Shown: in pieces, positions 1 to 64,000 of the stretch
Numbering within the stretch: the first letter of the stretch is position 1
Layout of the letters: each line of letters begins with the position of its first letter
Assembly: GCA_035572015.1 (NCBI GenBank)
Contig: DATNBP010000189.1
Location: 12,979 to 76,978, forward strand
Direction of reading: 5' to 3'
From: Puia sp.
GTDB lineage: Bacteria; Bacteroidota; Bacteroidia; Chitinophagales; Chitinophagaceae
DNA length: 64,000 bases
Position numbers and translations under genes: made by a program
Notes under the pieces: model-generated
The model's database searches: none
The model's input: only the letters and a program-made list of their open reading frames with translations
What the model was told of the DNA's origin: nothing

Positions 1-521
1 ATTTCGATAAGAGAGCGGCGGTTATCGCCCAGGTGGAAGACCAGGAACACGTCAACGACGACCTGACCCACCGGATCTTTACCGAACTGGGCCGGAACTT
101 CATCACGCCTTTCGACCGCGAAGACATCCACTATCTTGCCAGCGCGCTGGACGATATCTGCGACTACATTTTCGCCACGACCAAGAAGATCAATTTTTAC
201 CGCGTCAATCCCAACGATATCGGCATCCAGAAGCTGGCGGACCTGATCGACCAGAGCGCCTCCCAGATCCAGGTTGCCGTGAAAGAGTTGCGGAACATGC
301 GCAACATGCGTAAGATCACCGATGCGCTGGTCAAGGTCAACAGCATCGAGAACCAGGCCGACGACATCTTCGACCTGAGCATCGAGCGGCTTTTCGAGAC
401 CGAGCCCGACGCCAAGGAAGTGATCAAAAAGCGCGAAATCTACCAGGTGATGGAGATCGTTACCGACAAGTGCGAGGATGCCGCCAACGTGATCGAATCC
501 ATCATCATAAAATACGCCTGA
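1..521 (+). CDS. DUF47/PhoU-like phosphate transport regulator, 5'-truncated by window edge
   Basis: Frame open from position 3 (FDKRAAVIAQVED...). FITPFDREDI and IENQADD motifs. Directly upstream of a PiT gene. Confidence 0.9.
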   Translation, partial: FDKRAAVIAQVEDQEHVNDDLTHRIFTELGRNFITPFDREDIHYLASALDDICDYIFATTKKINFYRVNPNDIGIQKLADLIDQSASQIQVAVKELRNMRNMRKITDALVKVNSIENQADDIFDLSIERLFETEPDAKEVIKKREIYQVMEIVTDKCEDAANVIESIIIKYA

Positions 522-527
522 TCCCCT

Positions 528-1568
528 ATGCCCTTTCTGGTCATCACGATTATTCTGGCCCTGGTATTCGACTATATCAATGGTTTCCACGACGCCGCCA
601 ATTCGATCGCTACCATCGTGTCGACAAAAGTGCTGACGCCATTTCAAGCCGTGCTGTGGGCCGCCTTTTTCAATTTCGCGGCCTTTTTCATCTCCCGCTA
701 TGTGGTCGGGGAATTCCGGATCGGCAATACCATCGCGGCCTCCGTCAATCAGGATTTCATCAACCTGCCCGTCATCTTTTCGGGGTTGATCGCTGCGATC
801 TGCTGGAACCTCCTCACCTGGTGGTTCGGCATCCCTTCCAGTTCCTCCCATACGCTGCTGGGCGGCTTTATGGGCGCGGCGCTCGCGCATGCGGGGGCAT
901 TCAGCGTTCATGGCGTGTCGGTCATCAACTACGCCAAGGTCATCCCCATCTTTTTCTTTATTTTCCTGGCGCCGTTTATCGGGATGATCGTCGCGTTTGT
1001 GATCTCACTGCTCATTTTGAATGTTTGCAGACGGGCCAATCCTTACAAGGCCGACAATTGGTTCCGGCGTCTCCAGTTGTTGTCGTCCGGGCTGCTCAGC
1101 CTCGGACACGGCGGCAACGATGCGCAGAAGGTCATGGGCATCATCGGCGCGGCAATGATCTGGTACAATAAATCGCAGGGGCACGACATGACCTTTCACC
1201 AGTTCGTCGACAACAATATGTGGGTGCCGCTGGCCAGCTTCACGGCGATCGCCATCGGGACCATGAGCGGCGGCTGGAAGATCGTCAGGACCATGGGGAC
1301 GCGCATCACCAAGGTCACGCCGCTGGAAGGCGTCAGCGCGGAAACCGCCGGGGCGCTGACCCTGTTCCTCACCGAAAAACTCGGGATCCCCGTCAGCACT
1401 ACGCACACGATCGCCGGTTCCATTATCGGCGTCGGCGCGACCAAACGGCTTTCCGCGGTGAGATGGGGCGTCACCATCAACCTCCTTTGGGCGTGGATAC
1501 TGACGATTCCGGTCAGCGCGCTGTTGGCAGCGGTGGTATATTTTATCATTAACTTGTGGAAATTTTAG
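528..1568 (+). CDS. pit: Inorganic phosphate transporter, PiT family
   Basis: [12 protein letters not shown] and HGGNDAQK signature motifs, PVSTTH, many TM segments. Confidence 0.95.
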
Positions 1569-1570
1569 AT

Positions 1571-2443
1571 ATGAAGGGAATTATTCTTGCGGGGGGATCC
1601 GGTACGCGTCTGCATCCGATCACCTATGCGATCAGCAAGCAGATCATGCCGGTCTACGACAAGCCGATGATCTATTATCCCTTGTCTACCCTCATGCTGG
1701 CGGGCATCCGCGAGATCCTGATCATTTCCACCCCGCACGACCTTCCGCTTTTCCGTAAACTGTTTGGCGATGGTTCGGCGCTCGGCCTCTCGTTCAGCTA
1801 CGCGGAACAGCCGCTCCCCAACGGACTCGCGCAAGCTTTCGTGATCGGGGAATCCTTCATCGGCAAAGACCCCGTGGCGCTCGTACTCGGCGATAATATC
1901 TTCTATGGGGCCGGGCTGGGGGCGCAGCTCGAGCGGAACACCTCGCCGTCCGGCGGCATCGTCTATGCCTACCAGGTCAGCGACCCGGAACGGTACGGTG
2001 TCGTCGAATTCGATTCCAACAACAAGGCCATTTCCATCGAGGAGAAACCGGCAAAGCCGAAAAGCAACTATGCAGTGCCCGGTTTATACTTCTACGACAA
2101 CCAGGTGGTCGCCATCGCCAAAGCGCTGAAGCCCTCGGCGCGCGGTGAATACGAGATCACCGACGTCAACCGGGAATACCTGCGGCAGGGTAAACTCACC
2201 GTATCCATCCTGGACCGGGGGACCGCCTGGCTCGACACGGGCACCTTCGATTCGCTGATGCAGGCGACCCAGTTCGTGCAGGTCATCGAACAGCGGCAGG
2301 GGATCAAGATTGCGTGTATCGAAGAGATCGCCTGGCGAAAGGGCTTTATCGGTACCGCGCAACTGGAGAAGATCGCGCAGCCCCTGCTGAAGAGCGGTTA
2401 CGGGCAATATTTGATCAACCTTATACAAATGGATAAACGATAA
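1571..2443 (+). CDS. rfbA: Glucose-1-phosphate thymidylyltransferase
   Basis: [37 protein letters not shown]. Start moved to ATG 1571. Confidence 0.96.
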
Positions 2444-2445
2444 TT

Positions 2446-3504
2446 ATGCAAAAGATCCTTGTCACCGGCGGATGCGGCTATATCGGTTCCCATACGATCG
2501 TGGACCTGGTCGCAGGCGGCTTCGAAGTGATTTGCGTCGACAACAATGTCAGGTCGTCCCCGCGGATCCTGGAGGGCGTGGAGAGGATTACGGGGAAAAA
2601 GATCAAGAGCTACAAAGTGGACCTTTGCAATTATGACGATACCTACGCCATTTTCCAGGAAAACGAGAACATCGCCGGCATCATCCATTTCGCCGCCTAC
2701 AAGGCGGTAGGCGAATCCGTCGAGCAACCGCTGCTTTATTTCGAGAACAACCTGCTTTCGCTGATCAACCTCCTGAAATGCGTGCAGGAATTCAGCATTC
2801 CCCATTTCGTGTTCTCTTCCTCCTGCACCGTGTACGGCAACCCCGACGTCATCCCCGTCACGGAGCTCACGCCGCCAAAACCGGCGGAGTCGCCATACGG
2901 GTACACCAAACAGATGGGGGAACAGATCATCAACGAATTCTCAAAAGCCACCACCCGGACAAACAGCATCCTGTTACGCTATTTCAATCCGGTCGGCGCG
3001 CATCCCAGCATCCTGATCGGCGAAATGCCCGTCGGCAGACCCGCCAACCTCGTGCCGGCGATCACGCAGACGGCGATCGGACGACTGCCGCAACTGACGG
3101 TGTACGGCGACGACTATCCGACGCGCGACGGTTCCTGTATCCGGGACTTCGTCCATGTCTGTGATATTGCCCATGCGCACACACTGGCCATGCGCTACAT
3201 GATGGACGGGAAGATCGCCAGGAACGCCGAGGTCTACAACCTGGGGACGGGCAATGGCGTCACGGTGCTCGAAGCTATCCGCGCCTTTGAAAAAGTGAGC
3301 GGCGTGCGCCTGAACTATGTCATCGGTCCCCGGCGGCCGGGCGACGTGGTGGCGATCTACGCCAACAACGATCTCGCACGGAAACAACTGGGCTGGAAGA
3401 CCGAATACAGCCTGGAAGAGATGATGGCGACCGCGTGGAAATGGGAGCAGAAGCTAAAGGCGGACGAGAAGTTCTACAACGGGAAGTTTTCCAAACTCAA
3501 TTAA
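2446..3504 (+). CDS. galE: UDP-glucose 4-epimerase
   Basis: TGGCGYIGSH, HFAAYKAVGES, YGYTK, RYFNPVGAH, DGSCIRDFVHV. Confidence 0.95.
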   Translation: MQKILVTGGCGYIGSHTIVDLVAGGFEVICVDNNVRSSPRILEGVERITGKKIKSYKVDLCNYDDTYAIFQENENIAGIIHFAAYKAVGESVEQPLLYFENNLLSLINLLKCVQEFSIPHFVFSSSCTVYGNPDVIPVTELTPPKPAESPYGYTKQMGEQIINEFSKATTRTNSILLRYFNPVGAHPSILIGEMPVGRPANLVPAITQTAIGRLPQLTVYGDDYPTRDGSCIRDFVHVCDIAHAHTLAMRYMMDGKIARNAEVYNLGTGNGVTVLEAIRAFEKVSGVRLNYVIGPRRPGDVVAIYANNDLARKQLGWKTEYSLEEMMATAWKWEQKLKADEKFYNGKFSKLN

Positions 3505-3574
3505 ACTCCGTTATTTTGTGGCGCCGGACAGCAAACGGATCCATTAATCAACTCACATCAATTTTTCAGAACTA

Positions 3575-4534
3575 ATGTTAAAAGACATTGTATCGACCGG
3601 TCAGAAAGACACCCGAAGCGGATTTGGAGATGGGATCGTTGAAGCAGCCAGGAAGAACCCCGACATCGTCGCCCTGACGGCTGACTTGCTGGGCTCGATG
3701 AAACTCAATCAGTTCATCAAAGAATTCCCTGACCGGTTCGTCCAGTGCGGTATTGCCGAAGCCAATATGATCGGCATCGCCGCGGGCCTCACCATCAATG
3801 GCAAGATCCCCTATACCACCACCTTTGCCAATTTTTCGACCGGTCGCGTGTATGACCAGATCCGTCAGTCGGTTGCCTATTCGGGTAAGAATGTCAAGAT
3901 CTGCGCATCGCATGCCGGTGTCACGCTGGGAGAGGACGGCGCCACCCACCAGATCCTCGAAGATATCGGGCTGATGAAAATGTTGCCCGGGATGACGGTC
4001 ATCGTGCCCTGCGACTACAGCCAAACCAGGGCCGCCACGATCGCGATCGCCGACTATGCGGGACCGGTCTACCTGCGCTTCGGCCGGCCTTCCTGGCCCA
4101 TCTTCTCGGACCCCTTCCCTTTCCAGATCGGCAAGGCACAGGTTTTCTCGGAAGGAAAGGACGTTTCCATTTTCGCCTGCGGCCACCTCGTATGGAAAGC
4201 CGTCGAGGCGGCGAAGATCCTCGAACAAAAGGGTATCTCCGTGGAGCTGATCAATCTCCATACGATCAAACCCCTCGACACCGGGACGATCCTGCGATCG
4301 GTACAAAAGACGCGTTGCGCGGTTACGGCGGAGGAGCACAATATTATCGGCGGCATGGGAGATGCGGTCGCGCAGACCCTGGCCCGAAACTTCCCCGCAC
4401 CCGTCGAATATGTCGGTACGAACGATACCTTCGGCGAAAGCGGCACGCCGGCCCAATTGCTGGTGAAATACGGATTGGACACGCCGAATATCGTCGCCGC
4501 TGCCGAGAAGGTAATAGCGCGAAAAAATAAATAG
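3575..4534 (+). CDS. Transketolase C-terminal (pyrimidine-binding) subunit
   Basis: GIAEANM, GEDGATHQ, GPVYLRFGR, TIKPLD, EEHNIIGG motifs. Confidence 0.92.
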   Translation: MLKDIVSTGQKDTRSGFGDGIVEAARKNPDIVALTADLLGSMKLNQFIKEFPDRFVQCGIAEANMIGIAAGLTINGKIPYTTTFANFSTGRVYDQIRQSVAYSGKNVKICASHAGVTLGEDGATHQILEDIGLMKMLPGMTVIVPCDYSQTRAATIAIADYAGPVYLRFGRPSWPIFSDPFPFQIGKAQVFSEGKDVSIFACGHLVWKAVEAAKILEQKGISVELINLHTIKPLDTGTILRSVQKTRCAVTAEEHNIIGGMGDAVAQTLARNFPAPVEYVGTNDTFGESGTPAQLLVKYGLDTPNIVAAAEKVIARKNK

Positions 4535-4542
4535 CTAGCTTT

Positions 4543-5094
4543 ATGGGGGTGACCATCCAAGATACCGAGTTGCTCTTGCAATTCCGGGATCCCGCCACCA
4601 GGGAGAAAGCCTTTACGGCGATCATCAGGAAATACCAGGAGAAGCTGTACTGGCATATCCGCCGGATGGTCGTGGAACACGAAGACGCCAACGACGTATT
4701 ACAAAATGTATTCATACGTGTCTGGAACGGGCTCGATAACTTCCGCGAGGACTCCCAGTTGTACACCTGGCTCTACCGGATCGCCACGAACGAATGCCTG
4801 AGCTTCCTCGAGCAGCAAAAACGCAAGTCTTCCGTGTCCCTCGATGAAATGGAAGGCGGCCTGAGCAACAAAGTGTTGGCGGACAAGTACTTCGATCCCA
4901 ACAAGCTCGAGTGGAAGTTACAGTTGGCAATTCAACAACTCCCTGACAAACAACGCGTTGTATTTACCCTTCGATACTATGACGAGATGCCCTACGAAGA
5001 GATGAGCCGGGTGCTGGACACATCGGAAGGCGCACTGAAAGCGTCCTATCACCATGCGGTCAAAAAGATCGAGGATTATATCCTGAACAAGTAA
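4543..5094 (+). CDS. ECF RNA polymerase sigma-70 factor
   Basis: DANDVLQNVF, TWLYRIATN (region 2), LPDKQRVVF...YEEMS...GALKASYHHA (region 4). Confidence 0.93.
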   Translation: MGVTIQDTELLLQFRDPATREKAFTAIIRKYQEKLYWHIRRMVVEHEDANDVLQNVFIRVWNGLDNFREDSQLYTWLYRIATNECLSFLEQQKRKSSVSLDEMEGGLSNKVLADKYFDPNKLEWKLQLAIQQLPDKQRVVFTLRYYDEMPYEEMSRVLDTSEGALKASYHHAVKKIEDYILNK

Positions 5095-5123
5095 CGGACG
5101 TAAAAATTTGGCGCCCGGATCAT

Positions 5124-5149
5124 TAAACTTTGATTAAACGGGGGGGTCT
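5124..5149 (+). promoter_or_regulatory. ECF-type promoter (TAAAC-N17-GTCT) in front of the anti-sigma gene
   Basis: TAAAC 5124-5128 and GTCT 5146-5149 with a 17-nt spacer, 9 nt before ATG 5158. Confidence 0.5.
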
Positions 5150-5157
5150 GAAAATAG

Positions 5158-6108
5158 ATGGAACCGAGCAACGACATAGCGGTGGAACTGAGCGCGCTAA
5201 GTGCGCCGGTCGCTCAAATGATGGGCGGTCTCGGCCGCCGGATGCCCTACAGCGTCCCCGAAGGCTACTTTGAGCAGTTTCCGGACCTGGTTTCCTGCAG
5301 AATAGCAGCGGGGTCGGGGACGTTCGAGGTTCCCGCGGGCTATTTCGACGGACTTGCCAGCCAGATCATCACCAGGATCAAGGCAAACGAACGGTCGAAG
5401 GAAAAGCCGGAAGCAGTTGACAGCGATATCCGGGCCGAACTGGCCGGAATTTCCGCCGTCGTCGCCGGTATCGGCCGGCACATGCCCTACCACTTGCCCG
5501 AAGGATATTTCGACGCGCAGTCGCCTGTCCTGGCCGTGCTGAAACAGACCTCCGCCTACCGGGTGCCCGAAGCCTATTTTGACCACCTTTCCCCGGTGCT
5601 GACAGTGGCGCGGGAGCTTGACGGCTACCAGGTGCCGGAAGGCTATTTTGACAGTTTTCCGGCGACCGTGACGGCCAGGATCGCCGCCGGGGTATCGGAC
5701 ACCGGTTCGGCCGGCGCTGACCCGCTGGGCGGCAGGGTGATCGCCATCGGCAGCCGACCGAAGACCCCCACGCAACAATTTTGGGCCAGGTGGAAATATG
5801 TATCGGCCGCCGCGGTCGCAGCCTGCGTATTGCTGGTCTTCGGCTTGCCGCAGCTCCGGCAACACGTGGGCGGCAATCATCCCGCCTCGGCGGATATCGA
5901 GCAGAACCTGCAAAAAGTAAGCGACCAGGAACTGATGGCTTACCTCGACGATCAGCATACCTTCGTGGCTGATCCGGTGACGGATGGCGGGGCGACCATG
6001 GACATGAACGAAGGGAATATTAAGAGTTTTCTGGGAAATGTATCGGATAGCGCCCTGCAGCAATATGTGGAGGAGCATGGAAAGGAAGAAGACATGGCAA
6101 CGAATTAG
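5158..6108 (+). CDS. Putative membrane anti-sigma factor with five [YF]x[VL]P[EA][GA]YF repeats
   Basis: Follows the ECF gene. Repeats YSVPEGYF/FEVPAGYF/YHLPEGYF/YRVPEAYF/YQVPEGYF, single TM (KYVSAAAVAACVLLVFGL), short helical C-terminus. Confidence 0.7.
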   Translation: MEPSNDIAVELSALSAPVAQMMGGLGRRMPYSVPEGYFEQFPDLVSCRIAAGSGTFEVPAGYFDGLASQIITRIKANERSKEKPEAVDSDIRAELAGISAVVAGIGRHMPYHLPEGYFDAQSPVLAVLKQTSAYRVPEAYFDHLSPVLTVARELDGYQVPEGYFDSFPATVTARIAAGVSDTGSAGADPLGGRVIAIGSRPKTPTQQFWARWKYVSAAAVAACVLLVFGLPQLRQHVGGNHPASADIEQNLQKVSDQELMAYLDDQHTFVADPVTDGGATMDMNEGNIKSFLGNVSDSALQQYVEEHGKEEDMATN

Positions 6109-6116
6109 ACGTAACA

Positions 6117-6536
6117 ATGAAAAAATTATTCTCCGTATTGGTAATCCTGTGCTGGCTGACCCTACCGGCGCGGTCACAAGCCCCCAAAGGCCCGTGGCAG
6201 GGAAAGCTGGAGGCGATGAAAACCACATTCATCACGACCAGGCTGCAACTCACGCCGCAGGAAGCCGAGAAGTTCTGGCCGATATATAACCAATACGACG
6301 CAGAAGTCCACCAGGCCTTATATAATTACCACCACGAGCCGAATCCGAATGAACTGGAGCTGGAGCAAACGCTGCTGAATATCCGGAAAAAATATGCCGT
6401 GGAATTTCACAAAGCGATCTCCTTTGGCAAGATCAACGATTTCTTCATTGCGGAGCGGGATTTCAACCGCATGGTCCAGCAGGAGGTGAACAGGAGAAGG
6501 CGGGGATACCCGGCCGGGCCGCCGCCGGGCCCATAG
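6117..6536 (+). CDS. Secreted helical protein, Spy/CpxP-like (LTxxE motif)
   Basis: Signal peptide MKKLFSVLVILCW. FITTRLQLTPQEAEKFWPIYNQY motif typical of third genes of Bacteroidota ECF operons. Confidence 0.7.
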   Translation: MKKLFSVLVILCWLTLPARSQAPKGPWQGKLEAMKTTFITTRLQLTPQEAEKFWPIYNQYDAEVHQALYNYHHEPNPNELELEQTLLNIRKKYAVEFHKAISFGKINDFFIAERDFNRMVQQEVNRRRRGYPAGPPPGP

Positions 6537-6603
6537 ACCGCGACTTTTGCCCAATTGACCGATAAATTTTACAAGAAGATACTTGATTCACGATATTTGA
6601 ACT

Positions 6604-6657
6604 TGGTGTTTTTCATAGGTTAGCAACGGCCGGCTCTTTCCAGGGCAGGCCTTTTTT
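6604..6657 (+). ncRNA. Candidate small RNA A (GUUUUUCAUAGG seed plus intrinsic terminator)
   Basis: GATATTTG -7-like box 6592-6599, seed GTTTTTCATAGG 6608-6619, hairpin 6628-6651, T6 run. Similar unit at 30941-31000. Confidence 0.5.
6628..6657 (+). terminator. Intrinsic terminator
   Basis: GGCCGGCTC-TTTCCA-GGGCAGGCC followed by TTTTTT. Confidence 0.7.
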
Positions 6658-6684
6658 CAAGCCTCCCCGCCGGCCAGGCCTTTT

Positions 6685-7416
6685 TCAGGCCCGCCCCGCC
6701 GGCCAGACCGGCATCCTTACGTCATGGTAGAACAAGAAGGTCCACCCTTCGCGCTGCCCCTGTTTCCACCATTCCTGTCTCAGCTCCATCGCCCGCTTAC
6801 CGTCGTAGTCGTATTTCGCCACGAAGCGGCTCTTCATCTGCTGTAACTGCGGGGCGACATCGCCGCCGAAAAACACCGTCTCGCCGCCATCCACGATCCG
6901 GAACACCTGGTGCCAGGGGCAATGCGCTCCGGTCACCTCGTAGCGGATATAGCCATCCAGCACCCCATCCCCGTCGAGGAGTACGACCTGCCGAGATGTC
7001 CGCAGACATTCCAGTTCTTCCGGGAGATAAGAAGGTGCGCCTTTTTCAAAAGCAAACTCCAGTTCCCGCCGCTGCAAATAGTATTGTGCATTCGGGAAGG
7101 ACAGCCGGCCTCCCGGGCATATCCCGCCCGCGTGGTCTTTGTGCAGGTGGCTCATCAGGACCTTGGTGACCCTTCCGGGCTGGATGCCCGCCTTTTCGAG
7201 GTTGGCATGGATCTGCAGCCCGCCCCCTTTCTGAAAACCGAGCCCGGTATCGAGGACCAGGACGTCCTCCGTCGTCAGCACCGCGAAAGGCTGGATCTCG
7301 ACGAGCAGGCTGCCCGTGGGGCGTTGCTGCAGATCGTCAATATCGCTATCAAACGGTACGAAAAGCTTGGTCTTGTCGATGGTGAACGCGCCTTCGGAAA
7401 GGGGAATGATTTGCAT
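6685..7416 (-). CDS. MBL-fold metallo-hydrolase (YtnP-like)
   Basis: LDTGLG, SHLHKDHAGG (HxHxDH), GAHCPWHQ, GGDV, YHD. Start at ATG 7416 (MQIIPLSEG). Confidence 0.88.
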   Translation of the reverse strand: MQIIPLSEGAFTIDKTKLFVPFDSDIDDLQQRPTGSLLVEIQPFAVLTTEDVLVLDTGLGFQKGGGLQIHANLEKAGIQPGRVTKVLMSHLHKDHAGGICPGGRLSFPNAQYYLQRRELEFAFEKGAPSYLPEELECLRTSRQVVLLDGDGVLDGYIRYEVTGAHCPWHQVFRIVDGGETVFFGGDVAPQLQQMKSRFVAKYDYDGKRAMELRQEWWKQGQREGWTFLFYHDVRMPVWPAGRA

Positions 7417-7453
7417 GCCGCAAAGGTAGGGGATGCGGCGCGTCGTCCGAAGT

Positions 7454-8812
7454 TTACCGAAGCACCATCTGGCGGTCGGCATCGAGCCGGACAAGGATGA
7501 AGAGCATTGTCGAAAAGGTCATCAGCGATGTGCCGCCATAACTGACAAAGGGCAGCGGGATCCCGATCACCGGCGCCAGGCCGACGGTCATACAGACGTT
7601 GATCGTGATATGGAAGAACAGCACGCTCGCGACGCCATAGGCATAACACCGGCTGAAGACGCTTCGTTGTCGCTCCGCGATCGTCACGATCCGCATGAGG
7701 AGTACGACGTAGATCCCAAGGAACAGGATGCTGCCGAGGAAGCCGAAGCCTTCGCCGACGGTGCAGAAGATGAAGTCCGTCTTTTGCTCGGGCACGAAAT
7801 CGTATCTGGTCTGGGTGCCCTTCAGGAGCCCCTTGCCGATCAGGCCGCCGCTACCGATGGCGATCTTGCTTTGTTTGACGTTGTAATTATTGTTGCTGCT
7901 TTCCTTCCTCCGGCTGCTGCTTCGTTGTTCGTTATCCAGCGCCGCGGCGGCTGCCTGGTCTTCGGGGACATAGTCCTTGCCGATGGCGTCGTAGATGCGT
8001 TTGACCTGGTAGGGTTTGAATACATGATGAAACGTCCAGGGTACCACGAACCGCTGAACGCCCACGCACACCGACCAGATACAGACGATCCCCAGCAGCA
8101 CCGTGCGGCGGCGGCGGATCAGCTTGCGTAAAAAATAAATGGCCGCGACCGCAATCCCGGTCAGTATCAGGGCGAGCGTATTGGGCTCCATCAAAAGCGT
8201 CGCGACGACCAGGACCGCAAAGGAGAAACCGATCACCAGCACCGATGGCGGCAAACCCTCCCGGAACATAACGAGGAAAAAGGAAAAATAGACCAGCGCA
8301 AGCCCTGTTTCATCCTGAAGCTTGCACAACATCGCGGGGGCCAGCGCAATGACGACCGCAATGATCTGGGCCCGCGGACGCGTAAAATTCGTTTCCACCC
8401 TCGACAGATATTTGGCAAGCGCAAGCGCGACGAAAAGCTTGCACAGGTCCGCGGGCTGCAGCTGGAATGCGCTGCCGAACCGGATGATCGACTCGGTCCC
8501 CTTGATCCGGGTGTGAAATGGAAACACCAGCAGGAGCAGGAATATCCCGAAGGCATAGCCGAGATTGGCGGTGGCCGTAAAGAATTTGCTGTCCGTCAGC
8601 AGGATAAAGGTCCCGACGATGCCCGCGATCACGAGGAAGAGCAGTTGCCGGCTGTAATCGGTCCGCAGGGAAATGAACCCCTGCACAACGTTGTCGCCCT
8701 CATGCCAGGAGGCCGCAAAGATGCTCGTCACGCCGATGACGCAAAGGATGAACCAGATCCACACGAGGGACCAGTCGACGCCTTTTGATATCGTGGGGTT
8801 TCGTTGGCTCAT
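7454..8812 (-). CDS. rodA: Rod shape-determining protein RodA (SEDS family)
   Basis: QSKIAIGSGG, FVPEQKTDFIF, GIPLPFVSYGG. Follows mrdA. Confidence 0.95.
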   Translation of the reverse strand: MSQRNPTISKGVDWSLVWIWFILCVIGVTSIFAASWHEGDNVVQGFISLRTDYSRQLLFLVIAGIVGTFILLTDSKFFTATANLGYAFGIFLLLLVFPFHTRIKGTESIIRFGSAFQLQPADLCKLFVALALAKYLSRVETNFTRPRAQIIAVVIALAPAMLCKLQDETGLALVYFSFFLVMFREGLPPSVLVIGFSFAVLVVATLLMEPNTLALILTGIAVAAIYFLRKLIRRRRTVLLGIVCIWSVCVGVQRFVVPWTFHHVFKPYQVKRIYDAIGKDYVPEDQAAAAALDNEQRSSSRRKESSNNNYNVKQSKIAIGSGGLIGKGLLKGTQTRYDFVPEQKTDFIFCTVGEGFGFLGSILFLGIYVVLLMRIVTIAERQRSVFSRCYAYGVASVLFFHITINVCMTVGLAPVIGIPLPFVSYGGTSLMTFSTMLFILVRLDADRQMVLR

Positions 8813-11136
8813 TTTGTCGGATTGGAACTGTCTTTGGGAAGATCGGCCTTATCGGGCTCCGGCCGTGCTGACGAATCCTTTCCGGTCTGTCTCCGCGACA
8901 CCCGGCGCCGCCCTGTTGAGTCTTGCTGCCCGGCACCCGCGTCTTGCTGCCCCGCGCCGGAACCGCGCTCCGCCGCGCCCGGATCGTGGCGCCGCTCCGC
9001 GGAATCCGCATGGATGGCCTGGCTATCGGCCGCCTGCTCGCGCGCCTCTTGCGCCCGAATCTTCGCCAGCCTTTCCGCCAGCGCGCTTTTATATGGCGAC
9101 GGCTTGCGGAGGTTCGCCAGGATCGGGCTCCGTGAATCTTCCGAAGTATCGAGTAACATCCGGCGATAGGCGGGATCATGGTATTTCAGCCAACGGCTGC
9201 TGTCACCGGTCTCATCGGCCCAATCCGCGGCACGGATCGAATCGGCCTCGAACTGCTTCCGGACAAGATATTTCGGCATATAATTCCGCGTGGTCAGGTC
9301 GTCTTCCAACCCGAGCCGGTCGGTGGCGATGGTGTCCCGAAGGTATTTTTCCACGAGCAGCGAGGCGATAGGCGCTGCGACGGCGCTCCCATATCCTCCG
9401 TTCTCTACGATTACCGCCACCGCGATCTTCGGGTCCTCCCGCGGCGCGAAACAGGCGAACAGCGAGTGGTTCCGCAGCTTGATCACCCGCCCGTCGATGC
9501 GCTGCTTGTTTTCCGCGGTGCCCGTCTTCGCGCACATATTGATGCCCGGGATCCGTGCGACCCGGCCGGTGCCGATCTCGGTAACGCCCTGCATACCGCT
9601 CTGGACCACCTCATAGTCTTCGTCGGAGATATGGTTGACCACCTGGTGTTTGATATGGAAGCGGCTGAGCACCGTGTCGTCTTCCGGCGAGCCTTCGATA
9701 TTCCGCACAAAGTGCGGGGTGTAGTAAAATCCTTTGTTGGCCACGATGCACATCGCGTTGGCGATCTGCAGCGGCGTCTCCTGCATCTTGTCCTGTCCGA
9801 TGCCCATCGTCACCATCGTGCAGGAGTTCCAGGAGTGATGATAATCGCGGTCATACACCGATGTATCCGGAATGTTGCCGCCGTCTTCGCTGGGCAGGTC
9901 GACCCCGAGCCGGTGGCCGAGCCCGAAACCGTTCACGTATTCCTTCCAGCGCATCAGCCCGATCCGGGGGCTGTGGAACTCGGGGTTGTCGAGCTCCAGG
10001 CGAAAGGTATTGTAGAAAAAGGAATTGCAGGAGTTCGCGATCGCGAGCCGCAGGTCCGCCGCATGGCCTGGCTTGGTTTCATCACACCGCCGGACCTCCC
10101 CGCAGCCATAATAGAAACCGCGGCAATCGATCCCGCTGGCCGGGGTGATCACGCCTTCGTCGAGCCCGATCAGCGCGCCCAGGGGTTTGTAGGTGGACCC
10201 CGGAGGATATTGTCCCTTGATGGCCCGGTTGAGGAGCGGAGCCGAGACATCGAGGACCAGCCGCGCATAGTTGGCCTGTTTGTCGGGACCGGTCAGGCTA
10301 TTGGGGTCATAGGTCGGCCCGGAAGCCATGGCCAGGATACCGCCGGTCTTGGGATCGATACAGACGATCGCGCCGGTCTTGCCGTACAACAGCCTTTCAG
10401 CGAGCTGCTGGAGTTCGATGTCGAGATAGGTATCGAGGTTCTTGCCCGCAACGGCGGGCGTATCCAGCGATTTGTCCTGGTAGCGCTCCACGAGCCGGTT
10501 CTTATTATCCTTGAGCCAGAACTCGGTGCCGCGCTGCCCCATGAGCACTTTCTCATAGGATTGCTCGAGGCCGCTCCGGCCCACGTAATCGCCCAGTTGA
10601 TAGTAATTGTTGGACCTGCGGAGGATCGCGGAATCGACTTCACCGACATATCCGGTTACCTGCGCGGCCGCATTGAAAGGGTAGATCCGGACCGGGCGTT
10701 CCTGCAGGTTGAAACCGGGGAATTTCCAAAGGTTCTCTTCCATCCGGGCGTAGATCTCCGGCGCCAGGAGGTCTTCGAAGGTAACGGCGCGGAACAGGCT
10801 GTTCCGGATCTTCGAACTGCTCATCCGGCGGCGGAACTCCGCCGTATCCATATTCATCAGTTGGCAAAAATAGGCCGTATCGAGATTCTTGACCTGGGAC
10901 GGCGTCACCATCAGGTCATAGTAGATCGTGTTGTTGAGGATGGCTCGCCCCTTCCGGTCATAGATGATCCCTCGGGTCGGGTAGATGCTTTTCCGGTATA
11001 ACGCATTTTCCTGGGCCTGCTCCTTATATTTTTTCGAGATGATCTGCAGGTGGAAAAGCTGCGCCGCAATAATGAGGAACATTCCGGCGAAGATGAGCCG
11101 GATAATGTTGCTGCGCGATTGATTGAAAACGGGCAT
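8809..11136 (-). CDS. mrdA: Penicillin-binding protein 2 with long charged/low-complexity C-terminal tail
   Basis: PTRGIIYDRKG, PPGSTYK (SxxK), SCN, KTGTAE, in mre cluster. Confidence 0.94.
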   Translation of the reverse strand: MPVFNQSRSNIIRLIFAGMFLIIAAQLFHLQIISKKYKEQAQENALYRKSIYPTRGIIYDRKGRAILNNTIYYDLMVTPSQVKNLDTAYFCQLMNMDTAEFRRRMSSSKIRNSLFRAVTFEDLLAPEIYARMEENLWKFPGFNLQERPVRIYPFNAAAQVTGYVGEVDSAILRRSNNYYQLGDYVGRSGLEQSYEKVLMGQRGTEFWLKDNKNRLVERYQDKSLDTPAVAGKNLDTYLDIELQQLAERLLYGKTGAIVCIDPKTGGILAMASGPTYDPNSLTGPDKQANYARLVLDVSAPLLNRAIKGQYPPGSTYKPLGALIGLDEGVITPASGIDCRGFYYGCGEVRRCDETKPGHAADLRLAIANSCNSFFYNTFRLELDNPEFHSPRIGLMRWKEYVNGFGLGHRLGVDLPSEDGGNIPDTSVYDRDYHHSWNSCTMVTMGIGQDKMQETPLQIANAMCIVANKGFYYTPHFVRNIEGSPEDDTVLSRFHIKHQVVNHISDEDYEVVQSGMQGVTEIGTGRVARIPGINMCAKTGTAENKQRIDGRVIKLRNHSLFACFAPREDPKIAVAVIVENGGYGSAVAAPIASLLVEKYLRDTIATDRLGLEDDLTTRNYMPKYLVRKQFEADSIRAADWADETGDSSRWLKYHDPAYRRMLLDTSEDSRSPILANLRKPSPYKSALAERLAKIRAQEAREQAADSQAIHADSAERRHDPGAAERGSGAGQQDAGAGQQDSTGRRRVSRRQTGKDSSARPEPDKADLPKDSSNPTK

Positions 11137-11191
11137 ATGGAAAAACCTGCAATTTACGAAACCAGGGGTTCACTGAAACGTTAAATCGGCT

Positions 11192-11725
11192 TTAGATCGT
11201 ATTGGTCCTGAACTTTTGTTTGCGGAAAAACAGGATCTCCGTCAGCAGCACCAGCACCAGGCTCACGGCGGTCGACGAAATGACCTTTCCGACAAAGTAA
11301 ACAAAGGACCCGAAACTCATCCATTCCAACAGAACAAGGTAAGAATGGTGTAGCAGGGTGAGCACGAGGACATAGGTTCCGTAGGGCGCCCAGCCCATGC
11401 TGACGAAGGAGGGAGCGACATAGTTCTTATCGGCGCCCTCCTGGGAGATGAGCATTCCGATCACAAAGGGCCTGACATAGGCGATCAGGGTACAGGCTGC
11501 GGCATGGAGACCGGGCGTTTTAAGGAAGTAATCCAGGCAGAGCCCGTAGATGAAGCCGATAAAGGTAATCGACATCCTCGACAGTCCGAATGGCAGCCAC
11601 AGGATGTACAGGTAATACAGGTAAGGCGTGATGAAACGATGGAGCGGCGGCATCCGGGAAAGGATAAACACCTGGACCAGGATGAAGAGGATAAAACGGA
11701 TGATATTTTTCAGCAGTTCGCTCAT
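11192..11725 (-). CDS. mreD: Rod shape-determining protein MreD
   Basis: Hydrophobic 177 aa, GLCLDYF..TPGLHAAA, between mreC and mrdA. Confidence 0.88.
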   Translation of the reverse strand: MSELLKNIIRFILFILVQVFILSRMPPLHRFITPYLYYLYILWLPFGLSRMSITFIGFIYGLCLDYFLKTPGLHAAACTLIAYVRPFVIGMLISQEGADKNYVAPSFVSMGWAPYGTYVLVLTLLHHSYLVLLEWMSFGSFVYFVGKVISSTAVSLVLVLLTEILFFRKQKFRTNTI

Positions 11726-12567
11726 TGAAGTTTCTTGCGGGTAGAGTCCTCCAGCCGCCGCTGCTCGTCAGCCTGAAGGTTTTCGTACACATAGGCAAAT
11801 TCGAGGTTGGAGAAGTTGGTGGCGGGCCGAAGCCTCAGCGAATAGAAATTCGTCGTGTTGTCGGGAACGATTTCCGTTATCGTTCCCACCATCAGGTTGG
11901 CGGGGAGAATAAAGGTGATCGGGCTCGTCTGGACAGTATCGCCCACCGCGACGCTGGCGCTCCGCGGGATCCCCCGCATCGTGAAGCTATTGGTGTTGAC
12001 GCCGTCCCAGGATACCGTGCCCGTTTCGCCGCCCTTCTTCAGTCTCGCCACCACCTTGAACTGCGGATGGAGCATGCTCATGACGATCGCGAAGTTCTCG
12101 CTTACATTGATGACCTGCCCCACGATTCCCCGGGGACCGGCCACGCCCATATTGGGCCGTACACCCTGGCGGAACCCGCGGTGGAGTGTCAGGTAGTTGG
12201 TCTTCAGGGAGGTCGTGTTGTTGACGACCTTGGCCTCCATCACGAGCCATTTGCGGACGGAGTCCGTGCGGACCGAGTCACGAAAAAGCCGCTGGGCGGA
12301 ATCAGGCGCCGCGAAGTCGTCATGCAGTTGGTTCCGCAGCTGTGCGTTCTCCTGCACCAGGGCTTCGTTGGACTTCTTCAATTGGAAGTAATACTCGATA
12401 TTGTTGTATTTCTCGTTGAGCCGGCCGGTCAGTTCCGTGCTTACGCTGAGGAAGGCGGCTTCGTGGAAACTATTGAACCGAAAGAGGAAAGACAGCGCCA
12501 CGATCTGCAACACCAGAAAGAAGAGGAAGTTGATGTGCCTTCTGATGAAGAGAAAAACGTTACGCAC
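11722..12567 (-). CDS. mreC: Rod shape-determining protein MreC
   Basis: N-terminal TM, coiled coil (LVQENAQLR), GIVGQV, VGDTVQTS. Confidence 0.92.
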   Translation of the reverse strand: MRNVFLFIRRHINFLFFLVLQIVALSFLFRFNSFHEAAFLSVSTELTGRLNEKYNNIEYYFQLKKSNEALVQENAQLRNQLHDDFAAPDSAQRLFRDSVRTDSVRKWLVMEAKVVNNTTSLKTNYLTLHRGFRQGVRPNMGVAGPRGIVGQVINVSENFAIVMSMLHPQFKVVARLKKGGETGTVSWDGVNTNSFTMRGIPRSASVAVGDTVQTSPITFILPANLMVGTITEIVPDNTTNFYSLRLRPATNFSNLEFAYVYENLQADEQRRLEDSTRKKLQ

Positions 12568-12603
12568 CGGTAGCTGGTTTATTTCGAGGTTTGCAGGAAG
12601 GCC

Positions 12604-13629
12604 CTATCGCATGACGAAGGGATACCTGTCGTAATTTTTCAGGGCGATCCCTGTTCCACGGACGACGCTCTTCAGGGGGTCGTCGGCGATATGTACGGGT
12701 AGTTTGATCTTTTGGCTCAGGCGCTTGTCCAGGCCCCGAAGCAGGGCGCCGCCACCGGTCAGGTAGAGGCCGCGCCGGTAAATATCGCCGGCCAGCTCGG
12801 GAGGTGTCGTCTCCAGCGCCTTCAGGATGGCTTCCTCGATCTTGAAGATGCTCTTGTCGAGCGCTTCAGCGATCTCCTGATAAGAAACCATGATCTGTTT
12901 GGGTATGCCTGTCACCAGGTCCCGGCCGTTAACCGGGATGTCGTCGGGTGGATTGTCGAGGTCCTTCAATGCGGCGCCGATCTGGATCTTGATCTGCTCG
13001 GCCGTCCGCTCGCCGATGAGGAGGCTGTGGTACCGCCGCAGGGCTTCCATGATGTCCGCCGTGAATTCGTCGCCTGCTATCCGGATAGACTGATCGCAGA
13101 CGATCCCCGCCAGCGCGATCACGGTGATGCCCGTGGTGCCGCCGCCGATATCGATGATCATATTTCCGACCGGCTCCTCCACGTCGATCCCGATGCCGAG
13201 CGCCGCCGCCATCGGCTCATGAATGAGGTAGACTTCCTTGGCGCCCGCCTGCTCGGCGCTGTCCCGGACGGCCCGCTTTTCGACCTCGGTGATACTGGAC
13301 GGGATACAGATCATCATTCTCCAGCTCGGCGGGAAAAGCGGCTTTTTGGGATAGATCATTTTGATCATCTCGCGGATCATCAGTTCCGCCGCGTTGAAAT
13401 CTGCGATAACGCCGTCCTTGAGGGGGCGGACGGTCCGGATACTTTCGTGGGTCTTTTCGTGCATCATCAGGGCCCGTTTGCCGACGGCGAGCACGTTCTT
13501 GGGATTATTCCGGTCAAGGGCTACGATGCTGGGCTCATTTACCACGATTTCATCATTGTGAATGATCAGGGTATTGGCGGTACCCAGGTCCATGGCTATT
13601 TCTTGCGTAAGGAAATTGAATAATCCCAT
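12604..13629 (-). CDS. mreB: Actin-like MreB
   Basis: DLGTANT, PLKDGVIADF, EPMAAALG, DIGGGTT, LTGGGALLRG. Confidence 0.97.
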   Translation of the reverse strand: MGLFNFLTQEIAMDLGTANTLIIHNDEIVVNEPSIVALDRNNPKNVLAVGKRALMMHEKTHESIRTVRPLKDGVIADFNAAELMIREMIKMIYPKKPLFPPSWRMMICIPSSITEVEKRAVRDSAEQAGAKEVYLIHEPMAAALGIGIDVEEPVGNMIIDIGGGTTGITVIALAGIVCDQSIRIAGDEFTADIMEALRRYHSLLIGERTAEQIKIQIGAALKDLDNPPDDIPVNGRDLVTGIPKQIMVSYQEIAEALDKSIFKIEEAILKALETTPPELAGDIYRRGLYLTGGGALLRGLDKRLSQKIKLPVHIADDPLKSVVRGTGIALKNYDRYPFVMR

Positions 13630-13865
13630 TTGTGTATAGGTCAGATTTTAAGTTCTAAATGGTAACGCCCTGCCGACCAAGCAGGCTGCGCCTGCTTTTG
13701 TGCAGCAAAATTGAAGGAAATAATTTGAATTAACAAGGTGAAATCCTTTATTTTCCTCCACGCCGTACGATCCCCATCAGAACGATAAAACTTTATTGAT
13801 CGTATCCCGGCGGGTTATAAAATGATTGGCTGCGGCGTTTCTCCTGCCGGCGCGTCCCGTCCTTG

Positions 13866-15146
13866 TCACAGGAATTCATATCCGATGTCCCGCCGGTAAA
13901 AGATCCCTTCATAGTGGATCCGCTCGAGGACTTCCCGGGATTTATCGACCGCCTCGTATACGGTCTCGGCAAAAGAGGTAACGCAAAGCACCCGGCCGCC
14001 ATTCGTCACGACGCCGCCGCCTTCGGCACGGGTGCCTGCCTGAAAGACGAGACTGTCCGCCGGTACGGGCTGGTCGAGACCGGTAACCGGGAGGCCTTTT
14101 TCATACGAGCCCGGATAGCCGCCGCTGACGGCCACGATCGTGCAGGCGATCCGCGGGTCCTGTCCGACCCGGCAGGCTCCGAGCGATTGATCGGCCACTG
14201 CCTGGAACAGCGCCACGAGGTCGTTGGTCAGCCTGGGCATCACCACCTCGGTTTCGGGGTCGCCCATCCGGCAGTTATATTCGATGACATAAGGCGCTTC
14301 GCCCACCTTGATGACACCGATGAACAGGAAGCCTTTATAGTCGATCTTCTCTTCCCGCAGACCTTCGACGGTCGGTACGATGATCCTGTCGGTCACCTTT
14401 TGCATAAAAGCGGCATCGGCGAAAGGAACGGGGCTGACCGCCCCCATCCCCCCGGTATTCGGTCCCTTGTCGCCTTCATAGATGCGTTTGTAGTCCTTGG
14501 CCTCCGGCAGCAACAGGTAATTCCGGCCGTCCAGCAAGACAAAAACCGATAGTTCGATGCCGGTGAGGAATTCCTCGACCACTACTTTGCTCCCTGCCTC
14601 ACCGAATTTGTTTCCCTGCAACATCAGCTCGAATTCCGCAACCGCTTCCACGTGGTTCTGGCAGATCACCACCCCCTTTCCCGCCGCCAGCCCGTCGGCT
14701 TTGAGGACGATGGGCAGGGGATGCTGCCGCAGGTAGGCGATCCCTTCCGCGAGATTTCCGGAATGGAACTCCCGGTATGCGGCCGTCGGAATGCCATGGC
14801 GGTCCATGAATTTCTTCGAAAACGCCTTGCTCCCTTCGAGCTGGGCGCCGGCCGCCGAAGGTCCGATCACCGGTATGCCGCGGAGGGCGGGGTCAGCCGC
14901 AAAAAAATCGACGATGCCTTTCACCAGGGGTTCCTCAGGTCCGACAACCACCATTCCGATGCCCTCGGTGACGCAATGCTGCCGGACACGGTCGAAGTCC
15001 AGCGGGGAAAGATCGACATTGGTCCCGCAAGCGGCGGTCCCGGCATTTCCGGGCGCAATATGCAGGGACGAGCAAAGCGGACTTTGAGTGAGTTTCCACG
15101 CGAGCGCGTGTTCCCTGCCTCCGGAACCTAGCAGTAAGATCTTCAT
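13866..15146 (-). CDS. purD: Phosphoribosylamine--glycine ligase
   Basis: GSGGREHALAW, KADGLAAGKGV, GPNTGGMGA, EYNCRMGDPE. Start ATG 15146. Confidence 0.97.
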   Translation of the reverse strand: MKILLLGSGGREHALAWKLTQSPLCSSLHIAPGNAGTAACGTNVDLSPLDFDRVRQHCVTEGIGMVVVGPEEPLVKGIVDFFAADPALRGIPVIGPSAAGAQLEGSKAFSKKFMDRHGIPTAAYREFHSGNLAEGIAYLRQHPLPIVLKADGLAAGKGVVICQNHVEAVAEFELMLQGNKFGEAGSKVVVEEFLTGIELSVFVLLDGRNYLLLPEAKDYKRIYEGDKGPNTGGMGAVSPVPFADAAFMQKVTDRIIVPTVEGLREEKIDYKGFLFIGVIKVGEAPYVIEYNCRMGDPETEVVMPRLTNDLVALFQAVADQSLGACRVGQDPRIACTIVAVSGGYPGSYEKGLPVTGLDQPVPADSLVFQAGTRAEGGGVVTNGGRVLCVTSFAETVYEAVDKSREVLERIHYEGIFYRRDIGYEFL

Positions 15147-15255
15147 ACAGCCCCGAAATTCGAATTTCAGGCGCAAATTGTAAAAAAGAATTTATTTTCG
15201 GCCCCGCGAGCCTCTTCAGGCGGTTCGCCCAACCGGTCAATTAATTCCAGATTGC

Positions 15256-16923
15256 ATGAGCCAAGCCACCGCCCCCAGGGCCAAACATCCGAGAGGCCTC
15301 TATGTATTGTTTATGACAGAAATGTGGGAACGGTTCGCTTACTACCTCCTGGCGGGCATCCTGCTGTTATACCTGAAGAACGGGAAGCAGTTTACTCCGG
15401 AACGGGCGGCCGATATCACGGGTAGCTTTATCGCCCTGATCTGGCTTCCGCTCTTCATCGGCGGCATGATCGCAGACCGGTACCTGGGATATATCAAGTC
15501 CATTTTTATCGGCGGGGGCCTGTTGGCGGCCGGCTATCTGGGGCTCATTTTGCCGGGCGACACCGCCATGTTCATCTCCCTGGGACTGGTGATCTGCGGA
15601 AACGGCTTCTTCAAACCAAATATCAGCACCCTTTTGGGTAATATCTATAACCGGGAAGACCTGAAACCGATAAAGGATAACGCCTATAATATCTTTTATA
15701 TGGGCATTAATATAGGCGCGCTCATCTGCAATTTTGTAGCGGCCTATCTCCGGAACAAATACGGGTGGGGGTATGCATTCGGGGCCGCCGGGGTGGGAAT
15801 GATCATAGGGCTGATCAATTTTGGCTCCAACCTGAAGCACGTCAGGGTCGGGAACGTCCGGCGGGAGCCTCAAAAAGAGGACATGAACCTCTCCCAGATC
15901 CTGCTGTATGTGTTTTGCCCGGGCATCCTGGCCGCCATCATCGGGTATTATTTGCCCGGGAAGCTGTTTCATACGACGATCATGGGTAGCCCGTCCAGCG
16001 ATGCTTTTGTTTTCGCCTGCATCCCGGTCATTGCGTTTTTCGTGTCGATCTGGGTAAAGGCGCGGGGGCAAGACAAGAAGGGGATCGGTGCCTTATTGTT
16101 CATTTTTATGGTCTCCGTCATCTTTTGGGCGATCTATTACCAGAATTTTACCGCCTTTTCCTTGTGGGCGGACCAGCATACGGACCGGACGGTCTCCACC
16201 CGGCTTGTCGAAAAGGGCGCCGACTTCATGGGACAGCTGCAATCGGTGAACACGACGCTACGGCTCGTCATCCAGGTAGATTCCAACCTGGAGCCGGTGA
16301 AGGACGACAGCGGCCACCTCCGAAAGGTCATGGGCCCGGACCCGTATTTCAACAATATTCCCCGGGCCGACTGGCCTCCGCCCGGCGAGAACGTGAAGCT
16401 GGTCAACCCGGAACTCTTCGAATCCATCGGCCCCTTCTTTATCGTCTCACTGACGCCTCTGCTCGTGGCAGGGTTCCGATATCTTCGGAAGAGAAAAAAG
16501 GAACCCTCCACAGCCAGTAAATTCGGGATTGCGCTTTTTCTCGCTGGCCTGTCTTCCATCGTCATGCTTTTTGCGGTGATGTCGGTACCCTCCATCTACC
16601 GGTTCAAGGTATCCCCCGGCTGGCTGTGGGGAACCTACTTTGTCATAACCGCAGCCGAGATATTCCTCAGTCCTATCGGGCTCTCGCTCGTCTCCAAATT
16701 GGCGCCGGCGCGGCTGACATCCTTATTGATGGGAGGGTGGTTCCTGACCATGTCATTGGGTAGCAAAGTCGCGGGGCTGATGACCAGCTCATGGGGCAAG
16801 TTCCCGGATAAGCGGGTCTATTTTTTCGTTTGGTTCGTAGCTGCCGTGATCGGTGGTGTATTGATTTTCAGCCGGATCCGGCCACTGAACTCCGTCTTGA
16901 GGGAAAAGACCGGCGAGGCCTAA
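15256..16923 (+). CDS. Proton-dependent oligopeptide transporter (POT/PTR, MFS)
   Basis: EMWERFAYY, GNGFFKPN, FYMGINIG, EIFLSPIGLS. Confidence 0.93.
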   Translation: MSQATAPRAKHPRGLYVLFMTEMWERFAYYLLAGILLLYLKNGKQFTPERAADITGSFIALIWLPLFIGGMIADRYLGYIKSIFIGGGLLAAGYLGLILPGDTAMFISLGLVICGNGFFKPNISTLLGNIYNREDLKPIKDNAYNIFYMGINIGALICNFVAAYLRNKYGWGYAFGAAGVGMIIGLINFGSNLKHVRVGNVRREPQKEDMNLSQILLYVFCPGILAAIIGYYLPGKLFHTTIMGSPSSDAFVFACIPVIAFFVSIWVKARGQDKKGIGALLFIFMVSVIFWAIYYQNFTAFSLWADQHTDRTVSTRLVEKGADFMGQLQSVNTTLRLVIQVDSNLEPVKDDSGHLRKVMGPDPYFNNIPRADWPPPGENVKLVNPELFESIGPFFIVSLTPLLVAGFRYLRKRKKEPSTASKFGIALFLAGLSSIVMLFAVMSVPSIYRFKVSPGWLWGTYFVITAAEIFLSPIGLSLVSKLAPARLTSLLMGGWFLTMSLGSKVAGLMTSSWGKFPDKRVYFFVWFVAAVIGGVLIFSRIRPLNSVLREKTGEA

Positions 16924-16957
16924 AAAAAGGTTGAGTTTCTAAACAAAATCACCTGGA

Positions 16958-19009
16958 ATGTCTGGAAAGAAATTCGAACCATTTGTGAGCGCGCAGACCC
17001 AAATGAAGGAATTTACCTTCCGCGCGGTATTGGCTGGCAGCATATTTGGGATTATTTTCGGCGCTTCCACCGTTTACCTCGCGCTAAAGGCCGGATTGAC
17101 CGTCTCCGCATCCATTCCCATCGCCGTACTGGCCATCACGCTGGGCCGCAAGCTGCTGAAGACCACTATTCTGGAAAACAACATCATCCAAACCACGGGC
17201 AGCGCCAGCGAAAGCATCGCGGCAGGCGTCGTCTTCACTTTGCCGGGCTTCCTGTTCCTGTCGACCGCAGAAGCCGGAAGCTTTTTCAACTATGCGGTGA
17301 TCTTTATTATTGCCATCTTTGGCGGATTCCTGGGCGTTCTGCTGATGATACCACTCCGGAGATCGCTGATCGTCAAGGAACATGAGACACTTCCCTACCC
17401 CGAGGGCACGGCCTGCGCTTCCGTGCTGAAGGCCGGTGAAAAAGGCGGCGATTTTGCAAAAGCCGCGTTTCAGGGGCTTGGATTCGCCGTCGTTTACGCC
17501 CTTGGACAGAAACTGTTTCGTTTTATTGCGGAGACTCCGTTGTTCGATACCGTCAAAAGTAAGGGGCTGAACGGGATCTTCCCTTCCGCCCAGATCTCAG
17601 CGGATATAACTCCGGAATATATGGGGGTCGGCTACATCGTCGGACCGCGGATCGCGGGCATCCTGGTGGCGGGCGGAGTATTGAGCTGGCTGGTTTTTAA
17701 TCCGCTGCTCGCTTCCCTGATCGACCCCATGACAATCGCTCACCAGCAGGTCAAGCTGGGTTTGCTGACGGATCTCCATACGATTGGCGGCGCGGGGGGC
17801 TGGGACCCGCTCACAAAGACTTTCGCCGATCCCGCAACGGCCATTTACCGCGCCTATATCCGCCTGATCGGCGCGGGCGCGGTCGCCATGGGCGGCTTAA
17901 TCACCCTGATCAAGACCGTGCCGACCATCGTCGCGTCTTTTAAAGAGAGCATGGGCTCTGTGAAAGAAGCCAGCAAGGAGAGCCGCATCCGCACTGAGCG
18001 GGACCTGAGCATTAAGGTCGTGGCATTCGGCAGTCTCGCGCTGGTCATCCTGATCGGTTGTCTGAGCATCATCCCCGGCGATTCTTTCTTCAGCCGGCTG
18101 CTGATCGGGGTGCTGATCCTGGTCTTCGGCGCCTTTTTTGTAACGGTCGCCAGCCGCATCGTCGGCATCATCGGGTCTTCGAACAGCCCGGTCTCGGGGA
18201 TGACGATCGCGACCGTGATGGCTACCTGTCTGGTCTTCCTGGCGATCGGCTGGAGCGGGAAGGTATACGAACCCATGGCGCTGGTCGTGGGAGGGATGGT
18301 CTGTGTCGCCGCTTCGAATGCGGGCGGCACGTCGCAGGACCTGAAGACCGGTTTCCTCGTCGGGGCGACGCCGCGATACCAACAGTTGGCGCTGATCATT
18401 GGAGTCGTTGTCTCTACCGTCGCGGTCGGTTTTACCATCAAGGTGCTGGACACGCCCACACCCGAACTGGTCGCCCGCGGCGTTCACCACGCGATTGGAA
18501 CCACCTTTCCGGCGCCGCAGGCAACCTTGATGGCCACCCTGATCAAAGGGATAGAGTCGCGAAACCTGGACTGGAATTACGTACTGGTCGGCGCCGCCCT
18601 TGCGCTCGTCGTGGAACTTTGCGGCGTCAGGTCGCTCAGCTTCGCCATCGGGGTGTACCTCCCGTTGTCCACCACCCTGCCGATCTTTGTCGGCGGCGCC
18701 ATCCGCGGTCTTGTCGACAAGGTGAAAAAGAAAAGAGGGGAAAGCTTTTCCGAAGTGGGCGAGGACCTCGAGAAAGGTAACCTCTTCGCCACGGGTCTGG
18801 TGGCCGGAGGCGCCCTGATGGGGGTCGTCTTCGCCTTTTTGCGCATCCCCGAAAAAGTGGTGGCCTTCATGAACAAGCTCAGCCTTGAAGCGACGCTCAC
18901 AAAGGCCCTGAGCCAACCGGGTTATTATCTGCTGGGCGTTGCGTTTTTTGCGGCAATGGGGATCGCGTTGTACAGGGCGGGGGTCTCAAAACAGCAACCC
19001 GTGGCTTAA
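16958..19009 (+). CDS. OPT-family oligopeptide transporter
   Basis: LKAGLTVSASIP, ENNIIQT, LPYPEGTA, SNSPVSGMTI, QDLKTG, APQATLM. Confidence 0.93.
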   Translation: MSGKKFEPFVSAQTQMKEFTFRAVLAGSIFGIIFGASTVYLALKAGLTVSASIPIAVLAITLGRKLLKTTILENNIIQTTGSASESIAAGVVFTLPGFLFLSTAEAGSFFNYAVIFIIAIFGGFLGVLLMIPLRRSLIVKEHETLPYPEGTACASVLKAGEKGGDFAKAAFQGLGFAVVYALGQKLFRFIAETPLFDTVKSKGLNGIFPSAQISADITPEYMGVGYIVGPRIAGILVAGGVLSWLVFNPLLASLIDPMTIAHQQVKLGLLTDLHTIGGAGGWDPLTKTFADPATAIYRAYIRLIGAGAVAMGGLITLIKTVPTIVASFKESMGSVKEASKESRIRTERDLSIKVVAFGSLALVILIGCLSIIPGDSFFSRLLIGVLILVFGAFFVTVASRIVGIIGSSNSPVSGMTIATVMATCLVFLAIGWSGKVYEPMALVVGGMVCVAASNAGGTSQDLKTGFLVGATPRYQQLALIIGVVVSTVAVGFTIKVLDTPTPELVARGVHHAIGTTFPAPQATLMATLIKGIESRNLDWNYVLVGAALALVVELCGVRSLSFAIGVYLPLSTTLPIFVGGAIRGLVDKVKKKRGESFSEVGEDLEKGNLFATGLVAGGALMGVVFAFLRIPEKVVAFMNKLSLEATLTKALSQPGYYLLGVAFFAAMGIALYRAGVSKQQPVA

Positions 19010-19028
19010 AAAGTGGCGACCGCCGGGA

Positions 19029-19418
19029 TCAGCTCATCTTGAACGGAACGATCATTTCAAAGACGGGGATATTCACCTCGAAGGACTTTTTGTTGTGGAG
19101 GTTCTCCATGGTATAGGAGCCGTACATTTTTCCCATCTCTGTGCGAAGGTTGCAACCGCTGACATACTGATACCGCTCGCCGGGCTGGAGCACCGGCTGC
19201 ACCCCGACGACCCCCTCGCCTTCGACTTCCCGGTAACTGCCGTTGCTGTCAAATATGTGCCAGTGGCGGCGATGCAATTTTACGGCAAAACCATTATGGT
19301 TCTCGATGGTTATCCGATAGGCAAACATGTATTCTCCTGAAATGGGGTTGGAGTAATCCGGCTGATAGAACGTCTCCACGCTTACCTCCATCCCCTCAGA
19401 GATCTTGTTAGCCATCAT
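19029..19418 (-). CDS. apaG: ApaG domain protein
   Basis: FAYRITIEN, RHWHI, VEGEGVVGVQP, YVSGC. Confidence 0.94.
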   Translation of the reverse strand: MMANKISEGMEVSVETFYQPDYSNPISGEYMFAYRITIENHNGFAVKLHRRHWHIFDSNGSYREVEGEGVVGVQPVLQPGERYQYVSGCNLRTEMGKMYGSYTMENLHNKKSFEVNIPVFEMIVPFKMS

Positions 19419-19495
19419 AACCAAATTTTCCTAAAGTTAATTAAAATAGCCACAAACAGGGTTAATTTTGCGGACGAATTGAAAAAGAACCAAAT

Positions 19496-20947
19496 ATGAA
19501 GATTGCGGTTGCAAAGGGAGATGGGATAGGCCCGGAGATCATGGCGGCGGTGTTGCATATTTTCGATGCGGCGAAGGTTCCCCTGGAATATTCAATGGTG
19601 GAAATGGGGAAATGGGTCTTCGACAAGGGCTTCTCGAACGGCATGACACCGGAGGCGAAACTGACGATAGAAGACCTGGGCATACTCTTCAAAGGGCCGA
19701 TGGAGACGCCGAAAGGAAAAGGCGTCAAGAGCGTCAATGTCACGGCGCGCAAGACCTGGAACACATATGCCAACAAACGGGTGTTCCAGTCGCTGCATGG
19801 CGTCGACACCGTCTTCTCACGCGCGGGTATCCCCATCGACATCACGATCGTCAGGGAGAACATCGAGGATACCTACGGCGGGATCGAACACATGCTCACG
19901 CCGGATGTCGCGCTGAGCCGGCGGTTCATCACCCGGCCCGGAAGCCTGCAGGTGATCAAGTATGCTTTCGAGATGGCCAGGAAGAATGGTGCAAGGCGCA
20001 TTACCTGCGGCCATAAGGCCAATATCATGAAGCTGACGGACGGGCTCTTCCTCGAGTGCTTCCAGGAAGTCGCCAAAGAATATCCGGAACTGAAGTCGGA
20101 CGATGTGATCGTAGACGACCTGGCGATGAAGCTGGTCATCCGCCCGCAGGATTTCGACGTTGTGGTGCTGACCAATCTGCAGGGAGACATTATCTCCGAT
20201 CTCTGCGCCGGGCTGGTCGGCGGATTGGGATTCGCGCCCTCCGCCAATATTGGGGACCATATCGCCATCTTCGAAGCGGTCCACGGTACGGCGCCGGATA
20301 TCGCCGGAAAGAACATAGCGAATCCCACGGCCCTTTTATTGAGCGGGATCTCGATGCTTCGCCACCTCGGCCTGATGGAAAACGCGGCGATCGTCGAAAA
20401 TGCATTGCTCTATACGCTCGAGCAGGGCGTTCATACCGGCGATTTCGGGGACAAGTCGACGCCTGCGCTGAGCACCACCGATTTTGCGGAAGCGATCATC
20501 GTCAACTTCGGCAAGACACCGCAACATGGCGCCCGACCGATCCTGCCTAACATGCCGGTGACGACCACCGCATTCCGCCTGTCGCGCAATGAGATGATGG
20601 TGTCGGAGGATCTGCAGCAGGAAACGATCGTCGGCGTGGATTTTTTTATCGAAAGTTCCGAACAGCCGCAGTCGATCGCCAAAAAATGCCAGCGCCACGG
20701 CGGCGTCAAGTTCAACCTCATCAACATCAGCAACCGGGGAACACAGGTCTGGCCGACAGGGTCGGTGTATACCAACCTGGTTAACCAATATAACGTGCGC
20801 TTCGAAAGCATCGACGGCTCGCCCCTGAATCAGCAGGACGTGCTCGGGCTCTATGTAAGCCTGAGCGGCGACTTCAAGATCTGTTCGTCCGAGCTGCTGA
20901 ACCTGCTCGGCGATCGCAGAGCCTACTCGCTGGCGCAAGGCCAGTAA
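19496..20947 (+). CDS. icd: NADP-dependent isocitrate dehydrogenase with C-terminal extension
   Basis: GDGIGPEI, KSVNVT, RENIEDTY, HKANIMK, NLQGDIISD, FEAVHGTAPDIAG, ISNRGTQVWP. Confidence 0.93.
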   Translation: MKIAVAKGDGIGPEIMAAVLHIFDAAKVPLEYSMVEMGKWVFDKGFSNGMTPEAKLTIEDLGILFKGPMETPKGKGVKSVNVTARKTWNTYANKRVFQSLHGVDTVFSRAGIPIDITIVRENIEDTYGGIEHMLTPDVALSRRFITRPGSLQVIKYAFEMARKNGARRITCGHKANIMKLTDGLFLECFQEVAKEYPELKSDDVIVDDLAMKLVIRPQDFDVVVLTNLQGDIISDLCAGLVGGLGFAPSANIGDHIAIFEAVHGTAPDIAGKNIANPTALLLSGISMLRHLGLMENAAIVENALLYTLEQGVHTGDFGDKSTPALSTTDFAEAIIVNFGKTPQHGARPILPNMPVTTTAFRLSRNEMMVSEDLQQETIVGVDFFIESSEQPQSIAKKCQRHGGVKFNLINISNRGTQVWPTGSVYTNLVNQYNVRFESIDGSPLNQQDVLGLYVSLSGDFKICSSELLNLLGDRRAYSLAQGQ

Positions 20948-21056
20948 GGCGGTTTACCGGCGGACGCCGCATAGCAATCATCCGATATTCTGAAGATTCG
21001 CGGCAAACTGGCACGAAATTGGTGCCTTTTTCGTGCTTTCAACCGCGCGCACACCT

Positions 21057-21118
21057 TTCCCTTTCCCGTCGCATACCCCATTCCCTTTCCCGTCGCATAC
21101 CCCATTCCCTTTTGTCGC
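21057..21118. repeat. 24-bp tandem repeat, about 2.5 copies (TTCCCTTTCCCGTCGCATACCCCA)
   Basis: Exact copies at 21057-21080 and 21081-21104, partial degenerate third copy. Confidence 0.9.
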
Positions 21119-21183
21119 CGGATCATTTTCCGCTTCCCGCCATCCGGTCGGAAGCCCCTTTTTACAAACCAACCTGCCCCGCT

Positions 21184-22584
21184 ATGCCTCAATGCTACCA
21201 CTTGCGGCAAAAGGTTATCCTTTTGCCTGTCGCCTTCCTTTTGTTTATCACATCCGTCCACGCTCAACCCCAGGTTGACACAACGCTTACTGCCCGCAGT
21301 ATATCCACAGGTCCCAACAGCAACGGCTTTTACGAGTACCTCCCGAAGGGTTACGTCGAAGGGTCTGCGGAAACCTACCCGCTGATTGTCGCCCTCCACG
21401 GCATCAGCGAGCTGGGTAACGGTACCACGCAGTTGCCGCTGGTCCTCGACGACGGCTTGCCGATGTACATACAGAAACATGAATTTCCCGAAAGCTTCTC
21501 TTCCGGTGGTCACATCTATTCCTTTATCGTGATCCTCCCGCAATTTGTGGCCTGGCCCGTGGCGACGGACGTCGATGCGGTCATCAACTATGCCGAACAG
21601 CATTATCGCGTGGACAAAAACCGTATCTATTTGACAGGCCTCAGCATGGGCGGCGGCGCGGTCTGGGCATACGCTTCCAACAGCACCGGGTTTGCCAGCA
21701 AACTGGCGGCGATCTTTGTGGTGGCCGGCGCGCAGGCGCTGGGTGCGGGCGGGGCTGCCAATATTGCCCAGGCCAATCTGCCGGTTTTCGCGACCCATAA
21801 TATCGGCGATCCGACGGTACCTTATACAACGACGGTCGACAATGTGAACCTGATCAATGCATCGGTTCCCCCGCCGGTCGTCAGGGCGGTCGACACGATC
21901 TTCAACGCATCGGGACACGACGCTTGGACCAAATCCTTCAATCCGGCTACGATTTTCAGTTCCGGTCTGAACGCCTATCAATGGATGCTTCAGTTTTCGC
22001 GCAGCGGTATTTCCGCACCGCTTCCCGTGTCGCTGACGAGATACACCGCGATACCCACACCCGACGACGACGCTGTGACGGTCGACTGGACGACGGCCAT
22101 GGAACAAAACAATGCGTACTTCGTGCTGCAACGGTCCGGAGACGGAAAGCGCTTCGACAACCTCGACACGATCCGGCCCGTGACGCCAGGCTCGGCTACG
22201 CCGCGCGCCTATACTTATATCGATCCCGCTCCGCTTCCGGGGAACAATTTTTATCGGCTGACACAGACGGACAAAGACGGCAAGTTGACCTACTACGGAG
22301 TGCTCGAAGTAACGATTACCGGCGATGGCGGCAAGGCTGCATTCCGCATCAGCCCGAATCCCTGCACCGATCATTTGTCTCTCCGGTTGAGCGACCCCGC
22401 CACCGGTCAGCTAGGGATCGAAGTCATTAACGCGGGCGGCAGCGTGTTGCGCCGGTGGACGGCTGAAAAGGAAGGAACCGGGTGGTCTGGCGATTTTGGC
22501 GTGGCAGGTCTTGCCCCGGGCCAATATTTTGTCCGGGTGACCGTCGGTAACAGCCGACACGTGAAACCGTTTATCAAACTTTGA
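21184..22584 (+). CDS. T9SS-secreted alpha/beta-hydrolase (esterase/peptidase-like) with type A CTD
   Basis: Signal peptide, VALHG, GLSMGG nucleophile, D in GDPTVP, H in GHDAW, PLPVSL linker, CTD with ISPNP...GQYFVRV...KPFIKL. Start moved to ATG 21184. Confidence 0.85.
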   Translation: MPQCYHLRQKVILLPVAFLLFITSVHAQPQVDTTLTARSISTGPNSNGFYEYLPKGYVEGSAETYPLIVALHGISELGNGTTQLPLVLDDGLPMYIQKHEFPESFSSGGHIYSFIVILPQFVAWPVATDVDAVINYAEQHYRVDKNRIYLTGLSMGGGAVWAYASNSTGFASKLAAIFVVAGAQALGAGGAANIAQANLPVFATHNIGDPTVPYTTTVDNVNLINASVPPPVVRAVDTIFNASGHDAWTKSFNPATIFSSGLNAYQWMLQFSRSGISAPLPVSLTRYTAIPTPDDDAVTVDWTTAMEQNNAYFVLQRSGDGKRFDNLDTIRPVTPGSATPRAYTYIDPAPLPGNNFYRLTQTDKDGKLTYYGVLEVTITGDGGKAAFRISPNPCTDHLSLRLSDPATGQLGIEVINAGGSVLRRWTAEKEGTGWSGDFGVAGLAPGQYFVRVTVGNSRHVKPFIKL

Positions 22585-22637
22585 TCGGAAGTCGAAAATT
22601 TTTCTGGAGTCGCCGGCGACCGGCCGCGGGGTATTGA

Positions 22638-22976
22638 TTAGAAGCGCCTCGTGGCCGTAAAGCCTTTTCCCGTCAGCCATTGCGTGACCCTGTCACGCTG
22701 ATCGCCCTGGATAATGATCAGGCCGTCTTTCACCGACCCGCCCGTACCGCAATGCGTTTTCAACTGGCGGCCCATTTCTTCAAGATCGGCCGCCGGACCG
22801 ATCCAGCCTTCGACGAAGGTGACCGCCTTCCCGGCGCGCTGCCGGGTATCCAGCCGGACTTTCAATCGCTGCTGTCGCGGCTCGGGGCGCTCCTCGGGAA
22901 CGGACTCCTCTTCCTGCCGGAAATGGGGATCCGTCGAATAGACGATGCCGTGACTGTTGGGTTTCTTCTTACTCAT
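22638..22976 (-). CDS. yciH: Translation initiation factor SUI1/YciH
   Basis: IVYSTDP, RAGKAVT, LKTHCGTGGSVKDG, IQGDQR. Confidence 0.92.
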   Translation of the reverse strand: MSKKKPNSHGIVYSTDPHFRQEEESVPEERPEPRQQRLKVRLDTRQRAGKAVTFVEGWIGPAADLEEMGRQLKTHCGTGGSVKDGLIIIQGDQRDRVTQWLTGKGFTATRRF

Positions 22977-22982
22977 TGCTTT

Positions 22983-23840
22983 TTATGTTAACGTCACCGC
23001 CTTGAGGCTCAGGTCCAGGCTTTTGGCCTGGTGAATGAGGGCGCCGACGCTGACATAGTCGACACCCGTGCGGGCAAATTCTTCGATATTCCCCAGATGA
23101 ATGCCGCCGCTTGCCTCCGTCTCGAACCGGCCCCCGATAAGAGACAAGGCCTCCGCCAGTTGCCGGGGCGTGAAATTGTCGAGCATGATCCGGTCTACCA
23201 TTCCAACCGCGAGCACGCGTCGCACTTCCGCGACATTGCGTGTCTCCACCTCGATCTTCAACTGCGGCTTGTACGTCTGCCGGTACGTGAATGCTTTTTC
23301 AATGGCGGCTTCCAGGCTGCCGGCATAGTCGATATGGTTGTCCTTGAGCAGGATCATATCGAATAGTCCGAAACGATTGTTGAGGCCGCCGCCGATCCGC
23401 ACCGCTTCCTTCTCCAGCAACCGGAAATTAGGCGTTGTCTTGCGGGTATCGAGAATGCGCGTCCGGTAGCGCTGCAACTTGTCGACATATTGCCTGGTCA
23501 GCGTGGCGATCCCGCTCATCCGTTGCATGCAGTTCAGGATAAGACGTTCGCATTGGAGGATGGTATGGATGCCGGCCTCGGCCACGAAGGCCTCTTCCCC
23601 GTCGCGCATGGCGTCGCCATCCTGTTTGTATGCCGTGAAGCTGGCGCCCGGCTCCTTTATCTTCAGGATCTTTTCGGCTATTTCCATCCCAGCCAGGATG
23701 CCGTCCTGTTTGATGTGCAGGACAGCCTTCCCGCGCGCCTGGGGGGGGATACACGCAAGTGTGCTGTGGTCGCCGTCGCCAACGTCTTCCTGCAACGCGT
23801 TGAGGACAAGTAATTGCAATTGCTCGTCAAATTTGGACAT
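22983..23840 (-). CDS. nadC: Nicotinate-nucleotide diphosphorylase (carboxylating)
   Basis: EDVGDGDHST, RMSGIAT, DTRKTTP, LKDNH, IEVE, MLDNF, EASGG. Confidence 0.96.
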   Translation of the reverse strand: MSKFDEQLQLLVLNALQEDVGDGDHSTLACIPPQARGKAVLHIKQDGILAGMEIAEKILKIKEPGASFTAYKQDGDAMRDGEEAFVAEAGIHTILQCERLILNCMQRMSGIATLTRQYVDKLQRYRTRILDTRKTTPNFRLLEKEAVRIGGGLNNRFGLFDMILLKDNHIDYAGSLEAAIEKAFTYRQTYKPQLKIEVETRNVAEVRRVLAVGMVDRIMLDNFTPRQLAEALSLIGGRFETEASGGIHLGNIEEFARTGVDYVSVGALIHQAKSLDLSLKAVTLT

Positions 23841-23970
23841 GCCGCAAATGTAGGTAAAAAGGCCGACGGGGATGTTGAGCCGTTATCAGCGGGCCGTGGG
23901 CCGGGATCAGCCGACGCGGACCCGGCATCGGCGCAAGGCCAGGGCGCCGGCGGAAGGAAATGCGGTGTCT

Positions 23971-24357
23971 TCAGTTCACCTGGAATCGCAATTCCTGCAG
24001 TAGTTGACGGTCTCCCTTCTGCCGCGTGAACAGCGTCGTCCGGTAATCTCCGTTGCGGGTCTGCAACACCCCCACACAGTATTCGGTGCCGCCGCTGAAG
24101 CCCATCTTTCTGACCACGAAGTTGCGAACGCCATTCGTGGAAAAGAAGTCGCGGATGATCATTTCGGCCTGGATCTTACTGTAACTGTCGTTCTTATCGG
24201 GGAGGTAAATGTCGACCCGGCTGTCAAGATACCGGGAGAGTTCGCCGGCATTGCCGAGCCGGATAGCAGTAGTAATGTCGTCAAGCGAATACGTAGGGCG
24301 GAAGGAAACCAGCGTTAGCGCAAGGGTAACTGCCAGAAACCCCAGTATGCCTTTCAT
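23971..24357 (-). CDS. DUF4783-like secreted protein
   Basis: Signal peptide, AIRLGNAGELSRYL, YSKIQAEMIIRDFF, neighbour of nadC. Confidence 0.78.
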   Translation of the reverse strand: MKGILGFLAVTLALTLVSFRPTYSLDDITTAIRLGNAGELSRYLDSRVDIYLPDKNDSYSKIQAEMIIRDFFSTNGVRNFVVRKMGFSGGTEYCVGVLQTRNGDYRTTLFTRQKGDRQLLQELRFQVN

Positions 24358-24499
24358 ATAATAGAATATTAGTCGCGCTGCTTAATCCCAAATCTGTGCC
24401 AAAATGCTATTCAGGCATTAAAATACCGCTTTGCGGGTACCAACGCAGCCTATTATGCCCTACATTTGCGGCGACAACCCGATTTAAACTGCTCTTTTT

Positions 24500-26026
24500 A
24501 TGTCAAGCAAGAAGAAAGTCATCCTGGTGATCATGGACGGCTGGGGCCTGGGCAGCCAGGAATCGGCCGATGCCATCCGGCATGCCGATACGCCTTTTGT
24601 CAATTCCCTGTACGGTGCTTATCCTCATACGACGCTGGTGACATATGGCGAAGAAGTAGGGTTGCCGAAAGGCCAGATGGGCAATTCCGAGGTCGGCCAT
24701 CTCAACCTGGGCGCCGGCCGGATCGTCAACCAGGAACTCCAGCGGATCAATGTGGCCGTTCGCGATGGCTCCTTCGCCCGCAACGCCGCATTGCTGGCTG
24801 CGATCCGTGGGGCTAAGACCGCGGGCAAGCCGCTGCACCTGCTGGGCCTCGTGAGCGACGGAGGCGTGCATTCGCATCTTCGCCACCTGAAGGCGATCGT
24901 GGACTGCTGCCTGCAGGAAGGTTTGCATGAGGTGTATGTGCATGTCTTCACCGACGGCCGCGATACCGACCCGAAAAGCGGTCTTGGTTTTGTCCGCGAC
25001 CTGCAGGCCTACCTGGCGCGAACGACGGGAAAGATCGCAACCGTCAGCGGCCGCTACTACGCGATGGACCGCGACAAACGCTGGGAGCGTGTCCGGCTCG
25101 CGTATGATGCCATGGTGCTCGGGCAGGGGCCGCATTCGACGGATGCACTGGCGGCCATCGAACAATCCTATCTTTCCGGTGTAACCGACGAATTCATCAA
25201 GCCTACGGTGATCGTCGGCGAGGACGGCAATCCGCTAGCTGCTATTCGGGACGGGGACTACGCGCTTTGCTTCAATTTCCGCACCGATCGTTGTCGGGAG
25301 ATCACCGAAGTCCTGACGCAAACCGATATCCCGGACCAGGGGATGAAAAAGGTATCGCTGCACTACACGACGATGACCCAGTATGACCAGCAGTTCAGGA
25401 ACGTGCACATCATTTTTGAGAACGACGATTTGAAAAATACGCTTGGCGAGATCGTCGCCCGCAGCGGGTTACGGCAGATCCGGATCGCCGAGACCGAGAA
25501 ATATCCGCATGTCAGCTTTTTCTTCAGCGGCGGGCGGGAGCAGCCATTCGAAGGCGAGCGGCGGATCATGATCCCTTCTCCCAAAGTAGCCACCTACGAC
25601 CTGCAACCCGAAATGAGCGCAATCGAGCTGACCGACGCGATCGTGCCGGAGATCCGGAGCGGGAGCGCCGACTTTATTTGTCTCAACTATGCCAACGCCG
25701 ATATGGTCGGCCATACCGGGGTCTGGAAAGCGGCCATCAAGGCGGCCGAGACGGTCGACAAATGCGTGGAAAGGGTGGTCAATGCGGCGCTGGCAGCGGG
25801 CTACACGGTCTTCCTCACCGCCGACCATGGCAACGCCGATTTTATGATCAATGCGGACGGCACCCCGAACACCGCACACACCATGAATCCGGTCCCCCTC
25901 TTTATCATCGACAAGGTCTGGAAAGGGAAGATCCGGAGCGGGAAACTGGGTGATCTGGCGCCTACCATTTTGACAATTATGGGATTACCCATCCCACCCG
26001 AGATGACCGGCAAAGTCCTTATCTGA
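24500..26026 (+). CDS. gpmI: 2,3-bisphosphoglycerate-independent phosphoglycerate mutase
   Basis: IMDGWG, GQMGNSEVGH, SDGGVHSH, DGRDT, GRYYAMDRD, DMVGHTG, TADHGN. Confidence 0.97.
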   Translation: MSSKKKVILVIMDGWGLGSQESADAIRHADTPFVNSLYGAYPHTTLVTYGEEVGLPKGQMGNSEVGHLNLGAGRIVNQELQRINVAVRDGSFARNAALLAAIRGAKTAGKPLHLLGLVSDGGVHSHLRHLKAIVDCCLQEGLHEVYVHVFTDGRDTDPKSGLGFVRDLQAYLARTTGKIATVSGRYYAMDRDKRWERVRLAYDAMVLGQGPHSTDALAAIEQSYLSGVTDEFIKPTVIVGEDGNPLAAIRDGDYALCFNFRTDRCREITEVLTQTDIPDQGMKKVSLHYTTMTQYDQQFRNVHIIFENDDLKNTLGEIVARSGLRQIRIAETEKYPHVSFFFSGGREQPFEGERRIMIPSPKVATYDLQPEMSAIELTDAIVPEIRSGSADFICLNYANADMVGHTGVWKAAIKAAETVDKCVERVVNAALAAGYTVFLTADHGNADFMINADGTPNTAHTMNPVPLFIIDKVWKGKIRSGKLGDLAPTILTIMGLPIPPEMTGKVLI

Positions 26027-26112
26027 CGCTGGTTTCATAGGTCTTTTTTTTTCAAAGACGCAGCTTTACTTCGTTAAAATTGTCTAAATTACAGGGCAAC
26101 AACGCGGTTAGT

Positions 26113-26688
26113 ATGACCGAAGACGCCATTTTACAAGGCTGTTTGAAAAATCTGGCCAGTGCCCAACGGGAGCTGTACAACCGATACAGTCCAAAGATGC
26201 TGGCCGTCTGCTACCGGTTCGCCCACAACAGGGAAGACGCTGAGGACATGTTACAGGAAGGTTTTATCAAGGTGTTTTCCCAGATACACACCTTTCAGAA
26301 CAAAGGTGCGTTCGAAGGTTGGATCAGGCGGATCATCGTTCATACCTGTATCAACAACCTGAAAAAGAACAAGCGGTTTAACGAAAGTCTGGACATTGTG
26401 CATGCGCACGGCGTCCAGGTAAGGGAAGAAAGCGTTCCTTCGATCGTACAGGCCAAACAGATCGTGGAATGCATCCGCATCCTGCCGATCGGCTACAGGA
26501 CCGTGCTGAACCTGTACGCGATAGAAGGCTATTCTCACAGGGAGATCGCCGATATGCTGGATATCGAGGAGAGCACCAGCCGGTCGCAGTATACGAGGGC
26601 CAAACAAATGCTGGAGGATATCCTGATCCGTAAGAATATCCTGGCCAGACCGAAAGAAAAACCCGGGTGGTTGATAGCGGTCCAATGA
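26113..26688 (+). CDS. ECF RNA polymerase sigma-70 factor
   Basis: AQRELY, DAEDMLQEGF, FEGWIRRI, LPIGYRTVLNLYAIEGYSHREIA, STSRSQY. ATG 26113 preferred over TTG 26080. Confidence 0.93.
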   Translation: MTEDAILQGCLKNLASAQRELYNRYSPKMLAVCYRFAHNREDAEDMLQEGFIKVFSQIHTFQNKGAFEGWIRRIIVHTCINNLKKNKRFNESLDIVHAHGVQVREESVPSIVQAKQIVECIRILPIGYRTVLNLYAIEGYSHREIADMLDIEESTSRSQYTRAKQMLEDILIRKNILARPKEKPGWLIAVQ

Positions 26689-26727
26689 GGATCCGATCCA
26701 TGAAAACATCCAAAAACTGATTGAGCA

Positions 26728-28443
26728 ATGAAGGATAGCAGCTTCCATAGTGGCGAATTTGAAGAACTGATCAGGGAGAAGACAGAACAATATAAAATGT
26801 ACCCTTCCGAAAACGTTTGGAGGGGTGTTCACAATTCTTTACATACCAGGCGCAAGTGGTTCATCGGTTCCATGGCATTTCTGGTAACGGGGATCCTGTT
26901 CTTCTCCGGCAGGGAACTGCTGACGCCCAATCGCACCGTTACCCGCAAACTCGCTGCCAGCGCGGTTTCCATCGATAACCCCATCACGGACCCCGGCTCG
27001 GCCGCTCAACCCGAAGACAATTCCCGGAATAATTTCGTCCGCGTTCGTACTGCCGGAGCGATAGCCGGCGGCCGGCATGCCGTTGGCCCGGTACCCGCCG
27101 GGACCGACCAGCAGGAGGCGGATCAGCCGATCAATCACCTGGCCATATCCGTTAGCCACCCCGTAGTCAGCCGGCCGGACCTCTCGGAACTGCTGAGCCA
27201 GGCCGTCGCGCTACCGGGTGAAGCGCCGGCGCTGATCGCTGCCCGCGGATCGGCGGCAGGAACGATGCCGAAAGCGCCTGAGCCCTCGCAGCAGGGGACG
27301 GGATTGCTGGATAGCTGGCTCGCCCGCAACGCACCCGACAATGCCACCACGCGCCGCGCGGATGCCTCCACGGGGCGCAACGCCGCGGACGCCGGCCGCG
27401 AGACCGCCGGGATCGCCGGGTCGAGGGAATCCGGCCGCGATCTTGAAGATGATAATACGGTACGCGGTGTGCTGGAAAGCCTCAGCGCCCGGGGCGCGCA
27501 AAGAGCCCGCACGTATGGCAAGCTGGCATCCGATCAGTCGGCGCCCGGCGGGACGGCTTCCCGGACCATCCGCGATTCCTCCGGGGCCGCGCCCGTATCG
27601 GCCGGCGCGGTGGGCGAAGAATCGGACCTTTCGCGGGTCAACTGGCTCCATGACTATGCCGTATATACGCTGCCGCAAAGCCCCAACCGGGGCCGCTGGT
27701 TCATTCAGTTGAACCTCGCGCCGACCATCAATTTCCGGAACCTTTCGGGGGGCACGATGGCCCCTTCCAAGGGATCGGGCGGATCGGTCGTCAACTTTAT
27801 GCCCGGAGATGCGCAGAGCTGGGTTGATCATTCCCCGGGCTATGGTTTCGAATTCGGTGGCAACGTGCTATACCGTGCTACGCGGAACCTCACGCTGAAA
27901 GCTGGTCTCCAGTTCGACTACAGCCGCTATAAGATGCTGGCCTATACGACTGGGCCGCAGCAGCAGGGCTCGGTCTACCGGACACCGCTCGGCAACTACC
28001 TCTACATGGATTCGCTCTTCGTCGCGGCGCCCGTATCGGTCAATGGCGGCCCAATCCTGCCCAACCCCGTGCAGGCAACATTATACAACAATTATTACCA
28101 GTTGTCGGCGCCTGTCGGTTTCGAGTTGCGCGTCCTGGGCAATGAACGCTTGCAGTTCAACATCGGCGCCACCGTCCAACCCAGTTATCTGCTCAACACC
28201 GACGCCTATGTCGTGACCTCGGATTACACCAGCTACACAAAGGCGCCTTCCTTCTTCCGCAGGTGGAACGTCACGGGTGGCGTCGAGGCCTTCCTCTCCT
28301 ATCAGACCGGTCCTGTCCGCTGGCAGATCGGCCCCGAGTTCCGCTACCAGCTCTTCTCCTCCTATAACAGCGGACCCTACCCGATCAGCGAGAACCTCCG
28401 GGGGTATGGCCTGAAGATCGGGATCACGAAACCGCTGCCATAA
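26728..28443 (+). CDS. Putative anti-sigma factor: N-terminal anti-sigma-like domain, TM, disordered linker, C-terminal outer-membrane beta-barrel
   Basis: FEELIREK...PSENVWRGV, TM WFIGSMAFLVTGILFF, Ala/Gly/Pro/Ser-rich linker, alternating beta-strands (YQLSAPVGFEL, FNIGATVQPSY, WQIGPEFRYQL, YGLKIGIT). Confidence 0.7.
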   Translation: MKDSSFHSGEFEELIREKTEQYKMYPSENVWRGVHNSLHTRRKWFIGSMAFLVTGILFFSGRELLTPNRTVTRKLAASAVSIDNPITDPGSAAQPEDNSRNNFVRVRTAGAIAGGRHAVGPVPAGTDQQEADQPINHLAISVSHPVVSRPDLSELLSQAVALPGEAPALIAARGSAAGTMPKAPEPSQQGTGLLDSWLARNAPDNATTRRADASTGRNAADAGRETAGIAGSRESGRDLEDDNTVRGVLESLSARGAQRARTYGKLASDQSAPGGTASRTIRDSSGAAPVSAGAVGEESDLSRVNWLHDYAVYTLPQSPNRGRWFIQLNLAPTINFRNLSGGTMAPSKGSGGSVVNFMPGDAQSWVDHSPGYGFEFGGNVLYRATRNLTLKAGLQFDYSRYKMLAYTTGPQQQGSVYRTPLGNYLYMDSLFVAAPVSVNGGPILPNPVQATLYNNYYQLSAPVGFELRVLGNERLQFNIGATVQPSYLLNTDAYVVTSDYTSYTKAPSFFRRWNVTGGVEAFLSYQTGPVRWQIGPEFRYQLFSSYNSGPYPISENLRGYGLKIGITKPLP

Positions 28444-28463
28444 ACTTTTCGTAATTTTACCGG

Positions 28464-29078
28464 ATGAGAAATGTCTTACTGGCCGCCTGTCTCGCCGGCA
28501 TATCGCTGCTGTCCGGCGCCTGCGGCACGCATTCAGGACCGGCCGGGGACGGCCCCGCGGACTCGACGGCGCAACAGGATTCCGGCACGAAGTTCTATTT
28601 TCCGGTCGCCGACATCCTGGAGTCCGAGATCCGGACGGCTGATTCCCTGCCGATGGCAAAAAAGGAATACGTCATCCATAACGGCCGGACCGACTCCGGC
28701 TATCTCCAACCGGCGGAATTCCATGCACTGGCGATGCGGTTCCTCGCGCCGGAGTTGCGTGACGGCAGTTTTGAAAAGGATTTTACCGAAAACTCCTTTA
28801 TAGACAACACGACCCGGGAGGCCACTTTTACTTATTCCACCACCGACGCGAACCTGCCGCTCAGACGGGTCGATGTCGTGACGGCGCCGGAAGGCGCCGT
28901 CCACCGGATGAAAAGCATTTACCTGGAAAGAAAGAGGGTCTCGGGGGACAGCACCATTTTTGACAAAATGTACTGGCGGGCCGGCACTGGCTTTGAGGTC
29001 ATTAGCCTCGCCGGCAAAAAAGGCGGAACGCCGGCCGAGCAACGGTTGAAAGTGGAGTGGGGAGGAGACAATGAATAA
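28464..29078 (+). CDS. Hypothetical lipoprotein
   Basis: Lipobox LSGAC after hydrophobic signal, GC3-biased codons. Confidence 0.7.
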   Translation: MRNVLLAACLAGISLLSGACGTHSGPAGDGPADSTAQQDSGTKFYFPVADILESEIRTADSLPMAKKEYVIHNGRTDSGYLQPAEFHALAMRFLAPELRDGSFEKDFTENSFIDNTTREATFTYSTTDANLPLRRVDVVTAPEGAVHRMKSIYLERKRVSGDSTIFDKMYWRAGTGFEVISLAGKKGGTPAEQRLKVEWGGDNE

Positions 29079-29086
29079 GGAATACC

Positions 29087-30937
29087 ATGACTTCGGAACA
29101 ATTCAGCCGGATCGCAGCTACGATTCCCGTCGATCCGGGCATCTATAAGTATTTCGACGAGCAGGATGAACTGGTTTACGTGGGGAAGGCCAAGAACCTG
29201 CGCAAACGCGTCAGTTCCTACTTCACAAAGACGTTTACTACCTTCAAGACGCATGAGCTGGTGCAGCGCATCCGGCGCATCGAGTTCACGATCGTCAACT
29301 CCGAACAGGACGCTTTTCTCCTCGAGAACTCGCTCATCAAGCAATACCAGCCGAAGTTCAATATCAACCTCAAGGACGATAAGAGCTATCCCTATATCGT
29401 CATCAGGAACGAACCGTTCCCGCGCGTCTTTCTCACCCGGCGAAAGACCGGCGACGGGTCCGAATACCTCGGGCCTTATACGTCGGTGGGCAGGGTCCGG
29501 GAATTGCTCGACCTGGTCAGGGCCAACGTCCAGTTGCGAACCTGCCAGCTGAACCTCGCTGAATCGCAGATCCAAAAAGGCAAGTACAAGATCTGTCTCG
29601 AATACCACCTGGGAAACTGCAAGGGGCCCTGTGAAGGCCGGCAAACGGCGGACGATTACCAACAGGGACTGCAACAACTGCGCAACATTCTCAGGGGCAA
29701 CCTCAAACCGGTGATCCAGCAATTCAAAAAAGAAATGCGCGACCGCGCCGAAAAAATGGATTTCGAACAGGCCGAAATGATCCGGAAAAAGATCGAACAC
29801 CTCGAAAATTACGAGTCGCGGTCCGTCATCGTCAGTCGCCGCCTCAGCAACGCGGATGTATTTTCGATCGCGCGTGACGGTGATCTTGCCTATATCAACT
29901 ATTTGATGGTGGAGACGGGGACCATCGTTCAGACGCACACCACCCAGGTCGAGACACACCTGGAAGAAACGGACGAGGAGGTGCTGTCTTTTGCCGTGGC
30001 AAGGCTCCGCGAGACCTTCAACAGCGTCGCCCGCGAGCTGATCCTGCCGTTCCCGATCGAATTCCCCGAAGAGGGTGTGGAACAAACCATACCCAGGGGC
30101 GGCGACAAACGAAAGCTGCTCGAGCTCTCGCAAAAAAATGTCGCCTATTTCCGCGAGGAACTGCGAAAGAAGAAGACCCTTCAGCTGGAGGGAAAGACGG
30201 CGGACGAACGCCGGAAGGTGCTGGAGCAGCTGATGGAAGACCTCCAGTTGACGGATCTTCCCGTACATATCGAATGTTTCGACAACTCCAATTTCCAGGG
30301 AAGTTATCCCGTCTCCGCCATGGTCTGCTTCCGCGATGGTATAGAGAGCAAGAAAGACTACCGGCATTTCAACGTGAAAACCGTGCAGGGCATCAACGAT
30401 TTTGCGACGATGAAAGAAGTGGTGCACCGGCGGTACAGGCGGTTGCTCGACGAAGGGCAGTCACTGCCTCAACTGGTCATTATCGACGGCGGGAAGGGCC
30501 AGCTCGGCGCCGCGCTGGAAAGCATCGAAGAGCTCGGCATCACCGGCATGATGACGATCGTGGGCCTGGCCAAGAACGAGGAAGAGATCTTTTTCCCCGG
30601 CGACACCGAGTCGGTCAAGCTGCCCTACAACAGCGACAGCCTGCACCTGGTGCGGCGGATCCGGGACGAGGTGCACCGGTTTGGCATCAGCTTCCATCGT
30701 CAGAAACGAAGCAAGGGCACTTTTGTAAATCAACTGGAGCAAATTGAAGGGATCGGTCGTCAGACGGCCGATCTGTTGCTGAAAAAGTACCGTTCCGTCG
30801 GCCGTGTCCGCCAGGTAACGGAAGCCGAACTCTCAGCAGTCGTAGGAGCGGCAAAGGCCAGAAAGATTCGTGCTCATTTCGGGGAAATCGACAGCCCGGA
30901 AGGGCAAAAAGAGAACCCGGACGAGGGACCCCTATAA
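29087..30937 (+). CDS. uvrC: Excinuclease ABC subunit C
   Basis: PGIY..YVGKAKNLRKRVSSYF (GIY-YIG), IECFDNS, IIDGGKGQL, RDEVHRF, HhH. Confidence 0.97.
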   Translation: MTSEQFSRIAATIPVDPGIYKYFDEQDELVYVGKAKNLRKRVSSYFTKTFTTFKTHELVQRIRRIEFTIVNSEQDAFLLENSLIKQYQPKFNINLKDDKSYPYIVIRNEPFPRVFLTRRKTGDGSEYLGPYTSVGRVRELLDLVRANVQLRTCQLNLAESQIQKGKYKICLEYHLGNCKGPCEGRQTADDYQQGLQQLRNILRGNLKPVIQQFKKEMRDRAEKMDFEQAEMIRKKIEHLENYESRSVIVSRRLSNADVFSIARDGDLAYINYLMVETGTIVQTHTTQVETHLEETDEEVLSFAVARLRETFNSVARELILPFPIEFPEEGVEQTIPRGGDKRKLLELSQKNVAYFREELRKKKTLQLEGKTADERRKVLEQLMEDLQLTDLPVHIECFDNSNFQGSYPVSAMVCFRDGIESKKDYRHFNVKTVQGINDFATMKEVVHRRYRRLLDEGQSLPQLVIIDGGKGQLGAALESIEELGITGMMTIVGLAKNEEEIFFPGDTESVKLPYNSDSLHLVRRIRDEVHRFGISFHRQKRSKGTFVNQLEQIEGIGRQTADLLLKKYRSVGRVRQVTEAELSAVVGAAKARKIRAHFGEIDSPEGQKENPDEGPL

Positions 30938-30940
30938 TAC

Positions 30941-30975
30941 AAAAGGGGCCCGGATAGATATCCAGCCCCGTTTTT
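30941..30975. terminator. Probably bidirectional intrinsic terminator (uvrC on +, candidate sRNA on -)
   Basis: AAAA-GGGGCCCGGA-TAGATA-TCCAGCCCC-GTTTTT. Confidence 0.75.
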
Positions 30976-31000
30976 AAAATCCAATATCCTATGAAAAACC
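30941..31000 (-). ncRNA. Candidate small RNA C (5' GGUUUUUCAUAGG seed plus intrinsic terminator)
   Basis: TTG-N19-TACTTTTA promoter (31034..31005). Transcript GGTTTTTCATAGGATATTGGATTTTAAAAAC-GGGGCTGGA-TATCTA-TCCGGGCCCC-TTTT. Lies downstream of the gldN terminator. Confidence 0.58.
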
Positions 31001-31104
31001 AGTGTAAAAGTAGTAAAAGAAATCAAACCGGCAATACCCGCTTTTGGGTATTTTTAAAATTTATTTTTCATATTAACTAATTAATTTATAGCATGTTATA
31101 CGCC

Positions 31105-31136
31105 AAAAAAAAAGGGGCGCCGCTTTGCGGCGCCCC
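31105..31136 (-). terminator. Intrinsic terminator of gldKLMN
   Basis: Perfect 10-bp stem GGGGCGCCGC/GCGGCGCCCC and a T9 run on the minus strand. Confidence 0.9.
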
Positions 31137-31160
31137 TTTGCGGAGTATCTTGTGACGAGC

Positions 31161-32195
31161 TTAATAAGACCAGAGGTCCTGCTCGTAATTGAAGATCTTT
31201 TCCTTGATGTTCTCCCCTTCCAGCAACCGGAGGATCGGGTCCTTGATATAACCCTGGATCGGCAGGTCGGCCGGGTTGTCGATCGTCGACTTGATGATCC
31301 GGCTGGCGAACATCCGGCTTTCGAACAATTCTTCCCAGCTCATCCGGGCGCCGAAATTCTTGCCGTTATAGGCTTCGAACTTCGCCAGCATCGGCCGCAG
31401 GTCCGGGTAGTATACCCAGAATACCGGGGTAACGTCCCGCAGCGAGCCGTCGGGGTTCTTGATGTCCTTTTCCGGAGCGATGCCCAGGATACGGACATAC
31501 AGCCGCGAGGTCTGCTTGTCGAAGACCCACTCTTCCTTGATCTCGTATCGCTCGATGATATCGGGCGAGAATTCTTCCTGGATCAGGGTGTCTTTCATGA
31601 TGCCCTTGGAACCGTCCGGATCCTTGGCATAGTCGGGCACCTGGATCACGTGGGGCTTGGCCACCAGGTTCTCGGAGATCTGCTTGAAGGTCATCGGCGT
31701 GGTGAACCGGTCGTCGACGGTCGCGTCGAAGGCGGTGATCTGCCCGCTCTTGATGGCCTGCAGCAGGATATTAATGAACATCTGGCTCCCGTTGTCTTCC
31801 GTCGCCCGGTAGACAAACGGCAGGTTCATTTTTTCGTGTACGTCGATCTCCTGCCAGACGCGTTGACGGTATACGGCATCGTCCTCACGGATATGCATGT
31901 AAGGCAGCGGCGTCCGGTCCTTTACCAGCTGGCGCTCGATGATAGCGTCGTTGCGGAGGGACCGCCGGATCGTATCCAGCTTGATATCAGCGTCCGGGAT
32001 CACCACGGTCGGTTTGGTCGTGTCCTTGGGGGCCACAACGGCGCCGGCAGCGGCCTGGTCCTTCTGGGTCGACTTCTTCTGTGTCGGCGTCCTCCTCCTG
32101 GGTCTACGGTGGTGCGTCGCCTGCGCATCCGCTGTTCCCGCTGCCAGGCCAACCACCAGGGCCAGGAGGCATACTCTGATAAAATGCTTTTTCAT
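31161..32195 (-). CDS. gldN: Gliding motility/T9SS protein GldN (PorN)
   Basis: PLPYMHIREDD, RVWQEID..EKMN, IKEEWVFDK, RILGIAP, FWVYYP, FNYEQDLWSY. Confidence 0.95.
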   Translation of the reverse strand: MKKHFIRVCLLALVVGLAAGTADAQATHHRRPRRRTPTQKKSTQKDQAAAGAVVAPKDTTKPTVVIPDADIKLDTIRRSLRNDAIIERQLVKDRTPLPYMHIREDDAVYRQRVWQEIDVHEKMNLPFVYRATEDNGSQMFINILLQAIKSGQITAFDATVDDRFTTPMTFKQISENLVAKPHVIQVPDYAKDPDGSKGIMKDTLIQEEFSPDIIERYEIKEEWVFDKQTSRLYVRILGIAPEKDIKNPDGSLRDVTPVFWVYYPDLRPMLAKFEAYNGKNFGARMSWEELFESRMFASRIIKSTIDNPADLPIQGYIKDPILRLLEGENIKEKIFNYEQDLWSY

Positions 32196-32260
32196 CGCTG
32201 ATGTATCTTATATAGTTTTCAAAAGGATCTGTCCGCCGATGCGGACAGATCAAAAAATGC

Positions 32261-33862
32261 TTATTTCAAAGTAAAGATCATGCCGGGCAGCTCCCTGATC
32301 CGGCCGTCCTTACCCTTACAACGCAGGTTGTCGATAAAGACGTGGGTGCCTGGGGTACACTTCTCTACAATAGCTTGAGCCTGGCCGGTCCACCGGGGAC
32401 CGTTGTTCTGGGCCTCCACATATTGCGGGAAGGCGCCGCCGCTCGCTGCGATCTTATAATCCAGCACCTGGAAACCGGACTGGAACTCGACATCTTTCAG
32501 CTTAGCCAGTACACCGCCGTTCGCCTTGAACTCAGCCGATGATATGGCGCCACCGGTGTGCGTGCCTACAAAACCCATCGGGTCGGGCAGGTATTTAACA
32601 CGCACCGTGAAGGGAAAGTTCTTGCCGTTTGCGTTGACGGTGATCGTGCCTTCACCCGGCGTGGTCGGGACAATATTGTAGTTGTCACCGCTCACCTTGG
32701 TGATCGTACCGTTGCTGAACGAGCAATGCACCTTTTCCGCGCCGACGCTACCGCCGGAGATCGTTACGGGGTTGTCTTCAGCCACGTAGACGACGTTCAT
32801 CTTCTGCAGGAAGATCGATGCGCCGGAGGGTACACCTACCGTGTATTTTATCGGTACGTCCTTGGGGACCTTGGTACCGTCTAGTTTAGTGTATACAATG
32901 TGAACCATCACCGTGTGCTCGCCTGCGCCCTCCGCTGTGAAGCTGGATTCGGCAAGACCGTCAGCGCCAACGTCGTAATGGGTACCGTTAATAGTTACAT
33001 CCGGCTTTGCCTGTGAACTGAAGGCGCCGATACCGGCACTAATGGTCATTTTATCACCCGGCATCACATAGGTCGCACTGGGTTCTACAATGGCGTCGAA
33101 CTGGTCGAATTTGATTTTAACTTCACCGATCTGCTTGTGCAGGTAATCGACGACCTGTGACTCGGAGTTCTTGACGTCGTTCTCGAATTTGCTGAGAATC
33201 GTCAGTGCAGCAACGGTCGGCGTCATGTGGAAATACCGGATCGTCCAGTTCTCGGCGGGGTCCTTCTTTTCGGCCTCACCGGTCTCGGACTTCGGGATCC
33301 GAAGGTCGATCGGCAGACGCTTGGCGAACTCGGCCCTCGTTTCGGTCATTTCTTTTTTAGTGAGGTCCGACAGGTTGGCGTTGGCATACATTGGATTAGT
33401 CGGATCCAGCTCGGAAAGCAAGAAGTTACGATAGTTCGTGAGCGAATCATAGAGCTTCTTGCCATGACCACCCTGGTCGAACATCCGGGTAGCGGCATCG
33501 AGGTCACCTTCGTTGTACACTTCTTTCCCATCCTGCGTTTTGAGACCGGACTCTTTTTGCAGCTGTTTCTTCAGCGCTTCTAAATAGGTGCTGAAGCTGC
33601 TGGCATAATCCCGGACCTGATAAGCCGGCTTGGACCAGATTTCAGCCAGGGCCTTTGTGGAGGGATCTTTCAGATTCGCATCAAAGGCGTTATAGGTCAT
33701 GCCATTCTTCTGGCTGACGACAGTATTCGAATTCTCGAGGCTGGCGTTTACGGTTTTAAAGGCGTTCAATACCTCCACGGATACATTCAGTGCCAGCAGG
33801 GCTGTTAGCACCAAATACATCATATTGATCATCTTCTGCCTCGGTTCTTTAGGTATAGACAT
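32261..33862 (-). CDS. gldM: Gliding motility/T9SS motor protein GldM (PorM)
   Basis: PRQKMINMMYLVLTALLALNV, KMNVVY...NP, FTVRVKYLPDP. Confidence 0.95.
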   Translation of the reverse strand: MSIPKEPRQKMINMMYLVLTALLALNVSVEVLNAFKTVNASLENSNTVVSQKNGMTYNAFDANLKDPSTKALAEIWSKPAYQVRDYASSFSTYLEALKKQLQKESGLKTQDGKEVYNEGDLDAATRMFDQGGHGKKLYDSLTNYRNFLLSELDPTNPMYANANLSDLTKKEMTETRAEFAKRLPIDLRIPKSETGEAEKKDPAENWTIRYFHMTPTVAALTILSKFENDVKNSESQVVDYLHKQIGEVKIKFDQFDAIVEPSATYVMPGDKMTISAGIGAFSSQAKPDVTINGTHYDVGADGLAESSFTAEGAGEHTVMVHIVYTKLDGTKVPKDVPIKYTVGVPSGASIFLQKMNVVYVAEDNPVTISGGSVGAEKVHCSFSNGTITKVSGDNYNIVPTTPGEGTITVNANGKNFPFTVRVKYLPDPMGFVGTHTGGAISSAEFKANGGVLAKLKDVEFQSGFQVLDYKIAASGGAFPQYVEAQNNGPRWTGQAQAIVEKCTPGTHVFIDNLRCKGKDGRIRELPGMIFTLK

Positions 33863-33952
33863 GGGTCAGTAATTAAAAAAATGCGTTATTGGTTTTTCAA
33901 TGGGTTCATGCGGGCCGGACAAAACGGGCTTGGCTTCTTGGTTTCGAACGGC

Positions 33953-34729
33953 CTATTGTGCCTGGCGTCCTTGCATGGCACTGAGCATGTTACCATAGAC
34001 ATGGTTGAGATTGCCCAGGTTCTTGGCGAGCAGGGCGATCTGTTCCTGAGTTTTCTTAGCGTCGTTGACACTACCTTGCATGGTCTCGGAAGCTTTCACC
34101 AGGTTACCGTAGAAGCTGTTCATCGCTTTCAGGTGGTTATTGGTGTCCTGCAGTTCCAGCTCATAGATGGCATTCAGCGAGCCCAGGTTCTTGGTCAGGA
34201 CCTGTACCTGCGAATGGAATTGTTTGGTGCTGTCTGCAGCCGCGTTAAAGCTGGAGATCGTATTGGTAGCATTCTGATAAGCGCCTTTCATATTGTCCAG
34301 CGCGGCAGCTGCTTCTTTGGTCTTGTTCGTATATTCCGTCGTAGCGGACAGGGCGCCGGAAACGTCGCTGATCTTTTCAACGGTCGTGCCGAACTTCTTG
34401 AAACCTTCCGACAGCCTGCCGAGGTTGGCCGGAGTAATATCGGCTTCCTGGAGCATCTTGTCCATCTTGTCAAGGGCGGGGTTGCCGCTGGAACCGCCGG
34501 CCAGTTTGGGCAGCGCCTCTACCAGAGCATGCATTTCACCACCCGGAGGGGGGAGGAACGCGTAGACCAGGAAGATCAGAGCCTCGGTCAGCAGACCGGC
34601 CGTCAGGAAGAAGTTAGCCAGCTCGGTGTGAAGGATCTTTTGCAGGGCGCCAAAAATTACGACTGCTGCGCCGACGCAAACAATGATATTGATCAGTCTT
34701 TCGGTAGATTTCGATACTCCAGCGCTCAT
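33953..34729 (-). CDS. gldL: Gliding motility/T9SS motor protein GldL (PorL)
   Basis: GAAVVIFGALQKILH, GLLTEALIF, coiled coil, LNHVYGNMLSAM. Confidence 0.95.
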   Translation of the reverse strand: MSAGVSKSTERLINIIVCVGAAVVIFGALQKILHTELANFFLTAGLLTEALIFLVYAFLPPPGGEMHALVEALPKLAGGSSGNPALDKMDKMLQEADITPANLGRLSEGFKKFGTTVEKISDVSGALSATTEYTNKTKEAAAALDNMKGAYQNATNTISSFNAAADSTKQFHSQVQVLTKNLGSLNAIYELELQDTNNHLKAMNSFYGNLVKASETMQGSVNDAKKTQEQIALLAKNLGNLNHVYGNMLSAMQGRQAQ

Positions 34730-34856
34730 AGTGATTAATTTAAATTGTTTTGAAAGGGATTTAAAGGGTTATGGAAAAAGAGCTCCTTTTGATTTTTAAA
34801 GGTTCTCAAAATCAAAACGCAATTTTGGTTTAAAAATTTTACGTATCCGGAATGTT

Positions 34857-36146
34857 TTATCGCCGGTTATTGTTCAGGGTCGGCGCCAGATCGATCACGC
34901 ACCGGAACCCGATATAGGACTTCGCCGTATCCTGGTACTCATAGGTCCTCGCGCTGGTCTGCAGGTACAAGCCTACGTCTTTCCAGCTGCCGCCGCGAAT
35001 TACTTTACGCTTCATACGGGGAGGATCGGAGTCCTTTGCGTTCCAGCGGATGTCGGGGTTCATGTCATGAACGAAGTTGGATGCTCCTTCATAGTAAAAG
35101 GAAGAAGTCCACTCGGCGACGTTACCGGCCATGCAATAGAGGCCAAAGTCATTGGGCCAGTAAGCATCGGCGCGTACAGTATAGAAGCCGCCGTCTTCGG
35201 GATAGTTCCCACGGCCGGGTTTGAAGTTTGCCAGGAGACAGCCACGCTTGTTCCTGAGATAGTAGTTACCCCAGGGGTACATAGACTGGGACCGGCCGCC
35301 GCGGGCCGCATATTCCCATTCTGCCTCGGTCGGCAGGCGGAAACTCGACTCGGTAGCCAGGTGTTTCCCTCCCAGGTAGGCGTTCAGGTACTGGGTCCGC
35401 CATTCGCAAAAAGCGGTAGCCTGGTTCCAGTTGACGCCCACGACGGGATAATTGCCGAATGCCGGGTGCGAATAGTACCGCTTGGTCATCGGCTCGTTAT
35501 AGGAGTAGGAGAAATCGCGGATCCATACCAGGGTATCCGGATATACCTTCAGGTCTTTCTTGATGATGAACTGGGAGCGGGGCTTGCCCTCGTTGATCTT
35601 CTGGGCGGCCGCATTCAGGTCGAAAGTCTCGGAATGATAGACGATCTTGTTCGGGTCGATCTCCTTCTTCCCGAAGATCCGGTTATCCGGCTCGACGATC
35701 ATCTGGTTGATCTTTTCGATGGTGGCCTTATCCCCGTACTTGATGGTGGCGGCCTTTTTCCAGTCGATCGCAAACCGGCCGTCCACGTCCTTGCCATACT
35801 GCATCAGGGTAGCGGCGATAGAGTCCCGGACCCAGTTGGTGAACTGGCGGTACTCGTTGTTGGTGATCTCGGTTGCGTCCATCCAGAAACCACTGATCGA
35901 AATTTGCTGATTGCGCGCCGTGTAAGCATAGTTCATGTCCTCATCGCTGGGTCCCATGTGGAAGGTTCCCGGCGGAATATAGACCATGCCGATCGGTTTC
36001 TTGAGATTATAGGCACTTGCAGGAGCCACTCCGTGCAGTTGCCCGTCGTCCAGCAATCCCTTGCCGGACTTTCCACCTAGTTTACAGCTTGCCAGCAGAA
36101 AGATGGCACAAAAAGCTGTCAAAACGGATAGGTTTTTCATTTTCAT
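34857..36146 (-). CDS. gldK: Gliding motility/T9SS lipoprotein GldK (PorK), FGE/SUMF1 fold
   Basis: Lipobox LLASC, GMVYIPPGTFHMG, YPDTLVW, YPVVGVNW, RLPTEAEWEYAARGG, IGFRCV. Start ATG 36146 or 36140. Confidence 0.94.
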   Translation of the reverse strand: MKMKNLSVLTAFCAIFLLASCKLGGKSGKGLLDDGQLHGVAPASAYNLKKPIGMVYIPPGTFHMGPSDEDMNYAYTARNQQISISGFWMDATEITNNEYRQFTNWVRDSIAATLMQYGKDVDGRFAIDWKKAATIKYGDKATIEKINQMIVEPDNRIFGKKEIDPNKIVYHSETFDLNAAAQKINEGKPRSQFIIKKDLKVYPDTLVWIRDFSYSYNEPMTKRYYSHPAFGNYPVVGVNWNQATAFCEWRTQYLNAYLGGKHLATESSFRLPTEAEWEYAARGGRSQSMYPWGNYYLRNKRGCLLANFKPGRGNYPEDGGFYTVRADAYWPNDFGLYCMAGNVAEWTSSFYYEGASNFVHDMNPDIRWNAKDSDPPRMKRKVIRGGSWKDVGLYLQTSARTYEYQDTAKSYIGFRCVIDLAPTLNNNRR

Positions 36147-36289
36147 AATATTAAAGGGTATTGGGCAAAAAAAACATTTTGACAACATCTCCTACAAGTT
36201 TAAAATTAATTTTTCGAATGTCAAAGCTTTCATCCGGACAAAATTCTTCCCTGGGACGGATGGATTGACGCTATTCATTGAAACGCAAC

Positions 36290-38353
36290 CTATAGCGGAT
36301 TATTGTACGAATTCAGCGGAATTTTATGCACATTTTCGATGAGACGGATCAATGCAGATAGTTGGTTCACAGGGAGTTGACACGTATAGTTTTCGCACAG
36401 GAAGAACTGTGGCGCCTCCCCGATGGGCCTGTTTCTTAATAAGGGATAGTGGGTATTTTCCCGAGACGAAGATTGAAAAACCCGGTATGGAATTAGCTGG
36501 CGGAGGAACTCCTTCCGGGCATTTTCCGGCCTTTTGCCGGTGATCACTATCTCCGGAATAGTATACGTAAGCGCCTGAAACAGGGTTGCCCAATTTCCAA
36601 AAGACCCGGGATAACCGGTGACCATCCGCTCCATCGCGGTGGCCATCTGGCGACACCGGTCCGCCCAGGTCGGGATGTCGAGCAACCTGGAAAGAATTAA
36701 CAAATTAAATGCCATCATGGAGTTCCCGGACGGTATTGCGCCATCGTAGACTTCTTTTTTTCTCAGGATCAGGTCCTGTTGCCCGTCGTGCGTAAAATAA
36801 AAGAATCCGGTCCCGTTTTCCCCGAAATGATCGATGACGGCTTCCATCGTCGCCCGTGCCTCTTCAAGGTAGGCGGTATCCCCGGTAACCTCCTGTAGCT
36901 CCAAAAGCGCCCCGACGAGACTGGCATAATCGTCCAGGAAGGCCGGGATGCGCGGACCGTCCTTGTACACATGGTAATAGAAGTGGATGCCCTCCCCTTT
37001 CAACCGCGCACGCAAAAAGGCCATGTTCCGGACCGCCCGCTCCCGGTACGCCTCCGTACCCAGGGCGCCATACGCCCTGCAACAGGCTATGTCCATCAGT
37101 GCATTCCAACCCAACAGGATCTTGTCGTCAAGGGCGGGGCGTACCCGCGTGTCGCGGTGCGCCAGCAGCCGGAGCCTGGCCTTTTCGAGCCGGTCCGCAT
37201 CCGCGGGATCCGCCGGCGGCTCCATCCGCCGGGTAAGGATATTTTTATCCTCCCAATTCCCTTCGGCCGTCACCCCGAAATACGTGCAAAAGAGCTCGGC
37301 GTCGCCACCGAGGACGGCGTCGACCTCGTCCCGATCCCAAACATAATATTTGCCTTCTACGCCCTCGCTGTCCGCATCCATCGACGAGTAGAATGCCCCT
37401 TCCGGGCTGGTAAATTCCCGGTCTATACAGCTCATTGTCAGTTCGATCGCCCTGCGAAGCCGGAGCTCGCCCGTAAGCTGGTAGGCCTCGCACAGCGCTA
37501 TGACCAGCAAGGCGTTGTCATAGAGCATCTTCTCAAAGTGCGGCGCCAGCCACTCGCTGTCGGTGGAGTAGCGTGCAAACCCGCCTCCGAGCTGGTCGAA
37601 GATCCCCCCGGCAATCATTTTCTCCAGGCTGAGCAACGCCTGCCCCAACGCTTCCCGGTCGCCGGTAAAATAATAATTATGGAGTAGGAACCTGATCGAA
37701 AAGGTCTGGGGGAATTTCGGCGCGCCTCCAAACCCGCCTTCCAGCCGGTCGGCGGAGACCAGCAACTGGTCCTTGATCCGGTCGGGCAGCTCTGGGGTGA
37801 AAAGGTTATCTTCCGCTGGCGCTGCCGAAGGTTCCTGGCCGATCCCGAACGAGCCCGCCATGGCCACGTGGCGGGTCAGATTGCCCGCCTGCTGCTCGAC
37901 TTCCGCCTTTCTTTCCCGGTAGGACCGTGCCACTCCTGTCAGGACCTCTTTCCAGGAAGGCCGGTTGTGGAGGGACCTGGGTGGGAAATAAGTGCCCCCG
38001 TAGAACGGCCGGGCATCCGGGGTCAGGAATACATTCAGCGGCCAGCCGCCGCTGCCTGTGATCGCCTGGACGGCGTCCATGTAAATATGATCCAGGTCGG
38101 GCCGTTCTTCCCGGTCTATCTTGATGTTGACGAAATGCTCGTTCATGATCCTTGCCGTGTCCGGATCTTCGAAGCTTTCCCGTTCCATGACGTGGCACCA
38201 GTGACAGGCGGCATAGCCGATGCTGACCAGGATCGGCTTTCCCTCGCGCGACGCCCGTTCCAGGGCTTCCTCGCCCCACGGATACCAATCCACGGGATTA
38301 TGGGAATGTTGCAGCAGGTAGGGACTGGTTTCCCCCGCGAGTCGGTTGGTCAT
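36290..38353 (-). CDS. Thioredoxin-domain protein of the YyaL/SSP411 family
   Basis: [49 protein letters not shown]. Confidence 0.92.
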
Positions 38354-38412
38354 GACGATACCCTTGATGTAAGGCAGGCTATAAGGTATGCAAATTTCGC
38401 GCTAGGTTGGAG

Positions 38413-39186
38413 CTATTTCTTCTTTTCGGTCACCGCGAGGTATTTTTCCAGCGCCGAGACCATGGAGGGGGCCTGCGGTTGAGGAGCCTTGATATCGAGG
38501 GTAAGGCCTGCTTCTTCCACTGCCCGGGAAGTATTGTTGCCAAAGGCCCCGATCTTGGTCCCGTTCTGCTTGAACTTGGGGTAATTGTCAAAAAGGCTCC
38601 TGACGCCGCTTGGCGTAAAAAAGCAAATGATGGCGTATTCGCTTTGGTGGAGGATATCCTTGACGTCGTTGCTGATCGTGCGGTACATGAAGGGCGTCGC
38701 GAACCCGCAATTGTTCTGCTTCAGCCAGCAGATGATCTCGTTGTCCTGCTGGTTCTCGGAACAGGGATAAAGGAATTTTTCGTTCTCCTTGTGCTTGTTA
38801 ATGACGTCGAACATGCTCTTGTTCAGGCCGTCCGCGCCATAGAACACTTTCCGCTTCCGGTACAGGATGAACTTCTGCAGATACAGCGCGACCGCTTCCG
38901 TGATGCAGAAATACTTGGTGTCCTGGGAAATGCTGATTTTCATCTCCTCGCAAATACGGAAAAAATGGTCGATCGCGTTCCTGCTGGTGAAGATGACTGC
39001 GGTGTATTGAGTGATGTCGATCTTTTGCTTCCGGAAATCCTTGGCTGGAATGGGTTCCAGGCGAATGAAGGGATAAAATGCCAACTCGACGTCATACTTC
39101 TTTGCCAATTCGAAATACGGCGACTTGTCGGTTTCAGGTCTGGGTTGGGTGATTAAAATCTTTTTTTTATCCTCGTTCTTAGTCAT
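38413..39186 (-). CDS. hemD: Uroporphyrinogen-III synthase (Bacteroidota type)
   Basis: ILITQPRP, AVIFTSRNAIDHFF, YLQKFI.YRKRK, FFTPSG. Confidence 0.85.
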   Translation of the reverse strand: MTKNEDKKKILITQPRPETDKSPYFELAKKYDVELAFYPFIRLEPIPAKDFRKQKIDITQYTAVIFTSRNAIDHFFRICEEMKISISQDTKYFCITEAVALYLQKFILYRKRKVFYGADGLNKSMFDVINKHKENEKFLYPCSENQQDNEIICWLKQNNCGFATPFMYRTISNDVKDILHQSEYAIICFFTPSGVRSLFDNYPKFKQNGTKIGAFGNNTSRAVEEAGLTLDIKAPQPQAPSMVSALEKYLAVTEKKK

Positions 39187-39231
39187 GTGTGTGCCCCTCA
39201 GGATTACCGGTATCCGGCCGGTTTTGCAAAG

Positions 39232-40374
39232 TTAATACACTTTTTCCAAATATGTCAATAACACCTTGTAAATCAAGAGCAGGGGTGCTATTTCGAAGGC
39301 GCAAAGGTACAAAAAAAAGTAAAACGGCGTGAGTTTTATTTCATTTCTTACCGGCCGGTAGGAGGCGAGGATCCGGTATCCCCACAGTACGAATATCATT
39401 GCTAATGAGATAGTTATAAAAACCTCCCGCCATTCCTGGCCGGAAAAGATGATCACGATCAGGAAGGGAAGCAGGAAAATTCCCATCATTTTGTTCACCA
39501 GGAAGACGACAAAGATATATACGTCCGTGGCCCGTGAAATGGAAAATACCCACCCGGTAAATTTCAGGACAAGGAATTTGACAAAATAGATCGCCGCGAG
39601 CAGCGCCATGCAGTCGAGGTACAGGACCCAAAAGCGGGCGCCGGCGCCCAGGCTCGAATAATGCAGCAGGAAACAGGCGTATAGCCCCGCGGAAAGAATA
39701 AAAAGGATATTCAGGAGCAGCGAAGGCAGGGGCGTCTGGAGGACCTGTTCCCGGATCTGCTGTTGCCGGAGCGAGACCCGGAAGAACAACGTCAGCAGGT
39801 TATCGAAATATTTCTCGTAGGCCATGCGGACACCGGCGAAATAGAACAGGATGGCCACGATGAGATAGAACAGGCTGTCCTTCGAATTGGGCTGGTGTAC
39901 CTGGAACGGTTCGGCGACGGGCCGTCCGGTAAACGCAAGATAGGGATCGGCTGAAAGTACCTGCTGCCAGTAGACCAGCGTCGGCGGCCCGTTAGCCGCC
40001 GCGGCCTCGTTTCGGGCACCCATGACCGGTGTAGCGGCCGGATCCGGTCCCCGTCCCATGAGGCGACCGCCCGACGAATCCCGCTGACCCGTCAAAGCGC
40101 GACCGCTCAGTGAATCATGCGAGCTCAGCAAAGCGCGACCGCTCAGCGAATCCCGCCGCCGCAACAAGTCACGCCGGCGCAGCGAATCCCTGCGGGCGAT
40201 AAATGCGGAATCGTGCTTGCGGTGATGGACGGTTGCCCTGACGGTCGAATCCTGCGTAGTCCCGGCCGGGACTGCGACTGGTGACGCCGGCAAGGTCGAA
40301 TCGGTCTGCGCTACCGACCGGTGGGCGATGAGGAGGCAGGTCAGCAGGATAATGGAAATTCTGGTCAGGATCAC
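39232..40374 (-). CDS. DUF4271 membrane protein
   Basis: Signal-like N-terminus from GTG 40374, multiple TMs, C-terminal FYFFLYLCAFEIAP, upstream of hemD. Confidence 0.82.
   Translation of the reverse strand: MILTRISIILLTCLLIAHRSVAQTDSTLPASPVAVPAGTTQDSTVRATVHHRKHDSAFIARRDSLRRRDLLRRRDSLSGRALLSSHDSLSGRALTGQRDSSGGRLMGRGPDPAATPVMGARNEAAAANGPPTLVYWQQVLSADPYLAFTGRPVAEPFQVHQPNSKDSLFYLIVAILFYFAGVRMAYEKYFDNLLTLFFRVSLRQQQIREQVLQTPLPSLLLNILFILSAGLYACFLLHYSSLGAGARFWVLYLDCMALLAAIYFVKFLVLKFTGWVFSISRATDVYIFVVFLVNKMMGIFLLPFLIVIIFSGQEWREVFITISLAMIFVLWGYRILASYRPVRNEIKLTPFYFFLYLCAFEIAPLLLIYKVLLTYLEKVY
40075..40195. repeat. Degenerate 18/36-bp coding repeats (RRDSL / DSLSGRAL)
   Basis: CAAAGCGCGACCGCTCAG at 40093-40110 and 40129-40146. 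Confidence 0.7.
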
Positions 40375-40411
40375 GCTTGCTTCATTACGATTACAAAAAT
40401 AGATATCCTCT

Positions 40412-42202
40412 TTAAAAAAAGCTGACATACCCGAGATGAATTTTGGTGTCGTGGAAGTTGAAGGGCAATTCACTCGTCCTGCCCGCCGCCAGCGACATAT
40501 TGAAGATGCCGGCCTTTGTCTCGAAGGCCATACCGAGCCCGGTACCGATAAACAGGCTGTTCAGGTTGTAGTCCGCGACATGGTTGGCGGCCCAGCCCAC
40601 GTCGGTAAAGCAAAACAGGAACGAATTCAGTCCGGTCAGGTATCGGTATTCCAGTGTTCCGACCGCATATTGCGAGGCCAGGATGCTCTGCTCGTCAAAG
40701 CCGCGCAACAGCCGGTAGCCCCCGATCATGAAGAGGTCGTTGCGATAGGTGTTGGGACTGCTGTACACGCCCGCGTTGAATCCCAGCTTGACGGTCGCCG
40801 CCCGCCCGATCGGGAAATAATGAGCGCCGTCGATCCTGACCAGGAACTGAAAGGAGTGAAGCCTGACGGTGTCGTAGAGCGCCGCAAATTTGAAACCGCT
40901 GTCGGAAGCGTCGGTGAGCCCCGCGATAGCCTCGTTCCTGTGGATTGTCTTTGTCCCCGCCGAGCCCAGGAAATTCAGCTCGTTGCCGCGGCGGGGATTG
41001 AAACGGTAGTTCGTGTTGTTGAAGCTATACGTCAACCCCAGGCTGACCGAGCTGATATCCGCTTCAGGCGGCAGCGTGTGCGTCGCGATCACCGCGTTGG
41101 TGTCGACACGCAGCAGGTTGGACGAAGCGAGCTGCAGGAAGACTGAACCGTTCTGGCTGGGCGAAAAAGCATATTGTGCGCCGGCGACAAAATTGATATT
41201 GACATAGCTCGAGTCCTGTTTGTAGAGATCGAAGGAGGTCGTCAGCCCGAAGGGTGAATTGAAAATAAATGGTTCCTGGTACAAAAGATCCAGCCGCGGC
41301 GACCCGGGTTGCAGCTGCTGCCACTCGAACTTCATCGTTTCTCCGTTACCCAGCGCATTTTGCAGGTTGACGGTGGCTTCTCCCGTTACGACGATCTTAT
41401 TGCCCAGCTCGGGGTTGGTACTCGGCAGGAAACCCACCAATGCGTCGATCTGGCTGCTTTTCCTTGGCTTGAGGTAAAGGTTGACGACAGATCCCTCCGC
41501 CAGCATGGTCAGGCTCCAGGGCTGCTGCTCCTGCACATAGGGCAGCTCGAGGATCTTTTTGCTGATCAGCTTCAACCTGTCCTTGCGATAGATACTGCCG
41601 TTCGGGATGCTGAGATACCGTTGCAGGAATTCGTTGGAAATTTTGGCGCTCCCGAAGATCCGGATACTGTCTATCTTATAGAGGGGGCCTTTGTCGACCT
41701 TCAGCATGGCCTTCAGTTGCCCGCTGTCGCTGAGTCCGATGCTGTCCAGGCCCACTTTGGCGAACGGATAGCCGTTGTTCTCCAGATAATCCAGCATGAG
41801 TTGCTGGCGGTACCTGAAAAGCCGCATGTCCATCGGCTTGTCCGTAAAGGCTTTGCCGTTCCATGCTGCCGATGCCAGCAAGGTCGGGTCCGTATGGCGG
41901 GTATCGATCTTCGCCCAGCGCCATACGTCGCCCAGGTACAGCCGAAGAACCGCCGCTTTGTCGCCATAGCCGACACTGTCGATCGAAGCGGCCGCATACC
42001 CCTTTCCCTGCAGCATGGGCAACAGCCCATCGACATATTGCACGCAGGCTTCCCGGGACCGGAACGAGGTCGCCAGTCCCAACTGCCGCTTTACGGTTCC
42101 GGAGTCCTTATCGACGGAGAGGACGCGCAGGCTGTACTGAGCGCTTCCGCATATCGGAAGGACCAGCAGGAGCATCCAGAGCAGCCGGCAGTTTTGGAAC
42201 AT
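40412..42202 (-). CDS. Omp85/TamA-like outer membrane protein (POTRA plus beta-barrel)
   Basis: ENNGYPFA POTRA motif, NALGNGE, IGGYRLLRGFDE, C-terminal F. Confidence 0.85.
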   Translation of the reverse strand: MFQNCRLLWMLLLVLPICGSAQYSLRVLSVDKDSGTVKRQLGLATSFRSREACVQYVDGLLPMLQGKGYAAASIDSVGYGDKAAVLRLYLGDVWRWAKIDTRHTDPTLLASAAWNGKAFTDKPMDMRLFRYRQQLMLDYLENNGYPFAKVGLDSIGLSDSGQLKAMLKVDKGPLYKIDSIRIFGSAKISNEFLQRYLSIPNGSIYRKDRLKLISKKILELPYVQEQQPWSLTMLAEGSVVNLYLKPRKSSQIDALVGFLPSTNPELGNKIVVTGEATVNLQNALGNGETMKFEWQQLQPGSPRLDLLYQEPFIFNSPFGLTTSFDLYKQDSSYVNINFVAGAQYAFSPSQNGSVFLQLASSNLLRVDTNAVIATHTLPPEADISSVSLGLTYSFNNTNYRFNPRRGNELNFLGSAGTKTIHRNEAIAGLTDASDSGFKFAALYDTVRLHSFQFLVRIDGAHYFPIGRAATVKLGFNAGVYSSPNTYRNDLFMIGGYRLLRGFDEQSILASQYAVGTLEYRYLTGLNSFLFCFTDVGWAANHVADYNLNSLFIGTGLGMAFETKAGIFNMSLAAGRTSELPFNFHDTKIHLGYVSFF

Positions 42203-42229
42203 TAGCTACATTTGTATTAGAATTCACGA

Positions 42230-43411
42230 ATGGCTGGCATCTATCTCCATATTCCTTTCTGCAGGCAGGCCTGCCATTACTGTAACTTCCATTTTTCCAC
42301 GTCCTTACGCCATAGGAACGATTTTGTTCCCGCTTTATTGAAGGAAATGGAATCACGGGCCGATTATCTCGCCAATGCCCCAGTGGATACGGTCTATTTC
42401 GGCGGCGGCACCCCTTCCCTGCTCGACCCGGATGACCTGGCCGGTATTGTCGACCGCATCGGACGGCTTTTTGCGCTCTCCGCGGACGCGGAGGTCACCC
42501 TGGAGGCCAACCCGGACGATATGACGGCCCGGGGACGGGTCCGCGACTGGCGGTCGGCGGGGATCAACCGGCTGAGCATCGGGGTCCAGTCCTTCTTCGA
42601 GGAAGACTTGCGCTGGATGAACCGCGCGCACAACGCCGCGCAGGCTGAAGACGCCATCCGGCTGGCCGGCGAGGAAGGGATCGACGATCTCAGCATCGAC
42701 CTCATCTATGGCGGGCCAACCCTGCCCGACCGCCACTGGGAGGCCAACGTCACCCGGGCGATCGCCTGGCGGATCCCGCATATATCCTGTTATGCGCTGA
42801 CCGTGGAACCCCGCACCGCGCTCGATTCCCTGATCCGGGCGCACCGGGTCCGGGACGTGGATACCGGCGACCAGGCCCGGCAATTCCTGCTGCTGATGGA
42901 ATGGATGGAAAAGGCAGGGTACGAGCAATATGAGATCTCCAATTTCGCCCGGCCCGGCCGCCGGAGCCGGCATAATTCCTCCTACTGGCGGGGCGTTCCC
43001 TACCTCGGCCTGGGCCCCTCCGCCCACTCGTTCGATGGGAAGTCGCGGCAGTGGAACGTGGCCAACAACGCGGCTTACCTGGAAGCGATGGAAGCCGGCC
43101 GGCCGGCTGTCGAAGAAAGGGAATGGCTGACGCCCGTCCAGCAGCTCAATGAATACATCATGACTTCCCTTCGGACGCTGGAAGGCCTCGACCTCGGTTC
43201 CGTGGACCGGCGGTTCGGCCGGTCGGCGGCGGCAGGCCTGCTGGAGCGTGCCGGACGCTATATCGCCGGCGGCAAAATGGTGAAAACGGCCAACCTGGTG
43301 CTGACAACGGAAGGGAAACTGCTGGCGGACGGGATAGCGGCGGACCTGTTCTTTAGTGATGGCGGTGGCGGGCGCGAAGATATTGGACCCCCTGCGCAAC
43401 CGAGAGGATGA
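42230..43411 (+). CDS. hemW: Radical SAM heme chaperone HemW
   Basis: YLHIPFCRQACHYCNF, YFGGGTPS, LEANP, YEISNFA, HNSSYW. Confidence 0.92.
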   Translation: MAGIYLHIPFCRQACHYCNFHFSTSLRHRNDFVPALLKEMESRADYLANAPVDTVYFGGGTPSLLDPDDLAGIVDRIGRLFALSADAEVTLEANPDDMTARGRVRDWRSAGINRLSIGVQSFFEEDLRWMNRAHNAAQAEDAIRLAGEEGIDDLSIDLIYGGPTLPDRHWEANVTRAIAWRIPHISCYALTVEPRTALDSLIRAHRVRDVDTGDQARQFLLLMEWMEKAGYEQYEISNFARPGRRSRHNSSYWRGVPYLGLGPSAHSFDGKSRQWNVANNAAYLEAMEAGRPAVEEREWLTPVQQLNEYIMTSLRTLEGLDLGSVDRRFGRSAAAGLLERAGRYIAGGKMVKTANLVLTTEGKLLADGIAADLFFSDGGGGREDIGPPAQPRG

Positions 43412-43463
43412 TCACCATCGCGAGGATGGCCATGGGTCCGAAGCCTTGAAAGGAGAGAGGCAT
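43353..43463 (-). CDS. Unannotated 36-aa single-TM microprotein MPLSFQGFGPMAILAMVIILSVAQGVQYLRARHRHH
   Basis: ATG 43463 lies 16 nt past the gpsA stop in AT-rich context. Hydrophobic core, basic/His tail, TAA at 43353. Confidence 0.55.
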   Translation of the reverse strand: MPLSFQGFGPMAILAMVIILSVAQGVQYLRARHRHH

Positions 43464-43479
43464 AAATTCGCTTTATATA

Positions 43480-44514
43480 TTAGACAAGGTACGACTCAAT
43501 TTGTTTCATTCCCAGCGCAGCATTAACATTTTCCCACAAGATGCGGTAGATCATCTCCGCGATCGGCATTTCCGCACCTATGTCTTTGTTTCTCAAATAG
43601 ATACATTTACTGGCATTAAAACCTTCCGCCACCATGTTCAATTCCAGCTGCGCCGCCTTTACCGAATATCCTTTTCCGATCATGTTCCCGAAGGTCCGGT
43701 TGCGGCTATAGAGGGAATAACAGGTCACCAGCAGGTCACCCAGGTAAACCGAAGCCGCATAGTTCGCGCTCCTCTTTTGCGCCGACCCGTCACCACTGTG
43801 GACCCCCACCTCGATATGGTGGATCCCCAACTTGCGCAAGAACCCGGCCATTTCGTCTGCACAGTTGGCGATCAGCACGCTGAGGAAATTATCGCCGTAT
43901 TCCAGCCCGTGGGCGATGCCCGCCCCGAGCGCATAAATGTTCTTGAGGATGGCCGCAAACTGTACCCCATAGACATCCTGGTTCACGACGGTATTCAGGT
44001 AGTCCGTCCTAAAACACTCCGCCAGTTCCCTGGTCGCCGCCTCCTCCTGCCCCGAAAAGGTCAGGTAAGAGAGCTTCTCCGCCGCGACCTCTTCCGCATG
44101 ACAAGGTCCCATGACGGTGAAGTACTCGCGGAGGTCGAATCCGAATTCCGAGCCGAGCCATTCGTTCAAAAGGAGGTTCTGTTCCGGCAAAATTCCCTTG
44201 ATCGCCGACAGGACCTTCTTCCCGCGTAATGCACCCCGATCAAGCCCTTCCAGCGTCGCGGCCATATAGGCTGAAGGAACCGCCATGACCAACACATCCG
44301 AAGCCGCGATGACGCCGGCCACATCGTCGCTCAGCCCGAGCAGGCCGATATCGAAATTGACGGAAGACAGATATTGAGGATTGTGCCGCCTGGTCCGCAG
44401 ATGCCGGATGATGGCCTCGTTCCGGATCCACCAATTGATCCGGTTCCGGTTGTCGGTAAGGATCTTGGCCAGTGCCGTAGCCCAGCTTCCGCTGCCTATC
44501 ACTCCAAAACGCAT
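43480..44514 (-). CDS. gpsA: NAD(P)H-dependent glycerol-3-phosphate dehydrogenase
   Basis: IGSGSWATA, MGPCHAEE, LKNIYA, YLGDLLVTC, SRNR, VAEG. Confidence 0.94.
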   Translation of the reverse strand: MRFGVIGSGSWATALAKILTDNRNRINWWIRNEAIIRHLRTRRHNPQYLSSVNFDIGLLGLSDDVAGVIAASDVLVMAVPSAYMAATLEGLDRGALRGKKVLSAIKGILPEQNLLLNEWLGSEFGFDLREYFTVMGPCHAEEVAAEKLSYLTFSGQEEAATRELAECFRTDYLNTVVNQDVYGVQFAAILKNIYALGAGIAHGLEYGDNFLSVLIANCADEMAGFLRKLGIHHIEVGVHSGDGSAQKRSANYAASVYLGDLLVTCYSLYSRNRTFGNMIGKGYSVKAAQLELNMVAEGFNASKCIYLRNKDIGAEMPIAEMIYRILWENVNAALGMKQIESYLV

Positions 44515-44540
44515 GATTGTCCGGTTTTCAGGTTCCCGTA

Positions 44541-45944
44541 TCAATTCTTGTTCCCCTCGAACAATTTGTCTTTTGGTACGACCTTGATGCGAACCCCGCT
44601 CTTCAGGGTTTTGCTGACCACGCTGTACGGCCCGGTCACGACCATGTCGCCTTCCTTTAGGCCGTCCTTGATCTCGATATAATTGATATCCTGGATATCG
44701 GTGTGCACCTTCATTTTTTTAACCGAATCCGCCGAGACGATAAAGACGACTTCGTCGAGGTCGCCGCCCGCAGATTTGGCAACGGTTGTGTTATCGCCGT
44801 TGTTATCGCCGTTGTTATCGCCGGAATTATTATCCCCGGACTCGCCGCTCCCCAGCACCGGGTTGTCGGTATTCTTCTCCCTCGTCGCGACCGCGTTGAT
44901 CGGCACGGAGAGCACGTCGCTATGGGTGCGGGTCTGGATATCCGCGCTGGCGCTCATGCCCGGCCGGAAGGGAAAATGCCGCGGATGCTTCGGATCGATG
45001 AGATCTTTGTACGAGTCCGGCGACAGCCGGATATGCACCTTGTAGTTAGTGACATCGTTGGTGGACACCGTTGTCGTGGATCCGGTTGAAGTCGTGACGC
45101 TGCTGGCGATCTGGGTGACGATGCCGCGGAATTTCCGGTTGTTATAGGCATCCACCTCGATCAGCGCCGTATCCCCCAATTGCACCTTGGGAATGTCGTT
45201 CTCGCCGACATCCACGATAGCTTCGATCTTGCTCATATCGGCCACGCGCATCATTTCGGTACCGGCCATCATGGAATTACCCACGACCCTTTCCCCCTTT
45301 TTGATGCTGAGCAGGGACACCACGCCGTCGATGGGCGAGACGACCGTAGTCCGGCTCAGGTTCTTTGCGGCAATATCGAGGTTGGCGCGGGCGCTGGCGA
45401 CCCCCGCCACATTCCCTTTCACGTTTTGCAGTGCCGCCAGGTAATTCGCCTGCGCGGTCAGGTAAGTCGCCTGGGCGGTCTCGTATTCCGATTGGGAGAC
45501 GACCTTTTGATCGAGCAGTTGCTTTTCGCGGTCGAGGGCCCTCTTGTCAGTCTCCATCGTGGCCTTGAGCCCGGGCAGGGTCTCGTTCAGGTTGGACACC
45601 ATGGCTTCCTGCTGGTCCATCTGTGCGGCGGCCTGGTTCCGTTGATTGGTATAGATATCCGCGTATATTCTCGCGAGCATCTGTCCTTTGTGGACGCTGT
45701 CGCCTTCCTGGGTGACGCCCAGTTCCACGACCTCTCCCGATATATCGGGGCTGATCTTGACCTCTTTCTCCGGGTAGATCTTACCGCTGGCAGAGACGAT
45801 CTCAGTGATGTTGCGTCGGATCGCCTTTTCGGCGGAGACCTTGATGCCGTCGGCCTTGCCGATCCAGCCCGCACTCTTGGCGAGGACGAGGAAACCGATA
45901 ATGACAACAACCACTATAATGATCCGGAGGAGTAGCTTATTCAT
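44541..45944 (-). CDS. Efflux periplasmic adaptor (MacA/HlyD-like MFP)
   Basis: VSASGKIYPEKEVKISPDISGEV, SPIDGVV, VGENDI, RPGMSA. Confidence 0.9.
   Translation of the reverse strand: MNKLLLRIIIVVVVIIGFLVLAKSAGWIGKADGIKVSAEKAIRRNITEIVSASGKIYPEKEVKISPDISGEVVELGVTQEGDSVHKGQMLARIYADIYTNQRNQAAAQMDQQEAMVSNLNETLPGLKATMETDKRALDREKQLLDQKVVSQSEYETAQATYLTAQANYLAALQNVKGNVAGVASARANLDIAAKNLSRTTVVSPIDGVVSLLSIKKGERVVGNSMMAGTEMMRVADMSKIEAIVDVGENDIPKVQLGDTALIEVDAYNNRKFRGIVTQIASSVTTSTGSTTTVSTNDVTNYKVHIRLSPDSYKDLIDPKHPRHFPFRPGMSASADIQTRTHSDVLSVPINAVATREKNTDNPVLGSGESGDNNSGDNNGDNNGDNTTVAKSAGGDLDEVVFIVSADSVKKMKVHTDIQDINYIEIKDGLKEGDMVVTGPYSVVSKTLKSGVRIKVVPKDKLFEGNKN
44789..44823. repeat. 12-bp coding tandem repeat, about 3 copies (GDNN)
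   Basis: TGTTATCGCCGT repeated. Confidence 0.85.
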
Positions 45945-45956
45945 GTTGCAATTTAT

Positions 45957-47402
45957 TCATTTTGTAAGTCGAATGCCCATACCCTTGTAGTACTCCAGGA
46001 CTTTCATCTTGAAGACATAGTCGAACTGGTCGTAGATCAGGTTCACTTTGGCATTGAAATAATTGTTTTGATTAGTCAGCAGGTCGATCGTGTTGCTCAT
46101 ACCGACATTGTATCTCTTCTGCGCAAAGTCGTAGCTTTTCTGGGTAGCGGTCAGCGTGATCTTTTGCGCCTCGTACTTTTCCAGTGCGGCGACTGCCAGA
46201 TTATATGCCTGGTAGATATTGGATTTCAGGGTTAGATTGTCCTGGTCGCGGGTCAGCTCGATATTGCGGAGATTGAGCCGGGACTTTTCATAGTTTGTCC
46301 GCAGCGTGCCCTGGTTGAAGATGGGTACCTGGATGGAAAGGCCGACTGTCTGCGCGAAATAGTTGTTCAATTGCGTAAAATAGTGGACGGGAGGTACGGT
46401 AGAGAAGTTATACCCCTTGACGACTGGCCCCAGCACGCCTGCATTCGACCCGGCGACATGACCTATCGTATCCGTTCCCATAACCGGCGTCCCAACCTGC
46501 TGGGGCGTATTGATATAGTTGGTCCCGAGACTGCCAAACACCGAAACGGTCGGCATCATGGCCCCTTTTGCCGCACGCATGAGTTCCGTGTACCCCCGGA
46601 TATTCAGCGCATCCATTTTTTGCTGCGGCTGATGCGTCAACGCCAGCTCGTAGACCGCATCCGGCTGGAGATTCGCCAGTTGCTCGATCGGTATCTGGTC
46701 GATGGGCGGCGTATCGACCTCGAAAGGCGTCGCCGCATCCAGATCCATGAGGGCTTTGAGCGTAAACACGGCCTGAATGGCATTACTCTTGGCAATCACA
46801 TAATTAGAACTGTCCTGCGCCACCTGCGATTCCAACTCCGCGGCGTTCAGTTCGGGAAGTGTTCCTGCGAAGACTTGCTTACGGGTGATCTGTAGCTGAT
46901 TCTGGGACAGCTGTAGTTGTAACTGTGCGGCCTGTGCCGTCTGGTCAAGCAGCAACACCTGAAGATAGTCGTTGGCCACACTCAGCGAAATATTGTTGAT
47001 CAGCAATTCCGAGTTGGCCAGCATGGCCTGCCAGGCGTAACGGCTGGCGTCGATGGTCCGCTGAATGTTGAAACCATTGAATACGACGACGCTGGATTGT
47101 AATGAGAGGTTATTGTAAAGCGAAGTCTGGGTATTGAGGGTAAAGGAGGTCGGGTTCTGACTTCTGCCTGCTGTCAGGTCTACGCTGCTCCCGAAACCCA
47201 GCGTCGGAATACGCAGTAGTCGCGACTGCGTGTACGTAAGTTTGCTTAACCGGGCCTGGATATCTGCCTGCTTGATACTGATATTGTTGGCGACCGCATA
47301 AGTCACGCAACGCTGCAGGTCCCACTTGTCCTGGGCACGGCTGGCTTCGGTTAACAGGAATAAGGATATGGATAGGAAAAGGAAATGCTTTTTCTTACTC
47401 AT
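45957..47402 (-). CDS. tolC: TolC-family outer membrane efflux protein
   Basis: Signal peptide, WDLQRCVTYAVANN, two OEP repeats, KRYNVGMSNTIDL. Confidence 0.9.
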   Translation of the reverse strand: MSKKKHFLFLSISLFLLTEASRAQDKWDLQRCVTYAVANNISIKQADIQARLSKLTYTQSRLLRIPTLGFGSSVDLTAGRSQNPTSFTLNTQTSLYNNLSLQSSVVVFNGFNIQRTIDASRYAWQAMLANSELLINNISLSVANDYLQVLLLDQTAQAAQLQLQLSQNQLQITRKQVFAGTLPELNAAELESQVAQDSSNYVIAKSNAIQAVFTLKALMDLDAATPFEVDTPPIDQIPIEQLANLQPDAVYELALTHQPQQKMDALNIRGYTELMRAAKGAMMPTVSVFGSLGTNYINTPQQVGTPVMGTDTIGHVAGSNAGVLGPVVKGYNFSTVPPVHYFTQLNNYFAQTVGLSIQVPIFNQGTLRTNYEKSRLNLRNIELTRDQDNLTLKSNIYQAYNLAVAALEKYEAQKITLTATQKSYDFAQKRYNVGMSNTIDLLTNQNNYFNAKVNLIYDQFDYVFKMKVLEYYKGMGIRLTK

Positions 47403-47424
47403 GCGACAAATTTATAATAATTTT

Positions 47425-48588
47425 CTACCAGGCAGCATCAAAGGCGTGCCGGAGATCGTCAATTATATAAGCGGCGTCCTCCAGACCGGTATATAGCCGC
47501 AACATCCGGTGTTCGGGGTTGTTTGCGTCAAATTCCTCGTTGGAAACCCCGGCGCACCGGGGCAGGATCAGCGATTCGTGGCCTCCCCAGCTTACCGCCA
47601 TGAATACGTGCCGCAGCGCCTCGCAGAAACGGACGATTTCCGGGCGGGAGTCCGCGTGAACATAGAAACTGATCAACCCGCAGGCGCCGGTCATCTGGCG
47701 GCGCGCGAGCGCATATTGCGGGAAATCCTCGTCCAGCGGGAAAAGGACTCGCTCCACCTGGGGATGGGATTTCAGGAAGCCGACGACTTCCCGGGTGCTT
47801 TTGCCGATCCGGTCCAGGCGTGCCGGCAGCGTTCGGAGTCCCCGGATCAGCAACCAGGCGTTGAAAGGCTGGATGCCGCTCCCGATATTCAGGTATTCGC
47901 TGTCGAAGATCTTTTTCATCATCTCCCGGGTGCCGCAAAGCACCCCGCCCACGGTATCGCTGTGGCCCCCGATATATTTCGTCGCCGTCTGCATGCTGAT
48001 ATCGATCCCCAGCCCGATCGGGCGCTGGTAGAGGGGCGTGCAATAGCTGTTGTCGACGATCGTGACGATCCCCTCGGACCGGGCAAGCTCGGCGACGGCG
48101 GAGAGGTCCTGGATCCTGAAATCCCAGGAATTGGGGGACTCGAGATAGATCAGGCTGGTCGAAGGAAGGATAGCCCGCTCGAAGTCTTCGATCTGCGTGC
48201 CTTCGACATAGGTCGTACTGACGCCAAACCTCGGAAGGACCACGTCGAACATGCGCTGGGCCCAGGTATAGGGCCGGCTGACCGAGACGATATGGTCGCC
48301 GCCCTTCACATTGGCAAGGACGGCCGCAAAGGTAGCGGCCGCGCCGCTGTTGAATACCAGGCAATCTTCGGCGCCGTCGAGCGCCGCCAGCTTCTGACGG
48401 AGGATCTCCACCGTCGGGTTCAGACCGCGGCTATACAGGTACCCGCTGTACTCATCCTCGAAGAGTGCCTTCAACTGGTCGACCGTCGACACGCGGAAAT
48501 TGCTCGTCTGTACGATGGGCGGGGCCACCGCGTTGAAATAGTGCTCGCGATCCTCGCCCAGTTCGTTGATGATATAGGAAATATCCAT
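47425..48588 (-). CDS. Cys/Met metabolism PLP enzyme (cystathionine gamma-synthase/lyase or methionine gamma-lyase family)
   Basis: PPIVQTSNF, YSRGLNPT, LESPNS, VDNSY, TATKYIGGHSD (PLP Lys), SWGGHESL. Start ATG 48588. Confidence 0.9.
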   Translation of the reverse strand: MDISYIINELGEDREHYFNAVAPPIVQTSNFRVSTVDQLKALFEDEYSGYLYSRGLNPTVEILRQKLAALDGAEDCLVFNSGAAATFAAVLANVKGGDHIVSVSRPYTWAQRMFDVVLPRFGVSTTYVEGTQIEDFERAILPSTSLIYLESPNSWDFRIQDLSAVAELARSEGIVTIVDNSYCTPLYQRPIGLGIDISMQTATKYIGGHSDTVGGVLCGTREMMKKIFDSEYLNIGSGIQPFNAWLLIRGLRTLPARLDRIGKSTREVVGFLKSHPQVERVLFPLDEDFPQYALARRQMTGACGLISFYVHADSRPEIVRFCEALRHVFMAVSWGGHESLILPRCAGVSNEEFDANNPEHRMLRLYTGLEDAAYIIDDLRHAFDAAW

Positions 48589-48590
48589 AT

Positions 48591-49928
48591 TTAGTTCTTG
48601 ATTGCCAGGCCCTTGCCGGCCCGGATGACAAAATACAAACCAAAGCAAATGCTGAAAATCCCCGCGCCGAACAGCGCGGACCGCGGGTCCCCCCACACGA
48701 TGCTGGTGGCCACCCCGATATAGGCCAGGATGAGGACGAGCGGCACGAGTGGATACCATTTGATACGGTAGATATCCTGGTCCTCCCGGACCTTCCGGTG
48801 GCGGAGGATAAAGATAGTGGATGCCGACGTGGCAAAACCGATGCTATCCAGGAAAATCGTGTAGTTGATGATCTTATCCACGCGATCGCTGAAGAGCAGG
48901 GTGAGCACGATCGCCGCGGAAAAGGCGGTCAGCGACCAGACGATCACATCGCGCCGGGCAGTCTTCCTGGAAAAGGCTGCCGGCAGAATCCCTTCTTCGC
49001 TCATGGCGTACATGACCCGCGGGTTGCTCATCACCGAAACGTTCACATAGGCCAGGACCGACAGGAACATGAGGACCCGGAGGATCCTGTCGCCGGCCGG
49101 ACCGAACAGATGACCCATGAGCACCGCGGCGATCGAATCGGTGTTCTTCAGCTGGTCGAAGCCGATGACCCGGACGTATACAAAGTTGAGCAGCAAATAA
49201 AGGACGATCACCAGCATCACGCCATAGCTGATGCCGCGGGGGATCACACGCCCGGCGTCCCTGACTTCTCCCCCGAAATTGATCGTTTGCTGGTAGCCGC
49301 CATAGGTGAAGCTGACCGCAACCAATCCCAGGCCGAAGGCCTTCAGCCAGCCGAGTTGGGAACCGCCGGTCGCCGCCATGACCTTTCCGGTCGCAGCCGG
49401 CACGGGATAGTGGCCGAACAGGGAAGCGATCAGCAACAGGACGAGGAGGATCTTGAAGACCGTAAGAATGTTTTGCACCCGGCTGCTCATCCGCAGTCCA
49501 AGGAGGTTCACGAGATAGAAGCAGCCAACGGCGCCGGTGGTCACCAGTTGCTTGAACAGCCCGGGCGTGGGTTGGTGGCCAAAGAAAAAATTCCCGATGT
49601 ATTCCGCGCCGATGACGCCGACCGCTGCGGTAGACCCGGCGTTGGAGACAAGGATGATGCAGTTGATGGCAAAGGCGAGTGACGGATGATACCCGTAGGA
49701 GAAAATCTTGTAATATCCACCGGTTACCGGGTATCGCGAGCCGATCTCCGCATAGGTAAGACCGCCGCAAAAGGCGATCACGCCGCCGACTCCCCAGGCC
49801 AGGAAGAAAAGGGCCGGAGTGCCCGTACGGGCCGCCGCATCCACCGGCGTACGAAAAATGCCCATGCCGATGACCAGGGAGACGACGATCATCATGAGAT
49901 CGAAAAGGTTCAGCTGTTTCTTATTCAT
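48591..49928 (-). CDS. APC-family amino acid permease
   Basis: VIGMGIF, YAEIGSRYPVTGGYY, FTYGGY, about 12 TMs. Confidence 0.92.
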   Translation of the reverse strand: MNKKQLNLFDLMMIVVSLVIGMGIFRTPVDAAARTGTPALFFLAWGVGGVIAFCGGLTYAEIGSRYPVTGGYYKIFSYGYHPSLAFAINCIILVSNAGSTAAVGVIGAEYIGNFFFGHQPTPGLFKQLVTTGAVGCFYLVNLLGLRMSSRVQNILTVFKILLVLLLIASLFGHYPVPAATGKVMAATGGSQLGWLKAFGLGLVAVSFTYGGYQQTINFGGEVRDAGRVIPRGISYGVMLVIVLYLLLNFVYVRVIGFDQLKNTDSIAAVLMGHLFGPAGDRILRVLMFLSVLAYVNVSVMSNPRVMYAMSEEGILPAAFSRKTARRDVIVWSLTAFSAAIVLTLLFSDRVDKIINYTIFLDSIGFATSASTIFILRHRKVREDQDIYRIKWYPLVPLVLILAYIGVATSIVWGDPRSALFGAGIFSICFGLYFVIRAGKGLAIKN

Positions 49929-50042
49929 CGGGGGGCGGGTAATGCTCCGGTTGAAGATAATGATTATTCCGTTCTGCCCTTAATTCACTCATTCTGTTTT
50001 ACCTTTAAACCGCTGTTCCCGACCATCACTTATCCATTCCGA

Positions 50043-52130
50043 ATGATGAAGATCAACTGGCTGCTGGCTGTCCTGCTGTTCCACTCCGCCAACCTGCTCG
50101 CGCAGGCATCCGCTCCGCCGGATTTTCTCACTGATTCCTCGGACACGCGGCCGTTGCATGAGGCGATGGTAAAGGCATACCTGCAGAACAGGAAGCTGAT
50201 CGATGTCGGTGCACCCGTAGCCGTTGTCGGCAAGGCAACGCTCGACCGCTTTGGTAACGGAAGTATCCTGCCTGCCATCAATCTCACTCCCGGCGTACGG
50301 ATGGAGGAGCGTTCGCCCGGCAGCTACCGGCTGAACATCCGCGGGAGTTCGATCCGCTCGCCATTCGGGGTCCGCGATATTAAGATCTATTATAACGAGA
50401 TCCCGCTGACCGACCCCGGGGGTAACACCTATCTGAATGAACTGGGCTTCTACAATTTTCAATCGATCGAAGTGATCAAAGGGACTGCCGGCAGCCTGTA
50501 CGGCGCGGGCATCGGGGGAGCCGTCCTCATCAGTTCCATGCCCGCGGTCTGGGAAAAGGGCGGGAGCCTTGACTATACCGGCGGCAGTTATGCGACCAAC
50601 CAGACGAATATCAACCTGCGGCTGGGGGACTCGGACCACCGGAGCATCCTGTCCTACGACCACCAGACCAGCGACGGCTACCGGCAGCAGACAAAGATGC
50701 GCCGCGACGTCGCCAGTTGGGAGAGCCTGGTCCGGACAAGCGATCGCCAGACCATCCACGCCTACATCCTGTATAGCGACCTCTATTATCAGACACCCGG
50801 CGGCCTCACGGAAGCCGAATACAATTCCAACCCGCGGATGGCCCGGCCGCCGAAAGGGACTTCACCCGGTGCGGTGCAGGCGCAGGCCGCAATATTTCAG
50901 AAAAATTTCACTGCGGGCTTCAGCAATGCCTACCGGCTCGGCGGCCACTGGCAGAATACGACATCGGTATACGGGGCCTACACCGATTTCACCAACCCCG
51001 GGATCCGTGTCTACGAAAACCGCCAGGAGCCGCACGTCGGCGGCCGCACCGTCTTTCAGTATAAGACGGCCTGGGGCGCGACCGAGCTCCAGCTGAACGC
51101 CGGAGGCGAAGCGCAAAAAGGGTTTTTTGAAACCCGGGACTATGACAACAACGGCGGAGTGCCCGCGGCCTTACAGCTGGACGACAAACTCAACAACTGG
51201 ACCTATATGGGTTTTGCCCAGGCGGACCTACGGCTGCCGATGGGCTGGACGGTCACGGGCGGTGCGAGTTATAATGTCAACGCGCTCGATATGCTCGCGC
51301 TCACGTCGTCGCCGCCGGCCAGGAATTCCATCCGCTTTTCGAACAAGCTCGCGCCCCGCATCGCTCTGCTCAAAAAGCTCGGCCCCGATATGTCGGTCTA
51401 TGCCAGCGCAAGCCGCGGCTTCTCGACACCGACGGTACAGGAGCTGCAGAAAAGCAATGGCGTGGTGGGCCCGTCGCTGCAGCCGGAGAACGGCGTCGAC
51501 TACGAACTGGGGGCCCGGGCGAGCTTTTTGAACGGCCGGCTGTTCATCGACGTCGACGGTTTCATCTTCCATATCAGCAATGCGATCGTTCAGCGGATCG
51601 ATTCCAACGGGATCGCCTACTCCGTCAATGCCGGCGGGACGAACCAGCATGGCGTCGAGACCTTTGTGTCGTATCGCGTCGTCGATGCCCCCGGCAGGTT
51701 AGTCAGCAGTATCCGGTTGTTCGCCAGCCACGCCTGGCACGATTTTCATTATTCGGCCTTTACAAAGGACAGCTCCGACTATTCCGGCCACCGGCTGCCC
51801 AGTGTGCCCCCGCAAAGTCTGGTCTCCGGTCTCGACGTCGGCCTCGGGATCGGCGTCTATGCCAATGCCACCTACACCTATACGGATAAGATCGCGTTGA
51901 ACGACGCCAACACCTACTACGCCGGTTCCTACAACCTCGTCGGCGGCCGCATCGGTTTCCGGAAGATCGTGTCGCGATGGAAAGGGGATGTCTTCGCCGG
52001 GATCGACAACGCCGGCAATATCAAATACAGCCTCGGGGACGACTTCAACGCCGCGGTCAACCGGTTCTACAATGCCGCGCCCGGCCGGAACTATTTTGCC
52101 GGCCTGTCTATGAACTACGCTTTCCGGTAG
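50043..52130 (+). CDS. TonB-dependent receptor (YncD/PqqU-like plug)
   Basis: Signal MMKINWLL, RLNIRGSSIRSPFGVRDIKIY, IEVIKG..SLYG, C-terminal APGRNYFAGLSMNYAF. Confidence 0.9.
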   Translation: MMKINWLLAVLLFHSANLLAQASAPPDFLTDSSDTRPLHEAMVKAYLQNRKLIDVGAPVAVVGKATLDRFGNGSILPAINLTPGVRMEERSPGSYRLNIRGSSIRSPFGVRDIKIYYNEIPLTDPGGNTYLNELGFYNFQSIEVIKGTAGSLYGAGIGGAVLISSMPAVWEKGGSLDYTGGSYATNQTNINLRLGDSDHRSILSYDHQTSDGYRQQTKMRRDVASWESLVRTSDRQTIHAYILYSDLYYQTPGGLTEAEYNSNPRMARPPKGTSPGAVQAQAAIFQKNFTAGFSNAYRLGGHWQNTTSVYGAYTDFTNPGIRVYENRQEPHVGGRTVFQYKTAWGATELQLNAGGEAQKGFFETRDYDNNGGVPAALQLDDKLNNWTYMGFAQADLRLPMGWTVTGGASYNVNALDMLALTSSPPARNSIRFSNKLAPRIALLKKLGPDMSVYASASRGFSTPTVQELQKSNGVVGPSLQPENGVDYELGARASFLNGRLFIDVDGFIFHISNAIVQRIDSNGIAYSVNAGGTNQHGVETFVSYRVVDAPGRLVSSIRLFASHAWHDFHYSAFTKDSSDYSGHRLPSVPPQSLVSGLDVGLGIGVYANATYTYTDKIALNDANTYYAGSYNLVGGRIGFRKIVSRWKGDVFAGIDNAGNIKYSLGDDFNAAVNRFYNAAPGRNYFAGLSMNYAFR

Positions 52131-52177
52131 ATCGCGCCATGGGCGCAGGGGACGCCATGCCATGGCCGCCATGCGGG

Positions 52178-52939
52178 TCAGATGCCTGCCTGAGGCGACC
52201 GCGTGATCCGGATAGCCGTGGCGTAGAAATTGTTCGCGGCTCCCAGCACCTCGTACCGGATATAGTAGCTGCGCGTAAAGTCGTTCCAGGCCGCGAATTC
52301 GTGATTAGGAATGTTGAACTCGTCAAAAAGGATGATATCCCCTTCGCGCAGAAAAGGCGCAAGACTGGTCAGGGCAAACAAGGTGGAAGAATAGAGATCT
52401 GCATCCATGTGCAGGACGCGGGTAAAGGCGCTCTGGTCCGTCTTCGCTCCCCAGTCGCGGAGAAATTGATAGAGGGTATTTTGAAACAGGCCTTTAATAA
52501 ATGTACCGCGCGCGTCATCCATGAACGGGATATCGAAACTAAAAGCGCCCTTCTTGAAAAAATGCCAGTCTTCCGGGAGACCCTCGAAGGTATCGAAACC
52601 ATGGAACCGAGACTCCGGGTGATGGTTGGATTTCACCCACCAGGCGAACGAGGTGCCGCCCGCTACCCCGAATTCGAGATATTGAATGGGTTTCTGATCC
52701 AGGCCAAACTGACGGATTATATATTCATGAAGTTTCACGCGGTCCGTGTACCGGCGAAAGGGCCGGTAAAAATCGGAATATGGCGTTTTCCTGTAATGCG
52801 TATTCACCCAGGAAGTCAGCAGCGAAAAATTGGCGAGGAACCGGAACAGGAACCGAAAGGGAACGAGCAGGATCCCAAACCTTGAAACCAGCAGCAGATC
52901 CTTGACGAATGAGTTGGCCTTCCGGAAAAATTTTCCCAT
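52178..52939 (-). CDS. TylF/MycF-type class I SAM-dependent O-methyltransferase
   Basis: YLEFGVAGG, GFDTFEGLP, KGLFQNTL, HMDADLYSS, LFDEF. Confidence 0.85.
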   Translation of the reverse strand: MGKFFRKANSFVKDLLLVSRFGILLVPFRFLFRFLANFSLLTSWVNTHYRKTPYSDFYRPFRRYTDRVKLHEYIIRQFGLDQKPIQYLEFGVAGGTSFAWWVKSNHHPESRFHGFDTFEGLPEDWHFFKKGAFSFDIPFMDDARGTFIKGLFQNTLYQFLRDWGAKTDQSAFTRVLHMDADLYSSTLFALTSLAPFLREGDIILFDEFNIPNHEFAAWNDFTRSYYIRYEVLGAANNFYATAIRITRSPQAGI

Positions 52940-53018
52940 AATAGGGGGCAAAACTAACCAATTTTTCTATTACTTTTAGGGCTTTGGCCATGTACCGTCT
53001 AAACATGAAATTCAAACA

Positions 53019-53957
53019 ATGAAAACGCAACCCCTGACCGCCATCCTGGCGGCGGTCGCCCTGTCGATCGCATCCAGCTGCCAGAAACAAAATTCCGCGG
53101 CCCTGCCTCCCGCTCCCACCGTCAACGCAGGCACTTCTCAATCTGTCAAACTTCCAGTCGACTCCGCGCTGCTTTCGGGATCGGCTGCGGATGCCGCGAG
53201 CCGGATCAGCGGATATATCTGGAGCGAAATTTCCGGTCCCAACACGGCGACCATAGCCGATGACGGCTCACCCGTTACGGAAGTGAAGAATCTCACCGCC
53301 GGCTTTTACGTATTCCAGCTGATGGCTACCGATTCCCTTGGCCTGACCGGTGTCGACACAGTTAGCGTCACCGTCATCCAGCGCGACCCGATAACGGACA
53401 CGCTCCGCACTTTGTTTCCGGCTACGAGCTTCAGCCCCTACGAGACGATGTTCCTCGGGAATGCATCGATGCCACAGGGAAACAGCGCTTCACCTGAACT
53501 ACTTGCTGAAACCTGGACGATCAATGGCCTTGCCGTTTATGGCAGGTCCTTCTTCCAATTCAACATGACCTCCATACCGGCCGGGACTCCCGTGAAGTCG
53601 GCTATGCTTTACCTTTTTTCCGACCCGCAACCTGTCAACGGGGATTTGGTCCACGCGAACTACGGTTCTGCAAATGACTTCTATATCCGGCGCGTGGAAG
53701 GCAGCTGGGACCAGTCTCTGGGCTGGAACAATTTTCCGGTGACCGACACCACCGGGCAAGTCCATGTGCCGCAAACCAGTCAATCCACCCTCGATCTGAG
53801 CCTCGACGTAACCACCATGGTAAACGACATGCTCAGTAATGGTAACCATGGGTTCGAAATGGTACTGAATACGGAGCAGATCTATAACTCCCGGATCTTC
53901 TGCAGTTCCTTGTATTCCGACCACAGCAAGCATCCGTACCTTGTGGTGGTGTATTGA
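53019..53957 (+). CDS. Lipoprotein with PKD/K319L-like Ig domain and DNRLRE-type domain
   Basis: Lipobox IASSC, VNAG..Q, W.EISGP, GFYVFQL, RSFFQFN...SAMLYL...HPYLVV. Confidence 0.72.
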   Translation: MKTQPLTAILAAVALSIASSCQKQNSAALPPAPTVNAGTSQSVKLPVDSALLSGSAADAASRISGYIWSEISGPNTATIADDGSPVTEVKNLTAGFYVFQLMATDSLGLTGVDTVSVTVIQRDPITDTLRTLFPATSFSPYETMFLGNASMPQGNSASPELLAETWTINGLAVYGRSFFQFNMTSIPAGTPVKSAMLYLFSDPQPVNGDLVHANYGSANDFYIRRVEGSWDQSLGWNNFPVTDTTGQVHVPQTSQSTLDLSLDVTTMVNDMLSNGNHGFEMVLNTEQIYNSRIFCSSLYSDHSKHPYLVVVY

Positions 53958-53985
53958 TCATTGGAATGAACATCTTTAATAATGC

Positions 53986-54014
53986 GCACGGCCCGTTCGG
54001 CCGTGCTTTTTTTT
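53986..54014 (+). terminator. Intrinsic terminator
   Basis: GCACGGCC-CGTTC-GGCCGTGC followed by T8. Confidence 0.9.
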
Positions 54015-54033
54015 CAGCTACTTTTGTCCCGCT

Positions 54034-55188
54034 ATGACCTGCCATGCCCTTCGCAGACAGATATTGCTGTTATCCTCCGCCTTGCTGCTGTTCGCCTGCG
54101 GCGGGTCCGGCGGGCAGCACGTTGCGGCGGACTCCCCGGCCGCTACCGCGGAGGTCCGGTATGCAAAAGGCTTTACGATCGTCGACCACGCTGGCTACAA
54201 AGAGGTAAAGATCGCCAGCCATGCGGCGGGTTCGCGGGACACGCTGGAATACCTGTTGTTGCCGGCGGGTGCGGCAGTTCCCGGCGGTCACCCTGGGGCC
54301 CGTGTCATCCGCGTTCCGGTGAAATCGATGGTCGTAACGGGCTCGCCGCAGATCGCGGAGGCGGCGTTTGCGGGTGTCGCCGGCCGGATCGTGGGCGTGG
54401 GCAGCGGGCAGTATGTCTTCGATTCGCTGGTCCGGGAAGGGCTGCGCACCGGCCGGGTCCGGCAGGTGGAGGCGGAAGACGATCTCAACAACGAATTATT
54501 GATTTCGCTGCGGCCCGATGTGGTGATCACGATGACCAATCCCGACGCTGGCGGATCCCGGTACCGGACCTTACTGCAAGCCGGCATCCCGGTGCTTCCC
54601 GACGCGGACTGGCTGGAAACGACTCCGCTTGGAAAAGCCGAATGGGTCAAGCTGATCGGCGCCCTGACCGGCCGCGAGGATATCGTCAACCCGAAATTCG
54701 ATAGCATCGCCGCCGCCTATCAGCGGCTTGCGTCCATCGGCCGGTCGGCGCCGCAGCGGCCATCGGTCATCCTCGAAATGCCGTTCAAGGGCACCTGGTA
54801 CTTACCTGCCGGCGGCAGCTTTATGGCGGCCTTCCTGCGCGACGCGGGTGCGGACTATCATTGGGCCGGCACAAAAGGCGAGGGCAGCCTTGCACTGGAA
54901 TTCGAGGCGGTGGCGCCGGAAGCGCTGAAAGCGGATTACTGGCTGGACATCGGCGCCGTCGACTCAAAAAAAGAGATCCTGGCGAGGGATCCGAGGTTCG
55001 CCGCTTTTCATGCGTTCCGGACGGGCGCCTTGTTCAATTACAATCGACGCGTCAATGATGCCGGCTCCAATGATTATTGGGAATCCGGGGTGGTCAACCC
55101 GCAACTGGTACTCGGCGACCTGATCCGCATCCTGCACCCGGGCCTGCTGCCGCCGGACACGCTGGTCTATTACAAACAACTCAAATGA
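54034..55188 (+). CDS. btuF: ABC transporter substrate-binding lipoprotein, cobalamin/iron type
   Basis: Lipobox LFAC, YAKGF, PLGKAEWVK, NDYWESG..NP..VLGDL, in B12 cluster. Confidence 0.8.
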   Translation: MTCHALRRQILLLSSALLLFACGGSGGQHVAADSPAATAEVRYAKGFTIVDHAGYKEVKIASHAAGSRDTLEYLLLPAGAAVPGGHPGARVIRVPVKSMVVTGSPQIAEAAFAGVAGRIVGVGSGQYVFDSLVREGLRTGRVRQVEAEDDLNNELLISLRPDVVITMTNPDAGGSRYRTLLQAGIPVLPDADWLETTPLGKAEWVKLIGALTGREDIVNPKFDSIAAAYQRLASIGRSAPQRPSVILEMPFKGTWYLPAGGSFMAAFLRDAGADYHWAGTKGEGSLALEFEAVAPEALKADYWLDIGAVDSKKEILARDPRFAAFHAFRTGALFNYNRRVNDAGSNDYWESGVVNPQLVLGDLIRILHPGLLPPDTLVYYKQLK

Positions 55189-56228
55189 AGGAACGACCGA
55201 TCAAAAGACTCCGGCTTGGCGGACTGTTGCTCCTGCTGGTGCTGGCCTTCCTGCTGGACCTGTCGACCGGGTCGGTCCATATCCCGCTGAAAGGCATTGC
55301 CGGCGCGCTCTTTTCTCGTTCGGCCGCCAACCCCGCGTGGCATTTTATCATCGCGGGCATCCGGCTCCCCAAGGCCTGTACGGCCATTCTGGCGGGCTGC
55401 GGCCTATCGGTCGGCGGACTCCAGATGCAGACCTTGTTCCGCAACCCGCTGGCCGATCCTTCGATCCTGGGGATCACGGCGGGCGCCAGTCTGGGCGTGG
55501 CCGCCGTGATGCTGGCGGGCGGAAGCGTGGCTGCGCTCTATGCGATCGGCGCCATGGGGATGTCGGGCAGCTGGCTGATCATCGGAGCGGCCTGCATCGG
55601 GGCCGGCGCCGTCATGCTCCTCGTCCTGGCGCTCGCACGACGGTTACAGGACAACGTGATGATGCTCATCCTCGGCATCATGATCGGCAGCCTCACGCTT
55701 GCGCTGATCAGCATCTGGCAGTATTTCAGCAACCCGGAGGAGGTGAAGGACTTCCTGTTATGGACCTTCGGGTCGCTGGGCGGTGTGACCGGCGGTCAGT
55801 TGACCATCCTGGCCGCCGTCGTGCTGGCAGGGCTGGCCATCGCCTTTCTTTCTTCCAAAATGCTTGACGCGTTGCTCCTCGGGGAAAATTATGCGCGAAG
55901 CATGGGGTTGAGCGTGGGAACGGCGCGTTCGGTGATCATTTGCAGTACGAGCCTGCTCGCAGGCGGCATAACGGCCTTCTGCGGACCGATCGGGTTCGTC
56001 GGCATTGCCGTGCCGCATATCGCCAGGTTCCTGTTCAATACCGCGAGCCATCGCCGGCTGATCCCCGCTTGCTGCCTGATTGGCGCGACACTGCTGCTGC
56101 TTTGCGACGCGCTGGCACAACTGCCCGGCACGCAGTCCGCGCTCCCGATAAATATTATCACCTCGCTGGTTGGCGCGCCGCTGGTCGTCGCGCTGCTGTT
56201 GCGACAAACCACGATCCACGCATGGTAA
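55185..56228 (+). CDS. btuC: FecCD/BtuC-family permease
   Basis: IRLPK, QTLFRNPLADP, GENYARSMG, GPIGFVGIAVPH. Confidence 0.85.
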   Translation: MKERPIKRLRLGGLLLLLVLAFLLDLSTGSVHIPLKGIAGALFSRSAANPAWHFIIAGIRLPKACTAILAGCGLSVGGLQMQTLFRNPLADPSILGITAGASLGVAAVMLAGGSVAALYAIGAMGMSGSWLIIGAACIGAGAVMLLVLALARRLQDNVMMLILGIMIGSLTLALISIWQYFSNPEEVKDFLLWTFGSLGGVTGGQLTILAAVVLAGLAIAFLSSKMLDALLLGENYARSMGLSVGTARSVIICSTSLLAGGITAFCGPIGFVGIAVPHIARFLFNTASHRRLIPACCLIGATLLLLCDALAQLPGTQSALPINIITSLVGAPLVVALLLRQTTIHAW

Positions 56229-57244
56229 CCGTCACCGCTGCTCCCCGGGCGCAGCAGGGGACCCTCCTGGCAGCCCACGGGCTGCAAACAGGCTATGGCG
56301 CCGGATCGTCGGCGATCGTCGTCGCCCGCGAGCTTCCCGCGTTGGAGTTGAAGGCCGGCCGGCTCGTCTGTCTGCTCGGGCCAAACGGATCGGGTAAGTC
56401 CACGCTGCTTCGGACGCTGGCGGGCCTCCAACCCACACTGGCGGGGGAAATAACGATTGCGGGACTGGCCGACAGGTCGCCTTCCGCACTCGCCAAAAAG
56501 ATCAGTCTCGTGCTCACAGACCGGGTGCGTGGCAATCACCTGACGGTCTACACGCTGGTCGCACTGGGACGGTATCCCTACTCAGGGTGGCTGGGATCGT
56601 TGCACGCGGCGGACAAGGCGAAAGTCGGCTGGGCCCTGCAAACCGCCGATGTCGAAGCGCTGAAGGATAAGCCGATACACACCCTGAGCGACGGCCAATA
56701 TCAAAAAGTAATGCTCGCTCGGGCGCTCGCCCAGGACACGCCGGTCCTGATGCTGGATGAGCCGACAGCCCATCTGGACCTGCCCAGCCGCATCCGGCTG
56801 ATGCGCCTGCTGCACGGGCTTTCCCGTGACACGGATAAAGCGATCCTGCTGTCGACGCATGAACTGGACCTCGCCCTCCAGATCGCGGATGAGGTCTGGC
56901 TGCTTCAATCCGGCGGTCAGCTCCGGCAGGGAACACCGGAGGACCTGGTATTGAACGGCACCTTCGAAGCGGCGTTCGCGGAAGAAGACGTCGTGTTCGA
57001 TAAGGAGGCCGGCACCTTTCTGCTCCATCTGGCGCCGGGCAAGCCGATCGGTCTTTCCGGCGAAGGCACCGCGCTTTTCTGGACGGAACGCGCGCTCCGG
57101 CGCGCGGGATTCAAGCTGACCGCAGACGCGCCGTTGCAGGTGCGCGTGCGCTCAGGTCCCGGCGGCCCGGCCTGGGAAGTGGCCGGCGATGTGGTTGCCA
57201 CCGGAGTGGACAGCATCGAAAAATTGTTGCTGGCGATACGCTGA
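56222..57244 (+). CDS. btuD: ABC ATPase (FecE/BtuD-like)
   Basis: GPNGSGKST, LSDGQ, LDEPTAHLD, STH. Confidence 0.85.
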   Translation: MVTVTAAPRAQQGTLLAAHGLQTGYGAGSSAIVVARELPALELKAGRLVCLLGPNGSGKSTLLRTLAGLQPTLAGEITIAGLADRSPSALAKKISLVLTDRVRGNHLTVYTLVALGRYPYSGWLGSLHAADKAKVGWALQTADVEALKDKPIHTLSDGQYQKVMLARALAQDTPVLMLDEPTAHLDLPSRIRLMRLLHGLSRDTDKAILLSTHELDLALQIADEVWLLQSGGQLRQGTPEDLVLNGTFEAAFAEEDVVFDKEAGTFLLHLAPGKPIGLSGEGTALFWTERALRRAGFKLTADAPLQVRVRSGPGGPAWEVAGDVVATGVDSIEKLLLAIR

Positions 57245-57261
57245 AATGAATATCTTCGCAC

Positions 57262-57460
57262 CGGATTCGGTTGACGCCATGCGTCATTAAAAGGGAAGTC
57301 CGGTGAAAATCCGGCGCTATCCCCGTAGCTGTAAATGCTGCCGCCGACGGCCTCCCGGCCGGTTTGCGGAAATGACCTGTAACTCCTCACACCACTGTCC
57401 GCGCCATGCGGATGGGAAGGTACACAGGTCTGGCACGAGCCAGAAGACCTGCCTGATCCA
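57262..57460 (+). promoter_or_regulatory. Cobalamin riboswitch
   Basis: AAAAGGGAAGTCCGGTGAAAATCCGGCGCTATCCCCGTAGCTGT ... CCACTG ... GGGAAGG ... AGCCAGAAGACCTGCC (B12 box). TATCTTCG -7-like box at 57251-57258. Upstream of btuB. Confidence 0.95.
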
Positions 57461-57509
57461 TCACTTGATTTATTAACAGCTTTCGGGAGAAAAGCAAAAA
57501 TTAACTGCA

Positions 57510-59456
57510 ATGATCAGCAAACATTGGGCATTCTTTCTGCTGCCGCTTGCCGGCAGTCTTTCCGCATTCGCGCAGTCGGCCGGGGACAGCACCGGCAAAC
57601 AGCTCGACCAGGTCGTGGTGACGGCCACCAAATACCCTGTCAAACAAAGCCGGACGGGCAAGGTGGTGATCGTCATTGCGCACGGGCAACTGGAAAAGAG
57701 CATCGGCAAATCCCTCGGCGAGCTGCTCGGCGAGCAGGCAGGCATCACCGTTAGCGGTGGGCTGAACGATCCGGGCACTAACCAAAGCATCCGGATGCGC
57801 GGCGCCGGCTCGGGACGTACGCTCATCCTCGTCGACGGCGTCCCGGTCGGCGATCCGTCGGCCAACGACAACAGCTTCGACATCAACCTCATCCCCGTCA
57901 CCATGATCGAGCGGATCGAGATCTCCAAGGGCGCCCAGTCGACCCTGTACGGATCGGACGCCATCGCCGGCGTCATCAACATCATCACCGTGAAGCCGGA
58001 TGTCAAAAAGCCGTTCAACGGAAAAGCCGGCCTTTCCGGCGGGAATTACGGGACTTATAACGGCAACGTACAGCTGTACGGGAAGCTGGCCGACCGGCTG
58101 ACCTACAATGTCCGGTACAACCACGATCATTCCGCCGGTTTCCCTTCGGCGCGCGACACGAGCCACGGTCCGTCTCCGGTCCCCTTCGTGAACGATGGTT
58201 ATCACGGCGACCAGGCAGCGGCCAACCTGGCCTGGAATGCTGCGGGTCCGTTTACCGTCAGGGGTTTCGTGCAGTATAGCAATTATACGTCGGCCATCGA
58301 CGCCGGCGCCTTCGCGCCTGCGGTGGACTATACCAGCGCCAGCAGGAACCTGATGGCCGGCGGCGGTATTGTGCTCCGGCTGCCTTCCACGACGATCACG
58401 GGCAACTATCTTTACAACAGCACCGATCGTCATCTCCTCGAGGACAGCGTCTATGGCCAGTACTACTTTTCCGACCGGTACCGCGGGACCGCGCAATTCG
58501 CGGAGATATTCGCCAGCACCAGCCTTGGCGGCGGTTTCACGCTCCTCAACGGTGCGGATTACCGGTCCTCTTCCATGAACGAGAACGGCAATGCCGGCGG
58601 CTATCCGCTTTCCTTCAAAGACACGTCGATAAGCCAGGGCTCCATGTACGCTTCCCTGTCCTACGCCGGCGCGGACGGCCTGAGCGCGGAGCTCGGCGGG
58701 CGCCTGAACACCGATTCCCGGTATGGCAGCAACTATACCTACACGTTCAACCCCGCCTGGCTGATCGATCGTCACTGGAAGTTGTATGGCAGCATCGCCA
58801 GCGCCTTCAAGGCGCCCACGCTGTACCAGCTCTATTCTCCCTATGGCAACCCGGACCTGCTGCCGGAAAAGTCAACCAGTACGGAGGCAGGTGTGCAATA
58901 CGGGAACAGCGCTTTCGATACCCGCGTCACTTTTTTCCACCGGCGGACGAGAGACGGCATCGATTACAATTACTTCACGAACCGCTATTACAATTTTGAT
59001 GTGGAAGCGGGGAACGGGATCGAATGGGAAGGTTCGCTCAGGTTGCCCGATGGCTGGACCCTGTCCGCCAACTATACCTGGCTGAACATGAAGGAACGCA
59101 CGGAAAGCCATGTCTCCTACAAGGACACGACATACGGCTATGCTTTGCGGGTGCCGGTGCATACGTTCAATCTCACCCTGGGCGTCCGTCCGTTGCCCCG
59201 CCTCGACATCAGCCTGACCGGGCACTATGAAAGCAGGCGGTACGACATCGGCGGGTATGATGCCGGGTTCAATCCGTTGCCCGACGTCGCACTGGACCCT
59301 TTTTTCATACTCAACGCGTATGCCGGCTACCGGCTGTCGCGCCATTTGCGGTTTTTCGCCGAAGGGCGCAACGTGTTGAACAAGAAATTCTTCACCATTT
59401 ACGGCTTCAACTCCATTCCGGCCATGTTCACCGGCGGTGTGACAGTCGATTGGTAA
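57510..59456 (+). CDS. btuB: TonB-dependent cobalamin receptor
   Basis: LDQVVVTATK, LILVDG, IERIEISKGAQSTLYGSDAIAGVINI, LLPEKS, under B12 riboswitch. Confidence 0.9.
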   Translation: MISKHWAFFLLPLAGSLSAFAQSAGDSTGKQLDQVVVTATKYPVKQSRTGKVVIVIAHGQLEKSIGKSLGELLGEQAGITVSGGLNDPGTNQSIRMRGAGSGRTLILVDGVPVGDPSANDNSFDINLIPVTMIERIEISKGAQSTLYGSDAIAGVINIITVKPDVKKPFNGKAGLSGGNYGTYNGNVQLYGKLADRLTYNVRYNHDHSAGFPSARDTSHGPSPVPFVNDGYHGDQAAANLAWNAAGPFTVRGFVQYSNYTSAIDAGAFAPAVDYTSASRNLMAGGGIVLRLPSTTITGNYLYNSTDRHLLEDSVYGQYYFSDRYRGTAQFAEIFASTSLGGGFTLLNGADYRSSSMNENGNAGGYPLSFKDTSISQGSMYASLSYAGADGLSAELGGRLNTDSRYGSNYTYTFNPAWLIDRHWKLYGSIASAFKAPTLYQLYSPYGNPDLLPEKSTSTEAGVQYGNSAFDTRVTFFHRRTRDGIDYNYFTNRYYNFDVEAGNGIEWEGSLRLPDGWTLSANYTWLNMKERTESHVSYKDTTYGYALRVPVHTFNLTLGVRPLPRLDISLTGHYESRRYDIGGYDAGFNPLPDVALDPFFILNAYAGYRLSRHLRFFAEGRNVLNKKFFTIYGFNSIPAMFTGGVTVDW

Positions 59457-59474
59457 ATTTCGGACCTTTGCCGG

Positions 59475-60095
59475 ATGGACACGCTCTACCTGATCCGTCA
59501 CACGACACCGGCCGTCGCCAGAGGCATTTGCTATGGGCAGACAGACCTGGACGTAACGGAAAGTTTCGCAGCCGAGACGGAGCTTATCCGGCCGCATCTT
59601 CCTGCCTCGATCGCGTCGGTGTACAGCAGTCCCCTGAAACGGTGCAGCCTTTTGGCGCGCGAACTTTTCCCGGGACACCCGGTGCGGATGCTGCCCGACC
59701 TGATGGAAATCGACTGCGGCCGGTGGGAAATGCGCGCCTGGGATGAGCTCCCCGCCGAAGAGGTCGATCCCTGGATGGCCGATTTTGTGCAGCTACCCAT
59801 TCCCGGTGGAGAAAGCTACGTGGAGATGTACGGCCGGGTGATCCGCTGCTGGGACCATATCAAATCCGTCAAGGGACCCGGCGATGCCGCGATCGTCGCG
59901 CACGGCGGGGTGATCCGGAGTATCCTGGCCGCGGTTGGCGGGGTGTCGCTGCCCGAAAGTTTCAAAACCTACTCTCTGCCGTATGGTTGCGTCGTGCGCG
60001 TCGAAGGCTCCGAAGAAGGCTGGACATACCGGGTCCTCAGCACCCACGCGCCAGCCGGGCGGGAGCAGCACAAGCCAAAATCATTTTACCGCTAA
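59475..60095 (+). CDS. cobC: Histidine phosphatase, alpha-ribazole phosphatase-like
   Basis: LIRHT, CYGQTD, SSPLKRC, PGGES, VAHGGVIR, B12 context. Confidence 0.82.
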   Translation: MDTLYLIRHTTPAVARGICYGQTDLDVTESFAAETELIRPHLPASIASVYSSPLKRCSLLARELFPGHPVRMLPDLMEIDCGRWEMRAWDELPAEEVDPWMADFVQLPIPGGESYVEMYGRVIRCWDHIKSVKGPGDAAIVAHGGVIRSILAAVGGVSLPESFKTYSLPYGCVVRVEGSEEGWTYRVLSTHAPAGREQHKPKSFYR

Positions 60096-60158
60096 TTCGA
60101 TTTTATTAAGTAGTTTTGCCGTCCCTTTTTCCGGGCGCTTTCGCCGGGTGAAAGCACT

Positions 60159-60230
60159 GGTCCTGTAGTACAACGGATAGTATAAGGGTCTCCGAAGCCC
60201 TGGATTCCAGTTCGATTCTGGACGGGACCA
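60159..60230 (+). tRNA. tRNA-Arg(CCG), CCA not encoded
   Basis: Acceptor GGTCCTG/CGGGACC, anticodon arm AGGGT-CTCCGAA-GCCCT, T-arm TCCAG-TTCGATT-CTGGA, TAGTTTTG promoter at 60111-60118. Confidence 0.95.
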
Positions 60231-60245
60231 CATCGATTTTTCAAT

Positions 60246-60283
60246 GCCCTGCAACTACGTAAGTTGTGGGGTTTGTCGTTTTT
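60246..60283 (+). terminator. Hairpin after tRNA (probable terminator)
   Basis: GCCCTGCAAC-TACGTAA-GTTGTGGGGT with G-U pairs, then TTGTCGTTTTT. Confidence 0.55.
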
Positions 60284-60293
60284 GAGGGGGGTT

Positions 60294-61475
60294 CTATTTC
60301 AGCACCTCCCCCAGCTTCGCTTCCAGTTCCGGGCCATGAAGCGCCGCGGCGATCACCTTTCCTTGCGGATCGATGAGTACATTGTAGGGAATGCCGTCAA
60401 ACTGGAAGGTGGACACCGCCTTGCTGTTCCAGTATTTGAGGTCGCTGACCTGCGTCCAGTCCAGCTTGTCTTGCTGGATCGCCTTTTGCCAGTCGTCCTT
60501 TTTCATATCCAGCGACACGCCGAGGATCGCAAAATTCTTCTTGTTCTTGAATTCCTCATGCGCTTTGACAACATTGGGGTTCTCCGCGCGGCACGGTCCG
60601 CACCAGCTCGCCCAGAAGTCGACCAGCAGGTATTTGCCGCGATATGCCGACAACGACACCGGCTTTCCGTCGGCGTCAGGCAGCGTCAGGTCGGGCGCTT
60701 GTTTCCCCACCCAATCGATTTCTTCGTCGCGTTGCTGGTTCACCTGGCTGCCCTGCTGCTCATAGCCTTTTTTTAGCTGTCTGACGACCTGGTTGTCGGG
60801 ATATTTCTTGACCAGCTCATTCAAGGCAAGATCGAAGTCTCCCTTGGTAAAGCTGTGGGAGCCCAACGAGAGCGCCACCGCGGCAACCGTCGGATTGGGA
60901 CTGCTGTTGACGAACTGCCGGATATAGGTATTCAGATCCTCCGCCGCCAGATTGACCATTTGGGATGCCGACTGCTGTACGCTGTCCGGCGCATTGGCAC
61001 GGTGCAGGCTGTCGGCAACGACCGCCCGCTGTTCGGCCACGAAATTCTTCTGACCGAAGACGGTGATGAAGTCTTTCAGCTGGCTGCTGGCCTCGGAACC
61101 GCTGACGTCATAAAAGTTATCCTTTTTGCCGAGGTCCACATTCACCTTGATTTCCGGTGCGTCGTTGACGACCGGCACGCCAAGCACATTGTCTCCAAAA
61201 GCCAGCTCATAGACTCCCTGCGACCGCGCTTTCGTGGTCAGCGTAAAATGGCCCCTCCCCGCGGGGATCCGCGCCGAGTCGAGCAGGATAGGCTGCGGGC
61301 TGGCGAAGGAGAGCTCCAGCAAAAATACCTTGGTGACCGGACCGGCCACCGCCGTCAATTTATCACCGTTCTGGAACGTTCCCGATATGGTGAAGTTGCC
61401 CTTCTTTCCGTTCTGGCAGGACCCGAGCAGCAGGCAAAGACCGCCGGCAATGGCCCCTACATAAGTTCTTATCAT
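60294..61475 (-). CDS. TlpA-type thiol-disulfide oxidoreductase lipoprotein (DUF4369 + AhpC/TSA)
   Basis: Lipobox LGSC, APDLTL, LVDFWASWCGPCRAENP, GIPYNVLID. Confidence 0.9.
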   Translation of the reverse strand: MIRTYVGAIAGGLCLLLGSCQNGKKGNFTISGTFQNGDKLTAVAGPVTKVFLLELSFASPQPILLDSARIPAGRGHFTLTTKARSQGVYELAFGDNVLGVPVVNDAPEIKVNVDLGKKDNFYDVSGSEASSQLKDFITVFGQKNFVAEQRAVVADSLHRANAPDSVQQSASQMVNLAAEDLNTYIRQFVNSSPNPTVAAVALSLGSHSFTKGDFDLALNELVKKYPDNQVVRQLKKGYEQQGSQVNQQRDEEIDWVGKQAPDLTLPDADGKPVSLSAYRGKYLLVDFWASWCGPCRAENPNVVKAHEEFKNKKNFAILGVSLDMKKDDWQKAIQQDKLDWTQVSDLKYWNSKAVSTFQFDGIPYNVLIDPQGKVIAAALHGPELEAKLGEVLK

Positions 61476-61476
61476 G

Positions 61477-62928
61477 TTAGTTATCCAGTTTTTCCATTAA
61501 TAATCGATTGGTCAGCCGCGGATCCGCCTTACCCTTGGAGATCTTTTTCACTTCGCCGACGAAGAGGCCGATCAGTCCCTTCTTTCCGCGCCGGTATTCC
61601 GACACCTTATCCGGCATTCCGGCAAGCGCCTGGTCGATCCAGGCCTCGATCTCGGCGGTGTCGGAGCTCTGGATGAGGTTCAGCGCGGCGGCGATCTCCA
61701 TCGGATCGCGTTCAGGATGTGCCACCAGGACCGGAAAGATCCTTTCGGCCGCGATTGAAAAGCTAACCTTTTGATCGTCCACCCCTTTCATCAGTTTTGC
61801 CAGCGCGACGGCCGGGACCCGGAATTCGGCCCAGCTCAATCCTCCGTCGTTCAGCGCGGACCTGACCGGTCCGAGCAACCAGTTGGCGGCGCCCTTGTAA
61901 TTGGTCGTACAGGCGGTCAACTGTTGATAATAAGCCGCTGAATCTTTATCGTCGCCGATCAGCCGGGCATCGTATTCGGGGAGCTGAAAGTCCCGCCGCA
62001 ACCGCGCGACGACCGCTTCGGGTAGTTCCGGCAGCGCGCTGCGGACCTGCTCGAGGAAGGCATCGGTGACGATGAACGGCGGAAGGTCCGGATCCGCAAA
62101 ATAGCGGTAATCGTTGGCCTCTTCCTTGGTGCGCAGCGGGAAGGTTGTACCGGCCGCTGCATCGTAACTCCGGGTCTGCTGGATGACCGGTTCGCCCGAG
62201 CCGATCAACCCGATCAGACGTTCGGCTTCGAATTCGATCGCCCGCCTGACGTTGCGGATCGAGTTGAGGTTCTTGACTTCCACTTTGGTCCCGAGCGTGG
62301 TGACACCTCTTTTCCTGACGGAGACATTCGCATCGCAGCGCATCGATCCTTCTTCCATATTCCCGTCGCAGACCCCGAGATAACGCAACAGTTTCCGCAG
62401 CTCGGTCAGATAGACATAAGCTTCTTCGCCGCTGCGGATGTCCGGCTCCGTTACGATCTCGATCAAGGGTACACCCGCGCGGTTGAGGTCGACAAGCGTG
62501 TTGGCAGCGTCAGCGTCATGTATGCTTTTGCCGGCGTCTTCTTCCAGGTGGATGCGGTTCAGCCGGATCTCCCGCTCGCCTTCGGCCGTCCTGACGGTCA
62601 CACGACCACCCTTGCAGATCGGCGTCGTATGCTGGCTGATCTGATATCCTTTCGGCAGGTCGGGATAGAAATAATTTTTTCGGGCAAAATAATTCGTCCG
62701 CTCGATCTCCGACCCGCACGCCAGACCCATACGGATCGCATATTCCACCGCCCTCCGGTTGAGCCGCGGGAGCGAGCCCGGATAGCCGAGGGTCACGGGA
62801 CTGATATTCGTGTTGGGCTCGGCGCCAAAGGCAGCGCTATCCCCGCAAAACAGCTTGGTTCGGGTCAGCAACTGGGCATGCACTTCCAGGCCAACTACTA
62901 TTTCATATGCATCATAAGTTTTTGCCAT
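61477..62928 (-). CDS. gatB: Asp/Glu-tRNA amidotransferase subunit B
   Basis: GLEVHAQL, RKNYFYPDLPKGYQISQ, HLEEDAGK, DLNRAGVPLIEIV, MRCDANVS, KEEANDYRYF. Confidence 0.97.
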   Translation of the reverse strand: MAKTYDAYEIVVGLEVHAQLLTRTKLFCGDSAAFGAEPNTNISPVTLGYPGSLPRLNRRAVEYAIRMGLACGSEIERTNYFARKNYFYPDLPKGYQISQHTTPICKGGRVTVRTAEGEREIRLNRIHLEEDAGKSIHDADAANTLVDLNRAGVPLIEIVTEPDIRSGEEAYVYLTELRKLLRYLGVCDGNMEEGSMRCDANVSVRKRGVTTLGTKVEVKNLNSIRNVRRAIEFEAERLIGLIGSGEPVIQQTRSYDAAAGTTFPLRTKEEANDYRYFADPDLPPFIVTDAFLEQVRSALPELPEAVVARLRRDFQLPEYDARLIGDDKDSAAYYQQLTACTTNYKGAANWLLGPVRSALNDGGLSWAEFRVPAVALAKLMKGVDDQKVSFSIAAERIFPVLVAHPERDPMEIAAALNLIQSSDTAEIEAWIDQALAGMPDKVSEYRRGKKGLIGLFVGEVKKISKGKADPRLTNRLLMEKLDN

Positions 62929-63073
62929 ATCATCTAAGCTTCCCGGGCGTTTGCATCCCGCAAATTTATTGATTTATGGGCCAACCGGGGATTATTTGTC
63001 GGCGGACGCGCCGCTGGCCCGGCCGCATGCGGATTGCTCCTGGCCGCGCTGGACACACTGCCGCACATGACGA

Positions 63074-63095
63074 AGGCAGGCCCGAAGGCCTGCCT
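63074..63095 (-). terminator. Stable cUUCGg hairpin downstream of PDZ gene (weak U tail)
   Basis: Minus strand AGGCAGGCC-TTCG-GGCCTGCCT. Confidence 0.5.
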
Positions 63096-63145
63096 GTTGG
63101 AAATAGCTGAATAAGGCAATATCATGCCGGAAACATCGACACGGT

Positions 63146-64000
63146 CTAAAGGTCGGCGGTCCGAAGTCTCTTAGGCACCTTCACATCCAGTTCCTGCGAC
63201 TTGCCGTCGCGGAGGATGCTCACTTTTACACTCGTCTTTTCCCTTGCCGCCCGGGCCGCTTCTGTCAGATCGGTCACCGATTTGATCTCCTTCCCGTCGA
63301 ACCGGGTGATCACATCACCTTCCTTGAGGCCCGCCTTGGCCGCCGCGGATTCGTCGTCGACATCGAGTATCTTGGCGCCCTTGCCGTCTTCGTCGTCCTG
63401 GGCCCTGATCCCGAATTTCACGGAATTCCCGTAGGTGCCGAGGAACTCTTTCGGCCAATTGCCCGGAACGGGGGCCTTCATGTCCGGCATTTCAAACTTG
63501 TACATATTGAAAGGTTCGACCGTGAAAGCCTTCGCCTTTCCGAGGATAACCGGAATTTTTTGCTCTTTACCGTCGCGGGTGACCGTCACGGTGATCTTGT
63601 CACCCGGCTTGTGATGGCCGATCGTCTCGGATAGCGAACCCGGATCCTCGATCTCCGTGCCGTCCACTTTCGTGATCACATCCCCGACCTTCAATCCTGT
63701 CTTTTCGGCGGCGCTGCCCTTGGTGATCTGGATGACCTTTGCGCCTTTGTCGTCCCCGTTCTTTTCCATCCCAACACCTAGCTGCGCCCGGTCTTCCCGC
63801 AACAGATCGCTGTTGCCATAGCTCCAGGTCCGGTTCTCGCCGTTGCCGGGCCAGACCCGGATCGTACCGGGAAAGTCGGGCGCCTCGAATTCGGAGCCGT
63901 TATAGCTGAAGCGGTTCCGGTCCCGGATGATCCGCCGCTTGCTCACGGTGACGCTGCTGTCATCGAATTCATCCAGCGGCTTCCCGTTGACCAGGATGTC
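63146..64000 (-). CDS. Tandem PDZ-domain protein, 5'-truncated by window edge
   Basis: Two PDZ domains (LGVGM...SAAEKTGLKVGDVITKVDG and FGIRA...SAAAKAGLKEGDVITRFDG). Frame open to 64000. Confidence 0.85.
   Translation of the reverse strand, partial: DILVNGKPLDEFDDSSVTVSKRRIIRDRNRFSYNGSEFEAPDFPGTIRVWPGNGENRTWSYGNSDLLREDRAQLGVGMEKNGDDKGAKVIQITKGSAAEKTGLKVGDVITKVDGTEIEDPGSLSETIGHHKPGDKITVTVTRDGKEQKIPVILGKAKAFTVEPFNMYKFEMPDMKAPVPGNWPKEFLGTYGNSVKFGIRAQDDEDGKGAKILDVDDESAAAKAGLKEGDVITRFDGKEIKSVTDLTEAARAAREKTSVKVSILRDGKSQELDVKVPKRLRTADL

What the first reader, a model, noticed from the sequence alone, without database searches (positions are those of the whole stretch)
6604..31000. Candidate sRNA family with an anti-start-codon seed (GUUUUUCAUAGG), two dispersed copies with shared architecture
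Seen: intergenic regions 6604-6657 (+) and 31000-30941 (-) share an exact 12-mer, GTTTTTCATAGG. In both it follows a -7-like box plus ACT(T)GG and precedes a short linker, a 9-10 bp GC stem with a similar loop (UUUCCA vs UAUCUA) and a U-run. The stem sequences differ while the structure is kept. The seed is the reverse complement of CCU-AUG-AAA-AAC, i.e. a Met-Lys-(Lys/Asn) start. Established: Bacteroidota mostly lack Shine-Dalgarno sites, rely on A-rich context around AUG, and many of their exported proteins begin MKK/MKN. Inference: a multicopy sRNA family that occludes start codons of envelope/secreted-protein mRNAs, analogous to MicA/RybB but reading the AUG itself. Both copies sit at the end of envelope loci (an ECF operon and the T9SS/gliding motor operon). 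I do not recognise this as a named family, but could not search. AUGAAAAA is a common start, so target matches alone are weak evidence.
Basis: partly seen in the sequence, partly recalled or inferred. Interest (0 to 1): 0.8.

Follow-up and report, generated by a model that had tools for sequence, protein, structure and literature searches.

The report
FopS-like small RNA genes, Chitinophagaceae
The two flagged spots are real, highly conserved genes for roughly 55-base regulatory RNAs. Their free 5' end mirrors a start codon, as in the FopS RNAs of gut Bacteroides, so this is a new branch of a known kind of regulator rather than a new kind.

Summary
Both sites are compact units of promoter, 5' single strand and terminator that share GTTTTTCATAGG.

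Copy 2 (31000-30941, minus strand) is one of 9 copies in this genome. I call this family "type I". It occurs in 24 of 24 genomes of the genus and in 103 of 150 high-quality genomes of the family. Its hairpin covaries. Its place between gldN and uvrC is conserved across genera.

Copy 1 (6605-6657, plus strand) is a second subfamily, "type II". It is nearly invariant in the genus and is present in 72 of 150 family genomes.

Conservation starts exactly at the predicted +1. Two different promoter types, a Bacteroidota -7 box and a sigma-54 -24/-12 promoter, both aim at that same base.

Both sites give full-length hits to Rfam RF04319 (FopS), but the scores are below that family's threshold. In the reverse test, my model places its best hit on all 10 genuine FopS genes tested. 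The first 24 nt are about 80% identical to FopS.

It is inferred here, not shown. No conserved target was found, and susC starts are not enriched. The gldK start region is a moderate lead.

Earlier agents of this scan reported the same family on other Chitinophagaceae genomes.

Verdict: a real new member of a known kind, of moderate interest.

The parts
6605..6657 (+). Predicted type II small RNA (copy 1), about 53 nt: a 5' single strand GGUGUUUUUCAUAGGUUAGCAAC, then a hairpin and U6. The exact +1 (6604-6606) is inferred.
   Evidence: RNAfold leaves the first 23 nt unpaired ahead of the hairpin. The body is nearly invariant in 24 genomes of the genus, while both flanks diverge. It is 85-97% identical in 72/150 family genomes.
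6592..6599 (+). -7 promoter box GATATTTG of copy 1. Other genera have TATCTTTG or TATATTTG at this place.
   Evidence: Invariant in the genus alignment. Canonical TAnnTTTG sits at the same position in other genera.
6608..6619 (+). Shared 12-mer seed GTTTTTCATAGG, copy 1.
6628..6657 (+). Terminator of copy 1: GGCC-G-GCUCU / loop UUCC / AGGGC-A-GGCC, followed by U6.
   Evidence: The few substitutions in relatives lie in the loop or at the G.A mismatch, or they keep the pairing.
6531..6591 (+). Block upstream of copy 1 that is conserved within the genus (ATAGACC..TTT..CAATTGACCGAT.AATTTTA). Probably a regulatory region; function unknown.
30941..31000 (-). Predicted type I small RNA (copy 2), 60 nt: GGUUUUUCAUAGGAUAUUGGAUUUUAAAAAC, then a hairpin and U4.
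   Evidence: Scores 84 bits with model R1. It is one of 9 copies in this genome. Conservation begins at the GG.
31005..31012 (-). -7 box TACTTTTA of copy 2, ending 4 nt before the GG. A -33 TTG lies at 31034-31032 (N19 spacing).
   Evidence: Of 118 upstream regions from the family, 68 have a -7 box, and 63 of those end exactly 4 nt before the GG.
30988..30999 (-). Shared 12-mer seed GTTTTTCATAGG, copy 2.
30941..30969 (-). Terminator of copy 2: hairpin at 30969-30945 and U-run at 30944-30941. Read on the plus strand it also serves as the terminator of the convergent uvrC gene.
   Evidence: Across 57 distinct family members, 7 of 9 stem pairs show compensatory changes and 96% of cells are paired; 0 of 500 shuffles do as well.
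31035..31050 (-). Inverted repeat TACCC-N6-GGGTA just upstream of, and abutting, the -33 element of copy 2. Possibly an operator.
   Evidence: It recurs upstream of many orthologous copies. Not tested further.
36131..36165 (-). Candidate target site: the gldK leader and start, CCCAAUACCC...AUGAAAAUGAAAAACC. The stretch AUGAAAAACC is a perfect 10-nt match to the small RNA's 5' end.
   Evidence: Duplex energy -20.0 kcal/mol, ranking 14-17 of 3350 start regions. No shuffled seed out of 500 reaches it. The energy is similar in 6 of the 9 other genomes where the start could be read. This is a lead only.

Best explanation
Both sites are independent genes for short (about 53 and 60 nt) trans-acting small RNAs of a Chitinophagaceae-wide family. 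Each has the build of the FopS RNAs of Bacteroides: its own promoter, an unstructured and highly conserved 5' segment, and a Rho-independent terminator.

The conserved 5' segments are:
- type I: GGUUUUUCAUAGGAUAUUGGAUUU
- type II: GGUGUUUUUCAUAGGUUAGCAAC

Most likely the 5' segment pairs with start regions of mRNAs across or next to AUG, of the form AUGAAAAA(C). These are mostly mRNAs for exported or envelope proteins. Pairing would block initiation in a phylum that lacks Shine-Dalgarno-guided initiation. Small RRM proteins may modulate the effect.

Shown here: the genes' anatomy, their conservation, hairpin covariation, the promoter geometry and the resemblance to FopS. Inferred: transcription, base pairing, repression, and the identity of the targets.
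For: 1. It is a family, not a chance match. There are 9 type I copies in this genome. The family is in 24/24 genus genomes with 4-12 copies each, and in 103/150 high-quality genomes and 93/135 genera of the family. An exact 20-mer occurs in at least 120 contigs, nearly all labelled Chitinophagaceae or broader Bacteroidota/Sphingobacteriales groups.
2. Type II is nearly invariant in 24 genus genomes, with sharp boundaries at the -7 box and after the U-run. It is present in 72/150 family genomes.
3. Alignment columns 1-2 vary, while columns 3-26 are at least 93% identical. Part of that alignment was selected through an exact 20-mer, which inflates this figure.
4. Two promoter types point at the same +1. 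A -7 box ends 4 nt before the GG in 63 regions (68 of 118 have the box; random rate 1.5%). A sigma-54-type YGGYAY-N5-TTGN ends 12 nt before the GG in 9 of 10 cases (random rate 0.01%). rpoN is present in the genome.
5. The terminator helix covaries.
6. The link to FopS holds in both directions. RF04319 aligns over its full length to both window sites, at 18.8 and 14.3 bits. Model R1 puts its best hit on all 10 true FopS genes. Intermediate forms in this genome (C130 at 30 bits, and C246) bridge the two families.
7. FopS has been shown experimentally to bind next to susC start codons and block translation, with RbpB counteracting it (PMC11697453).
8. The genome has 9 small RRM_1 proteins.
9. 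The real seeds give about 4 times more strong duplexes with start regions than shuffled seeds do. Genes starting ATGAAAAA are 78% signal-peptide-like.
Against:
- No conserved target was found. The top hits (a GT1 gene at -26.7 kcal/mol, and the gene after an MBOAT gene at -26.5) lose their complementarity in orthologues.
- susC start regions are not enriched.
- Perfect 12-nt target sites occur at about the control rate.
- CAU is altered in 4 of the 9 own-genome type I copies.
- Scores against RF04319 are far below its gathering threshold (56 bits), and scores that low also occur in unrelated control genomes.
- The excess of strong duplexes partly follows from the seed containing the complement of a common start sequence.
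- The near-invariance of the type II hairpin suggests a constraint beyond termination, such as a protein partner.
Confidence: 0.6

Rival explanations
1. The RNAs are real but act mainly as ligands or sponges of small RRM-type RNA-binding proteins (RbpB-like). The conserved 5' segment would be a protein-binding motif rather than a pairing seed.
For: RbpB binds the 5' part of FopS. This genome has 9 RRM_1 proteins. No conserved mRNA target was found. The whole type II body, including the stem sequence, is nearly invariant.
Against: In Bacteroides the same segment was shown to pair with targets by compensatory mutations (PMC11697453). The segment is predicted to be unstructured, and it matches start regions better than shuffled versions do.
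Confidence: 0.15
2. The type I copy behind gldN is a dedicated feedback regulator of the gldKLMN (T9SS/gliding motor) operon. It would pair with the gldK start region, with the other copies being redundant paralogues.
For: The order gldN, then the small RNA, then convergent uvrC is conserved in at least 20 loci from several genera. The gldK start-region duplex of -20.0 kcal/mol ranks 14-17 of 3350, and 0/500 shuffled seeds reach it. A similar energy is seen in 6 of the 9 other genomes where the start could be read.
Against: The seed is common to all paralogues. Part of the predicted duplex lies upstream of the likely gldK transcription start. The match is lost in 3 of those 9 genomes. Conservation of AUGAAAAACC could reflect the signal peptide rather than the RNA. 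About 15 other genes score as well.
Confidence: 0.12
3. These are DNA-level repeats (bidirectional terminator modules or REP/MITE-like elements) with no RNA function of their own.
For: Six of the nine own-genome copies face a convergent gene, and the hairpin can terminate transcription from both directions. A partial inverted copy sits inside the MBOAT operon.
Against: The element is strongly asymmetric. Promoters of two kinds sit at exact spacing on one side. Conservation is highest in the non-hairpin 5' segment. There are no terminal repeats or target-site duplications. Positions are orthologous across genera.
Confidence: 0.06
4. The opposite-strand ATG (CCT-ATG-AAA-AAC) starts small proteins, and those are what is expressed.
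For: Every copy that has CAT has an opposite-strand ATG AAA AAC.
Against: The opposite-strand reading frames run only 6-29 codons and share nothing beyond MKN. The ATG is absent in 4 of 9 copies. The promoter boxes are on the other strand.
Confidence: 0.03

Closest known systems
FopS, the family of paralogous sRNAs of Bacteroides thetaiotaomicron (Rfam RF04319; Ruettiger et al. 2025, PMC11697453)
   Same: Multicopy. An unstructured 5' seed is followed directly by a Rho-independent terminator. The RNAs are short. Most copies have housekeeping Bacteroidota promoters. The first 24 nt are about 80% identical (FopS UGUGUUUUUCAUAG--UAUUAGAUUU against ucGGuUUUUCAUAGGAUAUUGGAUUU). The covariance-model hits are reciprocal. 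Small RRM proteins are encoded in the genome.
   Different: Scores of 14-30 bits are well under the 56-bit cut-off. The linker is shorter, the stems are richer in GC, and the RNAs are 53-60 nt rather than 65-70 nt. The taxonomic ranges do not overlap: RF04319 was found in 3 other families and in 0/9 genomes of this one, while R1 was found in 0/141 genomes outside this family. Some paralogues have sigma-54 promoters. There is no susC signal in this genome. Expression, RbpB binding and targets are all untested. Homology cannot be told apart from convergence on the same start-region sequence.
GibS sRNA of B. thetaiotaomicron (as described in PMC11697453 and PMC13750123)
   Same: It carries the R1 seed that FopS also has, and it binds translation initiation regions.
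   Different: GibS is 145 nt long, has a second seed (R2) and a non-canonical promoter, and is single-copy. No Rfam family other than FopS, GibS included, gave a co-located full-length hit at both sites.
MicA/RybB-type envelope-stress sRNAs of Enterobacteria
   Same: Trans-acting repressors with a 5' seed that act on many envelope-protein mRNAs.
   Different: By general knowledge, those are sigma-E-dependent and Hfq-dependent, and Bacteroidota lack Hfq. There is no sequence relationship: only chance-level Rfam hits such as MicC at 12-17 bits. One copy here follows an ECF sigma operon, but control by that sigma factor was not tested.

Membership tests
FopS (Rfam RF04319) | Score at or above Rfam's gathering threshold (56 bits) | tested here: not met
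   Copy 1 scores 18.8 bits and copy 2 scores 14.3 bits. The best hit in the genome is 30 bits. At the default gathering search nothing is reported at either site.
FopS (Rfam RF04319) | Conserved single-stranded 5' seed (R1/R1') of consensus GUGUUUUUCAUgGUAUUAGAUUU | tested here: met
   The Rfam consensus aligns to both sites from model position 1. R1 aligns to 10/10 true FopS genes as the best hit in each locus. The 5' end is unpaired in the type II fold, and only weakly paired in the type I fold.
FopS (Rfam RF04319) | Rho-independent terminator hairpin directly after the seed and linker | tested here: met
FopS (Rfam RF04319) | Many paralogous copies per genome, each with its own canonical Bacteroidota promoter | tested here: met
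   This genome has 9 type I copies, 1 type II copy and at least 3 variants. A -7 box is present in 68/118 upstream regions. One difference from FopS: a subset has sigma-54-type promoters.
FopS (Rfam RF04319) | Pairs next to the start codon of susC-type (first PUL gene) mRNAs and represses translation | tested here: inconclusive
   In silico only. The start regions of 31 of the 33 SusC/RagA genes were examined, and none stands out (-7 to -15 kcal/mol against a genome mean of -10.5). No experiment was possible.
FopS (Rfam RF04319) | Bound and antagonised by the RRM protein RbpB | not testable with these tools
   Only presence could be checked: 9 RRM_1 proteins are encoded.
FopS (Rfam RF04319) | Expressed as discrete transcripts of about 65-70 nt | not testable with these tools
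The predicted lengths here are 53-60 nt.
Type I Chitinophagaceae family (model R1, built here) | Significant full-length match to R1 | tested here: met
   Copy 2 scores 84.4 bits. Copy 1 does not match at all, so it is filed as a separate subfamily, type II.

The most novel reading that the evidence does not exclude
FopS-type RNAs that mask start codons would not be a Bacteroidaceae speciality. They would be an old layer of translational control, spread across the phylum, in bacteria that lack Shine-Dalgarno sites. In Chitinophagaceae this would mean two deeply conserved subfamilies. Their paralogues would be wired to different sigma factors (housekeeping and sigma-54). One positionally fixed copy behind gldKLMN would feed back on gldK, tying control by a small RNA to the T9SS/gliding motor.
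Probability: 0.15. Interest if true: 0.7.

Novelty: new member of a known kind. Interest (0 to 1): 0.5.

Why it matters
Post-transcriptional control in Bacteroidota outside the gut genera is almost unmapped. FopS has been reported only in Bacteroidaceae (PMC11697453), and no paper in the held library links it with Chitinophagaceae.

A family with the same seed and build turns up in about two thirds of the Chitinophagaceae genomes sampled, and it is conserved more strictly than the neighbouring proteins. That suggests occluding the start codon with a small RNA is a general strategy in a phylum that lacks Shine-Dalgarno-guided initiation.

The finding also yields concrete objects to test: two subfamilies with exact predicted 5' ends, paralogues with sigma-54 versus housekeeping promoters, and a candidate link to gldK.

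Tried and rejected
- **Chance 12-mer.** Rejected. The genome holds 6 copies against about 0.3 expected, and all six are in units with the build of a small RNA.
- **Opposite-strand MKN peptides.** Rejected. The frames are short and not conserved, and the ATG is lost in some copies.
- **Same-strand coding.** Rejected. Type II has no AUG, and indels in the type I linker break any reading frame.
- **susC as the target class, as for FopS.** No signal in this genome.
- **Top in-silico targets.** The glycosyltransferase gene in contig C89 and the gene after an MBOAT gene in contig C18 are not conserved as targets. The C18 site looks like a partial inverted copy of the element that was inserted in this genome only.
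- **Perfect 12-nt target sites in the genus.** They occur at about the control rate.
- **Copy 1 as a member of the type I model.** Not detected. It is related only through the shared seed and through the C236/C138 copies, which share UAGCAACGGCC with it.
- **Weak 5' helix GUUUUU/AAAAAC in the copy 2 fold.** Not pursued. It is not evident in the variant copies.
- **Contigs C218:1771-1844 and C79:20947-21031** (weak RF04319 hits). They lack the seed and were not counted.
Full report
**What is at the coordinates.** The 12-mer GTTTTTCATAGG lies at 6608-6619 (+) and at 30999-30988 (-), and nowhere else in the window.

- Copy 1 has a -7-type box GATATTTG (6592-6599) followed by AACTT. Then comes GGTGTTTTTCATAGGTTAGCAAC, a hairpin (6628-6651) and T6.
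- Copy 2 has TTG (31034-31032), a 19-nt spacer, TACTTTTA (31012-31005) and CACT. Then comes GGTTTTTCATAGGATATTGGATTTTAAAAAC, a hairpin (30969-30945) and T4.

RNAfold leaves the first 23 nt of copy 1 unpaired. For copy 2 it predicts only a weak 5' helix ahead of the terminator.

An ECF sigma factor (4543-5094) and two unassigned ORFs lie upstream of copy 1, and a metallo-beta-lactamase-fold gene converges on it. The genes gldK, gldL, gldM and gldN lie upstream of copy 2, and uvrC converges on it. gldN has its own terminator at 31137-31105.

**More than chance.** A shared 12-mer in 64 kb is weak evidence on its own. The genome in which the window lies settles the matter. The 12-mer occurs six times in 4.39 Mb, against about 0.3 expected from base composition. 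All six are non-coding and are followed by a hairpin and a T-run. The 11-mer TTTTTCATAGG occurs 15 times: 7 are in such units, 8 are inside genes, and none is at a gene start.

**Two subfamilies.**

*Type I.* nhmmer and a covariance model (R1, built from alignment A1) find nine full-length copies of a 67-nt unit in this genome. Copy 2 is one of them.
- Type I is in 24/24 genus genomes, with 4-12 copies each.
- It is in 103/150 high-quality genomes and 93/135 genera of the family.
- It is in 0/141 genomes outside the family in a sample of the phylum.
- An exact 20-mer of its seed occurs in at least 120 contigs. Named examples include Flavisolibacter, Ferruginibacter, Puia, Segetibacter, Sediminibacterium and Longitalea arenae, along with many MAGs labelled only at family level or above.
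- In an alignment of 57 distinct members, columns 1-2 vary and columns 3-26 (GGTTTTTCATAGGATATTGGATTT) are at least 93% identical. Part of that set was chosen through the 20-mer, which inflates the figure.
- The hairpin covaries. Seven of nine pairs show compensatory changes, 96% of cells are paired, and 0 of 500 shuffles do as well.

*Type II.* Copy 1 is not detected by R1.
- It is nearly invariant in 24 genus genomes whose flanking coding DNA is only 68-80% identical. Conservation starts at the -7 box and stops after the T-run.
- It recurs at 85-97% identity in 72/150 family genomes, in unrelated flanking sequence.
- Own-genome type I copies C236 and C138 share UAGCAACGGCC with copy 1. Variants C130, C14 and C246 carry the same seed with other linkers.

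**Evidence for independent transcription units.** Of 118 distinct regions upstream of type I copies, 68 have TAnnTT[TC][GAC]. In 63 of those the box ends exactly 4 nt before the conserved GG; the random rate is 1.5%.

Ten more, by a strict pattern (and more by eye), have a sigma-54-type YGGYAY-N5-TTGN ending 12 nt before the same GG. The random rate is 0.01%. Own-genome copy C201 is of this kind, and the genome encodes RpoN.

Two unrelated promoter geometries therefore converge on the base where conservation begins. This is the strongest sequence-only argument for a transcript that starts at GG.

Opposite-strand ORFs run 6-29 codons and are not conserved. The ATG is lost in 4 of 9 copies.

**Relation to known families.** No Rfam family reaches its gathering score at either site. 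With permissive thresholds, both sites give full-length alignments to RF04319, the FopS family of Bacteroides thetaiotaomicron: 18.8 and 14.3 bits against a cut-off of 56. The Rfam consensus begins GUGUUUUUCAUgGUAUUAGAUUU.

On the whole genome, the best RF04319 hit is variant C130 at 30 bits, and four of the top six hits are units that carry the seed. Scores this low also occur in unrelated control genomes.

The reverse test also holds. RF04319 exceeds its cut-off in 4 of 151 genomes sampled across the phylum, from three other families. R1 places its best hit on the FopS gene in all ten of those loci, at 8-17 bits.

The shared part is the first 24 nt, at about 80% identity with one 2-nt gap. 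The linker and stem differ. Homology and convergence on the same start-region sequence cannot be told apart.

**The published mechanism.** FopS RNAs are 14 paralogues of about 65-70 nt. Each has a single-stranded 5' seed and a terminator, and is transcribed from a canonical promoter. They bind next to the start codon of susC mRNAs and block translation in vitro and in vivo, as shown with compensatory mutations. The RRM protein RbpB counteracts them. They were reported as conserved within Bacteroidaceae (PMC11697453; review PMC13750123). No paper in the held library links FopS with Chitinophagaceae.

**Targets (in silico only).** This genome has 33 SusC/RagA genes and 9 small RRM_1 proteins.

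Against about 3350 predicted start regions, the real seeds give roughly four times (type I) and two and a half times (type II) more duplexes at or below -18 kcal/mol than shuffled seeds do. This partly follows from the seed containing the complement of AUGAAAAA.

Seventy-six predicted genes start ATGAAAAA. Of these, 78% look like signal-peptide proteins, against 25% of other genes, by a crude predictor.

- susC start regions do not stand out.
- The top hits are a GT1 gene for type II (-26.7 kcal/mol) and, for type I, the gene after an MBOAT gene (-26.5).
- Both lose their complementarity in orthologues, although the RNAs themselves are conserved.
- Perfect 12-nt target sites are not enriched in the genus.

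The one lead is gldK.
- The arrangement gldN, then the small RNA, then convergent uvrC is conserved in at least 20 loci from several genera.
- The gldK leader and start (CCCAAUACCC...AUGAAAAUGAAAAACC, 36165-36131) pairs with the type I seed at -20.0 kcal/mol.
- That ranks 14-17 of 3350, no shuffled seed out of 500 reaches it, and the energy is similar in 6 of the 9 other genomes where the start could be read.
- Part of the predicted duplex lies upstream of the likely transcription start, so this remains a lead only.

**Limits.** Gene starts were predicted with my own crude caller.

**Earlier notes of this scan.** Other agents had already described the same FopS-like family on other Chitinophagaceae genomes, including the position between gldN and uvrC. 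I reached the FopS link independently and re-tested the synteny and the gldK idea here.

**Verdict.** This is a new member of a known kind, of moderate interest.

Noticed in passing
L001:2945-3003 (own genome C201:18195-18253) and loci L011, L013, L015, L025, L027, L028, L069, L102, L103: A subset of type I paralogues has a sigma-54-type -24/-12 promoter (for example CCGGCACGCCCATTGCC or TTGGTATATGACTTGCA) ending 12 nt before the conserved GG, in place of the Bacteroidota -7 box. The genome encodes RpoN (two Sigma54_DBD matches).
   Followed up: partly
window 31035-31050 (-) and upstream of many orthologous copies: An inverted repeat TACCC-N6-GGGTA abuts the -33 element of the copy behind gldN. 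The half-site AATACCC also occurs in the gldK leader (36162-36156). This may be a shared operator.
   Followed up: no
window 6531-6591: A conserved genus-level block (ATAGACC..TTT..CAATTGACCGAT.AATTTTA) lies between the stop codon of the 139-aa ORF and the -7 box of copy 1. It could be a regulatory region, perhaps dependent on the ECF sigma factor.
   Followed up: partly
window 6665-6709: The direct repeat CCCCGCCGGCCAG(G/A)CC occurs twice, 29 nt apart, just downstream of copy 1's terminator. It overlaps the 3' end of the convergent metallo-beta-lactamase-fold ORF.
   Followed up: no
L189:2743-2775 (own genome C18:5242-5274): A 33-nt insertion found only in this genome lies between an MBOAT gene and the next gene. 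It carries AATCCAATATC-ATGAAAAACC, a near-perfect reverse complement of the type I seed. It looks like a partial inverted copy of the element that creates a 22-nt 'target' site.
   Followed up: partly
L048:79-280 and L066:3379-3658: In other Chitinophagaceae genomes, type I copies occur as tandem pairs 135-215 nt apart. In L048 the pair lies next to gldN.
   Followed up: no
window 57251-57470 (+) and 60159-60230 (+): A cobalamin riboswitch (84.7 bits) and a tRNA gene, both found in the Rfam gathering scan.
   Followed up: no
own genome C110:40753-40811 and 39576-39627: Weak, degenerate matches to the type I seed (a tandem GATATTGGATTTTAA and AGGATATTGGAATC). These may be decayed copies.
   Followed up: no

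Follow-up and report, generated by a model that had tools for sequence, protein, structure and literature searches.

A predicted FopS-like sibling small RNA family of Chitinophagaceae, with one copy behind gldKLMN and gldK as a candidate target

Sibling small RNAs and the regulation of type IX secretion

Little has been mapped of how Bacteroidota regulate their genes post-transcriptionally. The FopS RNAs of B. thetaiotaomicron ('family of paralogous sRNAs'; RF04319) comprise 14 paralogs of 65-70 nt that are transcribed from canonical sigma-ABfr promoters (Ruttiger et al. 2025, PMC11697453). The 5' seed of FopS pairs beside the start codon of susC mRNA and blocks its translation in vitro, and FopS targets the start region of the first gene in envelope operons (PMC11697453). 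FopS is antagonised by the RRM protein RbpB, for which FopS RNAs show a CLIP peak within their 5' part; the survey of FopS homologs was limited to Bacteroides species (PMC11697453). GibS (RF04182), also from B. thetaiotaomicron, pairs with translation initiation regions and carries an R1-type 5' sequence, GUGUUUUUCAUAG, but is a single-copy RNA of ~140 nt with a second seed (R2) and a non-canonical promoter.

Outside the phylum, OmrA/OmrB, MicC/MicF, and LhrC1-5 of Listeria are likewise short trans-acting RNAs, often encoded in several copies, that mask the starts of envelope-protein mRNAs, although they are unrelated in sequence to the RNA described here. To our knowledge, RNAs of these types rely on Hfq or other chaperones that are absent from Bacteroidota, and we know of none among them that targets a type IX secretion system (T9SS) gene. 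T9SS regulation in Porphyromonas gingivalis is transcriptional and protein-based, with PorX/PorY/SigP controlling the porK/gldK operon. A full-text search of the literature turned up no account of gldK or the T9SS being controlled by an sRNA.

Here, we analyse a 64,000-nt stretch of DNA ('the window') from a Puia sp. assembly (4.4 Mb, 56 per cent G+C, 256 contigs, ~80 per cent complete), in which a short transcription unit lies between uvrC and the gliding operon gldKLMN.

Anatomy and distribution of the gldN-linked unit

The features of the locus are listed in Table 1, and on re-reading every sequence feature located in a preliminary description of this DNA lay where that description had placed it. 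NCBIfam supports the identities of GldK, GldL, GldM, GldN, and UvrC. On the minus strand, a TTG element, a 19-nt spacer, the box TACTTTTA, and four bases lead to a predicted +1 at 31000, from which the RNA would begin GGTTTTTCAT (in a longer reading from the same base, GGTTTTTCATAGGATATTGGATTTTAAAAAC); UUUU after the hairpin closes the unit at 30941. A sigma-70 promoter scan of the region returned no promoter, as expected for a promoter of the Bacteroidota type. Because the same hairpin is followed by TTTTT on the plus strand, 8 nt past the stop codon of uvrC (30937), it is a bidirectional terminator that also serves the convergent uvrC gene. The separate terminator previously noted for the gld operon is a 13-bp stem at 31139-31111, with an AT-rich spacer between it and the TTG box of the sRNA, and equivalent gldN terminators are found in other genera ~90-100 nt upstream of the sRNA. 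The locus was matched in 24 public sequencing runs, all of them soil or permafrost DNA metagenomes. Within the operon itself, the sequence between gldM and gldN (window 32196-32260, minus strand; CTGTCCGC...GCGGACAG) forms a hairpin with compensatory changes among genus members, which may be an internal attenuator or a processing/stability element of the gldKLMN transcript.

Table 1. Window coordinates of the sRNA unit, its neighbours, and its candidate pairing sites in gldK
Feature	Position	Strand	Description or basis
Predicted sRNA, gldN-linked family member	30941..31000	(-)	~60 nt; 92.8 bits against covariance model R1
-33 element TTG of sRNA promoter	31032..31034	(-)	Read from sequence
-7 box TACTTTTA, Bacteroidota TAnnTTTG type	31005..31012	(-)	Read from sequence
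5' end of sRNA, invariant 24 nt, seed region GGUUUUUCAUAGGAUAUUGGAUUU	30977..31000	(-)	Exact 24-mer in at least 120 contigs
Terminator hairpin of sRNA	30945..30969	(-)	10-bp stem; covariation and MFE fold
uvrC	29087-30937	(+)	Converges on sRNA hairpin
gldN	31161-32195	(-)	NCBIfam
Intrinsic terminator of gldN/gldKLMN	31111..31139	(-)	13-bp stem with 10 G-C pairs, and T run
Second start codon of gldK with the next 7 nt, fully complementary to sRNA nt 1-10	36131..36140	(-)	Seed alone -11.6 kcal/mol
gldK leader, conserved second pairing block	36147..36164	(-)	RNAduplex, cofold

The unit is a member of a multicopy family of sibling sRNAs, not a one-off. In a DNA search, the 60-nt unit (30941-31001) recurred several times in all 24 genomes of the genus (24/24), at 80-97 per cent identity and in many unrelated places. 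Searches with nhmmer and covariance model R1 recovered nine copies from the source genome, all intergenic, a count to be read as at least nine copies of the R1 subtype, with other subtypes that share the 5' end present besides. Copies are 58-62 nt long; when the paralogs are aligned, their similarity starts at the predicted +1, ends with the T run of the terminator, and is absent beyond either edge. Among gldN-linked orthologs from 19 genus genomes, RNA positions 1-35 are identical and the adjacent gldN DNA is 68-80 per cent identical. The most conserved part of the unit is the 31 nt 5' of the hairpin. The terminator stem has 98 per cent of its cells paired and compensatory changes at three pairs. 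Two further hairpins, predicted by MFE in the 5' part, showed zero compensatory changes and were broken wherever they varied; we therefore treated the 5' end as single-stranded. No conserved ORF was found on the sense strand of the sRNA copies.

The exact 24-mer that opens the unit, GGTTTTTCATAGGATATTGGATTT, occurs in at least 120 contigs, and those named below phylum level belong mostly to Chitinophagaceae or to its genera, including Ferruginibacter, Flavisolibacter, Puia, Flavitalea, Segetibacter, Sediminibacterium, Longitalea, and Agriterribacter. We compared the upstream sequences of 120 copies from other contigs, which differ in all 120. The motif TAnnTT[TC]n begins at -12 in 64 of the 120 copies (at most four at any other offset), and TTG begins at -35/-34 in 50 (at most nine at other offsets upstream of -10); the TTG inside the -7 box accounts for a further peak at -7 (27/120). 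Because the boxes are phased to the conserved GG despite their differing surroundings, there is strong, if indirect, support for a transcription start there, which coincides with the +1 proposed in the preliminary description and with the base at which conservation among the nine paralogs starts. The earlier picture of a stand-alone ~60-nt unit with its own promoter and terminator and a 5' seed directed against start codons thus appears correct in its anatomy, and on these sequence comparisons we are confident that the unit is a real sRNA gene.

Several paralogs depart from the common pattern. Those at C236:1123-1186, C138:2943-3006, C190:37340-37403, and C6:42740-42798 (contigs of the source genome) have altered seeds (GGCUUUUAAU, GACUCUUAAU, GGAUUUUCAA, and GGUUUUUCAC, respectively) and have lost the perfect anti-AUG, which points to a diversification of targets among family members. 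In other genomes, the units often stand in tandem or close together, two to three of them ~130-230 nt apart (for example, G174:C11:145259-145601, G213:C4:87010-87301, G235:C3:62536-62801, and G239:C290:46156-46359; loci L044, L059, and L002). In genome G013 (locus L002), a second copy lies in opposite orientation ~470 nt from the gldN-linked copy, measured from +1 to +1.

In a one-per-genus sample of Chitinophagaceae, model R1 matched 42 of 61 genomes. It matched five of the nine Chitinophagaceae in a phylum-wide sample and was not found in any of the 141 other Bacteroidota of that sample, while an order-wide sample yielded only three marginal matches outside Chitinophagaceae. The preliminary description had suggested a check for conservation of the unit at this locus in relatives: 30 of the 42 sRNA-bearing genomes carry a copy directly behind gldN, on the same strand and 4.9-5.3 kb downstream of the gldK start. 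Of the single-copy genomes, eight have contigs that permit a decision, and in six of these eight the one copy is the gldN-linked one. Multiple copies with a shared seed throughout the bacterial family indicate that the RNA is probably a trans-acting regulator of many targets.

Relationship to FopS and GibS

A scan of the region against Rfam by E-value found no family at threshold, and matches to RmaA, BjrC68, SprD, MicC, LhrC, and frnS were weak, sub-threshold, and dismissed as noise. In a cmscan comparison with a small search space, the window copy scored 14.3 bits against the FopS model, which is below the gathering threshold of 56. The alignment itself pairs GUG-UUUUUCAUgG--UAUUAGAUUU of the model with CUGgUUUUUCAUAGgaUAUUGGAUUU of the window copy, with posteriors mostly 9 or an asterisk, and the first 24 nt of the copy closely match the FopS consensus save for a 2-nt insertion. 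Across the cmscan alignments, the 5' sequence common to the unit and to FopS/GibS is G-UUUUUCAU-G-UAUU-GAUUU.

Like FopS, the unit has a conserved 5'-terminal seed (R1/R1') that starts at +1, and it exists as multiple paralogs, each with a canonical promoter and terminator. The siblings of both families are 60-70 nt long (the unit described here being slightly shorter than FopS), mostly intergenic, and equipped with a single terminator hairpin, a seed at the extreme 5' end, and a canonical Bacteroidota promoter; for both, masking of start regions is proposed, and RRM proteins are encoded in the genome (nine small RRM_1 genes in our source assembly). With its 5' seed, copies, promoters, and terminator shared, the unit therefore resembles FopS in every architectural feature tested. 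It differs in having a shorter and dissimilar 3' half and the 2-nt insertion in the seed region, in coming from soil Chitinophagales, and in the stable linkage of one copy to gldKLMN. The predicted targets of the unit also differ, as SusC-like starts are not among them: in silico, 30 SusC-like start regions had a median pairing energy of -12.65 kcal/mol (best, -17.9) compared to a random-window median of -13.7, which is no enrichment. Of the traits of GibS (a length of ~140 nt, two seeds, and a score of at least 115 bits), the unit shares only the R1-like 5' end. We consider it quite probable, judging from the shared 5' sequence and architecture, that the unit is homologous to FopS/GibS.

Three other loci of the source genome bear on the diversity of these RNAs. 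The best FopS score in the genome (30 bits) belongs to an 89-nt variant at C130:11316-11404 (-) (locus L021/L035), which also gives the genome's best match to GibS (28.7 bits; cut-off 115). It has the same first 16 nt, again forming a conserved seed from +1, and a longer, FopS-like middle (UUUAAUGGUUAAAAAA), and it may represent an intermediate form that links the Bacteroides families with the 60-nt type of Chitinophagaceae. Another possible sibling, with 23.8 bits, is located at C246:8042-8104. Finally, a second sRNA-like unit is found in the window itself at 6592-6655 (+), where a -7 box, GATATTTG (6592-6599), is followed by GGTGTTTTTCATAGGTTAGCAACGG..., a hairpin, and a T run; it has the same 5' seed, starts with GUGUUUUUCAUAG exactly as the FopS/GibS consensus does, and scores 18.8 bits against Rfam FopS.

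Predicted targets and alternative readings

The gldK gene has two in-frame ATGs six bases apart (ATGAAAATGAAAAACC), the first at 36146, and the perfect 10-nt complement of the sRNA 5' end reported in the preliminary description, ATGAAAAACC at 36140-36131, begins with the second. This match is rare: ATGAAAAACC occurs at 21 sites on both strands of the 4.4-Mb assembly, of which five simply lie opposite sRNA genes, on their antisense strand, and no more than four to five are plausible gene starts. Besides gldK, these starts belong to a 343-aa accessory protein (contig C18), a sigma-54 response regulator (C76), and a secreted protein (C110). By comparison, the 8-nt complement to gldN described earlier, ATGAAAAA at 32195-32188, is present but unremarkable because ATGAAAAA opens ~116 plausible genes in the genome. 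Its pairing (8 nt; -12 to -15 kcal/mol) is at background level and the gldN leader is variable, and we have therefore discarded gldN as a target.

A second pairing block is predicted in the gldK leader. The first block joins sRNA nt 1-10 to AUGAAAAACC. The second would join either CCAAUAcCCU (36164-36155), which includes a fixed A-C mismatch, to sRNA nt 11-20 (-19.9 kcal/mol by RNAduplex for the extended duplex) or, with a shorter 5' UTR, UUUAAUAUU (36155-36147) to sRNA nt 13-21 (-15.3 kcal/mol; cofold ddG -12.2); both in-frame AUGs would be covered under either of these predicted duplexes. The promoter and leader of gldK (window 36141-36175, minus strand) read TTTTTTTG and then CCCAATACCCTTTAATATTATGAAA, and part of the conserved leader block may precede the transcription start. 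Promoter, leader, and the first five codons do not vary among 30 genomes of the genus, in contrast to the freely varying signal-peptide codons immediately downstream. The leader is also largely conserved across sRNA-bearing genera, whereas genera without the sRNA have different leaders (AATCGCAAAAACAAC...).

By raw duplex energy, gldK ranks 199th genome-wide. Since G+C-rich sites inside genes dominate such a raw ranking, we then considered only ORF start windows and sites at start codons. Queried with the invariant 24 nt, gldK comes 15th among 3,522 ORF start windows, and among sites in which CAU pairs with AUG it is about second to fourth of the plausible true starts. At start codons, the most favourable energies are those of the genes for two OmpA-family proteins, two T9SS cargo proteins (Por_Secre_tail), an M23 peptidase, a glycoside hydrolase, and a sigma-54 response regulator. 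The predicted target set is envelope-biased, as expected of a seed complementary to AUGAAAAA. The single best predicted target in the genome is the C18 gene named above (C18:4213-5241 (-), locus L216), whose start region, AAUCCAAUAUCAUGAAAAACC, matches 22 of the first 24 nt of the sRNA (-26.5 kcal/mol); its 343-aa product has an N-terminal hydrophobic segment and zero Pfam matches. The gene is accessory, and because it is present in just two of 60 other genera it is unusable as a conserved comparator.

The gldK start forms 10/10 pairs with the seed (Watson-Crick or G-U) in 24 of the 35 clearly sRNA-bearing genera and in none of the 16 genera without the sRNA, a comparison between groups that are phylogenetically non-independent. 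GldK identity is 39-66 per cent in most sRNA-less genera compared to 64-83 per cent in strong sRNA-bearing genera, and since the former are mostly those with the most divergent GldK, the difference may reflect as few as one to three evolutionary events. Substitutions in the seed site are exclusively from A to G, which still pairs with the U run of the sRNA. Additionally, C is kept at position 3 of codon 3 and position 1 of codon 4, opposite the 5' GG of the sRNA. These C's persist although residue 4 varies (L, Q, R, or P), so the constraint looks to be at the nucleotide rather than the protein level. The seed is, however, the complement of a generic AUGAAAAA start, and Bacteroidota favour A-rich early codons in any case; conservation of the gldK start could therefore have another cause. 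As for co-variation of the seed with the gldK start, which the preliminary description had proposed as a check, we saw no compensatory seed change. In the genera whose gldK start differs, the sRNAs score 90-96 bits and are essentially consensus, and five genera (G174, G213, G223, G204, and G243) combine a gldN-linked sRNA and an unchanged seed with a mismatched gldK start. On sequence grounds, gldK belongs with the strongest and best-conserved of the predicted targets; that it is a physiological target is possible, although we stop somewhat short of expecting it.

We find it likely that the unit is a FopS-like sibling sRNA that is independently transcribed and acts in trans on start regions, with gldK as a candidate target. 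Under this proposal, the sRNA would be transcribed from its own Bacteroidota-type promoter (TTG, N19, TAnnTTTn, four bases, +1), and the transcript would end at the hairpin that also terminates uvrC. On the model of FopS, the invariant and unstructured 5' end of the sRNA would pair with mRNAs over the AUG and the first, A-rich codons, mostly in messages for exported or envelope proteins. Initiation of translation would thereby be blocked, possibly with modulation by one of the small RRM proteins. For this masking step, which leans on the FopS precedent, our preference is a modest one. The gldN-linked copy may tune gldKLMN, the core T9SS/gliding operon of which gldK is the first gene, but gldKLMN is unlikely to be its sole target. 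A stronger version, which makes the gldN-linked copy the family's ancestral core member and has it mask both gldK AUGs through the two-block duplex and regulate the T9SS/gliding operon post-transcriptionally, is tentative, and we lean against it.

The preliminary description had regarded the RNA as a locally encoded regulator of the gld genes. A dedicated local regulator would have the linked copy control GldK (and GldN), with the other copies irrelevant or otherwise employed. The linkage in 30 sampled genomes, the linked copy being the sole one in most resolvable single-copy genomes, the conserved seed match, and the leader that is invariant in the genus all fit such a regulator. The copy is not unique, however: at least nine paralogs exist, and unlinked paralogs carry an identical seed and would therefore act on the same targets. 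Additionally, five genera have the linked copy but lack the gldK match, the gldN pairing is at background level, and synteny across a gap of just ~130 nt is easily retained without selection. The proposed link to gldK held up better than anticipated, but a regulator dedicated to this operon is unlikely.

We also think it improbable that the RNA is mainly a sponge or decoy whose 5' end titrates an RbpB-like RRM protein instead of base pairing. The nine RRM_1 genes and an invariance that spans 24-35 nt, exceeding a typical seed, would suit protein binding, as would the position of the RbpB CLIP peak in FopS (PMC11697453). Yet the 5' end holds an exact anti-AUG and a U run, the predicted start-site targets are mostly envelope proteins, and the conserved gldK match fits pairing.

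A REP/MITE-like extragenic repeat, or a mere bidirectional terminator with an AT-rich spacer and no functional RNA, would account for a multicopy, intergenic element whose hairpin does terminate uvrC in the window and whose whole-unit fold z-score (-1.35) is unremarkable. Neither would explain why a non-palindromic 5' part of 35 nt is invariant across genera, why the promoter boxes keep a set distance from its first base despite unrelated upstream sequences, or why one copy holds its position behind gldN in ~30 genera. No terminal inverted repeats or conserved flanks were found in the paralog alignment, and conservation is not confined to the hairpin and its T/A runs but is highest in the 31 nt 5' of it, so that we rejected the terminator-only class and regard this explanation as very improbable. 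That the unit serves as antisense RNA to a gene for a small toxin or peptide, as in type I toxin-antitoxin systems, is scarcely credible: a 29-aa ORF that begins with ATGAAAAACC exactly opposite the sRNA 5' end (30991-31077 (+), plus stop codon) might be taken for such a gene, but equivalent ORFs at other copies are unrelated and 5-20 aa long (antisense ORFs at sRNA copies being 5-29 aa overall and not conserved), and conservation ends at ATGAAAAACC without extending into the ORF. The coding, toxin-antitoxin, and REP/MITE readings were accordingly rejected on the ORFs, the paralog alignment, and the intergenic placement of the copies.

For the FopS-like sibling sRNA that we favour, the locus suggests that soil Chitinophagaceae employ the same 5' seed design as FopS, that the current Rfam model misses a Chitinophagaceae branch of these RNAs, and that one member has been held beside gldKLMN across ~30 genera, its match to the gldK start being conserved too. 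If the gldN-linked copy were indeed an ancestral regulator of the operon, it would represent the first small-RNA control of the T9SS, and the FopS/GibS seed would be an old, phylum-level device that was retargeted from glycan importers to a secretion motor. Should gldK prove to be a real target, the sRNA would be the first RNA-level regulator of type IX secretion and gliding, two systems that matter for the degradation of polymers and, in relatives, for virulence.
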